Positions 1-50,782 of a stretch of DNA of 50,782 bases are shown piece by piece. The stretch lies in contig JAXHVD010000029.1 in assembly GCA_034189385.1 (NCBI GenBank), forward strand, positions 1 through 50,782. Direction: 5' to 3'. This stretch comes from Thermodesulfobacteriota bacterium (GTDB lineage: Bacteria; Desulfobacterota; Desulfobacteria; Desulfobacterales; C00003060). Every line of letters begins with the position of its first letter. The first letter of the stretch is position 1. A program made the position numbers and the translations under genes. The notes under the pieces are model-generated. The model searched no databases and had not been told where the DNA came from. It saw only the letters and a list, made by a program, of their open reading frames with translations.

Positions 1-1251
1 ATCGGAATACCCGTCTCCATTCACATCACCTGCCGTGCTCACAGATTGCCCTAAACGGGCATCCCGCTCATTTGACTCTGCGGTCCAGTCGGCAGACGTG
101 CTCAGGCCAGAGGGTGAGCCATGATAGACAAACGCCCCACCCTCATTACTCTCGCCGTTATCGTAAAGGTTAGCCCCGACAATGACATCGGAATACCCGT
201 CTCCATTCACATCACCTGCCGTGCTCACGGAATGGCCGAAGTATGCACCAGCCTGATCAGATTCAGCGGTCCAGTCGGCAGACATGCTCAGGCCAGAGGG
301 TGAGCCATGATAGACAAACGCCCGGCCTTCGTTATTCTCACCATTATCATACCAGCCCGCCCCAACAATAACATCAGAATACCCGTCTCCATTCACATCA
401 CCTGCCGTGCTCACAGATTGGCCGAAGTATGCACCAGCCTGATCAGGCCCCGCAGTCCAAGCATAGGATGTCGCAAGGGGATCCACTGTTATTGGAAAAG
501 CAGCACCCTTCGCATCAATTAGGATGTCAACCATGTTGCCTTCAAGATTGAAACGAGCAGTCAGTGTGCGGTTCTTACTATCAAAGACCTTCAAGTCACC
601 AAATTGCATGACATTGATTCCATCGGCTGTTTGAAAGCTCAACTCCTTGTCTGATTTCATGCACGCCTTAAGATTCCCGGCCAGAGCCATTCTCAGAAGG
701 ATCTCCTCTTCATGATTTGTGACCCAATATTCAGGTGGGACGTGTAAAGTAAACCCCTGCTCCAAGCCTCGTTCGTCGTTCATGTACCATTCCGTAATGG
801 ATCCCCTCGAATATTCAATGCGGTTTTTATGGACACGCAGCTTTGGTGCAATCACAGATTGAAGATGGTCATACAATCCATAACCGATGAGATCAAGGCC
901 CCAGATCCAGTCGTATTTAGCTGAGGTGCGGGGGACCATCCGAACCCCCCCCGAATCAAAATAGGTGCGAAAGTTGTGAGCCCTGTTTGGGGCCTGGTAG
1001 ACGGTCTCTTGGCCTCTAGAATGCACGTCTTCGTCCCCGGTGATTTCGTACTCTGATTGGAGGATTCCTTGTTGAACGGTTGTCAACCAAGAATCAGATG
1101 CTGCGACAGGCAACTTCTCTGAACCTTCTTTGGCCTCGACTCTTCGTTCGTTGCCATTGAGCTCGGGCAATGTAACCGTTGCATTGCACTGTACTGCAAA
1201 GAAGATCAACAATCCCAATCCCACCAAACTTAGCGACAATCTGCATCTCAT
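1..1251 (-). CDS. Secreted FG-GAP (integrin-alpha-like beta-propeller) repeat protein, runs off the window start
   Basis: Not in the ORF track because it is truncated. Manual minus-strand translation from ATG 1251 (RBS GGAGAGGAGG): signal peptide MRCRLSLSLVGLGLLIFFAVQCNA, then repeats FGxSVSTAGDVNGDGYSDVIVGA...EGxAFVYHGSPSGL with a 186-bp period. Confidence 0.92.
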   Translation of the reverse strand, partial: MRCRLSLSLVGLGLLIFFAVQCNATVTLPELNGNERRVEAKEGSEKLPVAASDSWLTTVQQGILQSEYEITGDEDVHSRGQETVYQAPNRAHNFRTYFDSGGVRMVPRTSAKYDWIWGLDLIGYGLYDHLQSVIAPKLRVHKNRIEYSRGSITEWYMNDERGLEQGFTLHVPPEYWVTNHEEEILLRMALAGNLKACMKSDKELSFQTADGINVMQFGDLKVFDSKNRTLTARFNLEGNMVDILIDAKGAAFPITVDPLATSYAWTAGPDQAGAYFGQSVSTAGDVNGDGYSDVIVGAGWYDNGENNEGRAFVYHGSPSGLSMSADWTAESDQAGAYFGHSVSTAGDVNGDGYSDVIVGANLYDNGESNEGGAFVYHGSPSGLSTSADWTAESNERDARLGQSVSTAGDVNGDGYSD

Positions 1252-1344
1252 TGTCTTCCTCCTCTCCTCGGCAAAATGAACTGACAAGTACACGGACTCC
1301 TGAGTCACGAAATCAAACTGCACGACACAGCAGAGCAAGTCCTG

Positions 1345-1383
1345 TCAGGAGCCAGGTAAACAGAATTCAAGGTGTGTCTCCAT
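1345..1383 (-). CDS. Conserved 12-aa leader peptide (uORF) copy A, METHLEFCLPGS
   Basis: 39-nt ATG..TGA ORF homologous to copies at 5475, 34577 and 37937; RBS is weak in this copy. Confidence 0.65.
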   Translation of the reverse strand: METHLEFCLPGS

Positions 1384-1590
1384 GTGCAGACATGAAACCT
1401 TCATAGGCCGACTGATAATGATTTTGAACCCTAGTTCCTCCTCAATCCTTGATCGGCCCAGCTCCAATTTCGCTGGCTTTCTTTGTGTCTCAACTTGGTC
1501 GTTTGCCTTTCCATTGACAAAATGCCTTGACTAAAAACACTGTCTGCCAATAATCCATTCACGAAGTTTAGGGAGCTTGGGCAAACACAC

Positions 1591-1762
1591 AAAAAAAGCC
1601 GAACTGCGCCTTTCATGACCTTCACGATGTCATGCTCGGCAGTCCGGCTGTCTTTGTTTTAGATCAACAGAGAGGTTGGCTTAGTGCCAACAAACAAAAT
1701 CCCAAAGACCCGTGGCTTTCCGCCACCGCCTCACGACGGCTTCGGTTTTGGCTGTTTGAGAC
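1591..1762 (-). ncRNA. GEMM-I cyclic dinucleotide riboswitch (A20 variant, putative 3',3'-cGAMP) with terminator
   Basis: AAAACCGAAGCCGUC-GUGA-GGCGGU GGCGGAAAGCCACGGGUCU...AGACAGCCGGACUGCCGAG, followed by GCAGUUCGGC and U7. Confidence 0.9.
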
Positions 1763-1819
1763 TCAGCTAAGCAACTTCTATTTTATTTTGTTGGACTTAC
1801 GTCCTCCAGAATGTTTATT

Positions 1820-1910
1820 CGCGTACCACACAATGATGAGGAAGTCAATCCCCTCAACCTGCCATTTTTTACGCAAAAACTACCTACGTTCTAATGCAAA
1901 AACTACCTAG
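1820..1910 (-). promoter_or_regulatory. sigma70-like promoter (TTGACT-17-TACGCG, extended TG) with two upstream GGTAGTTTTTGC boxes
   Basis: -35 at 1843-1848; boxes at 1873-1884 and 1896-1907; same geometry at 5615 and 9382. Confidence 0.6.
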
Positions 1911-2206
1911 TCAGAGGATGGCACCGGTGGAAAGAAATCGGTTTGGTGGGTTACCAACTGTTAGGTGAGGACACTCAAGCAAGAGTCGACGGCAAGATGA
2001 CATTGTTGGAAACGATCGTTAGAAGGTTGCGTGGAGATTGGTTCTGAATACCCGCAAAATATAGGGCTTCCAAAAGGTTACCTTCCATAGCAATACTAAA
2101 CATTCACCGAAACCATCCGGTAGCTGAGATCTGCCTGGCAGAGTTAACATCTGAGGAAGCCTCAGGTGGAAGAGTGCCACTACAATATATGGCGCCTTTT
2201 GAGCGC

Positions 2207-2237
2207 AAAAGGCAGGGCAAAATGACCCTGCCTCTTT
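2207..2237 (-). terminator. Intrinsic terminator, GGCAGGGTCA family
   Basis: AGGCAGGGTCA-TTT-TGCCCTGCCTTTT on the minus strand, downstream of the 2395-5352 gene. Confidence 0.75.
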
Positions 2238-2394
2238 ACGGAAACCGACATCTTCTGTGGACTGCTAACGGTGCGATGTTTTCTCCACTCAACTACGGAT
2301 TTGTGCCGGTAACAATGCCGAGCACCTGGCATTTCCCAGACCAAGATTCTGACTTCCCCAAAAACATCCTGCAAAAAAACAGAAAGCTTGATAG

Positions 2395-5352
2395 TTAGTT
2401 AATAGGATTTGCGGGATTATTGATCCCTTGCTGGCCTACGGCCACTGTGACAGTGTCTTGGGCTGTGTTGCCGTCACTGTCAAACACAACCAAGGTGACC
2501 TCATGGACCCCATCAGGGAGTCGGGCCTTTATCTTGCTACCCCTGTCCATTCCCATCATCTGTTGTCCATAGAACCACATGAACGAAGAGTCCGGCAGTA
2601 TCCTGTCCTCCAGATCCGTTCCCTTAGCTTCAAAGGACACTGTTCCCGCTGAAGGAAATAGGGTCTGTGCCTTCGGTTGGATGATATGAGCCCTTGGGGG
2701 TTTGCCTTCAAGAAAAAAGGTGTCCTCAGAAACAGCCTTAGTTGTGTTGAACCCATCTGTTGCAACCACCATGATCTTTGCCGACTCACTCCCTGCCAGG
2801 AGGGAAGTGTCCACCTCGTATTCATTCCCCTGTACATTCCACGCAACGGGATACCATGAGTTACGTTTTTTCGGAGAGTACAATATGGCAAAGTGCAGGG
2901 AGTCTCCATCCCTGTCCTTGGCGTCCCATTTGATGAATTTGTGCCCACCCCACTGGTCCCCCGGTTGGGGCGACGTAATTCTGACTCTTGGACGACTCTT
3001 GGACACCTGGATCGTGTCCAGGACCTCTTTCCCTTTCCTGAGGAGGATCTTAGATGTTCCCCTCTTTACCGGCACCTGGAAGTGGAAATCGGATCTACCG
3101 TATTCATTCCCCTCGCCATCCTTGAAGCTCGGCGTAAAGGGAATAACCAGCAGCTTTTTGTCCCGTCTGTTCCGGAATTCTATGGTGTAGTCCCCCTGTG
3201 ATGCCGAAGGCTCCCATGGTCTGCCAGGCATGATAAATACGGGCTTCAAGCTCCCTATGCCATTTTGATTGACATGGCCTGAAACATAACAGACCGGTCG
3301 GCGGCCCATTGGCGGTGGCGGCCTCCTCGCCGGCCGTGCGGGAGGCACAAAATAATCGAACATCCGCTCCCACCTGTAAGCAGATGTCCATTGTGCTGGG
3401 TGAGCGGCACGTGAACCACCAGACGCCCTGACGACCCACGCATGGATATAGGACATGAAGTCTGGGAAATAAGGCGGAATGACGGTGAACTTCCTTTCCC
3501 AGTAAGAATTATCAAGGGTTTCATATCCGTTAATCCAAGGCAAACGGGTGTCGAATCCAAATTCCCGAATATCCGACTGTTGGTAGCCATCTCCACACGG
3601 TTCGCTCGTATCACCGGGACATCCGTACAGCTCCACCCACTCAGAATCTATACCGTCTGCACTGCCTCCGGGAACATGGTCGCCCCAACCAGGACTGGGG
3701 CCGATGTTATGATCGAACTCGTGGGCCACCACGGAGTAGCTATAACCGCTTCTAAAATGTATTGTCGAATTCCCAGCTGCCACGTGTCCACAGCCGGGAT
3801 CAGTGCAAGGTACAGTTTCATCTGGGCCTGCGTACCCCACAGCCTGCGCAAAGCCTGCAGTGCTCGTGTATCCGAAAATCTGGTCTGGAAAGAGTGGCTC
3901 ATCCCTATACCAAGCCCAAAGAAAATTGTAGTAATTTATCAGTTCATCCAGGATATAGTGGCGCAGCATGGCACCATCTATTTCAGTTGGATGGATGTCG
4001 AAGGGGGGTAAGTAGGCCCTTACGAAGTTCACGTCTGCCACGGGGTATACTGTTTTCAGATAGCTCTCGCATGCGGCCATCTCTTCCTCATCCGGCAGTA
4101 CCGGGTGTCCGTCCGTGCCCTCATTGATGGGAATGATCCAGTAGGTGGGGATCTCCCTGGGCGTGAAGACAACAGTCACATCTGTAGAGTAAACCTCAGT
4201 GTCCAAAGAACGGTGGGTCAATCGAGCCCGAGCCTCAAATGTTACCTCTCCTTCTGTCCACGAGCTGGGGAGCAAAAAGTTCGCTGTATGGTTCAGGTTG
4301 TCTCTGCCTTCCTCGACCGGAGCTATGACAGGCTCAGGCAGTTCAACGTGTGGAGGGGCTGTTGCACGGATGCACAGCGGTGAACCTGGCAAGTCATGGC
4401 CGTCCCTGAAGCCGTATAGGTGTGCGTAGACAGGGGTGAAGGGTTCCCCATCGTTGACCTCCACATAGACCCTTGCAGCCGCATCTTTTCCTTCCACTAA
4501 AGGCAAAGTGTTGCCCCTGGTCTGTACTGCCTGGGTTATCTCTATAGGATCATTGATGATGCCGTCACCATTGGTGTCCGCCGTCTCGTAATCGAAACCT
4601 ATGGTGCCCACCTCAAGGGGGGGGAACATGGAAGACTTTCCCAATATGATTTCAATCATGTCGCTGAAATCGGACCAGACCCCCTCAGGGATCTCACGGC
4701 TCATAGCAGGATCTAGGGAGGATATGAAGACGCCCATCCTCACCGGATCAAGTACAGGCGCCGGGTGAAGATAGGCGTGCGTCCCAATCTCACGAAGATC
4801 TATGGCGAACTCCCAAACCCTGTGATTGGCACAGGTGGGGGCTAATGGAGGCACATATAGAATCTCGGTTCCGTCCCCCTCAAAGCATCCGAAACCTGCT
4901 GCCACGCTCGAGCGGGTGAGGTTTGGGAGAATGATGCTTCGGTCGCCAGAAATGGAAGTAAAATACTGCATTCGAAGGTCATAGGCTCCAGGCCACAAGG
5001 TGTAGATCCGATCAGTTAATGGGGTGATGGCCTCATCTGTGTTTACATCAAAGACAAGCTCGGCATAGTCTCCATCCGAGGATTCAGACCGAGGGTCTTC
5101 CGTTCCGTCGTCAAGGATATCTATGAGGATATAGAGTCTCATGGCATCGTTTTGGACAGCGATGAATCCTTCCTCGAAGTCTAGCCGACTCTCACTTGAA
5201 ACGAACCATTCTCGGAATCCGATCTCGCCATCGATGTCAGGAGGTCTAACAGCATAGGTTGAAGTTAAGGTTTCGCCAAGGGCCACCAAAGGCGTCCAAA
5301 GGACCAAAAGGCAGGCCAAGCCAAGAAGCTTTAACATCGAAAACGTCTTCAT
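2395..5352 (-). CDS. Large secreted protein: CBM9/DOMON-like N-terminus, putative zinc metallopeptidase (HExxH), C-terminal Ig/PKD-like domains
   Basis: Signal peptide MKTFSMLKLLGLACLLVLWTPLVALG; PxIDGxIxxxEW motif; VAHEFDHNIG followed by DH and DFMSY (Met-turn-like); C-terminal GxDxED...GVHEVTLVVxDSDG PKD-like motif. Confidence 0.75.
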   Translation of the reverse strand: MKTFSMLKLLGLACLLVLWTPLVALGETLTSTYAVRPPDIDGEIGFREWFVSSESRLDFEEGFIAVQNDAMRLYILIDILDDGTEDPRSESSDGDYAELVFDVNTDEAITPLTDRIYTLWPGAYDLRMQYFTSISGDRSIILPNLTRSSVAAGFGCFEGDGTEILYVPPLAPTCANHRVWEFAIDLREIGTHAYLHPAPVLDPVRMGVFISSLDPAMSREIPEGVWSDFSDMIEIILGKSSMFPPLEVGTIGFDYETADTNGDGIINDPIEITQAVQTRGNTLPLVEGKDAAARVYVEVNDGEPFTPVYAHLYGFRDGHDLPGSPLCIRATAPPHVELPEPVIAPVEEGRDNLNHTANFLLPSSWTEGEVTFEARARLTHRSLDTEVYSTDVTVVFTPREIPTYWIIPINEGTDGHPVLPDEEEMAACESYLKTVYPVADVNFVRAYLPPFDIHPTEIDGAMLRHYILDELINYYNFLWAWYRDEPLFPDQIFGYTSTAGFAQAVGYAGPDETVPCTDPGCGHVAAGNSTIHFRSGYSYSVVAHEFDHNIGPSPGWGDHVPGGSADGIDSEWVELYGCPGDTSEPCGDGYQQSDIREFGFDTRLPWINGYETLDNSYWERKFTVIPPYFPDFMSYIHAWVVRASGGSRAAHPAQWTSAYRWERMFDYFVPPARPARRPPPPMGRRPVCYVSGHVNQNGIGSLKPVFIMPGRPWEPSASQGDYTIEFRNRRDKKLLVIPFTPSFKDGEGNEYGRSDFHFQVPVKRGTSKILLRKGKEVLDTIQVSKSRPRVRITSPQPGDQWGGHKFIKWDAKDRDGDSLHFAILYSPKKRNSWYPVAWNVQGNEYEVDTSLLAGSESAKIMVVATDGFNTTKAVSEDTFFLEGKPPRAHIIQPKAQTLFPSAGTVSFEAKGTDLEDRILPDSSFMWFYGQQMMGMDRGSKIKARLPDGVHEVTLVVFDSDGNTAQDTVTVAVGQQGINNPANPIN

Positions 5353-5474
5353 AGAGCACCCCCTTTGCTCAGTCAAATGAGAGTTCAAGAAATAAGCGTC
5401 TGTTCCTCATACCTCCCACGCTTTTGCATTGTGAAAACGACAATTTATCTTCTAGCAAAACCACTCCTGCGGTG

Positions 5475-5513
5475 TCAGGAGCCAAGCAGGCACAATTTGA
5501 GCGGTTGCTCCAT
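5475..5513 (-). CDS. Conserved 12-aa leader peptide copy B, MEQPLKLCLLGS
   Basis: 39-nt ATG..TGA ORF with RBS-like AAGGGTGA 5 nt upstream. Confidence 0.7.
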   Translation of the reverse strand: MEQPLKLCLLGS

Positions 5514-5591
5514 GTGGATCACCCTTAAATAGGGTCAAAGGATAGATAGAAAAGAATGTCCTGCGTGAAGTGTTAGAACTCTCCAGATTGA

Positions 5592-5680
5592 TCTTTAGTA
5601 CGTTTGGGCTGCAGAGTCAATTCCTATAATTAGCTATTTTTAGTTAAAAAACTGACTAGTTATCATACGGAAACTACGCA
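5592..5680 (-). promoter_or_regulatory. TTGACT promoter with upstream GTAGTTT-type boxes
   Basis: -35 at 5615-5620; boxes at ~5650 (degenerate) and 5672. Confidence 0.5.
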
Positions 5681-5839
5681 GTCCTATGGGTTGCAGGTAG
5701 GTAGGAGCGCTTCCGACGGCCACTAGGTGTCAGGTGAGGCACGACATATTGTGGGATTGGCTAGCGAGGCGTCTAGTTCAAGTATGCTTGCCACGAGATG
5801 GGCTTAGAAACCAGACATTTCCATCCTAGATTTGTCGAG

Positions 5840-5950
5840 AATACCAGAAAAATATCAGCCTTTCAAAAGGTTACCTCACATAGCATTATAGCCAATCGGC
5901 GTGATCAAACAAGGGCTGGAGATAGACGACGTAGACTTAACATCTCAGGC
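5840..5950 (-). repeat. Inter-cassette spacer block (TTGTTTGATCxxGCCGATTGGC...AACCTTTTGAAAGGC)
   Basis: Homologous to 36948-37108 and 41435-41542, and more weakly to 2047-2156. Confidence 0.85.
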
Positions 5951-6001
5951 GAGCTTGGGCTGAAGGATACTACTACAAGATGTTGGGGTTTTGGGGACTA
6001 G

Positions 6002-6032
6002 AAAGGCAGGGCCAAATCCATGACCCTGCCTC
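6002..6032 (-). terminator. Intrinsic terminator, GGCAGGGTCA family
   Basis: GAGGCAGGGTCA-TGGATT-TGGCCCTGCCTTTC on the minus strand. Confidence 0.75.
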
Positions 6033-6083
6033 CAGTATCTCGTATTAGAATACTACATTAGGTTTATCCCAATCAGCTCACAA

Positions 6084-6711
6084 GTGAGTCTCCGCCTGCA
6101 GAGCAGGCGGCCTCAGGAAGCCCCCCTGAGGGGGGCGTTTACTTAGGGAAAGCCCCGTTGGGGCTCATATCATAGGTTAATCCAAATTCAGATCGGGTTG
6201 ATTACTATCGATGCTCTCCTGTTCACGGATATACCGGCGTACAGTTTCTTCATCCAGGCCAACTGTACTCACACAATACCCTCTGGACCAGAAGTGCAAT
6301 CCTGTGACCCTCTTATGGCCCAGTATGTGCCGATGGATACGTACCGCGCTTTTGCCTTTTAGAAACCCTATCACAAAGGCCACGCTGTACTTCGGAGCAA
6401 TCCTCAAGCACATATGTACATGGTCGGACATTAGATGCCCTTCCATGACTTCCACACCTCTTTGCCGACATAGATCCCGGAGAATCTCTCCTATTCGCTT
6501 TCTGTTCTTACCGTACAGCACCTTTTTACGGTATTTTGGAACAATCACGACATGGTATTTGCAATCCCAACGCACATGCGTTAAACTTTGCCAATCTTGC
6601 ATAGGTTCTTCCTCCTCCCCAATTGGGGCTTTCCCGGAGGAAGAGCCTATTTTATTTCACCCCGGATCGGTAGAACCTCTCCGGGTCCTCCACTAGAAGT
6701 GGAGGGTTTAG
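6084..6711 (-). mobile_element. IS200-family insertion sequence (ends approximate)
   Basis: tnpA flanked by subterminal hairpins CCTCCACT/AGTGGAGG, GCCCCCC/GGGGGGC and CCGCCTGC/GCAGGCGG; no TIRs. Confidence 0.85.
6177..6602 (-). CDS. tnpA: IS200/IS605 family Y1 HUH transposase
   Basis: YHVVIVPKYR, DHVH (HUH), KGKSA, FWSRGY, YIREQE motifs. Confidence 0.97.
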   Translation of the reverse strand: MQDWQSLTHVRWDCKYHVVIVPKYRKKVLYGKNRKRIGEILRDLCRQRGVEVMEGHLMSDHVHMCLRIAPKYSVAFVIGFLKGKSAVRIHRHILGHKRVTGLHFWSRGYCVSTVGLDEETVRRYIREQESIDSNQPDLNLD

Positions 6712-6718
6712 GATAGAA

Positions 6719-8971
6719 CTAATTCCCACCAACCCACTTGTCCTCGTAGGTGGCCCAATCCCCGGCGTCCACATCCTCCGGTTCCTCTTTGCCAAACATG
6801 AAGATTGCGACACCGTCAATTACATCCCTATCGGTGTCATCTCTTACGAGGGCATTTCTAATTCCTGCAAGGGCGTTGTCCATCGTCTCAATGTTGTTTG
6901 TTTTGTGCGCAGGTATGCCTACAGACACGTAATTGATCTTACTTTCGTCAACTACCCTGGAAATCACGTTGACTTGGTCTTCCATCCAGTCGACGTAAGC
7001 CTCCCCCGTATCCTGTTGCGAGTCATAGGCCATGACCTGGATTCTGTCTGCTGATCTGCTGACCAGCGAGTAGTACAATAAACCCCAATGCCACCTGTCT
7101 CTCCAACCTGCAAACGGCTTAATGGACTGCCCAGCAACACATAAAACCTTCTCACCAATAGACTGCTTAGCGGTGTATAATAGCCGTAGAAATGACAGAT
7201 TAAAATTAGATATTGGCTCAATGTCTAATTGTACGCCGTCAAAATACTCTTCTTGCTCTCCCCAATTAGTGGTGACAAGGTCCTCACAGACCTGAGCAAT
7301 ATTCCTGACATTTTCTCGGCTGCGCCTATCAAACAACCCTGTGAGCCTGATTGGCGGACAACCTGGGACTTCGTCATCGGTTCTGCCATTCAACATGGCA
7401 ATGATCTCGAACTGCTTCTCAGGATCTGACCTCATAGTTGCCAAGAATCTACCGTAACCATCTGCCAGAGATGTGAGTTCCTCCAAGGTGCCATCCGCTT
7501 CTAAGCATCCAACATGAACATATACAGTCCCTATGTCATGCTCGAACAGAGTGTCCCTTAGCTCCTCAATATCCTTTACCTCCACGGAGTCAAGAAGCAC
7601 ATACTTGTGCGCAACCCAGATACTATTCAGATGCTTGTTGAAGGAAATTTTGATAGTGACGAAGGAATCGGTATCTGAAGCATCATTGGCTAATTCAGAA
7701 TCCGATTCGCCGTCGTTGACCACCAAAATGATACTGTGCGTTCCTAAGCCTAATGATACGCTAACTACCTCCCCGCTAGCGATCTCCTCTTCTGGTTCTG
7801 GAAGTCCGTTGTCATTGACATCCTTATACCAAGCCCAGCTCTCAATGGCGTCGCCTGCATCTGGATCAAGTGACCCAGAGGCGTCAAGAGTGACCTCTGT
7901 TCCACTAGGATCAACACAGTAGACAGCCTGGTCAGGCCCAGCATCTGCCACAGGGGGGGCATTGGGTTCAATTATTGTCCCCTTTTCCACGATGCTGAGT
8001 GCGTTAGCGTGTGGGTACTGTCCACCGATTAGGTAGATCTCGCCGTTTAGTACGGCTGCAGCCAACCCCCATCTGGGCGCACTCAGTTCGCTTCCTACCA
8101 AAATTTCCCATGCTGGATCTTCTTCTGAAAGGTCGAGCATTTCCACGGAGTCAAGGCCACCGATCGTGTAGTCATATCCGCCGAATACAAAGATCCTGTC
8201 TTCAACAGTTACCGAGGTGTGTTGAAGTCTTGCAGCATTTAGGCTAGGGCCCTCTCTCCAAGTATTCGAATCGGGATTGTAAATGTACGTCTTATTAACT
8301 GCATAATCGTCAATACACCTGCCGCCAGTCACATAAATCTCTCCGTTAGCAACCGTGGCAGAAGAGTAGCCAAGTCGCATCGGTAGGGCCGGCAAATCTG
8401 GCTGCCCTACCCAATTGGAGCCATCCCACATCATGAACAAATCAAGCATCCCGCCATACGATCTTCCTCCATTGCCACCGGCCACATAGACTTTACCATC
8501 TAGTGTTACTGCGCCGTCCTTACTCTCGCTACGGACACCCATATACGGAATCCCCTTATCAGTGCTCCAATACCATGTGTTTTCTGTCGGGTTGTAGATC
8601 TCAATTGAATCATGAGGTACTGATCCTCCACAACACGTTCCGTTGATGGCCCAGATTTCGCCGTTAAGGGTTGTAGCAGCTGGGTACGACCTCCCTACGT
8701 GCATGGTGGCAAGATTAGTCCATTGGCCGTTTGGTGGGTTAACTGATGGGTCATATACCTGCAATGTGTTTAGGTAGCCACCATACGGTCTGTGGCCTCC
8801 GACAGCATAGATCTTACCATCCAGAACTGCTGCATCTAACAGCATGTTCACACCATTTAAATCACTAACTCTCGTCCACTCAATGCTTATTTCCGCACCC
8901 AAATTCTGTGTAAATGACAGTGCGAACACAAGAGCAATACCGACCATAAGCCCTAAACGTATTGACCTCAT
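6719..8971 (-). CDS. Secreted Kelch-repeat + PKD + GH18-like TIM-barrel protein
   Basis: Signal peptide; about six Kelch repeats (GKIYAVGG, GKVYVAGG, GEIYVTGG, DRIFVFGG, GEIYLIGG); PNAPPVADAGPDQ PKD start; FDGVQLDIEP and VMAYD resemble GH18 motifs. Confidence 0.85.
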   Translation of the reverse strand: MRSIRLGLMVGIALVFALSFTQNLGAEISIEWTRVSDLNGVNMLLDAAVLDGKIYAVGGHRPYGGYLNTLQVYDPSVNPPNGQWTNLATMHVGRSYPAATTLNGEIWAINGTCCGGSVPHDSIEIYNPTENTWYWSTDKGIPYMGVRSESKDGAVTLDGKVYVAGGNGGRSYGGMLDLFMMWDGSNWVGQPDLPALPMRLGYSSATVANGEIYVTGGRCIDDYAVNKTYIYNPDSNTWREGPSLNAARLQHTSVTVEDRIFVFGGYDYTIGGLDSVEMLDLSEEDPAWEILVGSELSAPRWGLAAAVLNGEIYLIGGQYPHANALSIVEKGTIIEPNAPPVADAGPDQAVYCVDPSGTEVTLDASGSLDPDAGDAIESWAWYKDVNDNGLPEPEEEIASGEVVSVSLGLGTHSIILVVNDGESDSELANDASDTDSFVTIKISFNKHLNSIWVAHKYVLLDSVEVKDIEELRDTLFEHDIGTVYVHVGCLEADGTLEELTSLADGYGRFLATMRSDPEKQFEIIAMLNGRTDDEVPGCPPIRLTGLFDRRSRENVRNIAQVCEDLVTTNWGEQEEYFDGVQLDIEPISNFNLSFLRLLYTAKQSIGEKVLCVAGQSIKPFAGWRDRWHWGLLYYSLVSRSADRIQVMAYDSQQDTGEAYVDWMEDQVNVISRVVDESKINYVSVGIPAHKTNNIETMDNALAGIRNALVRDDTDRDVIDGVAIFMFGKEEPEDVDAGDWATYEDKWVGGN

Positions 8972-9129
8972 CTCTCCTCCTTCTGATCAAAAAGTAATAG
9001 TAGTAATTCTTCCACAAGAACAGCCGATGTCCTTGCAAGCGCTAAACGGGCCAGACCGAAATGATGATGACAAACAATGCATATTGTCTCATCTATCCAC
9101 TTCCCAATGCTGCCAGCCCTACGGGCAAC

Positions 9130-9299
9130 AAAAAAAGCCGAACTGCGCCTGTCATGACTTTGACGATGTCATGCTCGGCAGTCCGGCTGTCTTTGTTTTA
9201 GATTCAAAGAGAGGTTGGCCTGATGCCAACGACAAAATCTCAAAGACCCGTGGCTTTCCGTCCCCACCTCACAACGGGTTTGGCCTTGGCTGTTTGAGA
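9130..9299 (-). ncRNA. c-di-GMP-I (GEMM-I, G20) riboswitch with terminator
   Basis: AAGGCCAAACCCGUU-GUGA-GGUGGG GACGGAAAGCCACGGGUCU...AGACAGCCGGACUGCCGAG plus terminator with U7. Confidence 0.93.
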
Positions 9300-9300
9300 C

Positions 9301-9324
9301 TCAGCCAAGGAATTTGAGCTCCAT
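9301..9324 (-). CDS. Possible 7-aa uORF MELKFLG directly 5' of the riboswitch
   Basis: RBS AGGAG 6 nt upstream; similar to uORF MKLKFLVSA at 44100. Confidence 0.35.
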   Translation of the reverse strand: MELKFLG

Positions 9325-9358
9325 CTTGTTCTCCTAACGTCCTCCAGAATTTCTATGC

Positions 9359-9466
9359 CCGTTACCACACTAGCGCCCAAAAGTCAATAGCCTAAAGTGA
9401 CCATTTTTGAATGCAAAAACTACCTGGTTTTTTATCGTAGAACTACGATACTTGGCGGAAACTACG
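9359..9466 (-). promoter_or_regulatory. TTGACT-17-TAACGG promoter with three upstream GTAGTT boxes
   Basis: -35 at 9382-9387; boxes at 9418, 9441 and 9460. Confidence 0.6.
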
Positions 9467-9717
9467 ATGTTTGGGTTAGAGGTGTTTGGAGTAGTGACCT
9501 AGTAGAAGGGTTGGCTTGGATATCCAGCACACATCTCAGGTTCAATAGGTTGGATGGATAACCCAGATAGCCTGCCCATATGTAGCTTTTTCAAAGGCTT
9601 ACGATTTGCTATGAATACCACAAAGCTTCCAGGCTGGCAAGTCAGGAGATGGGCACAGGCGTATTGTTTGGACAGATTACAGGCCCTGCGCCCAATATAT
9701 AGAACAAATGTTCAATA

Positions 9718-9966
9718 TCACGGCTTGACCCCAAACTCTGCCATGACCGTCCGTGTCTCAAGTTTGTTCAACTCTCGCTGAACCAGATCCAGAAAAGCAC
9801 GCTCTTCTGCTAGCTGTTTTGGGTCTGAATGCGGGTTCTTTGCTAGCACATGCAACTTTCCTCTGGTTGCATCAACCAGAGACCTGAGATCCTTGATCCG
9901 CCCGAGGTCTCTCAGGACATCTCTGCCGAAGCCCGGGCCCCTGACCAGGTCACAACACTCAGTCAT
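9718..9966 (-). CDS. Small hypothetical helical protein
   Basis: ORF with plausible composition; no recognised motif. Confidence 0.45.
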   Translation of the reverse strand: MTECCDLVRGPGFGRDVLRDLGRIKDLRSLVDATRGKLHVLAKNPHSDPKQLAEERAFLDLVQRELNKLETRTVMAEFGVKP

Positions 9967-10303
9967 CCCCAACTTTCACCTTGGTTGTGAACTTCCTGCT
10001 ACATTCCCTGCAGTGCCTCAGTCTGACCTTGCCCTTGGCCAGCTTGCGGTACCCCTTCCAGGTTGTTTTTGTGCTTCTGCAATATGGACATTTGTAAGGT
10101 CTTCCCATGAATCATCACCTCGGTACCCTTTCGGGATGCGCTACTTTATTAATCTTTCCATATGGGCCGCATGGGCCGCGGGAAATCGGATATGCTACGA
10201 CGATACATTTATATATCTCGAGGCCTTACCGCACCTGAGGATGAAACAAAATCTCTCGACGCCCATATCTGTGCCAGGGCCTCAGAACCCTCTCCTAAAA
10301 AGC

Positions 10304-11026
10304 ATGTCTCGGGTAAAGACACGGATCAATGAATTTAAGGAGAGGGCCAAGAGGTTCTACTTCCGTGTACTCCTGACTCAATATGAATGTCCAAAATGTG
10401 GTAAAGCCCTGACCATGACAGGCCAAAGCCAGTGTGCGTGTTCGTCTGGTCATACTCTTGATCCAACTCTTGCCTTCCAGACGAGCGACTGCTGTGAGGC
10501 CAGACTTGTGCGAAGAACCTTTCACTACGCATGCTCGAAATGTGGGAGAACCGTACCCTCACGATTCCTTTTTGATGAGAGGATCTTTGACAAGGCCTAT
10601 TTTAGAGACATGGTCCGTGACTCCAGGGCTCGGGCCAAGAGGAAGAGAGAAGAAATCAAGAGACTCCTAGCAGAATCCAGGTCGGGCGGCTTGTCTCTGA
10701 CAGAAGATCCTAATCTTGAAGCTATCCCGGGCCTGATCGATGATCTGAACGACTTTGTTGGCCCGAGATCCGTTCAAATGTTGGGCCTTGCCGTCAATGC
10801 TGACGGTGGTTTTCGGATGGAAGACTACCGAAAGCACATACTTTCGCTTCTCGGTCCAGGAGAAGTCTGCTTCTCAGATATCACGCCCCTGGTTGATGAC
10901 AACCGCCTCGATAGGGTTTGGCGTTTTGTCTCGCTGATCTTCATGCAAAATGACAATGAGGTCCGGGTTGGCCAATATGGAAGGGACCTGTTGATTGAGA
11001 GGATTGACCATGAAACTAACAGCTAA
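10304..11026 (+). CDS. Zn-ribbon protein with a C-terminus resembling the kleisin ScpA winged helix (start uncertain, 10241 possible)
   Basis: CPKC, CACSSGH, CC and CSKC clusters; C-terminal VWRFVSLIFMQNDNEVRVGQYGRDLLIE resembles ScpA xxxFLALLELxxxxxVxxxQxxxxxIxI. Confidence 0.7.
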   Translation: MSRVKTRINEFKERAKRFYFRVLLTQYECPKCGKALTMTGQSQCACSSGHTLDPTLAFQTSDCCEARLVRRTFHYACSKCGRTVPSRFLFDERIFDKAYFRDMVRDSRARAKRKREEIKRLLAESRSGGLSLTEDPNLEAIPGLIDDLNDFVGPRSVQMLGLAVNADGGFRMEDYRKHILSLLGPGEVCFSDITPLVDDNRLDRVWRFVSLIFMQNDNEVRVGQYGRDLLIERIDHETNS

Positions 11027-11357
11027 AGACAAAGATTTCCTGGAGCGTTTGAAGTGTCTGTTAGATGACCAACAGCTGTCTATAGAGCTGAAACAGGATG
11101 GCTTGAAACGGCTCGTTCTGCGGCAGAACTATGGCGGCAAAATTGAATCTCGATTCAGAATGACCCGGCAGGGAGTCCGCTGGAGGTTTGAGCGCCTATT
11201 TAATGAGATCTACGTTTCTGCTTACGAAACCGTCTTTTGGGTGGAATCGAGCTTTGGTATTGGGCTCCGTCATCAGGCTATTGAGATCGCCAGAGAGCGC
11301 ATAGCCCTGCGCAAACAGGCCAAGAAAATTGATGATTTTCAGGTTTGCCGTCGATAA
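11010..11357 (+). CDS. Small putative helix-turn-helix protein
   Basis: IESRFRMTRQGVRWRF is HTH-like; overlaps the end of the upstream gene. Confidence 0.65.
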   Translation: MKLTAKDKDFLERLKCLLDDQQLSIELKQDGLKRLVLRQNYGGKIESRFRMTRQGVRWRFERLFNEIYVSAYETVFWVESSFGIGLRHQAIEIARERIALRKQAKKIDDFQVCRR

Positions 11358-11646
11358 AAGGGCTGAATCTAGGTCAAATCAGAAGGGGTCAATTGTAAAG
11401 GGATTTACCCTCCTACCAAATTGCTGTCCGGAAGCTCCTATCATCCGACGAGAGTGTTTTTTGGAGCCCCCATTTGTCCATCAAGCAGCCCTGTTGAGCA
11501 GGAATCCCACGGAATCGCACGGTTTTTGGGAGGTCATGGTTTTGCTGTACTTCCCTGGATTTGCCCGAAAAAGTTTTAACATGACCCAAAAACACCAATA
11601 CCCTCTCGAATGCCCAATTTTGACCGAAAAGGCAGAGGTGAAAAAT

Positions 11647-12060
11647 GTGCCAAGCACCAAGATCGAGTTGAACTGGAATAGGATTGCCCGCATCCAGGGT
11701 TTGGATGAGCTTGCCCGGGTACTCTTCCCAGGCAACAAGAACCATCAGAGGATCTTCTTGGCCATATTCATCGAGCTCAAATACGCCCCAGGCCAGTTTT
11801 TGCCAGCCCTGACCCCTCTCTGTGACAAATATGATTTCAGTCCCCGCATGCTGGAGACTGTCCGCAGTAAGATGCGACGCATAGGCATCATCGACCACGT
11901 TTCCAGATTTAATAAGAGGCATGGCTATCGTGAGGGCTGGGTGTTCTCAAGCCGGTTCACCAAGGCCTTAAACCGCATGGCAGAGCTCACCCAAGGCTTC
12001 GAGGACAGAAAAGACACTCTTCAGGAGCAAAAAGACAGGGACTTGTTCAGGTACATGTAA
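11647..12060 (+). CDS. Putative winged-helix DNA-binding protein (start 11581 possible)
   Basis: GAGGTG RBS before GTG; LCDKYDFSPRMLETVRSKMRRIGII...GWVFS wHTH pattern. Confidence 0.65.
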   Translation: MPSTKIELNWNRIARIQGLDELARVLFPGNKNHQRIFLAIFIELKYAPGQFLPALTPLCDKYDFSPRMLETVRSKMRRIGIIDHVSRFNKRHGYREGWVFSSRFTKALNRMAELTQGFEDRKDTLQEQKDRDLFRYM

Positions 12061-12160
12061 CTCATCAGCACTTGGTCTTCTGACAGACTATCCTGAATGC
12101 AGGAACAGTCGCGTCTTTCTTCTACTGCTTGATGAGTTATAAGTGCTTGATCAGTGGCCG

Positions 12161-12433
12161 TCAGCGCTTTGACTTTCTCGGCCGGGTTGTCCTCTTTGCC
12201 GCAGTCTTCTTTTTGGCAGGTGCCTTCTTTTTGGCCGGGGCGTTCTTTCTGGCAGCGACTTTGGTCTTTGCGGCAGCTTTCTTTTTCACAGGGGCCTTCT
12301 TAGCAGTCTTAGCTTTGGCCTTAGCCTGCGTCTTTTCAAGCTTGTCCACCTTCTTCGTTAGCTGTTCTGTTTTCTTCGTCAGAGCCTTGAGGCTCTTAGA
12401 TACAGCCTGCAAATCCTTCTTCAGCTTCTTCAT
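12161..12433 (-). CDS. Histone H1-like Lys/Ala-rich nucleoid protein
   Basis: N-terminal coiled coil followed by KKAP/KKAA repeats; GGAGGAG RBS. Confidence 0.8.
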   Translation of the reverse strand: MKKLKKDLQAVSKSLKALTKKTEQLTKKVDKLEKTQAKAKAKTAKKAPVKKKAAAKTKVAARKNAPAKKKAPAKKKTAAKRTTRPRKSKR

Positions 12434-12464
12434 ACCTGGTCTCCTCCGTTCTTGGGTTTTCGGT

Positions 12465-12746
12465 CTATTTGTGGGTGTCCACCCTTTCCTTCAACTCCTT
12501 GCCGCACTTGAAAAAGGGAAGCTTCTTCGCTGCCACCTGGATGGCTTGGCCTGTTTTGGGGTTTCGGCCCGTATACCCCTTATATTCCTTAACAAACATG
12601 CTGCAAAAGCCTCTGATCTCAACTCGATCGCCCGTGACAAGGGCCTCGGTCATTTTATCGAAGAGCATGTCGACAACGTGCTCAGCCTTTGTTTTGGACA
12701 AGTGCGTTTCTTTTCCTAGCGCTTCTATTAGTTCCGCCTTGTTCAT
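12465..12746 (-). CDS. HU/IHF family DNA-binding protein (IHF-beta-like)
   Basis: MNKAELI...GDRVEIRGF...GRNPKTG...PFFKCGKELKERV. Confidence 0.95.
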   Translation of the reverse strand: MNKAELIEALGKETHLSKTKAEHVVDMLFDKMTEALVTGDRVEIRGFCSMFVKEYKGYTGRNPKTGQAIQVAAKKLPFFKCGKELKERVDTHK

Positions 12747-13160
12747 GAATATACTTCCTCACCGTGCGGAGTCATTGAACACGTTCTGTCTGCAAGGATG
12801 CTCAAAGAACTCGGGATTTCATAGAACACAACTTGTTGAAAAGTCAACAATAGTTGTTGTGTGACCAGCCTTCCGCGTTTGGGCTGTGATTTGGCCGATC
12901 CGAGAAGAGCGGAGGAGACATAGATTCCAATACGTCCATATTCCTTGATATTTCAGGCTAGTAGCGGTAGGTAACGCACAAATTGGAGTGGCCTTTTCTA
13001 GTCCTTTTCTCGGGAAATGATTCATAGTGTTTACAACTATATATAGTTCGTGACTGGGTTCCATTTCTCCGTGAGAAGGATGGAGCTCTTTCGTTTTGGC
13101 GCTTGTGACGGGCTGCGGCAGAGCATGATAAGAATCCTTTCCCCGTCTCAGAGCCTTGGA

Positions 13161-13348
13161 CTAGGTAGTTTTAGCTACCAAAACAGTAGTATCTATTTTG
13201 TTAACCTATAGAATTCTTGACAAAAATTTCCTACAGTGATACCCTCTCACCGTTTTTTTCGTGGCCCGTTAACCCCCAATGAAGAGAGTGCCATGCACTA
13301 GGATAGAAAACCCCGTTTCTCGGAAAGAGATCGGGTTTTTGTGTTTTT
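13161..13348 (+). promoter_or_regulatory. GTAGTT boxes, TTGACA promoter and strong terminator ~95 nt downstream (candidate sRNA or attenuated leader)
   Basis: Boxes at 13165 and 13186; TTGACA at 13217-13222; hairpin AAAACCCCGTTTCTC...GAGATCGGGTTTTTG at 13307-13341. Confidence 0.5.
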
Positions 13349-13570
13349 GGTGGCTGAGGGCAGGTCGTGAACATGATCGGGGCAACGAATGATTAATGCT
13401 GAAAATGCGATAATCCCAGGGTCTTACGACCTGCAACGTTTCCCTTCTTTACAACCCTCCCGGAAACTGCTACTTGGGCTTTCGAAGCATTGGTCTTCAC
13501 GACAGTATTCCATATCCTCCAGGAACCTAACCTTTGAACCTAACCTTTACTCCGACAGTGCTAACGTCAC

Positions 13571-15781
13571 ATGGGAATTGAAAAACATTTTGATGTGAGT
13601 TTTGTGGCCGGCCTAGCCTTAAGGGAAAAGCAAATCCAGCAGAATTACCGGCCCATCATCGCAGTGCACAAATGGTTTGCACGTCGTCCAGGAACGCTCT
13701 TTCGAAGCCTTGTCTTGTCTGAGTTTAGCGGTCAAGAATTACCGAAGGCCTTCTATGGTTCCAACAGCCTAAAAGGAATCTCCATTGCTGACCCCTTCAT
13801 GGGGGGTGGCACCCCTCTCATCGAGGCGAACCGCCTTGGATGTGATGTCATTGGATACGACATCAACCCCATGGCGTACTGGATTGTCCGTCAGGAAATC
13901 GAGCACTTGGACCTCGAAGCATATAGGAGGGCCGCCCACAGCCTAAGGCAACGGCTCGAAAAGGAGGTGGGACATCTTTACCGCACCAGGTGCCTTACGT
14001 GTGGTTCACCTGATGCCCATGTAAAGTACTTTCTTTGGGTGAAGACTCTGACTTGCAAAGACTGCAAGAGCAGTATAGACCTTTTCCCCGGGTATCTGAT
14101 TGCCAGAGACACACGCCATCCGAAAAACGTCTTTGTCTGCGCCTCTTGTGGCGACCTCAATGAAGTGAGAAGTCGGGACCATCCCGGCCTCTGTCGGTCA
14201 TGCCGAACCCCCCTTGCAGTGTCTGGTCCTGCAACGCGCAATCGCTGTACTTGCCCTCGTTGCGGCACCTCGAATGCTTATCCTGATCCTTCCGCTGGAC
14301 CGCCTGGAAACAAGATGTTTGCTCTAGAATACCATTGCCAGCACTGTAAGCCCGCCCACAAAGGGCGTTTTTTTAAGAAGCCTGATGACGAAGACCTGGC
14401 CAGATTAGGAGAGGCAGACGCCAGGTGGGCCAGAACGAGGTCACGGTTTGTGCCAGAAGATGAGATTCCCCAGGGAGACGAGACCGATCGCCTGCACCGT
14501 TGGGGTTACCAGCGTTACCGGGAGATGTTCAATGCGCGACAGCTGCTCGGCCTGGAGTTGAGCTGCCGGGCCGTTGCCAGGGAGACTGAAGAAAGGATTC
14601 GAAATGCCCTGGCCACGAACCTTTCTGACCTTCTCCGCTATCAGAACATGCTCTGTCGTTACGATACGATGGCCCTTAAATCCCTTGATGTCTTCTCCGT
14701 TCACGGCTTCCCCGTGGGACTGGTCCGGTGCGAATCCAACCTCATTGGTATCTCAAGGGCAGACGGGGTGAACGTGGGTAGTGGAGGATGGTCCAACATG
14801 GTTGAGAAGTACGTAAAGGCAAAGGCGTACTGTGATCACCCCTTTGAAGTGCGTTATCAAGGAAGGCGTAAAACCCAAGTCCCTATTCCTGGCGAATGGA
14901 TTGGTGACAGACAGGACGGGGCCACATCACCCAAACAACGCAAGGTCCAGCTTCGCTGCAAGAGTGCCACGTCTGCCAGGTTACGGTCATCCAGTCTGGA
15001 TGGCGTGTTTACCGATCCTCCCTATTTCGGAAATGTCCAGTATGCAGAGCTCATGGACTTTTGCTACGTTTGGCTCCGCCGGCTCGTCGGCTTGAATCAG
15101 CCAGCCTTCAAGCAGGCCTCTACCCGAAACAAAGACGAATTGACCGGCAATGTGACCATGGACCGGGGCCTTGACCATTTCACTGATGGCCTGTCGGCGG
15201 TGTTCAAGCGGATGGTTTACGCGATGAAGCCGGGTGCCCCTTTTGTCTTCACCTACCACCACAACAAACTGGAAGCCTACTATCCTGTAGCAGTGGCCAT
15301 TCTGGACGCAGGCCTGACGTGCTCTGCTTCCCTGCCCTGTCCGGCTGAGATGGGGGCCTCCATTCACATTGGCGGCACAAGTTCGTCCATCATAGACACG
15401 ATTTTTGTCTGCCGTACCACCGGCAGCGTCCCCAGAAGATGGCTTCAGGAAGCACCTGAGGGGCTGGCCGGCCTTGTTGAAGAAGACGTACGAAAACTGG
15501 GGCTTGGAGGTGTCAAAACCACATCAGGAGACGTGCGGTGTATCCTCTTGGGTCACTTAATGCGTATGGCCATCTGGGCCCTTAGAAGGACATGGAACGG
15601 AAAGCTGAACACCATGGAACGGCTGGCAGCCGTGTCGCAATGGGTCCAGCAATTCGGTGGCCTTTCATCAGTGGAAGAACATCTTTCGGATTTGCTTTCT
15701 GGAAGACTGCGGGTCCGATCTGCCACAGTACGAGAGAATGTGACTCCTTACGAGGTCCAAGATGCTGAAGTATCGTTTTAA
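13571..15781 (+). CDS. Amino (N6-adenine-type) DNA methyltransferase with Zn-ribbon insert (DUF1156/COG1743-like)
   Basis: HKWFARR; motif I DPFMGGG; motif IV TDPPY; multiple CxxC. Confidence 0.9.
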   Translation: MGIEKHFDVSFVAGLALREKQIQQNYRPIIAVHKWFARRPGTLFRSLVLSEFSGQELPKAFYGSNSLKGISIADPFMGGGTPLIEANRLGCDVIGYDINPMAYWIVRQEIEHLDLEAYRRAAHSLRQRLEKEVGHLYRTRCLTCGSPDAHVKYFLWVKTLTCKDCKSSIDLFPGYLIARDTRHPKNVFVCASCGDLNEVRSRDHPGLCRSCRTPLAVSGPATRNRCTCPRCGTSNAYPDPSAGPPGNKMFALEYHCQHCKPAHKGRFFKKPDDEDLARLGEADARWARTRSRFVPEDEIPQGDETDRLHRWGYQRYREMFNARQLLGLELSCRAVARETEERIRNALATNLSDLLRYQNMLCRYDTMALKSLDVFSVHGFPVGLVRCESNLIGISRADGVNVGSGGWSNMVEKYVKAKAYCDHPFEVRYQGRRKTQVPIPGEWIGDRQDGATSPKQRKVQLRCKSATSARLRSSSLDGVFTDPPYFGNVQYAELMDFCYVWLRRLVGLNQPAFKQASTRNKDELTGNVTMDRGLDHFTDGLSAVFKRMVYAMKPGAPFVFTYHHNKLEAYYPVAVAILDAGLTCSASLPCPAEMGASIHIGGTSSSIIDTIFVCRTTGSVPRRWLQEAPEGLAGLVEEDVRKLGLGGVKTTSGDVRCILLGHLMRMAIWALRRTWNGKLNTMERLAAVSQWVQQFGGLSSVEEHLSDLLSGRLRVRSATVRENVTPYEVQDAEVSF

Positions 15782-15847
15782 ATGCTTAAGGCGAAAGATG
15801 GCCCTTTGATCTGCCATTTTCATCTTATCTAGAGACAGGATCACTCA

Positions 15848-16942
15848 GTGAAGCGTCCATTCGAACTTGACCGCCAAGAACTCAATGAACGTTTGGAAGA
15901 AATGGTGGATATCACCATGTCTGACCTTGGTTCCGAGTTCATGCTCATGCCGATTGGGAAGGGATTTCTGAGATATGAGGATTTCCGCACAGCTTATGAG
16001 GTCCTTAAACGTCAGACAAGTGCCTTTACCCATTTTACGGAAAAAGAAATCCGCCAAGCTTTGCTTGAAAACAGCAGGACGTTATGTGTGCTTCGGGCCA
16101 TTTTGGGGATGACCCCTCCGGAATGGGCTGAGTTGGCCCGCACCGAATGCGATAGCGACATAACCCAAGGCGCTGCTCGAAGCCTGGACAAGGCATGTCG
16201 CGATCGTGCCGATCATCTGATAAACATGGAAAGCCGATATCAAAGGCGGTTCAGCCGCTATAAGGAAAAGGGCGGAAAGCCTGTTGAGCGTACTAAAGGC
16301 TTAAGACGGATGGAGGACCTGGTAAAGGTCGCTATACATCACATCAGGCTGGGGGTTACTAAAGAGACCGAAGATGTGATTCATCGGCTGTCCAAGTTCG
16401 ACACCCGCAAGGGGCTCCAATCGCTCCGGTACGCTGCCAAAGAAAATGTGCCTTACGCAGTCTTACTCTACGAACGTTTTATTGGCCGTCCATTTGCTGC
16501 CCATCGTGACGCCGTATCCGAACTGGTGGGCGAGGTAATGGAAAATGCGATTGAGGAAAGACTTCGAAAAGCCGGGGTCACGTATCGAAAGACAGGCAGG
16601 GCCGAGCGCATACCCGGTTTCGGGCAAGCACCGGACTTTTGCATCCCCGATGAGATCAATCCGGCGGTGGTCATCGAGGCGAAAATAACCAGTGATGACG
16701 GCACTGCCCGGGACAAGGTGGCCCGGATCAAGGAGTTGGAAACTCAACGCAGGAAGCATGTGAAGACGGGACGGCCAAGCTATGAAGTGGTTGCCTGTAT
16801 TGACGGGCGGGGGTTCCGAGAGAGACGGGAAGACATGCGGCAGATGTTGCTTCGCCTAAATGGGAAGGTCTTCACTACGGCTTCTCTTGATCAGTTGATC
16901 ACCCATACACGTATTCGAGGGTTTGTCACACAGAGTCTTTAG
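15848..16942 (+). CDS. Putative PD-(D/E)XK restriction endonuclease
   Basis: APDFCIP...VIEAK catalytic motif; directly downstream of the MTase. Confidence 0.75.
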   Translation: MKRPFELDRQELNERLEEMVDITMSDLGSEFMLMPIGKGFLRYEDFRTAYEVLKRQTSAFTHFTEKEIRQALLENSRTLCVLRAILGMTPPEWAELARTECDSDITQGAARSLDKACRDRADHLINMESRYQRRFSRYKEKGGKPVERTKGLRRMEDLVKVAIHHIRLGVTKETEDVIHRLSKFDTRKGLQSLRYAAKENVPYAVLLYERFIGRPFAAHRDAVSELVGEVMENAIEERLRKAGVTYRKTGRAERIPGFGQAPDFCIPDEINPAVVIEAKITSDDGTARDKVARIKELETQRRKHVKTGRPSYEVVACIDGRGFRERREDMRQMLLRLNGKVFTTASLDQLITHTRIRGFVTQSL

Positions 16943-17121
16943 GCATTATGTGTACCATATGGTTGTTAATCCGAGGGGGCGCTTGTTCTGCAGCATCCGA
17001 CCTTGTGGAAACGGAATTAATGATCCGCGTTAGTTCCGTTGCACAAACTCAAGAAATAATATGGAGTGTCTCTTAAACAGACTTTAATGGACATGCGCGA
17101 TGTATTGGAGGGACCAGCGCT

Positions 17122-18804
17122 ATGGCCTCAATAGAGAGTATTAGAATAGAATTAAAAGGAATTGGTCGGATTCTTTTTAACAGAAATCTGTGCGTGCCCC
17201 TTTACCAGCGTTCGTACGCTTGGGAAGAGTCACACGTGCTAGATCTTTTCAATGATATTCAAGGAGCAATGGCCGCAGGAGAGCACGAATATTTCATAGG
17301 AACAATAGTCACAACAAAGAATAGAACTGATCGCCCGGAAATTGCAGACGGGCAGCAAAGATTAGCGACAGCGACAATCCTCCTGGCCGCAATAAGGGAT
17401 TGCTTTCACGACAACGGAGACCACGATAGAGCTGAAACAATCACATCTGATTTACTTCACAAAAAAGAGCTGAAGACCCTTGAGCTGATACCGAAATTGA
17501 AACTTAACGATGGTGACCACGATTTTTTTGTGAAAAGAATCCTTCTGAATCCCAATAATCCGGACCGTGATCAGTCACCAGCTAAACTGTCTCACATACG
17601 AATAGAAAAGGCGGCGGAGCTGGCAAAACAGCATGTTTTGAATCTCGCTTCGATGCCAGACAGTACCGAAAGACTTACGGATCTCGTGTCCTATTTGACG
17701 GACTCAGTTGTCGTGATATGGGTAAAGGTGCCAGATGATACTAACGCCTTCACCATTTTTGAAACACTTAACGACAGGGGATTAAGTCTTGCTATTTCTG
17801 ACCTGCTAAAGAACTTTCTGTTTGGACTATCTTGCAGCAGATTGCCAGAGGTTCAGCGATCATGGACCAGTATGGTCAGTGCGTTGGAGTCTATAGAAGA
17901 TGAGCGGATAGTGGTAACCTTCATCCGACATTTTTGGTCTTCAAAACATGGGCTCGTTCGGGAAAAGGAACTATACAATAGCATAAAACGGAAAATATCT
18001 TCTACGACCGCGGCTGTGTCATTTGCACGCGACCTAGAGAGGAACGCACAACTTTATGCAGCTATTCTCAATACCAAAGATGGCCTTTGGAATAAATATG
18101 GTATGACATGCCAACGCCATATGGAAGTCATCAATTTGTTGCGAATGGCCCAAATCCGCCCACTGATTCTAGCAGTTCTCGACAAATTCGCAGTGAAAGA
18201 GGTAAGAACAACGATAAGGAATATGGTTTCGTGGTCAGTCAGGTTTTTGGTCCACGGCGGCGTTGGCGGCGGCACCCTCGAGAATCATTATAGCCAGGCT
18301 GCTAAAGAAGTACGGGCTGGTAAGCTCAAGACGGGCACGAGCCTGTTTAAAAGGCTCAAACCTATTGTTCCCACCAATGCTCAATTCCGCTCGTCATTCA
18401 TGACCGCTACTGTTTCAAAAGCTTACCTGGCTCGATATTATTTGCGAGCCTTAGAACAGCGACATATCGGTGAAAAAGAGCCTGAGCTTATTCCAAATGA
18501 CGATTCTGGAGTTGTTAACCTTGAACATGTCCTTCCTCAGAATCCGTCTAATGCATGGAATCACTTATCACCGGATGATCAGGCCGTTTTGGTACGCACA
18601 TTGGGTAATTTGGCACTTCTAAAGAACAGAATCAACGTAAGAGCTGGTAACGACAGTTTCAGTTACAAGAAGGCATTCTATGCGAAATCCAAATTCGAAC
18701 TAACAAACATGATAGCAACAGAAAGAACTTGGAACCAGGAAACGATTCAAAAACGGCAGAGTGAGCTGGCAAAACTCGCTGTAAAAGCCTGGCCCCTTAA
18801 ATAA
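17122..18804 (+). CDS. gmrSD: GmrSD-family type IV restriction enzyme (DUF262 + DUF1524 HNH)
   Basis: PLYQRSYAW, DGQQR, FETLNDRG, LEHVLPQ...LGNLALL...N. Confidence 0.92.
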   Translation: MASIESIRIELKGIGRILFNRNLCVPLYQRSYAWEESHVLDLFNDIQGAMAAGEHEYFIGTIVTTKNRTDRPEIADGQQRLATATILLAAIRDCFHDNGDHDRAETITSDLLHKKELKTLELIPKLKLNDGDHDFFVKRILLNPNNPDRDQSPAKLSHIRIEKAAELAKQHVLNLASMPDSTERLTDLVSYLTDSVVVIWVKVPDDTNAFTIFETLNDRGLSLAISDLLKNFLFGLSCSRLPEVQRSWTSMVSALESIEDERIVVTFIRHFWSSKHGLVREKELYNSIKRKISSTTAAVSFARDLERNAQLYAAILNTKDGLWNKYGMTCQRHMEVINLLRMAQIRPLILAVLDKFAVKEVRTTIRNMVSWSVRFLVHGGVGGGTLENHYSQAAKEVRAGKLKTGTSLFKRLKPIVPTNAQFRSSFMTATVSKAYLARYYLRALEQRHIGEKEPELIPNDDSGVVNLEHVLPQNPSNAWNHLSPDDQAVLVRTLGNLALLKNRINVRAGNDSFSYKKAFYAKSKFELTNMIATERTWNQETIQKRQSELAKLAVKAWPLK

Positions 18805-19106
18805 CAGGTGTGAAACGGTCGAGTGCCCCAGCCTGACTCAGAGGAAGGTGCTGTTGTGGTATGGCGAGCCTGCCTGCAGTAGCGTCGAAACAGACCTTGA
18901 GGCAGGATGAATCATCCTCGGCGGCTGTGTTATCACTGACAATTTCCCTGCTTGGCAGTGTGTGGATTGTGCGACTCAGGTCTACAGGGAACAGTAGATA
19001 CGGCTCCATTGAAGGAGGGGCGAGTTGGACTGTGCAGAGGGTGTCATCCAATCCTATCTGTGGTGTTTGTTTGAACAAGGCAAATGAGACCGGTTTCCAC
19101 CGGCCT

Positions 19107-19367
19107 TCAATCACTGTCACTAACTTCTCCAGAATCCCCAGCCCCCATCACCAGATATTCATACGCCTTGGATAGCGCCAAGATGGCCTTTGGGATATCG
19201 TTCTGGTCCAAACTGCTGGTGGAAGCCCATTGTCCATCTGCCTTCATGTACCTCTTTTGGAAGCTAACCTTCTTCAGCTTCACAGATTTTCCACCTGCAT
19301 TTATCTCATTTTCAAAAATGGAAGTTTCGCAACTACCACATTTAAATCTCTTTTCAGGTTTTGCCAT
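19107..19367 (-). CDS. Small PC4-like putative ssDNA-binding protein
   Basis: GGAGG RBS; beta-rich SIFENE...VSFQKRY..DGQWxxTSSL pattern plus C-terminal helix and acidic tail. Confidence 0.55.
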   Translation of the reverse strand: MAKPEKRFKCGSCETSIFENEINAGGKSVKLKKVSFQKRYMKADGQWASTSSLDQNDIPKAILALSKAYEYLVMGAGDSGEVSDSD

Positions 19368-19477
19368 TTTTATACACCTCCTTTGTCTCCAGGAGAAGTT
19401 TTGTCCGGGTCTGCGGAGAACCTCTCCCGGGGTTGTTGTCCGATGAAGGTACAAGAGAACTTGCGTATATTTTATAT

Positions 19478-19750
19478 CTATCGATAATACATCCGCTTGC
19501 TGCGCCAGCCATTTGAAGGAACTGTCTCTGGGAACAACACCTCACGGCAGTTGATGCAAAACGCCAGCCCTCTCAGATTCTCATGTCGCCCTAAAGGACG
19601 TTCACACCCAGTGCGAAGTACTCCCAAGATATAGTCCCACTGGCCATTTTTTGAATGATAGTGTCGCGGCGTCCTTTCATGGCTATAATGGTAGGTTCGA
19701 TTGCGGGGTTCGTAACCGTTGCTTGTCCGGTGTATCCTGTACTCATTCAT
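19478..19750 (-). CDS. Small hypothetical protein (CxxC)
   Basis: GGAGG RBS; FCINCREV. Confidence 0.5.
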   Translation of the reverse strand: MNEYRIHRTSNGYEPRNRTYHYSHERTPRHYHSKNGQWDYILGVLRTGCERPLGRHENLRGLAFCINCREVLFPETVPSNGWRSKRMYYR

Positions 19751-19806
19751 GCGAACACCTCCATTGTTTCTCATCCTGTGACGAAACAATGGAGTGTGCC
19801 ACCGGC

Positions 19807-20388
19807 TCATGGCTCCCAGTTTTCAGGGGGAGCAAGCTGATCCCAGATCTTCCTGCAATCCAGAATCCTTCGGTTGAGCTCTGCGATCCTTCTCTTCAGG
19901 CGGCGCTTTGATTCTTCACTAGCTGGCCTTTTGTAATACTGTACGAGCCTCAGAAGCTCGTCCCTGAATTCATTGTCAACAAGGGTTTCATACCGTTCTG
20001 CGGTGTTGTTCCTGCCTTCTTCGTGGCTAATCGAGGAATGCATGATAGCCAGATCCTCGACCTGCTCTAGGACCTTCTTAATCCTGTATGCATATTTGTT
20101 GAAGCTTCTGCCAGGATGCATCCTGCAGAAGTCGATGGTGTTGAATGCACTGTCCTCGAAGTCATCGACGAAAAAAGCGTTGTTTTGATCCTGTTTGGGA
20201 AGCTGCATTAGAAGCTCATGTTCCTTCAAGAACTCACATCGGATGAACTCATTGCGGTCAATGATTTCATCCGCAGAAAGGCTAAGGTCGGGATCGCTTC
20301 TTCTTATGATCCTGAGCGCTGCTGGTGCAGGCAAGTCTTCTTCAACTATCCACGTATCGACTGCTTCTTGTATCTGTTTTGCATTCAT
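19807..20388 (-). CDS. Hypothetical protein
   Basis: 193-aa ORF with GAGGAAG RBS, co-oriented with neighbours. Confidence 0.7.
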   Translation of the reverse strand: MNAKQIQEAVDTWIVEEDLPAPAALRIIRRSDPDLSLSADEIIDRNEFIRCEFLKEHELLMQLPKQDQNNAFFVDDFEDSAFNTIDFCRMHPGRSFNKYAYRIKKVLEQVEDLAIMHSSISHEEGRNNTAERYETLVDNEFRDELLRLVQYYKRPASEESKRRLKRRIAELNRRILDCRKIWDQLAPPENWEP

Positions 20389-20419
20389 TTTTCTTCCTCT
20401 GAGCTCAATTCTTTGATCG

Positions 20420-21100
20420 AGCTCTCTGTGAGAGTAGACTCTACACAGAGAGAGAGGAGAATCCTGCTTGGTTTTTGTCGGACAGCATATTCAGGATGCG
20501 GACTCCTGTGGGTGGTCAAGTATCAACGAGGTTTATGGGAAATAGATTTACCGACAAAAACTGAAAGGCTTAAAAAGTAGCGCGGCTGTCACTTGGTGTG
20601 TGACTACTCTCAAAACAATAGTCTCCCTATAGGCATTTTTGAGAGTTGTCACCCCAAGTGACCAATCCTGATTGTGCCGCTTATCTTTTTATGCCTTTCA
20701 CAGCCAAGATGCCTAGGGAGAGTGTGAGAGGGAAAAAAGGTTTCCCTCTCACGCAACAGATCAATCTGCCATAGGCGTCCCCGGCAGGGGAAAGGCTTAA
20801 ATAGGGGTTTGCCGGAGAGCAAAGCGGAGCGAACGCCTATTTATGCCTTTAGCCGTGAAGTGGCACAAGAGTTCACAACGCCTATTTCTACGGCTCTACT
20901 GTACCCACTCTTTCTGTTTGAGATAGATGTTGGTACCCTTATCAAAGGTGTGTCACTAAGTGATCGTTCGCAGAGGTTTTTGAAGCATAGGAACGTTTTT
21001 AGCCGACCCCGAAGGGGACCCTGAGGGGGAAAGCCTTAAATTGGGGGTTTGCGATGAGCGAACCCCCTTTTAAGGCTTTAGGCGTGAAGAAAACGAATTT
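20420..21100 (+). other. Dense inverted-repeat/hairpin field, candidate origin (oriV/oriT/sso) or structured RNA
   Basis: Long hairpins at 20422-20452, 20562-20702, 20724-20750, 20767-20864 and 20993-21096; three share GAAAG(G/C)CTTAAA...TTTA(T/A)(G)(C/G)CTTT arms. Confidence 0.6.
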
Positions 21101-21145
21101 CTAGGGAAAAGGGTAGTGCATCTAATGGACCCAGGTTGGGCGTAG

Positions 21146-21442
21146 CTAGCCGGGCTTTCGTCTATTACGCAGGTCCCTGTCAATCTTGGCCCATTCTTGA
21201 TCCTCTCGAAATTCGTTCAAGGTGCTTTTCCCATTAACACTGACAATCAGCGGAACCCCAGATCCGAGAGCCTCTGATATGCTGTGCCGACAAGCGAAGC
21301 ATCGACCATAGCCAAGCTCTTCCTCCTTTCGTGACAGCGCCTCTCCACAAATCAGACACAGTCTGACGATAGACCTCACTTCAGACTTCCTGTTCCCTTC
21401 TTGCTGGATCCTTCTAACGGCATCCTCTATTTCAGATGTCAT
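21146..21442 (-). CDS. Small Zn-finger protein
   Basis: CLICG...CFAC; start uncertain. Confidence 0.5.
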   Translation of the reverse strand: MTSEIEDAVRRIQQEGNRKSEVRSIVRLCLICGEALSRKEEELGYGRCFACRHSISEALGSGVPLIVSVNGKSTLNEFREDQEWAKIDRDLRNRRKPG

Positions 21443-21520
21443 GTTTGTTTTGTACACGTGTACCACCTCCGTTTGGTTTTCAGTTTTTAAAACCAAACGG
21501 ACCGCAAGGACCAAGCGCAG

Positions 21521-21607
21521 GGCACGTAGCGGACCCCTCGATAAATCTTTAGGCCGTAAGGCCGACCCGAAGGGGAAAGATTTACGATAAGGGGTCTGCG
21601 TGTGCCC
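21521..21607 (+). other. T/Y-shaped hairpin: long stem capped by two mini-hairpins
   Basis: GGGCAC..GCGGACCCCT..TAAATCTTT [GGCC-GTAA-GGCC][CCC-GAA-GGG] AAAGATTTA..AGGGGTCTGC..GTGCCC. Confidence 0.7.
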
Positions 21608-21948
21608 GTAGCAACAATCATCTTCAAGCTGCTGCCGGTAGGTTCTCTTCGCTCTCTTCTTTGGTGTTGTTGATGGTTGTGGTTTTTTCTATATATTCGA
21701 CTTTCGGTACATCGCGCAATAGGCTGTTATTACACGGATTGATGGATCTCAACATGTATCGAAAAAGGACGATTTCCATCAACATTACGAACCTTTTCGA
21801 TGCGATTCAATGCCAATTACGGTGCATTTCAGGTTGCATAACGGTACGTTTCGGTTCGCTGAAGGGATGTTTGTGGAAGTTGTGGTGTGTTTGGGACGGG
21901 ATGTCGGGTAGGGAAAGAAGGGGAGGGGGTGTATCTATCCTTCAGGGA

Positions 21949-22872
21949 TTACGGCTTGACAGATAGGGGGCTGGGACGGGCCATTTGCCTGCCCAGAATC
22001 GATTCAAGGGGTGACTGGTATCTTCCGCCCCGGGCCCAGATCTCGGCGGACAGGCCATGGGCAAACATCCGCCCCTGTTCTGTCACCCAGACGAAGTCCG
22101 ATGGCGGCATCTTGAGAGCCAGGCGGCAAAGAAGGGTCATCCGTGCGTTGGAATTGGTCACGAAGAGCAGGCGGAAACCGCTGAATTTGCAGTCCCAGGT
22201 CTTTTCATAGCGCTTGTGGAGGCTGCTTCTAAAATAGGCCTGATAGTTGATTATCTTCTGCCTGACGTCCCGGGGAGCCCGCTTGGGACTGGCAACGGAC
22301 TCCGTTCCCATGTCTACCTCCAGGAAGAAGAGGAGGGCCTTTTGCTGTTCCCTGTCAGTGATCGAAAAGACGCCATCTGGCGTGAATCCGATTTGTCTTT
22401 CCCGGTCGCTTCCAATGGGTACCTGTTCAAAGACAAAGGGTCGGTCGTCCTGGTCGCGTTGCAGAAAAGGCGAGTTAGGAGACAGGAACTGGACGGACAG
22501 TCGAGGGAAGACGTGCTGGATATGCTCCAGGTGGATTCGAAACCAGGTGCAGAGCAGTTCGTGATCTATGCATCGCAGCCTCTCAGCGCCGACCTTGTCG
22601 TTTGCCACATCGGGGTTGAGGATCTCATGTTCACGAAGCAGATCGATGCCATCACCTGAAAGTGAGAAAAGCCTTTCGGGCCGTCCAGGGCCATGACCCA
22701 ATACAGGCTCGTGGGCCTGCACAAAAGTCGCCTTTTCCAGGTTCCGCATTCGTCTTCGAACCACCTGTTTGCTTTTCATGAACAGGGCCGCCACCTGGCC
22801 TGCGGACAAAATCCTGTGTTCGGCTATGGCGGCAAGAAGTCTGAGGTCGTTCTTGTTCAGCTTAAATGCCAT
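21949..22872 (-). CDS. Replication-relaxation family protein (PF13814-like)
   Basis: N-terminal wHTH, DHELL, then PDG...FFLEVDMGTES...KIINY. Confidence 0.85.
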   Translation of the reverse strand: MAFKLNKNDLRLLAAIAEHRILSAGQVAALFMKSKQVVRRRMRNLEKATFVQAHEPVLGHGPGRPERLFSLSGDGIDLLREHEILNPDVANDKVGAERLRCIDHELLCTWFRIHLEHIQHVFPRLSVQFLSPNSPFLQRDQDDRPFVFEQVPIGSDRERQIGFTPDGVFSITDREQQKALLFFLEVDMGTESVASPKRAPRDVRQKIINYQAYFRSSLHKRYEKTWDCKFSGFRLLFVTNSNARMTLLCRLALKMPPSDFVWVTEQGRMFAHGLSAEIWARGGRYQSPLESILGRQMARPSPLSVKP

Positions 22873-23797
22873 TTGGATGGCTCCTTGTTTCTTCGCCGCC
22901 TCCGGAAAGGACGGCTTGGGCCTTTGCATGTTCATAGGCCTCTTTAAGAGCATCTTGCACTGTCTCAATCCGCATGGCTTCTTTCTTTTCCCCTGTGAAT
23001 CGGATGGTGACGACGAACCTTCCGTGGGCAGGTTTCCATGTCCAAAGTGGGAGTCTGTGGCTCTCAGATGGTTTTCTAATTCTGCCGGAGCCAGCCTTTC
23101 CGGCCTCTTTTCGTATCTCCTTTACCGTCTTTCCCTGTTCAGAGGCCTTTTTCAGTATCTCGAGCTGCCTTGCCTCGTCCTTTTCCCTTGAGGCCCGGAT
23201 CTGCACTTCCTTGTTGACTTCAGACGTCTGAAGCATCTGTCTCGCGGACTCACCCAGCCGCTCAAGGCCCAGGATCTGGCTGATATAGCTTGGGGACTTG
23301 TTCAAGAGTTCTGCCGCTCTGGTCTGAGAGTAACCGAATCTTTCTATCAGGGATTTGATCCCTTCGGACTCCTCAAGGGGTGTAATGTCCTCTCTCTGAA
23401 GGTTTGCAAATAGCTGGAGGAGGAGTCTTCTCTTGTCATCAACGTCTTCGACCATGCACGGCAGTCTTTCAAGGCCCGCCATCCTGGCAGCCCTGTACCT
23501 TCTTTCTCCACTTATGATCCTGAAATGGTCGTCGGTTTCGCTGTATTCCACTGTAAGTGGATCAATGATCCCACCGGCTTCCTTTATCGATTCGGCCAGG
23601 GATTGCAGTGTCTTTTCCAGGAACCTTTGTCTGGGCTGATTGGGATCAGGGGCAATCCTTTCGATATCGATGAGCTTCGCCCCTGTAAGATAAGAGGTGT
23701 TGAGCCTCTCTCCCTTCTTGCCCTTTTTACCGTCTGCTTCCACAGGAGCGAGAAAGACAGACCGCTTCTCAGCGTCCTGTTCATAGTTCCTGGACAT
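22862..23797 (-). CDS. parB: ParB/RepB/Spo0J family partition protein
   Basis: PDPNQPR, LAESIK, IISGERRYRAA, NLQREDITPLEE, HTH. Confidence 0.95.
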   Translation of the reverse strand: MSRNYEQDAEKRSVFLAPVEADGKKGKKGERLNTSYLTGAKLIDIERIAPDPNQPRQRFLEKTLQSLAESIKEAGGIIDPLTVEYSETDDHFRIISGERRYRAARMAGLERLPCMVEDVDDKRRLLLQLFANLQREDITPLEESEGIKSLIERFGYSQTRAAELLNKSPSYISQILGLERLGESARQMLQTSEVNKEVQIRASREKDEARQLEILKKASEQGKTVKEIRKEAGKAGSGRIRKPSESHRLPLWTWKPAHGRFVVTIRFTGEKKEAMRIETVQDALKEAYEHAKAQAVLSGGGEETRSHPNGI

Positions 23798-24548
23798 TCA
23801 TAACCTCCTTGCCCATCTGCCTGAAGGTCTCAGCCTGCTCGCTCTTTGGAGCAAGGTACGTGATCGGCTTTCCCAGTGTGACTGCCTCCACATACCTGAC
23901 CGAGTCTTTCAGGACTTGTTTGAACACCCTTTCTCCGAGATGCCTTTCAATCATGGCCCTGAAGTCCTGTTCGATTTTTCTTCTGCCGTCATACCGGCTG
24001 ATCACATAACCCAGGATAGTGAGCCGCGGGTTTGCCCTTTTTCTCACCTTTTGGATTACGCCATGAACGTAGCCCGTGCCCTTGATGCTGTAGTCCTGGG
24101 CCTCCAGGGGAATGATCACCCCTTCAGAGGCTGTGAGCACAGACCATGTGGCAAGGCCCATGTTGGGCGGCGAATCCAACAGAATTACGTCGTATTCGGC
24201 CTCGATCTCTTCCAGCCTGTCAGCAAGGTAATAGTGGGCGTCCCGCTCCGAAAGGAGTTCGCTTTCTATTCTGCCCAGAGTGAAGTTGGCCGGGACGATA
24301 TGGATGTTTTCAAAATCCGTCCTCCTTATGGCCTCTTTGATCGACTTCCGGTCATCCAGGAGGGCATCCGTGATGACGCACGGAAGGTCATGGATGCTGG
24401 CAAGCAATGAAGAGCTCAAAGAGCCCTGCTGGTCCATATCCACGAGCAACACCTTTTTGCGGGTCTGTGCCAGGGCCCCTGCCAGGCAGAAACAGATGGT
24501 GGTCTTTCCCACGCCGCCCTTGTTGTTGCAGATTCCTATCTTTTTCAT
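23781..24548 (-). CDS. parA: ParA/Soj family ATPase
   Basis: KGGVGKTT, VDMDQQG, LDSPP. Confidence 0.96.
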   Translation of the reverse strand: MKKIGICNNKGGVGKTTICFCLAGALAQTRKKVLLVDMDQQGSLSSSLLASIHDLPCVITDALLDDRKSIKEAIRRTDFENIHIVPANFTLGRIESELLSERDAHYYLADRLEEIEAEYDVILLDSPPNMGLATWSVLTASEGVIIPLEAQDYSIKGTGYVHGVIQKVRKRANPRLTILGYVISRYDGRRKIEQDFRAMIERHLGERVFKQVLKDSVRYVEAVTLGKPITYLAPKSEQAETFRQMGKEVMNVQEL

Positions 24549-24584
24549 CCTCTAATCCCCCTGGAGCCAATGGATCCGTATAGA

Positions 24585-25283
24585 TCAGCGGACAATGCAT
24601 CTTTGGACCCATGACGCTGCTGCGGCCTTAAGATCCATAAGCTCATCCTCCCTAAAATGAGGGTCCGTTCCCCGGAAGAACTCCGGGTGCAGTACCCGGC
24701 CATTGCGGAAACGCTGTAGGGCGTAAAGTACAGCGCCTTCGATGGTTCCTGCAATATTCCTGATGACGGGTGCATCCACGATCGGCTTTATGCAGGTGGT
24801 TCTGAATTCATAGTTCAGACCCGATTTCATGATGGTCCGGATGCTTGAGAGGATGTCCTTCGGGTTGCTGTCTTTCCTGAATAGTGGCGAATAGTGATAG
24901 GGGGCAGTCTTGACGTCCATGGCAACATAATCTATGAGGCCCTCGTCGATTAGCTGCTTTATCACTTGCGGACGGCTGCCGTTAGTGTCCAGCTTAATGG
25001 GGTAACCCATCTCCTTGATCTTCCTGCAAAGGGTAATGATATCCTGTCTGAGGGTAGGTTCCCCTCCAGAGATGACCACGCCGTCCAGAAAGCCTTTTCT
25101 CTTTTCAAGGAAGTCGTAGACCGCCTGCTCATGAATCCATGAACCTCCCGTCCTGCCCCTTGCCAGTCCAGGGTTGTGACAGTACGGGCAATCAAAGTTG
25201 CACCCGGAAAAAAAGAGGACACAGCTCACCTTGCCCGGATAATCGATGAACGAATTCTTCTGTAAGCCGCCTAAAACTATCAT
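24585..25283 (-). CDS. nrdG: Anaerobic ribonucleotide reductase activating radical SAM protein
   Basis: IDYPG...GCNFDCPYCHN, ISGGEPT, KLDTNG, EFRTT; adjacent to nrdD. Confidence 0.93.
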   Translation of the reverse strand: MIVLGGLQKNSFIDYPGKVSCVLFFSGCNFDCPYCHNPGLARGRTGGSWIHEQAVYDFLEKRKGFLDGVVISGGEPTLRQDIITLCRKIKEMGYPIKLDTNGSRPQVIKQLIDEGLIDYVAMDVKTAPYHYSPLFRKDSNPKDILSSIRTIMKSGLNYEFRTTCIKPIVDAPVIRNIAGTIEGAVLYALQRFRNGRVLHPEFFRGTDPHFREDELMDLKAAAASWVQRCIVR

Positions 25284-25321
25284 TCGTTGTTTCCAGCTGG
25301 CGTCCCACGTAAAGAAATCCT

Positions 25322-27412
25322 CTACGCGGCCCTGAATGTCTTCCTAATACTGAATTCTGCCTGCTTGCCGTCGTTCCACTGTTTAATGGGTCTTAGGTAG
25401 CCCACAATCCTTGAGTAGACTTCGGTCTCATCATGACACACAGGGCACCTTTCCTGCCTGCCAGCCAGGTAGCCATGAGAGGGACATACGCTGAAACTTG
25501 GCGTGAGAGTGAAATAGGGTATGTGGAAACCTGTGCAGACCTTCCTGATCAGCCCCTTTACGACCCGGGCATCGCTTATTTGCTCTTGAAGATAGATGTG
25601 AAAGACTGTCCCTCCCGAGTATTTTGTCTGCAAGTCGTCCTGGAGTGTCAAGGCCTCGTAGATATCGTCCGTGTAGTTTACGGGGAGCTGTGTGGAGTTC
25701 GTATAGAAGGGGGCTGCTCCTTTTCGGAATTCATTTTCATTGGCGCAGAGTATGGCAGGAAACACAGTCTTATCGAGCATTGCCAACCGGTAGGAGGTAC
25801 CTTCTGCCGGGGTTGCTTCAAGGTTGAAGAGATCACTAGTCTCCTCTTGGAGTCCTGCCATGGTGTCGCGCATGAAATCCATGACCCTGAGCGAGAAACT
25901 CAGGCCCTCCTTAGTGCCGATGTCCCTGCCCAGAAGATTCAGGCAGGCTTCGTTCATGCCGATAATGCCGATAGTGGAGAAATGGTTGGTCCAGTAGCGG
26001 CCTTGACACTCTTTGACCTGTCTGAGGTAGAACTTCGAGTAAGGATAGAGGTTAGAGTCGGTGAACTTTTCAAGGACCTTCCGCTTTATGGAAAGGCTCT
26101 CCTTGGAGAGCATGATCATCTTCTTAAGCCGACAAAGGAACTCGCTCTCGTCACGGGAAAGATATCCTATCCGGGGCAAATTGATGGTGACCACACCGAT
26201 TGATCCTGCCAGGGGGCTTGCCCCAAAAAGCCCTCCGTCCCTTTTCAGAAGTTCCCTGTTGTCGAGACGCAGGTGGCAGCACATGGCCCTGGCATCTTCA
26301 GGTGACATGTCGGAACTGACGAGGTTTGAAAAGTAGGGAATTCCGTATTTGCCCGTCATTTTCCAGACCGTTTCAAAATTCGTGTTGTGCCAGTTAAAAT
26401 CCGCAGTGATGTTGTACGTTGGTATGGGAAAGGTGAAGACACGCCCTCTGGCATCGCCTTCCATCATGACCTCTGCCAATGCCCGGTTGATCATGTCCAT
26501 TTCGGGCTGAAAATCGGCATAGGTCTCTTTACGCTCAGTTCCTCCTATGATTACCTGATGGTCTTTTAAAAAGGAGGGTACGCAAAGGTCCAGGGTGATG
26601 TTCGTAAAAGGTGTCTGGAAACCGACGCGGGTGGGGGTGTTTACGTTGAACACGAATTCCTGTACGGCCTGCTTGACCTCCCCGTAGTCGAGCCTGTCAA
26701 AGCGTACGAAGGGGGCCAGGAGCGTGTCAAAGTTGGAGACGGCCTGGGCGCCCGCTGCCTCGCCCTGAAGGGTATAGAAGAAATTGACAAGCTGTCCCAA
26801 AGCCGGCCTGAGGTGTTTTGCTGGAGCACTCTCCACCTTTCCCTTGACGCCTCTGAAACCTTGCTTTAGGAGGTCCAGTAAATCCCATCCCACGCAATAG
26901 ACCGAGAGGAGGTTGAGATCGTGGATGTGAAGGTCTCCGTTTTTGTGCGCATGTCTGATTTCAGGCGTGTAGACACGATTCAGCCAGTATTCTGTTGTGA
27001 CACTTGATGAGATGTAGTTGTTGAGCCCCTGAAGTGAGAAGGACATGTTGCTATTCTCTGCAACTCTCCAGTCCGTCTTCTGGATGTAGTTTTCGACCAG
27101 ACCCAGGCCTGCGTTAGTTGCAATAGCCCTTATCTGGGCGTGCTGCTCCCGGTGCAGGACGTAGGCCTTGGCAGTCTTGAAGAATGGAGACTCAAGAAGC
27201 ACCCTTTCCACAACCCCCTGGATTTCTTCGACCTCAGGAACAGTGCCGAGGCCCACCGCGTGGGCTAATTCCAAAACCTTGCGGGTGAGCCTCTTGGCCT
27301 CTTCATGGCCGAACTCTCCGGTAGCCGTGCCTGCCTCTTCAATGGCCCATGCGATCCTCGTGGAATCGAAATCCACGACCCTTCCGTCACGCTTTTTTAT
27401 CTTTTCAAACAT
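25322..27412 (-). CDS. nrdD: Class III (anaerobic) ribonucleoside-triphosphate reductase with ATP-cone
   Basis: IKKRDG ATP-cone; HIHDL..SVYC; MCC; EATPAEG; CPSHG..CPVC; YSRIVGY glycyl-radical site. Confidence 0.96.
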   Translation of the reverse strand: MFEKIKKRDGRVVDFDSTRIAWAIEEAGTATGEFGHEEAKRLTRKVLELAHAVGLGTVPEVEEIQGVVERVLLESPFFKTAKAYVLHREQHAQIRAIATNAGLGLVENYIQKTDWRVAENSNMSFSLQGLNNYISSSVTTEYWLNRVYTPEIRHAHKNGDLHIHDLNLLSVYCVGWDLLDLLKQGFRGVKGKVESAPAKHLRPALGQLVNFFYTLQGEAAGAQAVSNFDTLLAPFVRFDRLDYGEVKQAVQEFVFNVNTPTRVGFQTPFTNITLDLCVPSFLKDHQVIIGGTERKETYADFQPEMDMINRALAEVMMEGDARGRVFTFPIPTYNITADFNWHNTNFETVWKMTGKYGIPYFSNLVSSDMSPEDARAMCCHLRLDNRELLKRDGGLFGASPLAGSIGVVTINLPRIGYLSRDESEFLCRLKKMIMLSKESLSIKRKVLEKFTDSNLYPYSKFYLRQVKECQGRYWTNHFSTIGIIGMNEACLNLLGRDIGTKEGLSFSLRVMDFMRDTMAGLQEETSDLFNLEATPAEGTSYRLAMLDKTVFPAILCANENEFRKGAAPFYTNSTQLPVNYTDDIYEALTLQDDLQTKYSGGTVFHIYLQEQISDARVVKGLIRKVCTGFHIPYFTLTPSFSVCPSHGYLAGRQERCPVCHDETEVYSRIVGYLRPIKQWNDGKQAEFSIRKTFRAA

Positions 27413-27862
27413 GTCTGCCGCCTCCAAATGACAAGGATCCTACGAACTTCTCGGTGAAGGTCGTTTGATCCAGAAAGCGGCGGAACACAGGTGGCTGTTT
27501 CAGTGCGGGGGCAGGAAGGATGATGCGGTGGACAGGCTTTTGGTAACTTTCCAGAGTATGCTGCCGCGAAATTGGGGAGATTTCCCAGAATAGACTACAG
27601 GTAGGGGAGGGTACAAAGCTTAAGGCGCTTACGGACAACTAATCCGCAGGCCGCAAATTCAAAACTTACTTGTAATCTTAGGGTCTTATCTTCTCTCACA
27701 CCCTCTCTTCTGGTTGCCAATTTGGCGATTGTGCCCGAAGCTGTGTCTACTTGGGATTCTAGTATTCTTCTTGTCTCTGGGCAGCGAGTTGACCAGTGCT
27801 GTTGTAGAAAAACCACACGGGGGGGTTCGTCCCGGTCCTTCTAAAATGCGAGGGCTTTGAGG

Positions 27863-28240
27863 TCACGCATTAAGAACTGGGATCTCGTATTCTTTCAAAT
27901 GGATGTCCCGCGTCACAAGCGTGAAACCTTCAAACTTGGCTCGGGCTAACAGCATTCTATCAAAAGGATCTCGGTGAAGGGAAGGAAGGCCCTTGATGGC
28001 ATGGGCGTGTTCGACGGTAATACTAAGCACTTCAAAGGCCTGATCATCCAGCACCGTCTCAAAATCGTCGGGAATATCCAGTTTGCCCAAGGCTTGCTTA
28101 ATCCGTATTTCCCAAACAGCAGCGGCGCTGACGAAGACAACATTGTTCATGTCCGCGATAGCAGTCCTTGCCCTCCTCGAAAGCGTCGGGTCATCATCGA
28201 GCCACCACAAAAGGACATGGGTATCGAGCAATAAATTCAT
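27863..28240 (-). CDS. vapC: VapC PIN-domain toxin
   Basis: LLLDTHVLLWW, SAAAVWEI, HRDPFDRML, VTRD. Confidence 0.95.
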   Translation of the reverse strand: MNLLLDTHVLLWWLDDDPTLSRRARTAIADMNNVVFVSAAAVWEIRIKQALGKLDIPDDFETVLDDQAFEVLSITVEHAHAIKGLPSLHRDPFDRMLLARAKFEGFTLVTRDIHLKEYEIPVLNA

Positions 28241-28476
28241 GGGTCCACCGCACCGAACGCTTTGGCGATATCTTGGGGCAGGTCGTCAAAACCCTCGCCT
28301 ATCTTGATCTTGCCTCGCAAGGCACCTGGCCGGCGGGGCACTTGACTTCGCTTGTAGGGCACCAATTTCGCAACCGGCTTACCCGCCTTGCCGATGACCA
28401 CTTCTTGGCCAGCGAGGACCTTCTCAATAAGTGCAGATAGTTGGGCCTTTGCCTTGGATATGTTCGTTATCATCAT
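28237..28476 (-). CDS. Phd/YefM-family antitoxin
   Basis: NISKAKAQLSALI...GQEVVIGKAGKPVAKL; overlaps vapC. Confidence 0.93.
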   Translation of the reverse strand: MMITNISKAKAQLSALIEKVLAGQEVVIGKAGKPVAKLVPYKRSQVPRRPGALRGKIKIGEGFDDLPQDIAKAFGAVDP

Positions 28477-28892
28477 GCCTATCACTCCCTTTTGCCATAT
28501 AGTCTGACCAGACCAGACCAGAAAGTCAAGGGTTTTGGGAGCGGTGAACTCTTTGTGGGGCCCATCTTGTCAGCTAGAAGCCAAGAAGTAGAGCAGGGCC
28601 GGAAATGGCCTTGCTCGCAGCCCCTAGAGTTTTGCGATTAGCCACCTTTTCCTCTGGGGTTTCGTTTTGGGCTCTATCCTATCAAGAGAGATCTCTACCC
28701 GAAGGGCAGACGGTGGCGTGGCGACAAACGGTGCCGGGTGAATCAAAAGGCCTTACCTACGAACCACTTCATCCTACCATCAAACTAGAATCATGCCTAA
28801 AGACAGAGGAACGATAGGTAAAAATAAGTAAGAATGGTGAAAATCAGCGGGTACGAAGATGGCGGTTATGTGTTTGAAAAATTAGTAAAATC

Positions 28893-28930
28893 GTTACCTA
28901 TTGTTACCCTTGTTTACCTATGTTTCCTTG
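28893..28930 (+). repeat. Direct repeats (GTTACC-like x4), candidate integrase arm-type sites
   Basis: cGTTACCTAT tGTTACCCTT GTTTACCTAT GTTTCCTT with ~10-bp period just upstream of the att core. Confidence 0.5.
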
Positions 28931-28942
28931 CGTTTGAGTCTC

Positions 28943-28987
28943 CTACGAATCCGTAGGCCGCAAGTTCGAATCTTGCTGGGCGCACCA
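28943..28987 (+). other. 3' half of tRNA-Arg(ACG), an att site
   Basis: CTACGAA anticodon loop, GTTCGAATC T-arm, GGGCGCACCA end; upstream sequence supplies no D-arm or 5' acceptor strand. Confidence 0.85.
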
Positions 28988-29006
28988 ATTATTTCAAGGG
29001 GTTATC

Positions 29007-29625
29007 CTAATCGATAGCCCCTTTCTTTTTGCGAATTTTGCCGTTGGGTGCGTATAGGGTGCAGCCGGGCGCCGTTTCAGAATCGAGCTGATCCACCTCA
29101 GATTTGCTTGCCCCTGGCATCCAGTGATAGTAGGTGTCCACTGTGATCTTGATCGAATGATGTCCAAGCTGTTTGGAGACATCTGCGATATTGTCACCCT
29201 TTGAGATCCTCAACGTTGCATAGGTGTGCCGCAGGTCATGAATTCGAACTCTGCGCATTCCTGCCTTTTCTAACGCTTTGTAAAACACCCGCTTTCTGAG
29301 ATGGTTACTATCCAACATACCACCGTTTTTATTGTAGAACAACCACTCGGGCCGTTCGCCCCAGCCCTTCTTCAGGGCCTCTTTCTTTCGTTCAGTGAGA
29401 TGGCCCTTGAGCACACGGGCCAGTTGGCCGGACATGTCCACTCTTCTCAATTTCCCGCTCTTGGGGGTTGAGACCTCACCTCTGACACAGCCGCGTCTGA
29501 CTTGGATGAAATTTCCTGCAAAATCAAGATCTCCAGGTTTCAATGCCACCAGTTCCCCCGCTCTCATGCCCGTGCGAAGGGCCGTCAGGAATAGGGGATA
29601 ATACCTCGGATAACGTTTCCGTAAA
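29007..29625 (-). pseudogene. Tyrosine integrase, C-terminal catalytic domain only
   Basis: TGMRAGEL, TPKS, IHDLRH, LGH and Y motifs present; N-terminal domains absent; GCACCC-like repeats at 29046-29072. Confidence 0.85.
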
Positions 29626-29742
29626 TGCAAGGGCGTGTCCGACGTGGCACCGTTGCCTGTGTGTGAGATCACCACGAATGCTTCGATTCAGGTTTTGTTT
29701 GCAGAGACAAAAATCAGCGGCGGGTACGTTCAGAGTTTTTTC

Positions 29743-29784
29743 TTGCACAAATATGAAGACTTGCGTATAATCTTACCAGTAAGA
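29743..29784 (+). promoter_or_regulatory. TA operon promoter (TTGCAC-17-TATAAT) and palindromic operator TCTTACCAGTAAGA
   Basis: Near-consensus hexamers with an adjacent palindrome. Confidence 0.65.
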
Positions 29785-29823
29785 CAAGAAAGGAGCCCAT
29801 GTTGGGCGAAAGGAAAAGGCACC

Positions 29824-30087
29824 ATGACAGATATTGCCACTACAAAGATGTCGTCCAAAGGCCAGGTTGTCATTCCCGAAAGGATCCGCAAAGAACTGAA
29901 TCTGAAACCGGGCAGCCAGTTTGTTGTCGTCGGGGACAAGGATGTGGTGATTTTGAGAGCTATCGAAACACCTTCGATGGGCCAATTCGACGCATTGATT
30001 CGTCGAGCACGTCAGCAGGCCAGGGCTGCGGGGATGAAACGTTCTGACGTAGCTGCTGCCGTCGCAAAGGTGCGGGGTCGTAAATGA
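29824..30087 (+). CDS. AbrB/MazE/SpoVT-family antitoxin
   Basis: TKMSSKGQVVIPERIRKELNLKPG. Confidence 0.92.
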   Translation: MTDIATTKMSSKGQVVIPERIRKELNLKPGSQFVVVGDKDVVILRAIETPSMGQFDALIRRARQQARAAGMKRSDVAAAVAKVRGRK

Positions 30088-30485
30088 GGGTTGTGCTGGA
30101 CACTAACGTGTTCGTTTCTGGAATCTTTTTCGCCGGGCCTCCATATCAAATCCTGAAAGCATGGCAAGAAAAGAGGCTGGATATTGTTGTATCGTCTCCA
30201 ATCCTTGAGGAGTATAGACGCGTTGGCAAAAAACTGTCCGATCAATTCCCAGGAATCGATCTAACCCCAATTCTCGAACTGGTTGCGGCGAGAGCCATGA
30301 TTATTGAGGCTATGGATTTGGCTGAACCGGTCTGCGACGATCCCGACGACGACAAATTCATAGCCTGTGCACTATCTGGCGGAGTCGAATATATCATCAG
30401 CGGAGACAAACACTTGCTAAAGATTTCTGGCTACGAAGGGTTGAGGATAGTCACCCCACGCAAGTTTTTAGACAATTGCCTTTGA
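30084..30485 (+). CDS. PIN-family putative TA toxin
   Basis: MRVVLDTNVFVS, CDDPDDDKFIACA, IISGDKHLL. Confidence 0.93.
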   Translation: MRVVLDTNVFVSGIFFAGPPYQILKAWQEKRLDIVVSSPILEEYRRVGKKLSDQFPGIDLTPILELVAARAMIIEAMDLAEPVCDDPDDDKFIACALSGGVEYIISGDKHLLKISGYEGLRIVTPRKFLDNCL

Positions 30486-30650
30486 GTTTCTTTACGTGTC
30501 AAAGAGTTGTTCTCAGGCACAATCTCAAAAAACAAAGAGCTCTCGTCTTGAGAGCTTCCAGGTGTTTGAAGCATTTGGTCGGAGCGACAACGACCCACTC
30601 ACCTGAATAGGATAGGTCGCTGGGCTTGACCCCGGTGGCCGAACAGGCCT

Positions 30651-30926
30651 TTATCTCAAAGCGACGTGGATTCTTCGACCGACCGCCTTGGCGAATTTTT
30701 CCAGGGTAGAGAGGCGTATATCGGTTGAATGGTTTTCCATGCGAGAAACGACAGACTTGGTGGTTTTCAGGCGTTTTGCAATTTCCTCTTGAGTAAGGCC
30801 GGCTTCAAGACGAGCCTGTCTCAACAGGATCCCCAACTTAAACGTCTCAAGCCGTTCGTCGTATCCCTTCCAGAATTCAGGGTCTTTTTTTATACGTTTC
30901 TTCTTGTATCTTTGGAAGTCGCTCAT
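30651..30926 (-). CDS. HigA-like XRE HTH antitoxin
   Basis: RLEAGLTQEEIAKRLKTTKSVVSRMEN. Confidence 0.9.
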   Translation of the reverse strand: MSDFQRYKKKRIKKDPEFWKGYDERLETFKLGILLRQARLEAGLTQEEIAKRLKTTKSVVSRMENHSTDIRLSTLEKFAKAVGRRIHVALR

Positions 30927-31276
30927 TTTTGTCCCTTTTTGTTGAGATAATCGCGTTTTCGTTTTTCAGCCAACGCAATTTCCCTTTTTGGAGTCTTCTG
31001 AGATTTCTTGGTGAACGCATGGTTCAAAACCACGAGGTCTCTTCCATCAAAAAAGCCCAAGATCCGAAAAGTGTTATTGCCATGCTGAACCCTTACTTCC
31101 CAAATTCCGTCAGTGTCCTTGAGTTTCTTGAAATACTTCTGGGGTACAATATCGATTTGTTCAATTAGATCGAGTACAAAGGCAATCTTTTCAAATTGTC
31201 TATTCGTCAGCGAATCAAAAAACATCTCGACCGGGGATTTCCCGGTTTCGAGCCTGTAAAATGTGATTTTTTGCAT
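30923..31276 (-). CDS. HigB/RelE-family (Gp49/DUF891-like) toxin
   Basis: GKSPVxxF, DGIWEVRV, FRIL, HAFTKKSQKTP; operator palindrome ATGTTCGCATATATGCGAACAT at 31282-31303. Confidence 0.92.
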   Translation of the reverse strand: MQKITFYRLETGKSPVEMFFDSLTNRQFEKIAFVLDLIEQIDIVPQKYFKKLKDTDGIWEVRVQHGNNTFRILGFFDGRDLVVLNHAFTKKSQKTPKREIALAEKRKRDYLNKKGQK

Positions 31277-31410
31277 AGAAGATGTTCGCATATATGCGAA
31301 CATTTGTCAAGCACTGGGTTGCCCGATAGTTGTCTTGACTGGGTTCTTGCGTGAAAGGGGCGAGAGGTACAGGAATGGTGAGTGCCCAGGTTTTGGTGCC
31401 GAGTTCAGGG

Positions 31411-31737
31411 TCAGGTTTTGTCCAAATCCAGGAGGCCTGCATTCAAGAGTCTCTTGGCAATTTCGTATATGTCCTTCTTGTCCCCTTCTTTTCTTATTCC
31501 TGCCGCCAGATTGTAAACAATCACCGTTTGTTTGTCGATCTTGTAGATAATCCTATATCGTCCAGCAGCGTGTACAGAACGGAATCGGGCCAGGTCTTTG
31601 ACCAAGCCCTTTCCCTGCTTGTCCGGTTCATGAGACAGCTTCTCTATTCGATTCAAGATCTCACGCTGTATTATTTTGTCCGGGATTCTTGCGATGAGGC
31701 CGAGGCAGGTGTCGGTGATGAGAACCCTGTAGTTCAA
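31411..31737 (-). CDS. RelE/ParE-family toxin
   Basis: GKGL..LARFRS...GRYRIIY...GIRKEGDKKDIY. Confidence 0.88.
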   Translation of the reverse strand: MNYRVLITDTCLGLIARIPDKIIQREILNRIEKLSHEPDKQGKGLVKDLARFRSVHAAGRYRIIYKIDKQTVIVYNLAAGIRKEGDKKDIYEIAKRLLNAGLLDLDKT

Positions 31738-31997
31738 AGCGCCAGCCTTTTCTGCGCTTCCGAAAGTGAATGGACCCTGCCGGCTCTGACATCCTCAATA
31801 CCCTTTTTTAGATTTTGCATAAGCTCGGGATCAGACAGGATCTCCAGGGTCTCAAGGAGGCCTTCATACAATTCCCAGCTCATGACGGCCATGACTTCCT
31901 TGTTTCGTCTTGTAACGGCAAGGACCTTATCCTTGGCGGCCTCATCTGGGAGTTTCATGAATCTGTTCCTTGCTTCCGTTATGGGTATTCTTTCCAT
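31734..31997 (-). CDS. Phd/YefM-family antitoxin
   Basis: PITEARNRF...AVTRRNK.VMAVMS...ETLEILSDPELM; TGTACA-type operator repeats upstream (~32018-32050). Confidence 0.92.
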   Translation of the reverse strand: MERIPITEARNRFMKLPDEAAKDKVLAVTRRNKEVMAVMSWELYEGLLETLEILSDPELMQNLKKGIEDVRAGRVHSLSEAQKRLAL

Positions 31998-32582
31998 TGG
32001 TAGCCCCCCCCATCAAATGTACATGTGAATGTACGTCAATATGGACATCATGTCAACCGGATTCGTGAAAGCCTTTACGGCGGTGAATACTCCTTTCCAC
32101 AAGGAGGGGACTAAATTCAAACACTCTTGGGCGTACCAAGAAACCCAGGAGGCCGTGCCTACGACAACGAATCCGCGGGTCGCCTCTTCTAAAGGTCACT
32201 TCATGGCGGCCGGCCTCTGAAGCACGGAGGGAAATCTCCGAGTCGGGGGGTCAACTGTCTGGGCTCGGGCTATCTTCTCGCTTTCCAGTTTCCACAGCTT
32301 GTGATATCCATTTGGAATTGTTATTCTTTGACAATTGTAGACAAGGGGTAGGTAATCTACATTCTCTTCTAGGCTGGGACAATCGTCGAATACCTTGGCG
32401 TTGTGCCCCATCTTTTTCGTTGGGGTATTGGCAGGAAAGCGACACTGGTATTGTTTCAGTAGGAGGTCTGGATGTTGCTCTGGTAGTATTGTGATATACA
32501 GAACCCATTGTTATGGGAAAGGGCCGAAGTCAGCATAACATCTGTTGGAGCCCAAAGACCAATTGAAAGGAGACAATTTGAC

Positions 32583-33422
32583 ATGGATTTTAGCAGAGCA
32601 TTCGTAGTGCCTTTGGCGCTGGTGGCCGTGATTAGCTCAGTGTCAGGATGCGTGGCTGTTTCTAGGCACCATAGTAGCAGCGTAGTACAGTACCTTTACC
32701 CGGAGCAGAAAGAGCCGGTTGAGACGCCTGCGATTCCTGTGTTATCTTTGCCACTAAAAGTCGGTATAGCATTTGTTCCAGATGCTTCCGACTGGCAGAA
32801 CAATCTCACCGAAAGAGACAAAATGGACTTGATGAAGGAAGTAAGTGCCCACTTCAAGAAATATGAATTTGTCAAATCAATTGAATTGATCCCTTCTGCC
32901 TATTTGACCCAAAATGGCAGTTTTGGAAACCTGGATCAGATTCGAACCATGTTTGGCATCGATGTCATTGCCCTGCTTTCATACGATCAAACTCAATTTA
33001 CCGATGAAGGATTGGCTTCGATAACATACTGGACATTAATTGGGGCTTACATTATTCCCGGTGAGAAAAACGATACACATACCATGATGGACGCAGCGGT
33101 TTACGACATCAAGAGCCGTAAAATGTTATTTAGAGCTCCAGGGATAAGTCACATAAAGAGTAAAGCGACACCCATAAATGTGACCGAGCAACTACGTATG
33201 GATGGCCTTGATAGTCTAAAGGAAGCGAGCCAAGACCTTGTGAGAAGCCTTGACGAGCAGCTCGCACTTTTCAAAGAAAAGGTCAAGGATACTCCACAAG
33301 ATTACCAAATAGTCCCCAAGCCTGGTTATTCGGGGGGAGGTAGCCTTGATGGCTTATTTATAGTCCTCTTTAGTATTTTGGGCGGTTACTGGTTATGGCA
33401 AAAAAGGAACGGAAAAGTATAA
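32583..33422 (+). CDS. Rhombotarget lipoprotein with GlyGly-CTERM
   Basis: Lipobox VSGC; SSSVVQYLYP; LPLKVGIAFVP; C-terminal SGGGSL + TM helix + basic tail. Confidence 0.9.
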   Translation: MDFSRAFVVPLALVAVISSVSGCVAVSRHHSSSVVQYLYPEQKEPVETPAIPVLSLPLKVGIAFVPDASDWQNNLTERDKMDLMKEVSAHFKKYEFVKSIELIPSAYLTQNGSFGNLDQIRTMFGIDVIALLSYDQTQFTDEGLASITYWTLIGAYIIPGEKNDTHTMMDAAVYDIKSRKMLFRAPGISHIKSKATPINVTEQLRMDGLDSLKEASQDLVRSLDEQLALFKEKVKDTPQDYQIVPKPGYSGGGSLDGLFIVLFSILGGYWLWQKRNGKV

Positions 33423-33424
33423 TT

Positions 33425-34036
33425 ATGCGCATACCAAAAGTCACATGCTTAATCCTTGTAGTAAGCGCAATATCAAGCATTTCACCTCAAATAGCCTCGG
33501 TATTCATTTTTGACCGAAGTGCTATTCTAAAGGGTGAAGTCTGGCGTATTCTGACTTGTCACTTTGTACATTTCTCCAACCTCCATCTAGTTTATAACCT
33601 ATTCGCATTTGGAATTGCCGGATGGATTATTGAAAACAAAGACTATCGTCACTTTGGCCAGCTCTGCATTTTGATGGCTTCACTCATCAGCATATCATTA
33701 TTCATTCTTGAACCCGATGTGAGCTATTATGGAGGTCTGTCGGGAATGGCATGTGGTTCCATTTATTATTGTGCTCTTTGGGGCACTAGTGAAAACCGAT
33801 CTTGGCGAACAATATGCATGTTAGTAATATTCATTGTCCCTATCAAAATCGCAGCCGAAATATGCAATAGTGCGTCAGTATTGCCTTATTGGGGACAACA
33901 AACATTTGTTCCAATGCCAACCAGCCATCTTATTGGCACCGTAGTGGCAACCTTGCACTATCTTATTGATAAATATAAACAAACGGCTCAAGCAAATCGC
34001 TCAACCCGACAGCAAGAAGCTTGGCGTTTCGGATAG
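33425..34036 (+). CDS. Rhombosortase (rhomboid intramembrane serine protease)
   Basis: GEVWRILTCHFVH...HLVYN, YGGLSG (catalytic Ser), SHLIG (catalytic His); adjacent to a GlyGly-CTERM target. Confidence 0.9.
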   Translation: MRIPKVTCLILVVSAISSISPQIASVFIFDRSAILKGEVWRILTCHFVHFSNLHLVYNLFAFGIAGWIIENKDYRHFGQLCILMASLISISLFILEPDVSYYGGLSGMACGSIYYCALWGTSENRSWRTICMLVIFIVPIKIAAEICNSASVLPYWGQQTFVPMPTSHLIGTVVATLHYLIDKYKQTAQANRSTRQQEAWRFG

Positions 34037-34329
34037 TCTTCGCCATTTAGAAATTCAGCGCCAGGTGCGAAAAAGCCCAGCAAAAAGCCCAGGGTCAGAT
34101 CTTAAATATTAATTATTTGGCTTGCCGATCATGTTCACGACCTGTCCCGTCACTGATCATAGGGTGAATCCAAACCATAATTTTAGGGACGCCCTTCAGT
34201 TTTGATTTCTGAGAAGTAACTATCCTTGAGTATTTGAATATGCTATGAGAAACCATGTTTAAAAAGACGAATCCCCAACAAAACTTATTTGGTGTGGACA
34301 CGGAGTTGTCCGAGGGTCACACCACACCT

Positions 34330-34507
34330 GGTAACCCACCAAACCCATTTCTTCCCACCGGTCCCATCTCTTGACTAGGTAGTTTCTGCATCAAAAACTA
34401 GGTAGTTTTTGCAAAAGGATCGTAGTTTTTGCGTCATAACTACCAAGGTTTTTTATGAAAAATGCGCAGGTTTTCCAGTTGAATATATCCTCTTGATTTG
34501 GCACAAG
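34330..34507 (+). promoter_or_regulatory. Upstream block homologous to 1860-1955 with three GTAGTTT boxes and a degenerate promoter
   Basis: Boxes at 34379, 34402 and 34422; 34330-34380 is near-identical to the reverse complement of 1904-1955; TTGAAT at 34479. Confidence 0.65.
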
Positions 34508-34576
34508 CAAATTGGAGGAGTTTGCCAGTCTAAGGTATTCTTTACTATCCTTTGACCCTATTCACCGGAGGTTCAC

Positions 34577-34615
34577 GTGGAGAAACCCCTCAAATGCTGC
34601 CTGCCTGGCTGCTAA
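34577..34615 (+). CDS. Conserved 12-aa leader peptide copy C, MEKPLKCCLPGC
   Basis: GGAGG RBS 5 nt upstream of GTG; TAA stop at the homologous position. Confidence 0.72.
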   Translation: MEKPLKCCLPGC

Positions 34616-34690
34616 CGGGACGTTGTCTGTTGGAAATGGAGAGCTTCGTACCTTCATTATTTTACTTCGACCGTCTGTAAAGGGGAGAAA

Positions 34691-36772
34691 ATGAAAACAA
34701 CAAGGCATTGTCTGGGTTTGGGTGTTTTGAAGGGTGCACTGCTACTGATGACACTAACAGCAGTCTTCATGACACCTTGTGGGTCTGCTTCTGCCACTAC
34801 GCTCATCTTTGAGGAGGACTTCGAGAGCTATGCAGAGGGAAGTAACCTTTTCGGTCAGGGAGGCTGGTTTCATGAGCCTCTTGAATACGGAGTACCAAGC
34901 ACAGATGTGACGTTGGTTGGTACTGGTTCAGGTTTAGGGTCCAAATGTGCAAATGGCAGGCTTGCCCCAGGGCATAGAGGTTATTCCTATATCTCGAACT
35001 TGTTTCTTGATGAAATGAATTTGAACACGGTTTACGTGCTTACCTTTAATGCGTTTGCATCTTCGGGTGATGAATATCCCCGTTCGCATAATTCCGGCGT
35101 GAAGTTTCATTCCAATGAGTGGCGGAATGTTGTTGGGTGGGCCTGTTCTAACAATCCGTGTCAAGGCTATCCCCCAGGACCAGACTATGTTGGGTGGGGG
35201 TTTGGTGCGAGATGGATTGCAGGCGGTGATGTCTCAGACTACCAATATGTGCAACACGACTGGCCAGGTCATTATGACACGCCGGTAACTTTGGTCACGG
35301 TACTAGACCCGGTCAATGAAGAGACTTATGGATTCCTTATTGATGGCGAGGACACCTATGAAACGAACCACTTTGCCATGGATATGTCCCGATTTCTGAC
35401 TATTGATGGGATTCGAATTCAGCAGGATTACAGGTCGCCATGTTTTGCTATGGAGATAGACGACATAAGGCTTATAGCTAATGAAGCCCCGGTAGCTGCA
35501 ACGGTCACGTTCTTTACTGACGAGTCGGATTGGCTTGCCGCAGCTGGAAACGTTGAGGTTTTTTCCGTCACTTCCGCCAACGTAGCAACCGCCGACGAGG
35601 TGACTTCCCCTCCTATTGACTTCGATCCATTGGGCAACACACTGACTTTTCAAGCGGTTAACACTGGACTGTCGCGAACGTTTATCCTTGAAGCCCTTGA
35701 ATCGGGGGCTGAGATCGTTTTCCGAAATGGAAGCTATGTCGAGGAGTTGTCCATCGGTGCTCATGAGGTCCATGAAGATGATGACTGGCAGATGACGTTT
35801 AGCGGAGGTCCAGCCTTGTATGCATTCGCATTTGAGCTGATTGTAAACAATGACCCGGGAGTTGGTGGCGAAGAGTCGTTCTCAGTATATGGGCTTGGTG
35901 GTTCCCTGCTCGACACGGATTCTCCCCCCACTTCGCAGGGAGTGCGCGGGGGGTTCTATGGCGTGGTGTCTGATGTCCCAATTGGGCGTGTTAAATTTAA
36001 TGAGGACACTGGATCTGATGATATTGATCTTGCGGAGTTCAGATTCGGGGGAAACGACGAAGTCCCTATTTCAGACCCATGTGCTGGCCTTGGCGGCGAT
36101 ACTGACGGTGACAAGATCTGCGATGACGGAGATGGTAGCGGAACAGCTGGGGACAATCCTTGTACAAATGGACAAACCAGCAACTGCGACGACAACTGCC
36201 TTCTCACCCCCAATGCTGACCAAGCTGATTCCGACGGCGACGGGATCGGGGACGTGTGTGAAGGTGGATGCATTTGTGATCTGAACTATGACGGTATCTG
36301 CGATGAGCAGGACTTGATTCTATTCGGAGGAAGTCACGGATGGGGTGCTTGGGACTGCAATGAACCTGGAGTGGAATGCCTATGCGACCTGGTGAAGGAC
36401 GATAATGGTACATGCGATGGCTTAGATGGGGCTGCGTTCCAAGAGGCATACTCCAGGTTTGAATGCCGGCTGGGAGACGAACCGGCGGTTCACACCTTAA
36501 TGCCGGCTTCCATTCCCGCCTCTCAACGCGGAATTCCACAAAAAGTAAAAATTAAGGGGCTGAACCTCGGTGCCACCCAGGGCAGTAGCTCATTGCATAT
36601 TGGCGGCAGGACTTGGTTTGCGGGACATCCGAAGATAAAGGTATGGGAGGACGACAAGATCAAATTCAAGGTTCCCAATTACGTGGGCACGTTCCCGAAA
36701 TACAAGGACATATGGGTAACAGTAAACGGTAAAGACAGCAATAAGATGGTACTTGAGATAACGGCACCTTGA
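34691..36772 (+). CDS. Secreted multidomain protein: lectin-like beta domains, TSP3/dockerin-like Ca-binding Cys-rich region, C-terminal IPT/TIG-like domain
   Basis: Signal peptide; FEEDFE; DNC...NADQADSDGDGIGDVC; CDLNYDG; KVKIKGLNLG...WEDDKIKFKVP. Confidence 0.82.
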   Translation: MKTTRHCLGLGVLKGALLLMTLTAVFMTPCGSASATTLIFEEDFESYAEGSNLFGQGGWFHEPLEYGVPSTDVTLVGTGSGLGSKCANGRLAPGHRGYSYISNLFLDEMNLNTVYVLTFNAFASSGDEYPRSHNSGVKFHSNEWRNVVGWACSNNPCQGYPPGPDYVGWGFGARWIAGGDVSDYQYVQHDWPGHYDTPVTLVTVLDPVNEETYGFLIDGEDTYETNHFAMDMSRFLTIDGIRIQQDYRSPCFAMEIDDIRLIANEAPVAATVTFFTDESDWLAAAGNVEVFSVTSANVATADEVTSPPIDFDPLGNTLTFQAVNTGLSRTFILEALESGAEIVFRNGSYVEELSIGAHEVHEDDDWQMTFSGGPALYAFAFELIVNNDPGVGGEESFSVYGLGGSLLDTDSPPTSQGVRGGFYGVVSDVPIGRVKFNEDTGSDDIDLAEFRFGGNDEVPISDPCAGLGGDTDGDKICDDGDGSGTAGDNPCTNGQTSNCDDNCLLTPNADQADSDGDGIGDVCEGGCICDLNYDGICDEQDLILFGGSHGWGAWDCNEPGVECLCDLVKDDNGTCDGLDGAAFQEAYSRFECRLGDEPAVHTLMPASIPASQRGIPQKVKIKGLNLGATQGSSSLHIGGRTWFAGHPKIKVWEDDKIKFKVPNYVGTFPKYKDIWVTVNGKDSNKMVLEITAP

Positions 36773-36798
36773 TTCGGATTAGTAATCTTTCACCACAG

Positions 36799-36829
36799 AA
36801 GGCGGGCTCAGAAATGGGGCCTGCCTCTT
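36799..36829 (+). terminator. Intrinsic terminator (divergent GGCAGGGTCA family)
   Basis: AGGCGGGCTC-AGAAATG-GGGCCTGCCT-CTTG. Confidence 0.65.
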
Positions 36830-36947
36830 GTAGTCATGCCCACATGTAGTATATGTTACATTTAGGGATAATGTTTCATCTCCTGGTAGTTATCTTGATT
36901 TTGTCCCCTTTTTAGATTTTATTCGACTGTCCTCAATTCCCAAGAAT

Positions 36948-37108
36948 CTCTGAAATGCGAGGTCTCCTCTGTCTATCTACACCCCTTGTTTGATCCCGCC
37001 GATTGGCGATCTTGGTATGTTATTCACTCCGCGCACTGCATCGGGCCGAGTGTCGCTCTTGCTATAAGAAGCCAACCTTTTGAAAGGCCCGCATGTTTCG
37101 GGTATTCA
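36948..37108 (+). repeat. Inter-cassette spacer block
   Basis: CTCTGAAATGCGAG, TTGTTTGATCCCGCCGATTGGC (36986) and AACCTTTTGAAAGGC (37074). Confidence 0.85.
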
Positions 37109-37936
37109 TCTCATCTTGTCGTTCCTAAGTCTTCAGGCACCCCTCCACGTCATCCAATCCTGACCCTTGGTTCAACTCATGAATACGGTCTTTCTTCGGG
37201 AAAGATACAGTATCCACAGTATTGATATCGCCTGTGGTAATGCTTTTAATTTGTTATCGACAGAATTCTGGGGCCGGTGGCAAGACGTGCCCTGACCGCA
37301 CTGACATAAGACAATAGGATGAGACACTGACCCCGGCCCCGGTACTGCCGCACCTCATCATGCGTTCAGGCCAGGTGTGAACGAGATGGCAGGGCGAAAA
37401 GACGGATGTCATGCCTACGGGCTGCGAAAACATCACCCCACATAGTGTAAAGGCATTCTCAGGGGAAAGATTGGCACTTCGACCCATTGACCTTTGATTC
37501 ATTACTCTGTCCTAGTCTTTGACGAAGCGGGGAGACTCTGGACCGTTTATCTTTTGCCAAGACAATCGTCTGCGGATATCTGGACGATGTGAGCAAGCTA
37601 TCGGAACCCCCCATACTGCTCTTGCGGCCCCAATATGGACGTAATAGTCGCTTCAACTCCGCCCGTTGTGCACGCCTTCGCAAAAAAGATTGACACCGCC
37701 TAAGGGCCTTGGTATTAGGTCAGCATATTTGCGCACGAGGCATGTGCCGTGCTAGCTAAGAACTCAAAGTGACGCTGTACCTCCCGCTGAGAAGTTGTTT
37801 CCCCTCTCCTGGTCCACGCTGACTCTCTTAAAGGCTATCCACTCCGTAAAAAAGATCGGCACGGTTCGTTTGCCCGATGTCCATGATTATTCAAGTAAAG
37901 CTACACCGTACTTCTACCTGTGGAGCGTATACGCAC

Positions 37937-37975
37937 ATGGAGAGACCCCTGAGGCTCTGCCCACCTAGCTCCTGA
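37937..37975 (+). CDS. Conserved 12-aa leader peptide copy D, MERPLRLCPPSS
   Basis: 39-nt ATG..TGA ORF ending ~25 nt before the riboswitch. Confidence 0.68.
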   Translation: MERPLRLCPPSS

Positions 37976-38000
37976 CAGGACGTTGTGCTCTGTTGGGAGC

Positions 38001-38159
38001 TTCGCCAAGGCCGAACCCATCGTGAGGTGGGGGCGGAAAGCCATGGGTCTCAGTAGCTTCGAGTTGCTGCTGGTTTAGCCGAATCTGGATCTGAAAGAGA
38101 TAGCCGAGTTGCCGAGTGTGACATCGTGAAGGTCACAAAAGGCGTAGCTCGGCTTTTTT
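38001..38159 (+). ncRNA. c-di-GMP-I (GEMM-I, G20) riboswitch with terminator
   Basis: AAGGCCGAACCCAUC-GUGA-GGUGGG GGCGGAAAGCCAUGGGUCUC...GAGAUAGCCGAGUUGCCGAG, then GUAGCUCGGC and U6. Confidence 0.93.
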
Positions 38160-38634
38160 ATTGGTCCATTGATACGGTCTCGGTCAAACGATGACGGTCA
38201 ATCTGCCTGAGACGGAAGACTACGATGTCAAGGTCATCGAATCACCCGTAAGAGAAATCATTTGGGGTAAGAAGTAAGAGGGGGACTACTGTGCCGCATT
38301 GGAAGCTTCCTCAGAGACCGTGGGGACACTCGCTCCGGATCTTGATATAGAATTGCGGCGCAGTTGAGCTGGACTAGCAGGTGGGTCAGATTGGGGACCA
38401 TCATTCCAGATAAGGCTTGCGTCTTCATCTTTCAGTAGTGGCCCGAGGATTAAGCACACGCAGAAGAGCCTCAAAATGTGCTTTCTTGGCTTTCCCGTAG
38501 GCTTTCTTGGATCTTGTCGGAACCCACAGGCAATTCCATGACTTCGTGAGTGCATACTTCAAACATGGGAGGTGATACCCGGAGCCGTAATGGATTTTTC
38601 ATCTTTCACTTTCACTTCAAAAAAGGGGGGCAAC

Positions 38635-41229
38635 ATGAAACATCAAGTGCTTATAGGTCTTGTCATAGCAGTTGCAATCACCTTGTTGCTCGGGCAACCA
38701 ACCTCCGCTGACGATGCAGCCCAGGTTTGGGTGGCCCCGTCGGTTATGCAGGAATTCGCAGACGGGGAAGTGACAACCCGTGTGATTGTGAATTTGCGTA
38801 AGCCTTCACGTGTCAGCCAACTCAGTAGTAATATAGGGGATAATGCGGTGCTACAACAATTGCGGGTGGACGTAAAGGAGGCACAGGACGCTGTTATTCC
38901 TGCGTTGGATATCAAAGAGGTCCGCATCATCCACCAGTTTTCCTACATCTTCAGCTTTGCAGCAGAAGTCTCGCTCAAAGGTCTTCAAGACTTGATTGAC
39001 CACCCTGATGTTGCTTCCATAGAAAAAGACGGGATTCTTGAGCCTCATCTGGCCCAGGGCATCCCGCTGATGAATGCGGCTGCCGTGCGCAACACCCACA
39101 ACGGCTCAGGCTTGTCCATAGCCATTTGCGATACTGGGATTGACTACACCCATGCTAGACTTGGAGGAGGAGGATTCCCCAACGGAAAAGTTATCGGCGG
39201 TCGCGACGTTGGAGAAGACGATGCCGATCCCATGGACGAAGAAGGCCATGGAACAAGCTGTGCTGGTATTGCAGCCGGAGACCTCCCGTCTTCTGGAGAT
39301 TATATCGGTGGGGTTGCGTACAACGCCAGGCTATATGCGGTGAAGATATCTCATGCCCCAAGTCACACTGCTTACAATACGGATATGATCGAGGGTTGGG
39401 AGTGGTGTATTGACCACCAATATGATGACCCGAGCAACCCGATTATGATCGTCAGCACGAGTTTTGGCGGGGATTACTTCACCACCACCTGTGATTCAGA
39501 ATCACCGTCTATGACGGCCGCCGCAGCAAACCTCAATGCAAGAGGGATCACCGTTTTTGCCTCTTCCGGAAACGACGGGTTCTGCGATGGTACCGGCTGG
39601 CCGGCCTGCATTACCTATGTGAATGCTGTGGGGGCAGTTTATGATGCCAGTATTGGGTTTCATGGTTGGTGCATCAGTCAGAATTCCTGTATCGGATACT
39701 CTGATCCTGTGGGTTGTGCGCCTCCCCGTTCCGAATGGCGTTGTGATGACGTATCCCCATCGGCCGACGATGTGACCTGCTACTCAAGCACCGCCTTTTT
39801 TCTTGACTTCTTTGCACCGAGCAATGAGGCTTACACTACGGACATTGTCGGAGGGGGAGGCTATGAACCAGGAGATTATGTCCCTGACTTCGGAGGAACG
39901 TCTGCAGCCTGCCCGTATGCCGCAGGAGCAGCGGCATGTTTGCAGAGCGCTTCAATGGCTGCGAACGGTATCTTCTTAACACCTGCCCAGGTCAGATCAA
40001 CGCTCGTACTCACGGGTGATCTGATAACAGACACCAAAGCCAGCATTACCAAGCCAAGGGTCAATCTGGGCGCTGCGATTGAACTTGTGGGGAACACCGA
40101 ACCAACCTGCGACGCAAAGGGGCCTTATGCTGAAGAATGCGGGGGCGTGACCACGCAAGTATTGCTCGACGGCACCGGCTCGAGCGATCCTGAGGGTGGC
40201 CCATTGACTTACTCTTGGACCACCGATTGTCCTGGTGGAAGTTTTGACGACCCCGCCAGTGCAACTCCGACGCTTACGGTGGATTCACAGCCAGGTTGTC
40301 TTGATTGCAGCGTCACCTTGACGGTAACCGATAGGGGTGACCTGTCGAGCAACTGCTCGGCTCCGGTTACTATTACCGATACGCAGAATCCCGACATTAC
40401 CTGCCCACCAGATATTATTATAGCGCCTAGCGATCCTGAGGACCCAGACCATACGGGGTGGGCGACGGCTACAGATGTGTGCGACCTCGATCCGGAGATC
40501 ACCTTCTCGGATGTTAAGAAGACGTGCACGGTGGGATTTAAAATTAAAAGGACATGGACGGCTACGGACGATTGCGGAAACTCCGACAGTTGTGAGCAGA
40601 TTATAAAGACCGATTCAGACGGGGACGGAGTGCCGGACTGCAATGACAACTGTCCCCACACTTTTAACCCGGACCAGGCTGATAATGACACCGATGGTGT
40701 TGGTGATGTGTGCGACAACTGCCCAGACGATTACAATCCCGACCAGGCTGATAATGACAGCGATGGTGTTGGTAATGTATGCGACAACTGCCCAGACGAT
40801 TATAACCCGGACCAGGCTGACAAAGATGCCGATGATATCGGAGATGCCTGCGATTCGGAGTACACTATCTGCTCTGTCCTTGGCAATGATCGTACGATTT
40901 ACAGTCGAGATCTTGACGACTTCTGTTTTTCCGGAAAGGCGGGTGAAACTGTGACGATTCGAGTAGAAGCTAATGTGTGGGGACATTGGAGAGGGAAAAA
41001 GGTACCGTTTGCATTTTCCCCGCACCTCATGAGAAGACAGACAGTGACACTCCCCTTTGAAGTGACCAGGACCTTGCGTGCTTCTGGTTTGCATTGCGTG
41101 AGTGTGGGTGATTCACGACGGGGCGTAAGGCTAAGATATAGCGAAAAATTCACAGGCGACTACTGCATCACCTTTACAGCCTCCCCAGAGACCGCCATAA
41201 CGTTTGAAGCAGGCCATTATGTTGAATAG
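38635..41229 (+). CDS. Secreted S8 subtilisin-like protease with propeptide, PKD, HYR-like and TSP3 repeats and a shared C-terminal domain
   Basis: Catalytic triad AICDTG / GHGTSCAG / FGGTSAACP; three DNCP..NPDQAD repeats. Confidence 0.93.
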   Translation: MKHQVLIGLVIAVAITLLLGQPTSADDAAQVWVAPSVMQEFADGEVTTRVIVNLRKPSRVSQLSSNIGDNAVLQQLRVDVKEAQDAVIPALDIKEVRIIHQFSYIFSFAAEVSLKGLQDLIDHPDVASIEKDGILEPHLAQGIPLMNAAAVRNTHNGSGLSIAICDTGIDYTHARLGGGGFPNGKVIGGRDVGEDDADPMDEEGHGTSCAGIAAGDLPSSGDYIGGVAYNARLYAVKISHAPSHTAYNTDMIEGWEWCIDHQYDDPSNPIMIVSTSFGGDYFTTTCDSESPSMTAAAANLNARGITVFASSGNDGFCDGTGWPACITYVNAVGAVYDASIGFHGWCISQNSCIGYSDPVGCAPPRSEWRCDDVSPSADDVTCYSSTAFFLDFFAPSNEAYTTDIVGGGGYEPGDYVPDFGGTSAACPYAAGAAACLQSASMAANGIFLTPAQVRSTLVLTGDLITDTKASITKPRVNLGAAIELVGNTEPTCDAKGPYAEECGGVTTQVLLDGTGSSDPEGGPLTYSWTTDCPGGSFDDPASATPTLTVDSQPGCLDCSVTLTVTDRGDLSSNCSAPVTITDTQNPDITCPPDIIIAPSDPEDPDHTGWATATDVCDLDPEITFSDVKKTCTVGFKIKRTWTATDDCGNSDSCEQIIKTDSDGDGVPDCNDNCPHTFNPDQADNDTDGVGDVCDNCPDDYNPDQADNDSDGVGNVCDNCPDDYNPDQADKDADDIGDACDSEYTICSVLGNDRTIYSRDLDDFCFSGKAGETVTIRVEANVWGHWRGKKVPFAFSPHLMRRQTVTLPFEVTRTLRASGLHCVSVGDSRRGVRLRYSEKFTGDYCITFTASPETAITFEAGHYVE

Positions 41230-41275
41230 GTACGTGAAGGAGAGGTAGTGACCCCGGCAAAGACCAACACGTTCA

Positions 41276-41302
41276 AAAGGCAGGGTCATTCGGCCCTGCC
41301 TT
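41276..41302 (+). terminator. Intrinsic terminator, GGCAGGGTCA family
   Basis: AAGGCAGGGTC-ATTC-GGCCCTGCCTT. Confidence 0.72.
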
Positions 41303-41434
41303 CCTAGTGAAAAAGCCCCACATCTTGTGGTGGTGCCCTTCACCACGAGACGCCATTAGATGGTTGCTCTGTCCTTGTTACTTTGATTTTCAACATGTTA
41401 CAGGTATTGCTCGACTATAAGTAGTTTCGAAGAC

Positions 41435-41542
41435 CCTCTGAAATGCGAGATCTCCGCTGCATACATAAACCGCTTGTTTGATCATGCCGATTGGCGATTA
41501 TGTGAGATAACCTTCTGAAAGGCCATGATGTTTCAGGTATCC
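41435..41542 (+). repeat. Inter-cassette spacer block
   Basis: CTCTGAAATGCGAG, TTGTTTGATCATGCCGATTGGC (41474) and AACCTTCTGAAAGGC (41509). Confidence 0.85.
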
Positions 41543-41789
41543 TGGACAAATCTGCCCCGGCGGTCTCCCCGATTGAAGGGGGTCTCTGTTGGCAAGCAAA
41601 TCACCAAACAAAATGTCCTTCATCCTCGTCTCAATACCCCCAACGCTATTTCACTGAATTTTTACTTGCCTATGTACGTGCATTTCAATTATGGGTGTAG
41701 AAAGGCATGCTGCAAAATGATAACGCTCACGACAAAAAAACTCGCATTTCGTAAACATCGTTTGATCCGGGAAGGTTAAGGAACTCTTG

Positions 41790-43553
41790 ATGGATGGCAA
41801 ACCTACATACGAAGACTTCATGCGCCGGATATCTCAGAATCAGACAATTGATTCGAAAATGAAAGAAGCTACTGAAAAGTATCAAAGAGGAGAGCTGGAA
41901 AATGCTGAAAACATCTATAAGGAGATACTTCAAATAGACCCACGGCATGCAGATGCTTTGCACCAACTTGGATTGATTGCACACGATAAAGGTGACGCAG
42001 CTCAGGCAGTTGACTACATAAGTGCAGCAATCCAAGTTGAATCCAAGAACCCAATTTATCACAATAACCTCGGCACAGCTTTTGTGGAAAAGGGAAATCT
42101 TGCGGAAGCTAGTGCCTGTTATCAGAAAGCCACCGAATTGAACCCGGCCTTTTGCGAGGCTTATAACAATCTTGGAATAGTGCTCGAAAAGCAGGGCCTG
42201 CACAAGCAGTCTGCTGAAGCTTGCACTCAGGCTTTAAATCTAAAACCAGATTATGCCCCTGCTCATTCTGGTCTCGGCACGGCTCTTTATAGTCTTGGTG
42301 ACATCGATCTTGCTCTTCACCACTATTGCGAAGCCGTGCGAATAGACCCTGACTTCTTGGAGGCCTACAATAACTTGGGCGAACTACTTGAAAAGCTGAA
42401 CCGTGTTGATGAAGCACGGAAGGCAGTAGACAATGCCATAAGACTCCAACCAAATTCATACAAGGCGAGATTGAATTTAGCCACGCTTGAATACCGGGAT
42501 GAGCGATACGAGGAAGCATGCTCCATTCTGGCAAAACTACTGGAGGAGGATCCTTCTCATCCATCTTTTCCTCGAGCTGCCAGTTTAATGGGATTAGCTT
42601 GCGATAAGCTAGGCCATTTTGAAAGGGCCTTTAAGTCCTTTCTCGAAGGCAACCATTACATATCGAACTCGAGCGAGGCGGGCTTGCTCGAGGAAGCGAG
42701 CATGAAACATCTTAATTCAATAGAATACCTCCGGCGGTGGTTCAGCTCTGAAAACATTTCAGCTATGGACAATTATGTTCCCCTGAGAGATGACCGGCAG
42801 CCCGTTTTCCTTGTGGGATTCCCCCGGTCTGGGACTACTCTCGTTGACCAAATACTGGCTGCCCACTCGTCGGTTAGAACAATCGAGGAAAAGCCTACGC
42901 TCGCTGAAATCACTGGCGACTTTTTCGAAAACGAAAATAGACTGCAGGCGTTAATCAGCCTCAGCACCGAGGAAATTGATAATTACCGGTTACGATACTG
43001 GGAAAGAGTCAACAATGAACTCAAAGGCGAAGAACAACCAGTGGTAACAGTAGATAAACTGCCACTCAATATCATTTGGTTGGGACTCATATGCCGATTT
43101 TTTCCACAGGCCAAGGTCATTGTGGCCTTACGTGACCCAAGGGATGTAATAATAAGCAATTTCATGCAAGATTACGAACTAAACCGGTCAATGTATCACT
43201 TCCTTACTTTAGAGACCACGGCTACGTTCTATGCTGCTGTCATGGGGCTGTACATTCATTACCGAGAAGTACTCCCCATGGAGTGTCTGGAGATACATTA
43301 TGAAGATCTTGTATTCGACACGGTTTCTGAGATTCGGAGGATACTAGACTTTCTAAATCTCAGCTGGGAGGAGCCAATTCTCAATTACCATGCGGCAGCA
43401 AAAGAACGAAAGATATGCACTCCAAGCTACAAACAGGTGGTAAAGCCAATTTATACGGAAGCCGTTGCAAGATGGGTTCATTACAGGAGTTGGCTAGAAC
43501 CGGTACTCCCTGTTCTAAAACCTGTCCTGAAGATACTGGGTTATGATACCTAA
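41790..43553 (+). CDS. TPR-repeat sulfotransferase family protein
   Basis: TPRs (AYNNLG); PAPS-binding VGFPRSGTTL; DKLP; LRDPRD; YEDLV; TPSY.QV.KPIY. Confidence 0.93.
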   Translation: MDGKPTYEDFMRRISQNQTIDSKMKEATEKYQRGELENAENIYKEILQIDPRHADALHQLGLIAHDKGDAAQAVDYISAAIQVESKNPIYHNNLGTAFVEKGNLAEASACYQKATELNPAFCEAYNNLGIVLEKQGLHKQSAEACTQALNLKPDYAPAHSGLGTALYSLGDIDLALHHYCEAVRIDPDFLEAYNNLGELLEKLNRVDEARKAVDNAIRLQPNSYKARLNLATLEYRDERYEEACSILAKLLEEDPSHPSFPRAASLMGLACDKLGHFERAFKSFLEGNHYISNSSEAGLLEEASMKHLNSIEYLRRWFSSENISAMDNYVPLRDDRQPVFLVGFPRSGTTLVDQILAAHSSVRTIEEKPTLAEITGDFFENENRLQALISLSTEEIDNYRLRYWERVNNELKGEEQPVVTVDKLPLNIIWLGLICRFFPQAKVIVALRDPRDVIISNFMQDYELNRSMYHFLTLETTATFYAAVMGLYIHYREVLPMECLEIHYEDLVFDTVSEIRRILDFLNLSWEEPILNYHAAAKERKICTPSYKQVVKPIYTEAVARWVHYRSWLEPVLPVLKPVLKILGYDT

Positions 43554-44010
43554 GCGTGAAAAGGCAAGTGAATAAAATTAGTTAACATGGGGAACGGATG
43601 CAGGGCACCTAGTTTAAACCTAATCACTTCACATCAAAATTACAATTCCTGTTTTCTGCTATCGCCGATGACCAAATGACACATAGTCACCGGTCAATTT
43701 TGATAAGCGGTGGTAATTCTCAGTCGATTCGCAAAGGCCTGCAGTAAAGGTGTTGCTATAAGAGCTTAATTGGGGCCAGTTTACAGATTGCGTGACTATC
43801 TTTGCCTTTTGGCGGACCGTTTTCGCTGGGGTATGTTAGGGAAATCTGCACGCGCATGTGACCACGATCTTCACATCATATTGTATCTCCTCGCTCCCAC
43901 GTCGTCTTGAATTCGCCCTCTCCTAACGGACTTCCAACAGACCTCTAGTCACAGCCAAAACAGAATGTGCCAGGGATTTTCACTCAAGTAAGGAACACAG
44001 GAAAGGGGGC

Positions 44011-44039
44011 TTGACCCAGGAGGTGTCCTGTGTTACAAT
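44011..44039 (+). promoter_or_regulatory. sigma70 promoter TTGACC-17-TACAAT
   Basis: Near-consensus hexamers upstream of the riboswitch. Confidence 0.65.
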
Positions 44040-44099
44040 CAGTTCATACCAACCTTTAGCAATCCTACTTCACAAACGAATGCAAACCTGGAGGACGCA

Positions 44100-44129
44100 G
44101 TGAAGCTGAAGTTCCTTGTTTCAGCTTAA
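44100..44129 (+). CDS. Possible 9-aa uORF MKLKFLVSA directly 5' of the riboswitch
   Basis: GGAGG RBS 5 nt before GTG; resembles MELKFLG at 9301-9324. Confidence 0.35.
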   Translation: MKLKFLVSA

Positions 44130-44130
44130 G

Positions 44131-44290
44131 ACCGCCAAGGCCGAACCCATCGTGAGGTGGGGGCGGAAAGCCATGGATCTCAGTAGCTTCGAGTTGCTGC
44201 TGGTTTAGGCGAATCTGGATCTGAAAGAGATAGCCGAGTTGCCGAGTGTGACATCGTGAAGGTCACAAAAGGCGTAGCTCGGCTTTTTTT
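44131..44290 (+). ncRNA. c-di-GMP-I (GEMM-I, G20) riboswitch with terminator
   Basis: Near-identical to 38001-38159. Confidence 0.93.
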
Positions 44291-44448
44291 GTCTGTGCCC
44301 TTGGCTCTGGCTTGATTGGGCTTTTAGGGCAACCAGAAAAACGATGATGAGGAGAACAACTACGCCCTGGCGGTTCGCCCCGGATGATGATCCCCTTTGC
44401 TGTTCTTTTTTGAAAACATTCCTAGAAAGAAGAAAGGAGGACTTTAAA

Positions 44449-46454
44449 ATGGAAAGGACAACAAGAATCGCAACAACTTTGGTATTGGCTTACTGTTTAT
44501 TGCCTATACTTGTGGGCTTTATGGTTAAGCAGCAGACGGCAGAAGCCGCAGTTGTCTATAGTATTAGTCAAAATGGGATAGATTTGGGATCTGTCATACC
44601 TATTGAAACCGCAGAAACAGGTGCTGAATATTACGATCATCGTCCTCTTAGTGGATATCCTGATTTTGGACCGGAAGCAAATAAAAGCTTTATATGGCTC
44701 CATCGGAATACCTTAACTGATGATATAAGTGTAGGGTTAATCCATAATAAAGAACGCGACGGCGGAACAGGTAAAATGTTCATGAGGGTTTCTGGACTTC
44801 CTAGCACTGCCTCATTAGACGTGACGGACGATGTCCCTGGCGGGGGCGTTACCGACACCTATTCCTTTAGCCCACCGTCAGCAGAATTTAGGTGGCACTG
44901 GGGCGGTCATGCTGACGGCGCGGTAATAGGAGGGCTAAATGGCTTATGGACCGTTACGGTCACGCCTTTTGATAGCGGCGGCATTACTTTTTGGCATTTC
45001 GTCAGTGCTAGCGATGGTAGTGGTGCATTGACCTTGACCTCTCAAAGACACTTGAAATAAAGGCGGTGCCGACGTCAAGTGCTGACTGTAATATTCTGAA
45101 GGCATGGCTTGTATCGGAAAATCAGCATTATGAAGCGCCTTTTTCTCGCCCCGACGCCTATCTCGTGTTTGGGGCCATACAGGTTGACTGCATCCTTTTC
45201 GCTGTCTACATGGACCGTGTTTCGGACAGCACTACACATGAACTCTTTCACGCCCCAGGCTGGGATACTTTCAGGCCTCACGCGTTCGGGCGTTATTTCT
45301 CTGATCCACCGCCGGGGGATGATTGGGTGGGGAGTTATGTATTTTGGGTGGATGAGAACGAGAACAGCGTTCTTGACACGGGAGAACCGTCTACAAATGT
45401 GGCAATGCCCTCGGAGTTCATTCAGCAGTTGGACTTTCCCGCAGAAGTATCTATTTCTGAAGGTGTCCACCCAAGCATTACTTTTAGCTCAGTCAGCAAT
45501 GCAGACCGGTATTTGCTCCGAATCTTCAGAATTAACGAAAGCGGTAATCCAGATTCCTCTCTTTTGCTGGATCAGTCAGAGGTGATTGAAGATGATGGAT
45601 CGCCTAGCTATTGCTATCAATATACCGGGGATGCCTTTCAGACGTATGGGTCAACCTTGACGATTGCGATAGAGGCCTATGAGGATGGTCCTTGTGATTC
45701 AGTGGTAAATCGGTCCAGATATTATGTTCAGCACACAGTCCCCGTGACCGGAGCCTGTTGCTTGCCTGACGGTTCGTGTATGGAGGCAATGGCCATTGAA
45801 TGCGCTTCTGCCGGTGGAACCTATCAAGGCGACGGCATTGACTGTGCTTCTGCTAATTGTTCGCTTTGTTTTAGCAATTCGGACTGCGGTCCGGAGTTTT
45901 ACTGCGCAAAGCCTGAAGGCGACTGTGATGGTGAAGGGGCCTGCACTCCGCTACCGGAATTCTGCCCTATGGTAATAGACGAAGTATGTGGGTGCGACGG
46001 AGAAACATATATGAACGGGTGCGAAGCAGCCATGGCTGGCGTCTCAATAGCCCATCTCGGAGCATGTGACGTCGGGACTCTTTGCTCCACCCTTGGTGAT
46101 GATCCACGGCGATATGCGCCGGACATGGACGTTTTCAAGTTCTCCGGAAGCGAGGGAGAGACGGTTACGGTCACTCTGGAATCAAGTCCGCCGGAATACG
46201 GTGCGGGACAACGAGCGGTCTTGATCATAAGAAGCCTTTGCCGTGGTCTTCGCCTCTTCAAGCGGTTCAACGATGCATTGCCCCTTGTGATGACCGTGAC
46301 GCTACCGGTGACAGGGGATTACCATGTGAAAGTCATGGAGGCCCCAGGGAGGGCCGTGATTTGGGGAGAGAAGTACAAGGGAGACTATTGCCTTACTCTG
46401 GAAGCATCTCCATACACAGTGGCCACATTCGTACCAGATCTTGATATAGAATAG
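44449..46454 (+). pseudogene. Secreted multidomain protein (GACC Cys repeat, Kazal-like domain, shared C-terminal domain) split by a frameshift at ~45021-45060
   Basis: Signal peptide from ATG 44449 (AAGGAGG RBS); the -1 frame opens at 45021 reading IDLDLSKTLEIKAVPTSS into ORF 45066-46454, which has no signal peptide; Kazal-like VCGCDGETYMNGCEA. Confidence 0.75.
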
Positions 46455-46486
46455 CTGAAACGCTCAGACGAAGAAACATCGAACAG

Positions 46487-46514
46487 AGGTGGGGTCATTT
46501 CGGCCCTGCCTTTT
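46487..46514 (+). terminator. Intrinsic terminator, GGCAGGGTCA family
   Basis: AGGTGGGGTC-ATTTC-GGCCCTGCCTTTT. Confidence 0.72.
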
Positions 46515-47549
46515 CTCTTTTAGTTCTTGTGGTCCCGACCCACCGAGCAAGAGTAGCGATTGACATCAATCACCAAATGACCTGGATACAGATAACCCTG
46601 TGGTATGTTGATTCCCGAAGAGGAAAAAGAGGTACGCACTTTGGTTTTGCAGTTTCGGCCTGTGGGAAAGAAGGCCTAGGGCATAAGGCGCAAGGCGCGA
46701 GGTTCCAGCAACAAGTAACGGGTAACGGGTGACAAGACCAAAGAAAGAGGAAGGACACCAGAGGACAGACGACAGAGGGCGGCAGGCAGAGCAGAGAGGT
46801 GAATCGGGGAGACGGCGAGAAGAGACGACAGACGACGGAAAAGGGGGAGAAGACAGTGGAAGGATTTAGGGATGTCCATGATTCTATGGTTTTCGTTGGA
46901 TTTGCGAGATATCCTTTAGTAAGGCATGGGGGAGGGGAAGGGGAAAAGGAGGGAGCAGAAACCAGAAAAGTGATGAGGGATGAGGTCCCCCTGGTCTGAT
47001 TCAGTCCTCCCGGATTAGACGGGGCCGTAGGCCCCGCCTAAATAGGAGAAATGTGAGAGACAGATCCCCGCTTGCAGGTTGATTCGGGTGAAACGGGGCG
47101 AAGGCTCCTCACAAAGACTTCATTTTGCATCCTTCTCAAGACACTTTTCCACCCGAATTCTTGTTCGCTGAGCCCTTTGTTTCGGTTTTAACAACTCCTC
47201 GTCTTCTTTGTGTATTCACCCTTTTTCACATAGTAAGGCAGAAAACAGTTTTATCTATCAGAAAATTATGGAATAACATTTCGAAAAAAACGAAATATGG
47301 AATGTCGACCATGGGCTGGCTTAATTATCATCATCTTTCGTATTTCTGGACTGTTATGCCCGTATGGTCATGGGCACGTCCTTTAGTTTTACAGTTTCTT
47401 CGCTCCTGATTTAGGGGAAGCTGTTGAAAGGTTGAAAGGTTTGAACCGATTAAGCGAGCGGATTCTCCACAGGAGAGCTACCGCAGCCCCAGTGGGTTCT
47501 GCCTGACGGCAGTGGTTCTGTCCGTTGGCAGTGCTAGGGCGGCGCAGGC

Positions 47550-47657
47550 GGCGGGGTTAGCGAGTGTATAGTTAAAATGACAACATCCTTGCGGTGCTGC
47601 GGAGCTGTCGCGTCAGGGAGAACATTCCCTGTGGCTTGCCGCGGGGAGGGTTCAATT
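47550..47657. mobile_element. Probable non-autonomous IS200/IS605-derived miniature element
   Basis: CCCTGTGGCTTGCCGCGGGGA hairpin followed by TTCA resembles IS200/IS605 ends; no ORF. Confidence 0.4.
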
Positions 47658-48342
47658 TCCATTCGGAACACGAAGGACGGTAGTAAAGATTGTGCTATGT
47701 GAGATAACATCTTTGGAACGCCAAACTTCTTCTGATAAGCAAAGGCAATCTCAGCGCTGCCCAGTGACAAGCTACGTAGTGTTACCCATCTCAATCCGGT
47801 ATCGGTGGCTCAGAACACGGTTTGTCAAAACAGAGAGGTCCTTGCAAACCGGAAACTCAAAAACAGGTCGTGTCGAGTGTAACGACCTGGTACCTTTCTG
47901 ACCAAACTCCATAACTCCGGCCGTGGGTTCATATTTTTCTGACGGCCAGATACCCGGTCTTCTTCACCAAAATGACTACGGGGTCTGGTCTTGACGGGAT
48001 GTTGCCCAAACCGCAATCTCTTTGACCGGTTCGTTGGGGCGTTTTTTGCCGACAAATCTTGGCGATGCGTAAGACATGCGATTTCAACTGCTTGAGCCCG
48101 AAGGGCGAGTTTTGGATACGCAGTGAAGCGGTAGCGCCAACCGCCTGGAGTCCGCCGTAGGCGGACCAAAAAACGTCTCAGAACAGCAGACTTGATCGCC
48201 ACCCATTGCCATTCCGTTTTCCCATCATTTTTCCAATACCCCTAAAGTTTTCAAACAAAATGATCGAAAATAGATATAATAGACATACTTATCGGTTCTT
48301 GTTCTGTTTCAATCATCTCGATGTGACATAGAGCATGAGCAA

Positions 48343-50067
48343 ATGTTGAAAATTCTGCGATCTATATACCAAGAAGATTCCGTTTTCTCATTTCGTCCTA
48401 CCACAATGAAGTTGATAGAAACGGCTTCAGATGATCAGAGCTCAGCCAGGGATTTAGCTCAAATCATTGAAAAAGATCCATCCTTAAGCATTCGCCTCCT
48501 TAAACTTGCCAATAGCGCATGGTATGGCAGGCGCCAGCAAGTTTTCAGTATTTCTCAAGCAGTAGTCCTAATAGGCTTTGTGAGATTACGTACTATGGCC
48601 ATAAGCCTATCATTAACGGATACCTTCCCTATAGGGAAGGTCGACGGTTTGGATTACCACAGATTTTGGCAAATCTCTCTTTATCGGGCACTTATTGCCC
48701 AGGCTCTTGCCCATCTAACTAAATACCCTCAACCTGAAGAGGCTTTCATTGCTGGGTTAATCTTAGAGATCGGGCTACTTAGGTTATTGAGCATCTCTTC
48801 TAAAAAGACGAAAACATCATTTCCTGGAATGGAAGCTTCACTCGAGAACCTCTTAGACTGGGAACAAAAGACTTTGGGGATTCACCACAGAAAAGTAGCG
48901 GAAATTATGCTTGAGAGATGGAGATTCTCCGAGAATTTGCTGGAATGTCAAAGGCTTTATGGACGTCAGGCACTGGAATCTAATGCGCCAATCCTTTGCC
49001 AAATTTCAGAATTTTCTCGGATGGCAGCAGAAAGCTTCTTTGAAGAAAACGGAGATTTTTACTTCATATACAATGAAGCAAATAGATTATTCAACCTCCA
49101 AGAAGTTGAAACAAAACAAATCCTATCCGAAAGCTTCACAAGGGTTGAGGAAACCGCTGAACTGCTTGGAATACAGGTTGATTCTCAGAAGCACATCATG
49201 GAGAGGGGTACTAATCGATTTTTCTCCTCACAACTGAGCGCAGACACCACAGTTGGAAAATACGTAATAAGTGAAATTATTGGTCGGGGTGGTTGGGGCA
49301 TCGTTTACAAGGGTATTCATACAGGCCTGAATATACCAGTTGCTATTAAAATGCTGAAGTATGATTTGGCTAGGGATCCTGATTTTTTAGAGCAGTTTCA
49401 AAGTGAAGCTAAGATCATGGCGTACTTAAACCACGAAAGTATTGTGAGAGTATATGATATCGAAAAACATTACAAAACAATTTTCATTATCATGGAATAT
49501 CTCAAGGGAGTGAGTCTGAAATATATTTTGAAAAAGCAAAGATTGCCTCTATCCAAGGTATTAAATAACCTTTTGCAGGTATGTGCTGGCTTGGCTTATG
49601 CTCATGAGCGCGGTATTGTCCATCGGGATATTCACCCTGGAAATGTTTTTGTCCAACCTAATGACCGGGTAAAAATTGTTGATTTTGGATTGGCCTGCCT
49701 TCCAGGAGTTGAAGAGGGTCCTCTTGAAGGAAGCATGTTCTATATGTCGCCAGAACAAATTGAGGGTAAATTTGTGGATGAACGCAGCGATATCTATTCA
49801 CTGGGGATTACTGCTTATGAGATGATCACTGGACGGAAACCATTTCCTGGAGAAGATATTCATAAACTGATAGACTTTCATCTTTATAAAGATGTTCCGG
49901 ACCCACGCACATTCATTCCTGATTTGCCGGATGAGCTACACAATTTCATCATGCGCGCGACCCAGAAGGACACGGTCCAAAGATACCAGAACATTTCGCA
50001 AATCATCAATGATCTTAAGTCATTGGCGAAAAAAGTGGGTGTCAAACTCAACTGCGACACCTACTAA
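48343..50067 (+). CDS. HDOD-domain / Hanks-type Ser/Thr protein kinase fusion
   Basis: IEKDPSLSIRLLKLANSAWYG, AFIAGLILEIG, WRF (HDOD); GRGGWG, VAIK, HRDIHPGN, DFG, YMSPE, SDIYSLG. Confidence 0.92.
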   Translation: MLKILRSIYQEDSVFSFRPTTMKLIETASDDQSSARDLAQIIEKDPSLSIRLLKLANSAWYGRRQQVFSISQAVVLIGFVRLRTMAISLSLTDTFPIGKVDGLDYHRFWQISLYRALIAQALAHLTKYPQPEEAFIAGLILEIGLLRLLSISSKKTKTSFPGMEASLENLLDWEQKTLGIHHRKVAEIMLERWRFSENLLECQRLYGRQALESNAPILCQISEFSRMAAESFFEENGDFYFIYNEANRLFNLQEVETKQILSESFTRVEETAELLGIQVDSQKHIMERGTNRFFSSQLSADTTVGKYVISEIIGRGGWGIVYKGIHTGLNIPVAIKMLKYDLARDPDFLEQFQSEAKIMAYLNHESIVRVYDIEKHYKTIFIIMEYLKGVSLKYILKKQRLPLSKVLNNLLQVCAGLAYAHERGIVHRDIHPGNVFVQPNDRVKIVDFGLACLPGVEEGPLEGSMFYMSPEQIEGKFVDERSDIYSLGITAYEMITGRKPFPGEDIHKLIDFHLYKDVPDPRTFIPDLPDELHNFIMRATQKDTVQRYQNISQIINDLKSLAKKVGVKLNCDTY

Positions 50068-50757
50068 AAAGGCTGCCTGATAGATATCATTCGGGTTTAC
50101 CGGCAGACAAGTTAACTCAGCCGTGATCGAAGGCAGAGACGGCCTGAATATGACATCGACAAACCATGAGATTCTGATTCGCAAAGAGCGCCTTCTGAGC
50201 AAGACCCGGTCGGCATATCCGGGTATGCGGACGGGGCCGGTGCGGGAGATTGCTCCAATGCTTGACTTCAAGGGTTTTCACGAGTTCTGGAAACAAGCCT
50301 GGTGTGATCTGTCTGGGCAAAAGGGACACAATTTTCTACATTCCCTGTCTTACGTTCGACTCGCAGTGCACCCCATCGGAGCGCAGTGCCTTTGCGAGCC
50401 ACTTTGCCAACATGGCTCGTGAAGCGTGTAATTCGTGCTGTAGCTGACCATGTGCCCTTTGGGCATTGCGGCCCGATTCGTGTCCACCGGTTTAAGGTTT
50501 GTGTGTTTGGGTGTGCCCTTGCGGGGTACGCTTGCCGTCGTCGATGCGAAGAATCCGACTCGGACGATTGATTTCAGGTAGAATAGGTACTATCCCGGAC
50601 ACCGCCGGAAATTGTCTACATGTAGTGTTCCGAGCCGATGGGTCTAGGTTGACGATTACTGCTATGTATACGTAACAAATGGGTGATTGACAGTTATTGA
50701 GTCTGGAGTCATTATCTGTCTGTTTTCTCTGTTGATTTTGGGGAAAGGAGGCAGAAA

Positions 50758-50782
50758 TGAACCAGGATACTGACCCTGCAAT
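50758..50782 (+). CDS. Start of an unknown CDS running off the window end
   Basis: GGAAAGGAGG RBS followed by ATG AAC CAG GAT. Confidence 0.5.

Follow-up and report, generated by a model that had tools for sequence, protein, structure and literature searches.

A candidate translated mini-ORF with a stop-codon hairpin in mRNA leaders of Desulfobacterales

Introduction

What are the four 39-nt open reading frames that precede four different genes in the window (the whole stretch of 50,782 nt analysed here), and does such an element act through the peptide it could encode, through its RNA, or through the ribosomes that may pass over it? The question is addressed below from the copies in the window, from their relatives in other genomes, and from comparison with known leader systems.

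The four copies in the window

All four ORFs are found on the sense strand exactly as the earlier note had described them, and copies A to D align without indels (Table 1). The two ribosome-binding sites that it had reported are likewise present, as SD-like sites of copies B and C, and the distances it had given, for three copies to the main coding sequence and for the fourth to a riboswitch, are roughly right. That riboswitch is a separate, known element, which starts 24 nt after the copy D mini-ORF and is abutted by the copy D hairpin. Folding of the stop-codon hairpin, here called P2, gives a minimum free energy of −24.7 kcal/mol (z −1.87) for copy A, −12 kcal/mol (z −0.81) for copy B and −18.9 kcal/mol (z −2.55) for copy D; that of copy C (z +0.48) is not significant taken alone. 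About 65 nt upstream of the copy C mini-ORF lies a putative promoter with its ATTGGAGGA, as judged by eye against the stronger promoters of other copies in this genome. Between the riboswitch and the subtilase coding sequence sits a fifth, degenerate copy (19.1 bits, E 0.0015).

Table 1. Positions of the leader elements and of the genes behind them in the window.
Feature	Position	Strand	Description
Copy A target gene	1..1251	−	FG-GAP repeat protein, signal-peptide-like N-terminus; cut by window end
Copy A P2, long-loop variant	1293..1354	−	GGCUCCUGA pairs with UCAGGAGUCC, ~45 nt downstream
Copy A mini-ORF	1345..1383	−	METHLEFCLPGS*, 12 codons, ATG to TGA
Copy B target gene	2395..5349	−	984-aa protein, signal-peptide-like N-terminus, without Pfam family
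Copy B short P2	5463..5482	−	7 bp, GCUCCUG/CAGGAGU; TGA inside hairpin
Copy B mini-ORF	5475..5513	−	MEQPLKLCLLGS*
Copy B SD-like site	5519..5526	−	AAGGGTGA, 5 nt ahead of ATG
Copy B tentative hairpin P1	AGGGT of SD-like site with ACCCT at 5531-5535	−	Seen in MFE fold
Copy C putative promoter and TSS-proximal ATTGGAGGA	34479..34519	+	Sigma-70-like, TTGAAT-17 nt-CACAAG
Copy C SD	34567..34571	+	GGAGG, 5 nt ahead of GTG
Copy C mini-ORF	34577..34615	+	V/MEKPLKCCLPGC = (V/M)EKPLKCCLPGC, GTG to TAA
Copy C degenerate P2	34612..34633	+	8 bp; begins in last codon and stop
Copy C target gene	34691..36772	+	693-aa protein, signal-peptide-like N-terminus, without Pfam family
Copy D mini-ORF	37937..37975	+	MERPLRLCPPSS*
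Copy D canonical P2	37967..38001	+	AGCUCCUGACAGG pairs with CUCUGUUGGGAGCU; TGA within 5′ arm
c-di-GMP-I riboswitch	38000..38116	+	Rfam match, 50 bits, E 7e-7
Fifth, degenerate copy	38446..38515	+	ACG replaces ATG; CTCAAAATGTGC core retained; P2 absent
Target gene of copy D and riboswitch	38572..41229	+	Subtilase (Peptidase_S8)

Family size and downstream genes

The recurrence of the four copies is far above chance: an HMM built from them (nhmmer) retrieves 15 further copies at E<0.1 from the genome of 4.13 Mb, of which ten reach E<1e-5, bringing the genome to about 19 copies including those of the window. A covariance model (R1) gives 18 matches in this genome and also hits 38 of 61 related genomes and 21 of 151 genomes drawn class-wide, figures to be read with the understanding that its hits by construction favor conserved columns and that related genomes are not independent. 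At least 118 exact pattern matches were found, for the most part in Desulfobacterales MAGs, and CUCAAA-NUN-UGC is kept in at least 13 genera. No Rfam family matches the mini-ORF/hairpin element, and a search of the literature found no description of it. The earlier claim of a real, conserved sense-strand leader family outside Rfam is thereby supported: by sequence comparison the four ORFs are true copies of a large and, it appears, undescribed mRNA-leader family of sulfate-reducing Desulfobacterales.

The genes served had been called secreted-protein genes, which is true of this genome, where several target proteins are exported as judged by eye, but fails in others. Targets across the family are diverse and often cytoplasmic, with GAF, GYD, CBS, cNMP-binding, sigma-70 and adenylate-cyclase proteins among them, so that secreted products are not the sole kind, and no tie to cysteine or sulfur metabolism was found among the downstream genes.

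Start, frame and length of the mini-ORF

The 12-codon mini-ORF has the consensus MEKPLK[MLIF]C[LIM]PxS* around a conserved core of L-K-(hydrophobic)-C. Among 123 distinct covariance-model hits, a start codon occupies the aligned site in 111 (101 ATG, 9 GTG, 1 TTG), and 100 contain a compact ORF of 8-13 codons, which is exactly 12 codons long in 66; the 12 hits without a canonical start at that site and the 23 without a compact ORF are mostly low-scoring. An SD-like element stands at canonical spacing family-wide, the anti-SD hybridization energy reaching a mean minimum of −4.3 kcal/mol in 8-nt windows starting at −15 to −11, against an upstream background of about +1 (n = 192), and a 10-codon subclass carries AGGAGG 5 nt ahead of its ATG. 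The Lys-x-Cys block could be used as an anchor in 130 of 145 hits. Of these, 101 have, in its frame, both a start 1-6 codons upstream of the block and a stop 2-8 codons behind it, as compared with 1 and 3 for the other two frames. The start precedes the L-K-x-C block by 12 nt in 94 hits, by 6 nt in 15 and by 15 nt in 1, and 4 hits have out-of-frame distances (11, 13 and 4 nt); length variants thus mostly remain in frame, the two common classes differing by 6 nt.

In-frame stops are absent from codons 2-8, where column shuffles predict 3.2 (P about 0.008), and the counts in the other two frames match the shuffle expectation. Codons 9-12 hold more premature stops than expected (13 versus 3.3), and 11 of the 123 hits form a subclass that ends after 8 codons as MEKxLKMG*, with Gly replacing Cys. 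Single-copy indels, counted by eye, break the frame in about 12 cases and keep it in about 3. Codons 2-4 differ in distant genera (MKILLKLC, MPEYLKLC, MLKILKLC), where frame and length are nevertheless kept. TGA, TAA and TAG all occur as the stop. SD spacing, start, stop and the single shared frame support, at the level of sequence, a translated leader ORF. To this extent the earlier proposal of a ribosome-dependent regulatory leader is supported; its cysteine or redox sensing and its GGAG/CTCC pairing are not.

The stop-codon hairpin

Only the downstream hairpin P2 is solidly supported. Its 5′ arm runs from the final one or two codons through the stop codon into the 5-7 nt behind it, so that the stop-codon region is paired with a downstream CTGTTGGGAG-like arm. 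P2 cells are paired in 84.4% of cases versus 40-54% in slid controls, double changes occur in 11 of 14 pairs, none of 500 shuffles attains such values, and the mean fold z is −2.85 versus −0.16 in a control region. Mid-helix U-G and G-U pairs are frequent at the first two stop-codon bases, which, together with the fixed orientation to downstream genes, argues for an RNA rather than a DNA element. The first stop base remains U (UG 40, UA 22 and CG only 3, of 71); a C-G pair would be the better one at this site. Family-wide support for an upstream hairpin P1 is weak, and P2 is the one solid helix, as the region upstream is poorly structured (z −0.35). Upstream of the SD, a pyrimidine-rich, G-poor tract extends from −40 to −20 (C 27%, G 12%).

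Behind P2 no conserved effector structure follows, the information of the tail being at most 0.5 bit. Only 10 of 111 copies have a start codon following the GGGAG arm, no U-tract is seen by eye behind P2, no terminator/antiterminator pair is conserved in the leader, and no excess of C over G is found downstream ((C−G)/(C+G) = −0.04 to −0.13). A search of the genome found no complementary partner. The pairing of GGAG at codon 2 with CTCC at codon 12 finds no support, as GGAA and GAAA variants retain CTCC (by eye) and there is no covariation.

Coding versus RNA-level conservation

The variation had been read as coding selection, a view that the family does not bear out. In frame, the synonymous fraction amounts to 0.196, versus 0.152 and 0.181 in the other two frames, and it lies below the column-shuffle mean of 0.214, with 966 of 1000 shuffles at or above the observed value; no synonymous excess in the mini-ORF frame was found relative to the other frames or to column shuffles. 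Entropy by codon position (0.955, 0.921, 1.136) shows weak periodicity, the third position being only slightly higher. Because several synonymous sites are nearly fixed in the ungapped ORFs (CTC in 55 of 76, AAA in 70 of 76, R as third base of codon 9 in 72 of 76), much of the conservation lies at the RNA level, and the RNA sequence itself is therefore also under selection. Alternation of TGA and TAA, also offered as a coding sign, is no such evidence, because it covaries with the hairpin partner.

Residue 8, described as an invariant cysteine, is Cys in 62 of the 76 ungapped ORFs, always encoded by TGC or TGT; the remainder have Gly (10) or one of Phe, Ser and Val (4). The sequence C-x-P-C-S occurs in many copies from Desulfobacteraceae. 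A peptide-specific role is disfavored by the lack of a synonymous excess and by the variable Cys.

Proposed mechanism and alternatives

Given its conservation, the structure of P2, the geometry of SD, start and stop and the specificity of the frame, the element is probably a portable 5′-leader module of Desulfobacterales mRNAs that combines a translated regulatory mini-ORF with a stop-codon hairpin. The module lies behind a promoter, whose predicted TSS is about 65 nt upstream in this genome, and comprises the pyrimidine-rich, G-poor tract, the SD, a mini-ORF of 8-12 codons and then P2. Ribosomes would translate the mini-ORF, as geometry and frame specificity suggest, and a ribosome reaching or pausing at the stop codon would necessarily melt P2. 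The opening of P2 may be the switch, the fold of the leader being set by ribosome traffic, and this traffic would decide the fate of the downstream mRNA, be it a main gene at a distance of 50-300 nt or a directly following c-di-GMP riboswitch. The output may be exerted on transcription elongation or on the stability or processing of the mRNA, and it is possible that the L-K-x-C peptide arrests ribosomes in a sequence-specific way. Through this one kind of leader module, ribosomes would probably control many unrelated genes.

A serious though unlikely alternative is a non-coding 5′-UTR motif, structured or bound by a protein or an sRNA, for instance as the target of a global RNA-binding regulator or as an orphan riboswitch-like aptamer, whose AUG...UGA frame is incidental or a ribosome decoy. 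Conservation at the nucleotide rather than the amino-acid level would fit it, as would the strongly conserved P2 with its frequent mid-helix wobble pairs at the first two stop bases, and one module before dozens of unrelated genes is what a regulon-wide RNA operator would look like; several ANGGA-like motifs of the element (SD, AUGGA, CAGGA) also bear a possible resemblance to CsrA-type sites. Such a motif, however, would not call for an SD canonically spaced from an almost invariant ATG, start and stop in one frame, two common length classes 6 nt apart and in frame, or depletion of in-frame stops in codons 2-8, nor for codons 2-4 that diverge freely in distant genera at fixed length. One solid helix is also few for an aptamer, and the genome search yielded no complementary partner. 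In a true RNA-only element, synonymous changes in CUCAAAAUGUGC would matter, and the start codon and frame would not.

It is doubtful, too, that the module is constitutive, a strongly translated 5′-proximal mini-ORF and a stable hairpin forming a generic mRNA stabilizer or expression insulator, in which bound ribosomes, together with a stem-loop close to the 5′ end, would shield the transcript from 5′-end-dependent decay and which would have spread by duplication before many genes. A generic stabilizer would need neither CUCAAA-NUN-UGC across so many genera nor a stop codon inside the hairpin, and 5′ stabilizers of this kind are known chiefly in Firmicutes; yet the pyrimidine-rich tract and good SD do look like an efficient initiation region, and the module stops at P2 with no conserved effector, precedes very diverse genes as well as riboswitches with their own regulatory logic, and is multi-copy, with its 18 matches in this genome. 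Very improbable is the arrest or attenuation peptide of the earlier note, which would sense cysteine or redox state via Cys8 with the GGAG/CTCC pairing. Cys is the commonest residue at this position, C-x-P-C-S recurs, and several targets in this genome are exported; but Gly takes its place throughout one subclass, only one codon could be regulatory, no terminator/antiterminator pair accompanies it, targets are unrelated to cysteine or sulfur metabolism, and the codon-2 variants keep CTCC. Cysteine or redox sensing by the leader is thus unsupported.

Relation to known leader systems

In translational attenuation of the ermC, cat-86 and cmlA type, a leader ORF of 9-19 codons has its own SD and places its 3′ part in the 5′ arm of a hairpin that sequesters the SD or start of the resistance gene directly downstream, and the leader ribosome remodels the RNA. 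The present module likewise has an SD-equipped short ORF whose 3′ part forms the hairpin 5′ arm; here, however, a start codon seldom lies behind the 3′ arm (10 of 111), the main gene or riboswitch is 25 to more than 300 nt away, and dozens of unrelated genes are served with no evident antibiotic link. TnaC (tnaCAB) and SpeFL (speF) are Rho-coupled stop-codon arrest peptides with a small leader ORF and a conserved peptide core. The module resembles them in ORF and core and, as proposed here, in a stop-codon event as the regulatory step, but the region behind its stop is not C-rich, G-poor and rut-like, as its skew indicates, its stop varies among TGA, TAA and TAG, its peptide has only 8-12 residues, and it carries no synonymous-substitution signal for peptide-level selection. 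As in classical amino-acid leader-peptide attenuators such as trpL and hisL, a 5′-leader mini-ORF, here putatively translated, has a hairpin behind it that begins where the ORF ends; unlike in those, there is no run of regulatory codons and no conserved U-tract terminator or antiterminator, no Rfam leader family matches, and the downstream genes are not biosynthetic.

A further parallel comes from Corynebacterium, where the ilvB-II motif, a candidate structured RNA, has reportedly proved to be a uORF linked with a single operon (ilvBNC) and with amino-acid control (PMC10272879). Both are leader motifs from comparative analysis whose conserved region holds a uORF; whereas ilvB-II belongs to that one operon (PMC10272879), the present family precedes many unrelated genes.

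A recurrent mini-ORF in Desulfobacterales leaders

The four 39-nt ORFs that the earlier note had described in mRNA leaders of the window (copies A to D; family consensus MEKPLK[MLIF]C[LIM]PxS*) were confirmed exactly in position and align without indels, and its RBS-like sequences and distances to neighboring features were likewise borne out (Table). An HMM built on these copies yielded 19 matches at E<0.1 in the organism's own 4.13-Mb assembly, and a covariance model of the element (CM R1; 91 positions, one helix), constructed from 18 own-genome copies, has 18 matches there. Beyond this assembly, CM R1 found the element in 38 of 61 genomes in a draw of relatives (29 of 36 for the same genus; 9 of 25 genera) and in 21 of 151 genomes in a class-wide draw (13 of 77 genera; completeness >=85%), in both cases under stricter filters that drop weak matches. 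When one genome of every species was searched with a degenerate exact pattern, at least 118 stretches matched; among the matches listed, nearly all titles are Desulfobacterales, Desulfobacteraceae, Desulfosarcina, Desulfatiglandales or "Deltaproteobacteria" MAGs, with a few bins deposited as Balneolales, Bacteroidales, Anaerolineales, Omnitrophota, Rhodothermales or Pseudomonadota. Both CM and pattern matches are skewed to conserved columns, related genomes are non-independent, and the P-values quoted below are descriptive.

Coordinates of the mini-ORFs and c-di-GMP-I riboswitches in the window
Feature	Position	Strand	Remark
Copy A mini-ORF	1345-1383	-	39-nt ORF
Copy B mini-ORF	5475-5513	-	39-nt ORF
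Copy C mini-ORF	34577-34615	+	39-nt ORF
Copy D mini-ORF	37937-37975	+	39-nt ORF
c-di-GMP-I riboswitch	1635-1756	-	Rfam gathering score
c-di-GMP-I riboswitch	9174-9294	-	Rfam gathering score
c-di-GMP-I riboswitch	38000-38116	+	Rfam gathering score; starts 24 nt after copy D
c-di-GMP-I riboswitch	44130-44246	+	Rfam gathering score

The own genome also holds diverged and partial forms. A diverged extra copy (ATGAACAAAGACCTCAAAATGGGCCGA..., contig C3 ~93971(+)) falls below the HMM and CM thresholds and was recovered by a mismatch scan. A half-copy on contig C12 (~17415-17480(+), locus L014) retains the 5′ part of the mini-ORF (ATGCAGAAACATCTCAAAATGTGT...) without the downstream hairpin; since it is open in frame across an AAGGAGG RBS to the downstream ATG, the leader ORF may here be fused to the main ORF.

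Probable selection on the reading frame and on the RNA

The case for translation rests on the geometry of the ORF across the relatives draw, from which all 124 CM matches (123 distinct) were taken, together with 22 from more distant genera. An ATG, GTG or TTG start is aligned in 111 of the 123 distinct matches, and 100 of the 123 contain an ORF of 8-13 codons (12 codons in 66, 10 in 14, 8 in 11, 13 in 6, 11 in 2 and 9 in 1). When a start one to six codons before and a stop two to eight codons after the Lys-x-Cys block are sought, the proposed frame provides both in 101 of 130 anchored sequences (of 145), the other frames in 1 and 3. Measured from the start, the block lies at 12 nt in 94 sequences, at 6 nt in 15 and at 15 nt in one; four more have out-of-frame spacings (11, 13 or 4 nt), and in 31 the block was not found. 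Codons 2-8 contain no in-frame stop against 3.2 expected, a count taken from sequences unselected for ORF length, while the other frames contain as many as expected. In the distant genera, codons 2-4 vary freely (MKILLKLC..., MPEYLKLC...) with length and frame preserved. Upstream of the start, hybridization to the anti-Shine-Dalgarno (anti-SD) sequence reaches a minimum of -4.3 kcal/mol in windows starting at -15 to -11, versus an upstream background of about +1 (n=192), and the 10-codon class displays AGGAGG-N5-ATG at textbook spacing. As judged from sequence, the element thus possesses what is expected of an attenuator: a short leader ORF with a start, SD and stop.

A reading in which the element is an RNA-only operator, and the frame incidental, has to be weighed against these counts, and we regard it as rather doubtful. 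What speaks for it is the texture of the substitutions. Synonymous changes make up a fraction of 0.196 in the proposed frame versus 0.152 and 0.181 in the other two and do not exceed column shuffles, the entropies by codon position are 0.955, 0.921 and 1.136, and several synonymous sites are nearly fixed. On the side of a nascent-peptide arrest leader, the peptide core of L5, K6, a hydrophobic residue at 7 and C8 is conserved. Also counting against translation, about 10% of matches are without a start and about 19% without a compact ORF, mainly low scorers, and among singleton indels the frame-breaking ones are, by eye, commoner than those in frame. In the 8-codon class, MEKxLKMG*, the Cys and the C-terminus are gone. 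Our reading is that selection has probably preserved the ORF and its geometry, and the RNA sequence with it, a claim that stops short of the peptide.

The MEKxLKMG* subclass deserves attention in its own right. At nine same-genus loci (L023, L064, L193, L195, L201, L202, L205, L229 and L232), TGC CTA has become GGC TGA, and the stop-codon hairpin is retained along with the now redundant in-frame TGA. This naturally occurring form could help to tell what the Cys and C-terminus contribute apart from what the hairpin does. It also bears on the earlier proposal that the peptide senses cysteine or redox state: C8 belongs to the conserved core, but it is the only Cys and is replaced by Gly in this subclass, leaving the idea poorly supported and, in our estimate, very improbable. 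Selenocysteine insertion, suggested by a UGA followed by a hairpin (SECIS), was discarded on the grounds that about a quarter of copies end in TAA or TAG (A at the second stop base in 22 of 76) and that the read-through frame is, by eye, unconserved.

A hairpin built around the stop codon

P2 is a hairpin in which the end of the mini-ORF, from its last codons through the stop to the bases just beyond (GCUCCUGACAGGAC), pairs with a downstream UUCUGUUGGGAGC; conservation stops about 6 nt past it. Among the 18 own-genome copies, 79.6% of P2 cells are paired versus about 42% in slid controls, and the partner of the second stop base covaries with it (GC in 6, GU in 6, AU in 5). Among 71 CM-aligned rows from 31 genomes, an alignment that leans toward structure because it was fitted to the model, pairing reaches 84.4% versus 40-54% in slid controls, with double changes at 11 of 14 pairs and none of 500 shuffles matching the observed values. 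The mean folding z-score of P2 is -2.85 (n=191) versus -0.16 for a control stretch. Of the window copies, D has a canonical P2 (z -2.55) and A one with a long loop (z -1.87); P2 is short in copy B and degenerate in copy C. The first stop base remains U, opposite G or A, and C-G is almost never seen there, a point in favor of translation. The flanks align too poorly for RNAalifold to yield a consensus on the whole alignment (-40..+110); the structure tests were therefore performed on the hand-set helix and the CM alignments, and several of the pairings were read by eye.

Two further helices, both convincing by eye, were considered upstream. P1, an anti-SD-like AACCU paired with AGGU, is a tentative candidate for a hairpin that would sequester the SD. 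Its base identities are associated (ACCT/AGGT versus ACCC/GGGT, 29 and 9 versus 3 and 8; Fisher 0.0014, uncorrected for phylogeny) and its inner pairs slightly exceed shuffles, with the motif pair present in only 58-65 of 192 sequences (~30%); its energies are no better than those of composition-matched shuffles (duplex z 0.01; region z -0.45). P0, in which a pyrimidine tract pairs with codons 2-4, was dropped after a weak energy test (z -0.33). Folding z-scores for the upstream regions tested are -0.35 and -0.45 versus -0.16 for the control. The element also has a pyrimidine-rich, G-poor tract at -40 to -20. Further upstream, sigma-70-like promoters were recognized by eye ~65-100 nt before the mini-ORF in own-genome copies, which would place the element within the 5′ UTR. 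TTGACC beside copies B and C was rejected as a -35 box since the -10 would land on the ATG and better promoters lie further upstream, and a sigma-54 promoter from CTGGCTCC...TTGC was rejected for wrong spacing (by eye, four window copies).

Known leader classes and a possible mechanism

In agreement with the earlier note's impression that no known RNA family matches the motif, an Rfam gathering scan of the window returned only the four c-di-GMP-I riboswitches, none on the motif, and relaxing the cut-off to E<=1 on 16 loci with the motif brought up no family, only a chance sR38 match elsewhere. Full-text searches of open-access main texts found no description of the element. Classical leader-peptide attenuators carry clustered codons for the amino acid that regulates them and mutually exclusive antiterminator and terminator structures with a U-tract, whereas the element has no repeated residue, only the one Cys or, in the subclass, Gly, and neither a U-tract nor a conserved second hairpin after P2; with no U-tract behind it, P2 was rejected as an intrinsic terminator. 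In erm/cat attenuation the hairpin after the leader ORF masks the SD or start codon of the gene under control, whereas here an ATG follows the GGGAG arm by 3-11 nt in only 10 of 111 cases, and a second ORF or SD sequestration after P2 was set aside on this count; the first downstream ORF begins 11-431 nt past the mini-ORF stop. Rho-dependent leaders of the tna, mgtA and corA type contain a C-rich, G-poor rut site, in contrast to the +39 to +250 region downstream of the uORF (C 0.19-0.21 versus G 0.23-0.25), which has no such skew. Nor did a scan of the own genome, allowing up to three mismatches, find a complementary site for a trans-acting partner besides the copies themselves. In its mode of action the element would come closest to erm/cat-type or stop-codon-arrest leaders, but its sequence does not show the effector features that define each.

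The best-supported reading of these sequence patterns is that the element is a translated regulatory uORF, in which a ribosome terminating on the mini-ORF stop would have to melt P2 and thereby open it. As there is no terminator, sequestered SD or second ORF, rut skew or complementary partner, we infer that the output would act on the fate of the transcript, through stability or processing or through elongation. A constitutive 5′ stabilizer is a further alternative, which we consider quite unlikely.

A bolder version of the translated-uORF reading, unlikely in our view, is a regulon-wide nascent-peptide sensor, in which the L-K-(hydrophobic)-C mini-ORF would arrest the ribosome at or near the stop in response to one signal (a small molecule, sulfide/thiol chemistry or translation status), opening P2. 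One portable leader would then put dozens of unrelated genes per genome under a ribosome-read signal across Desulfobacterales, including those for exported proteins, GAF and GYD proteins, cyclases and a sigma factor, and genes already behind c-di-GMP riboswitches. To our knowledge, arrest peptides serve one operon each, so such a sensor would be a new way to build a regulon.

A leader peptide or uORF normally serves a single operon and answers to a single metabolite. The uORF leader described here is notably set apart as portable, multi-copy and regulon-like: one sharply conserved mini-ORF with a stop-codon hairpin precedes many unrelated genes, at up to 18 matches per genome and in at least 13 genera, and can also stand immediately before c-di-GMP riboswitches. 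If translated and regulatory, it would define a post-transcriptional regulon in an order of sulfate reducers that matters environmentally but has seen little genetic study, and a compact, testable ribosome-control system of ~90 nt without a terminator or SD-sequestering effector. If it acts as RNA only, Rfam would be lacking a large orphan class of cis-regulatory RNA. In both cases the element merits an entry in annotation resources, since at present it is unannotated and invisible.

Neighboring riboswitches and downstream genes

All four c-di-GMP-I riboswitches of the window fall inside a span of 50 kb. Behind each come a terminator-like hairpin and a gene whose product is exported or large; on the strand of the first (1635-1756), copy A is found ~250 nt downstream of it. 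A c-di-GMP-I-clan riboswitch directly follows P2 at copy D and at 3 of 20 loci chosen by eye for GEMM-like tails, only these 3 passing the Rfam gathering threshold. The tandem arrangement of mini-ORF element and GEMM-I riboswitch is real, yet confined to a minority of loci. The two riboswitch-only leaders of the window contain SD-preceded mini-ORFs of their own just before the aptamer, MELKFLG* at 9301-9324(-) and (V/M)KLKFLVSA* at 44100-44129(+), whose M-x-L-K-F core resembles the family and whose stop lies in or beside a small hairpin. CM R1 matches neither; they are possibly shortened relatives of the family uORF.

Direct repeats of GTAGTTTTTGC occur in the window at 34379-34432(+), 1873-1906(-) and 9413-9423(-) (7 matches with at most one mismatch versus 0.76 expected); the leaders that follow ~60-130 nt downstream belong to copy C and to two c-di-GMP riboswitch genes, and similar repeats precede further own-genome copies (contigs C34, C25, C44 and C62). 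They look like the binding site of a common transcription factor, and these leaders may therefore form one transcriptional regulon.

The genes behind the element were described in the earlier note as encoding secreted proteins. This holds for the own genome, where most downstream proteins have, by eye, signal-peptide-like N-termini; family-wide, the Pfam content is diverse. Among 74 first downstream ORFs, identified with a simple ORF caller whose calls may in some cases be wrong, 31 have no Pfam match. The remainder include GAF (9), GYD (4, plus one under the cut-off), SCO4226-like (3) and beta-helix (3) proteins, two each of ankyrin, adenylate cyclase with AAA_16 and FG-GAP, and single CBS, cNMP-binding, sigma-70, OmpA, SBP, M20 peptidase, alpha-amylase, TPR and subtilase proteins. 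The 280-aa protein downstream of the copy at ~130887(-) on own-genome contig C34 ends in ...VPAPATVLLLGSGLIGLAGLRRRSRRGTA, a putative PEP-CTERM sorting signal.
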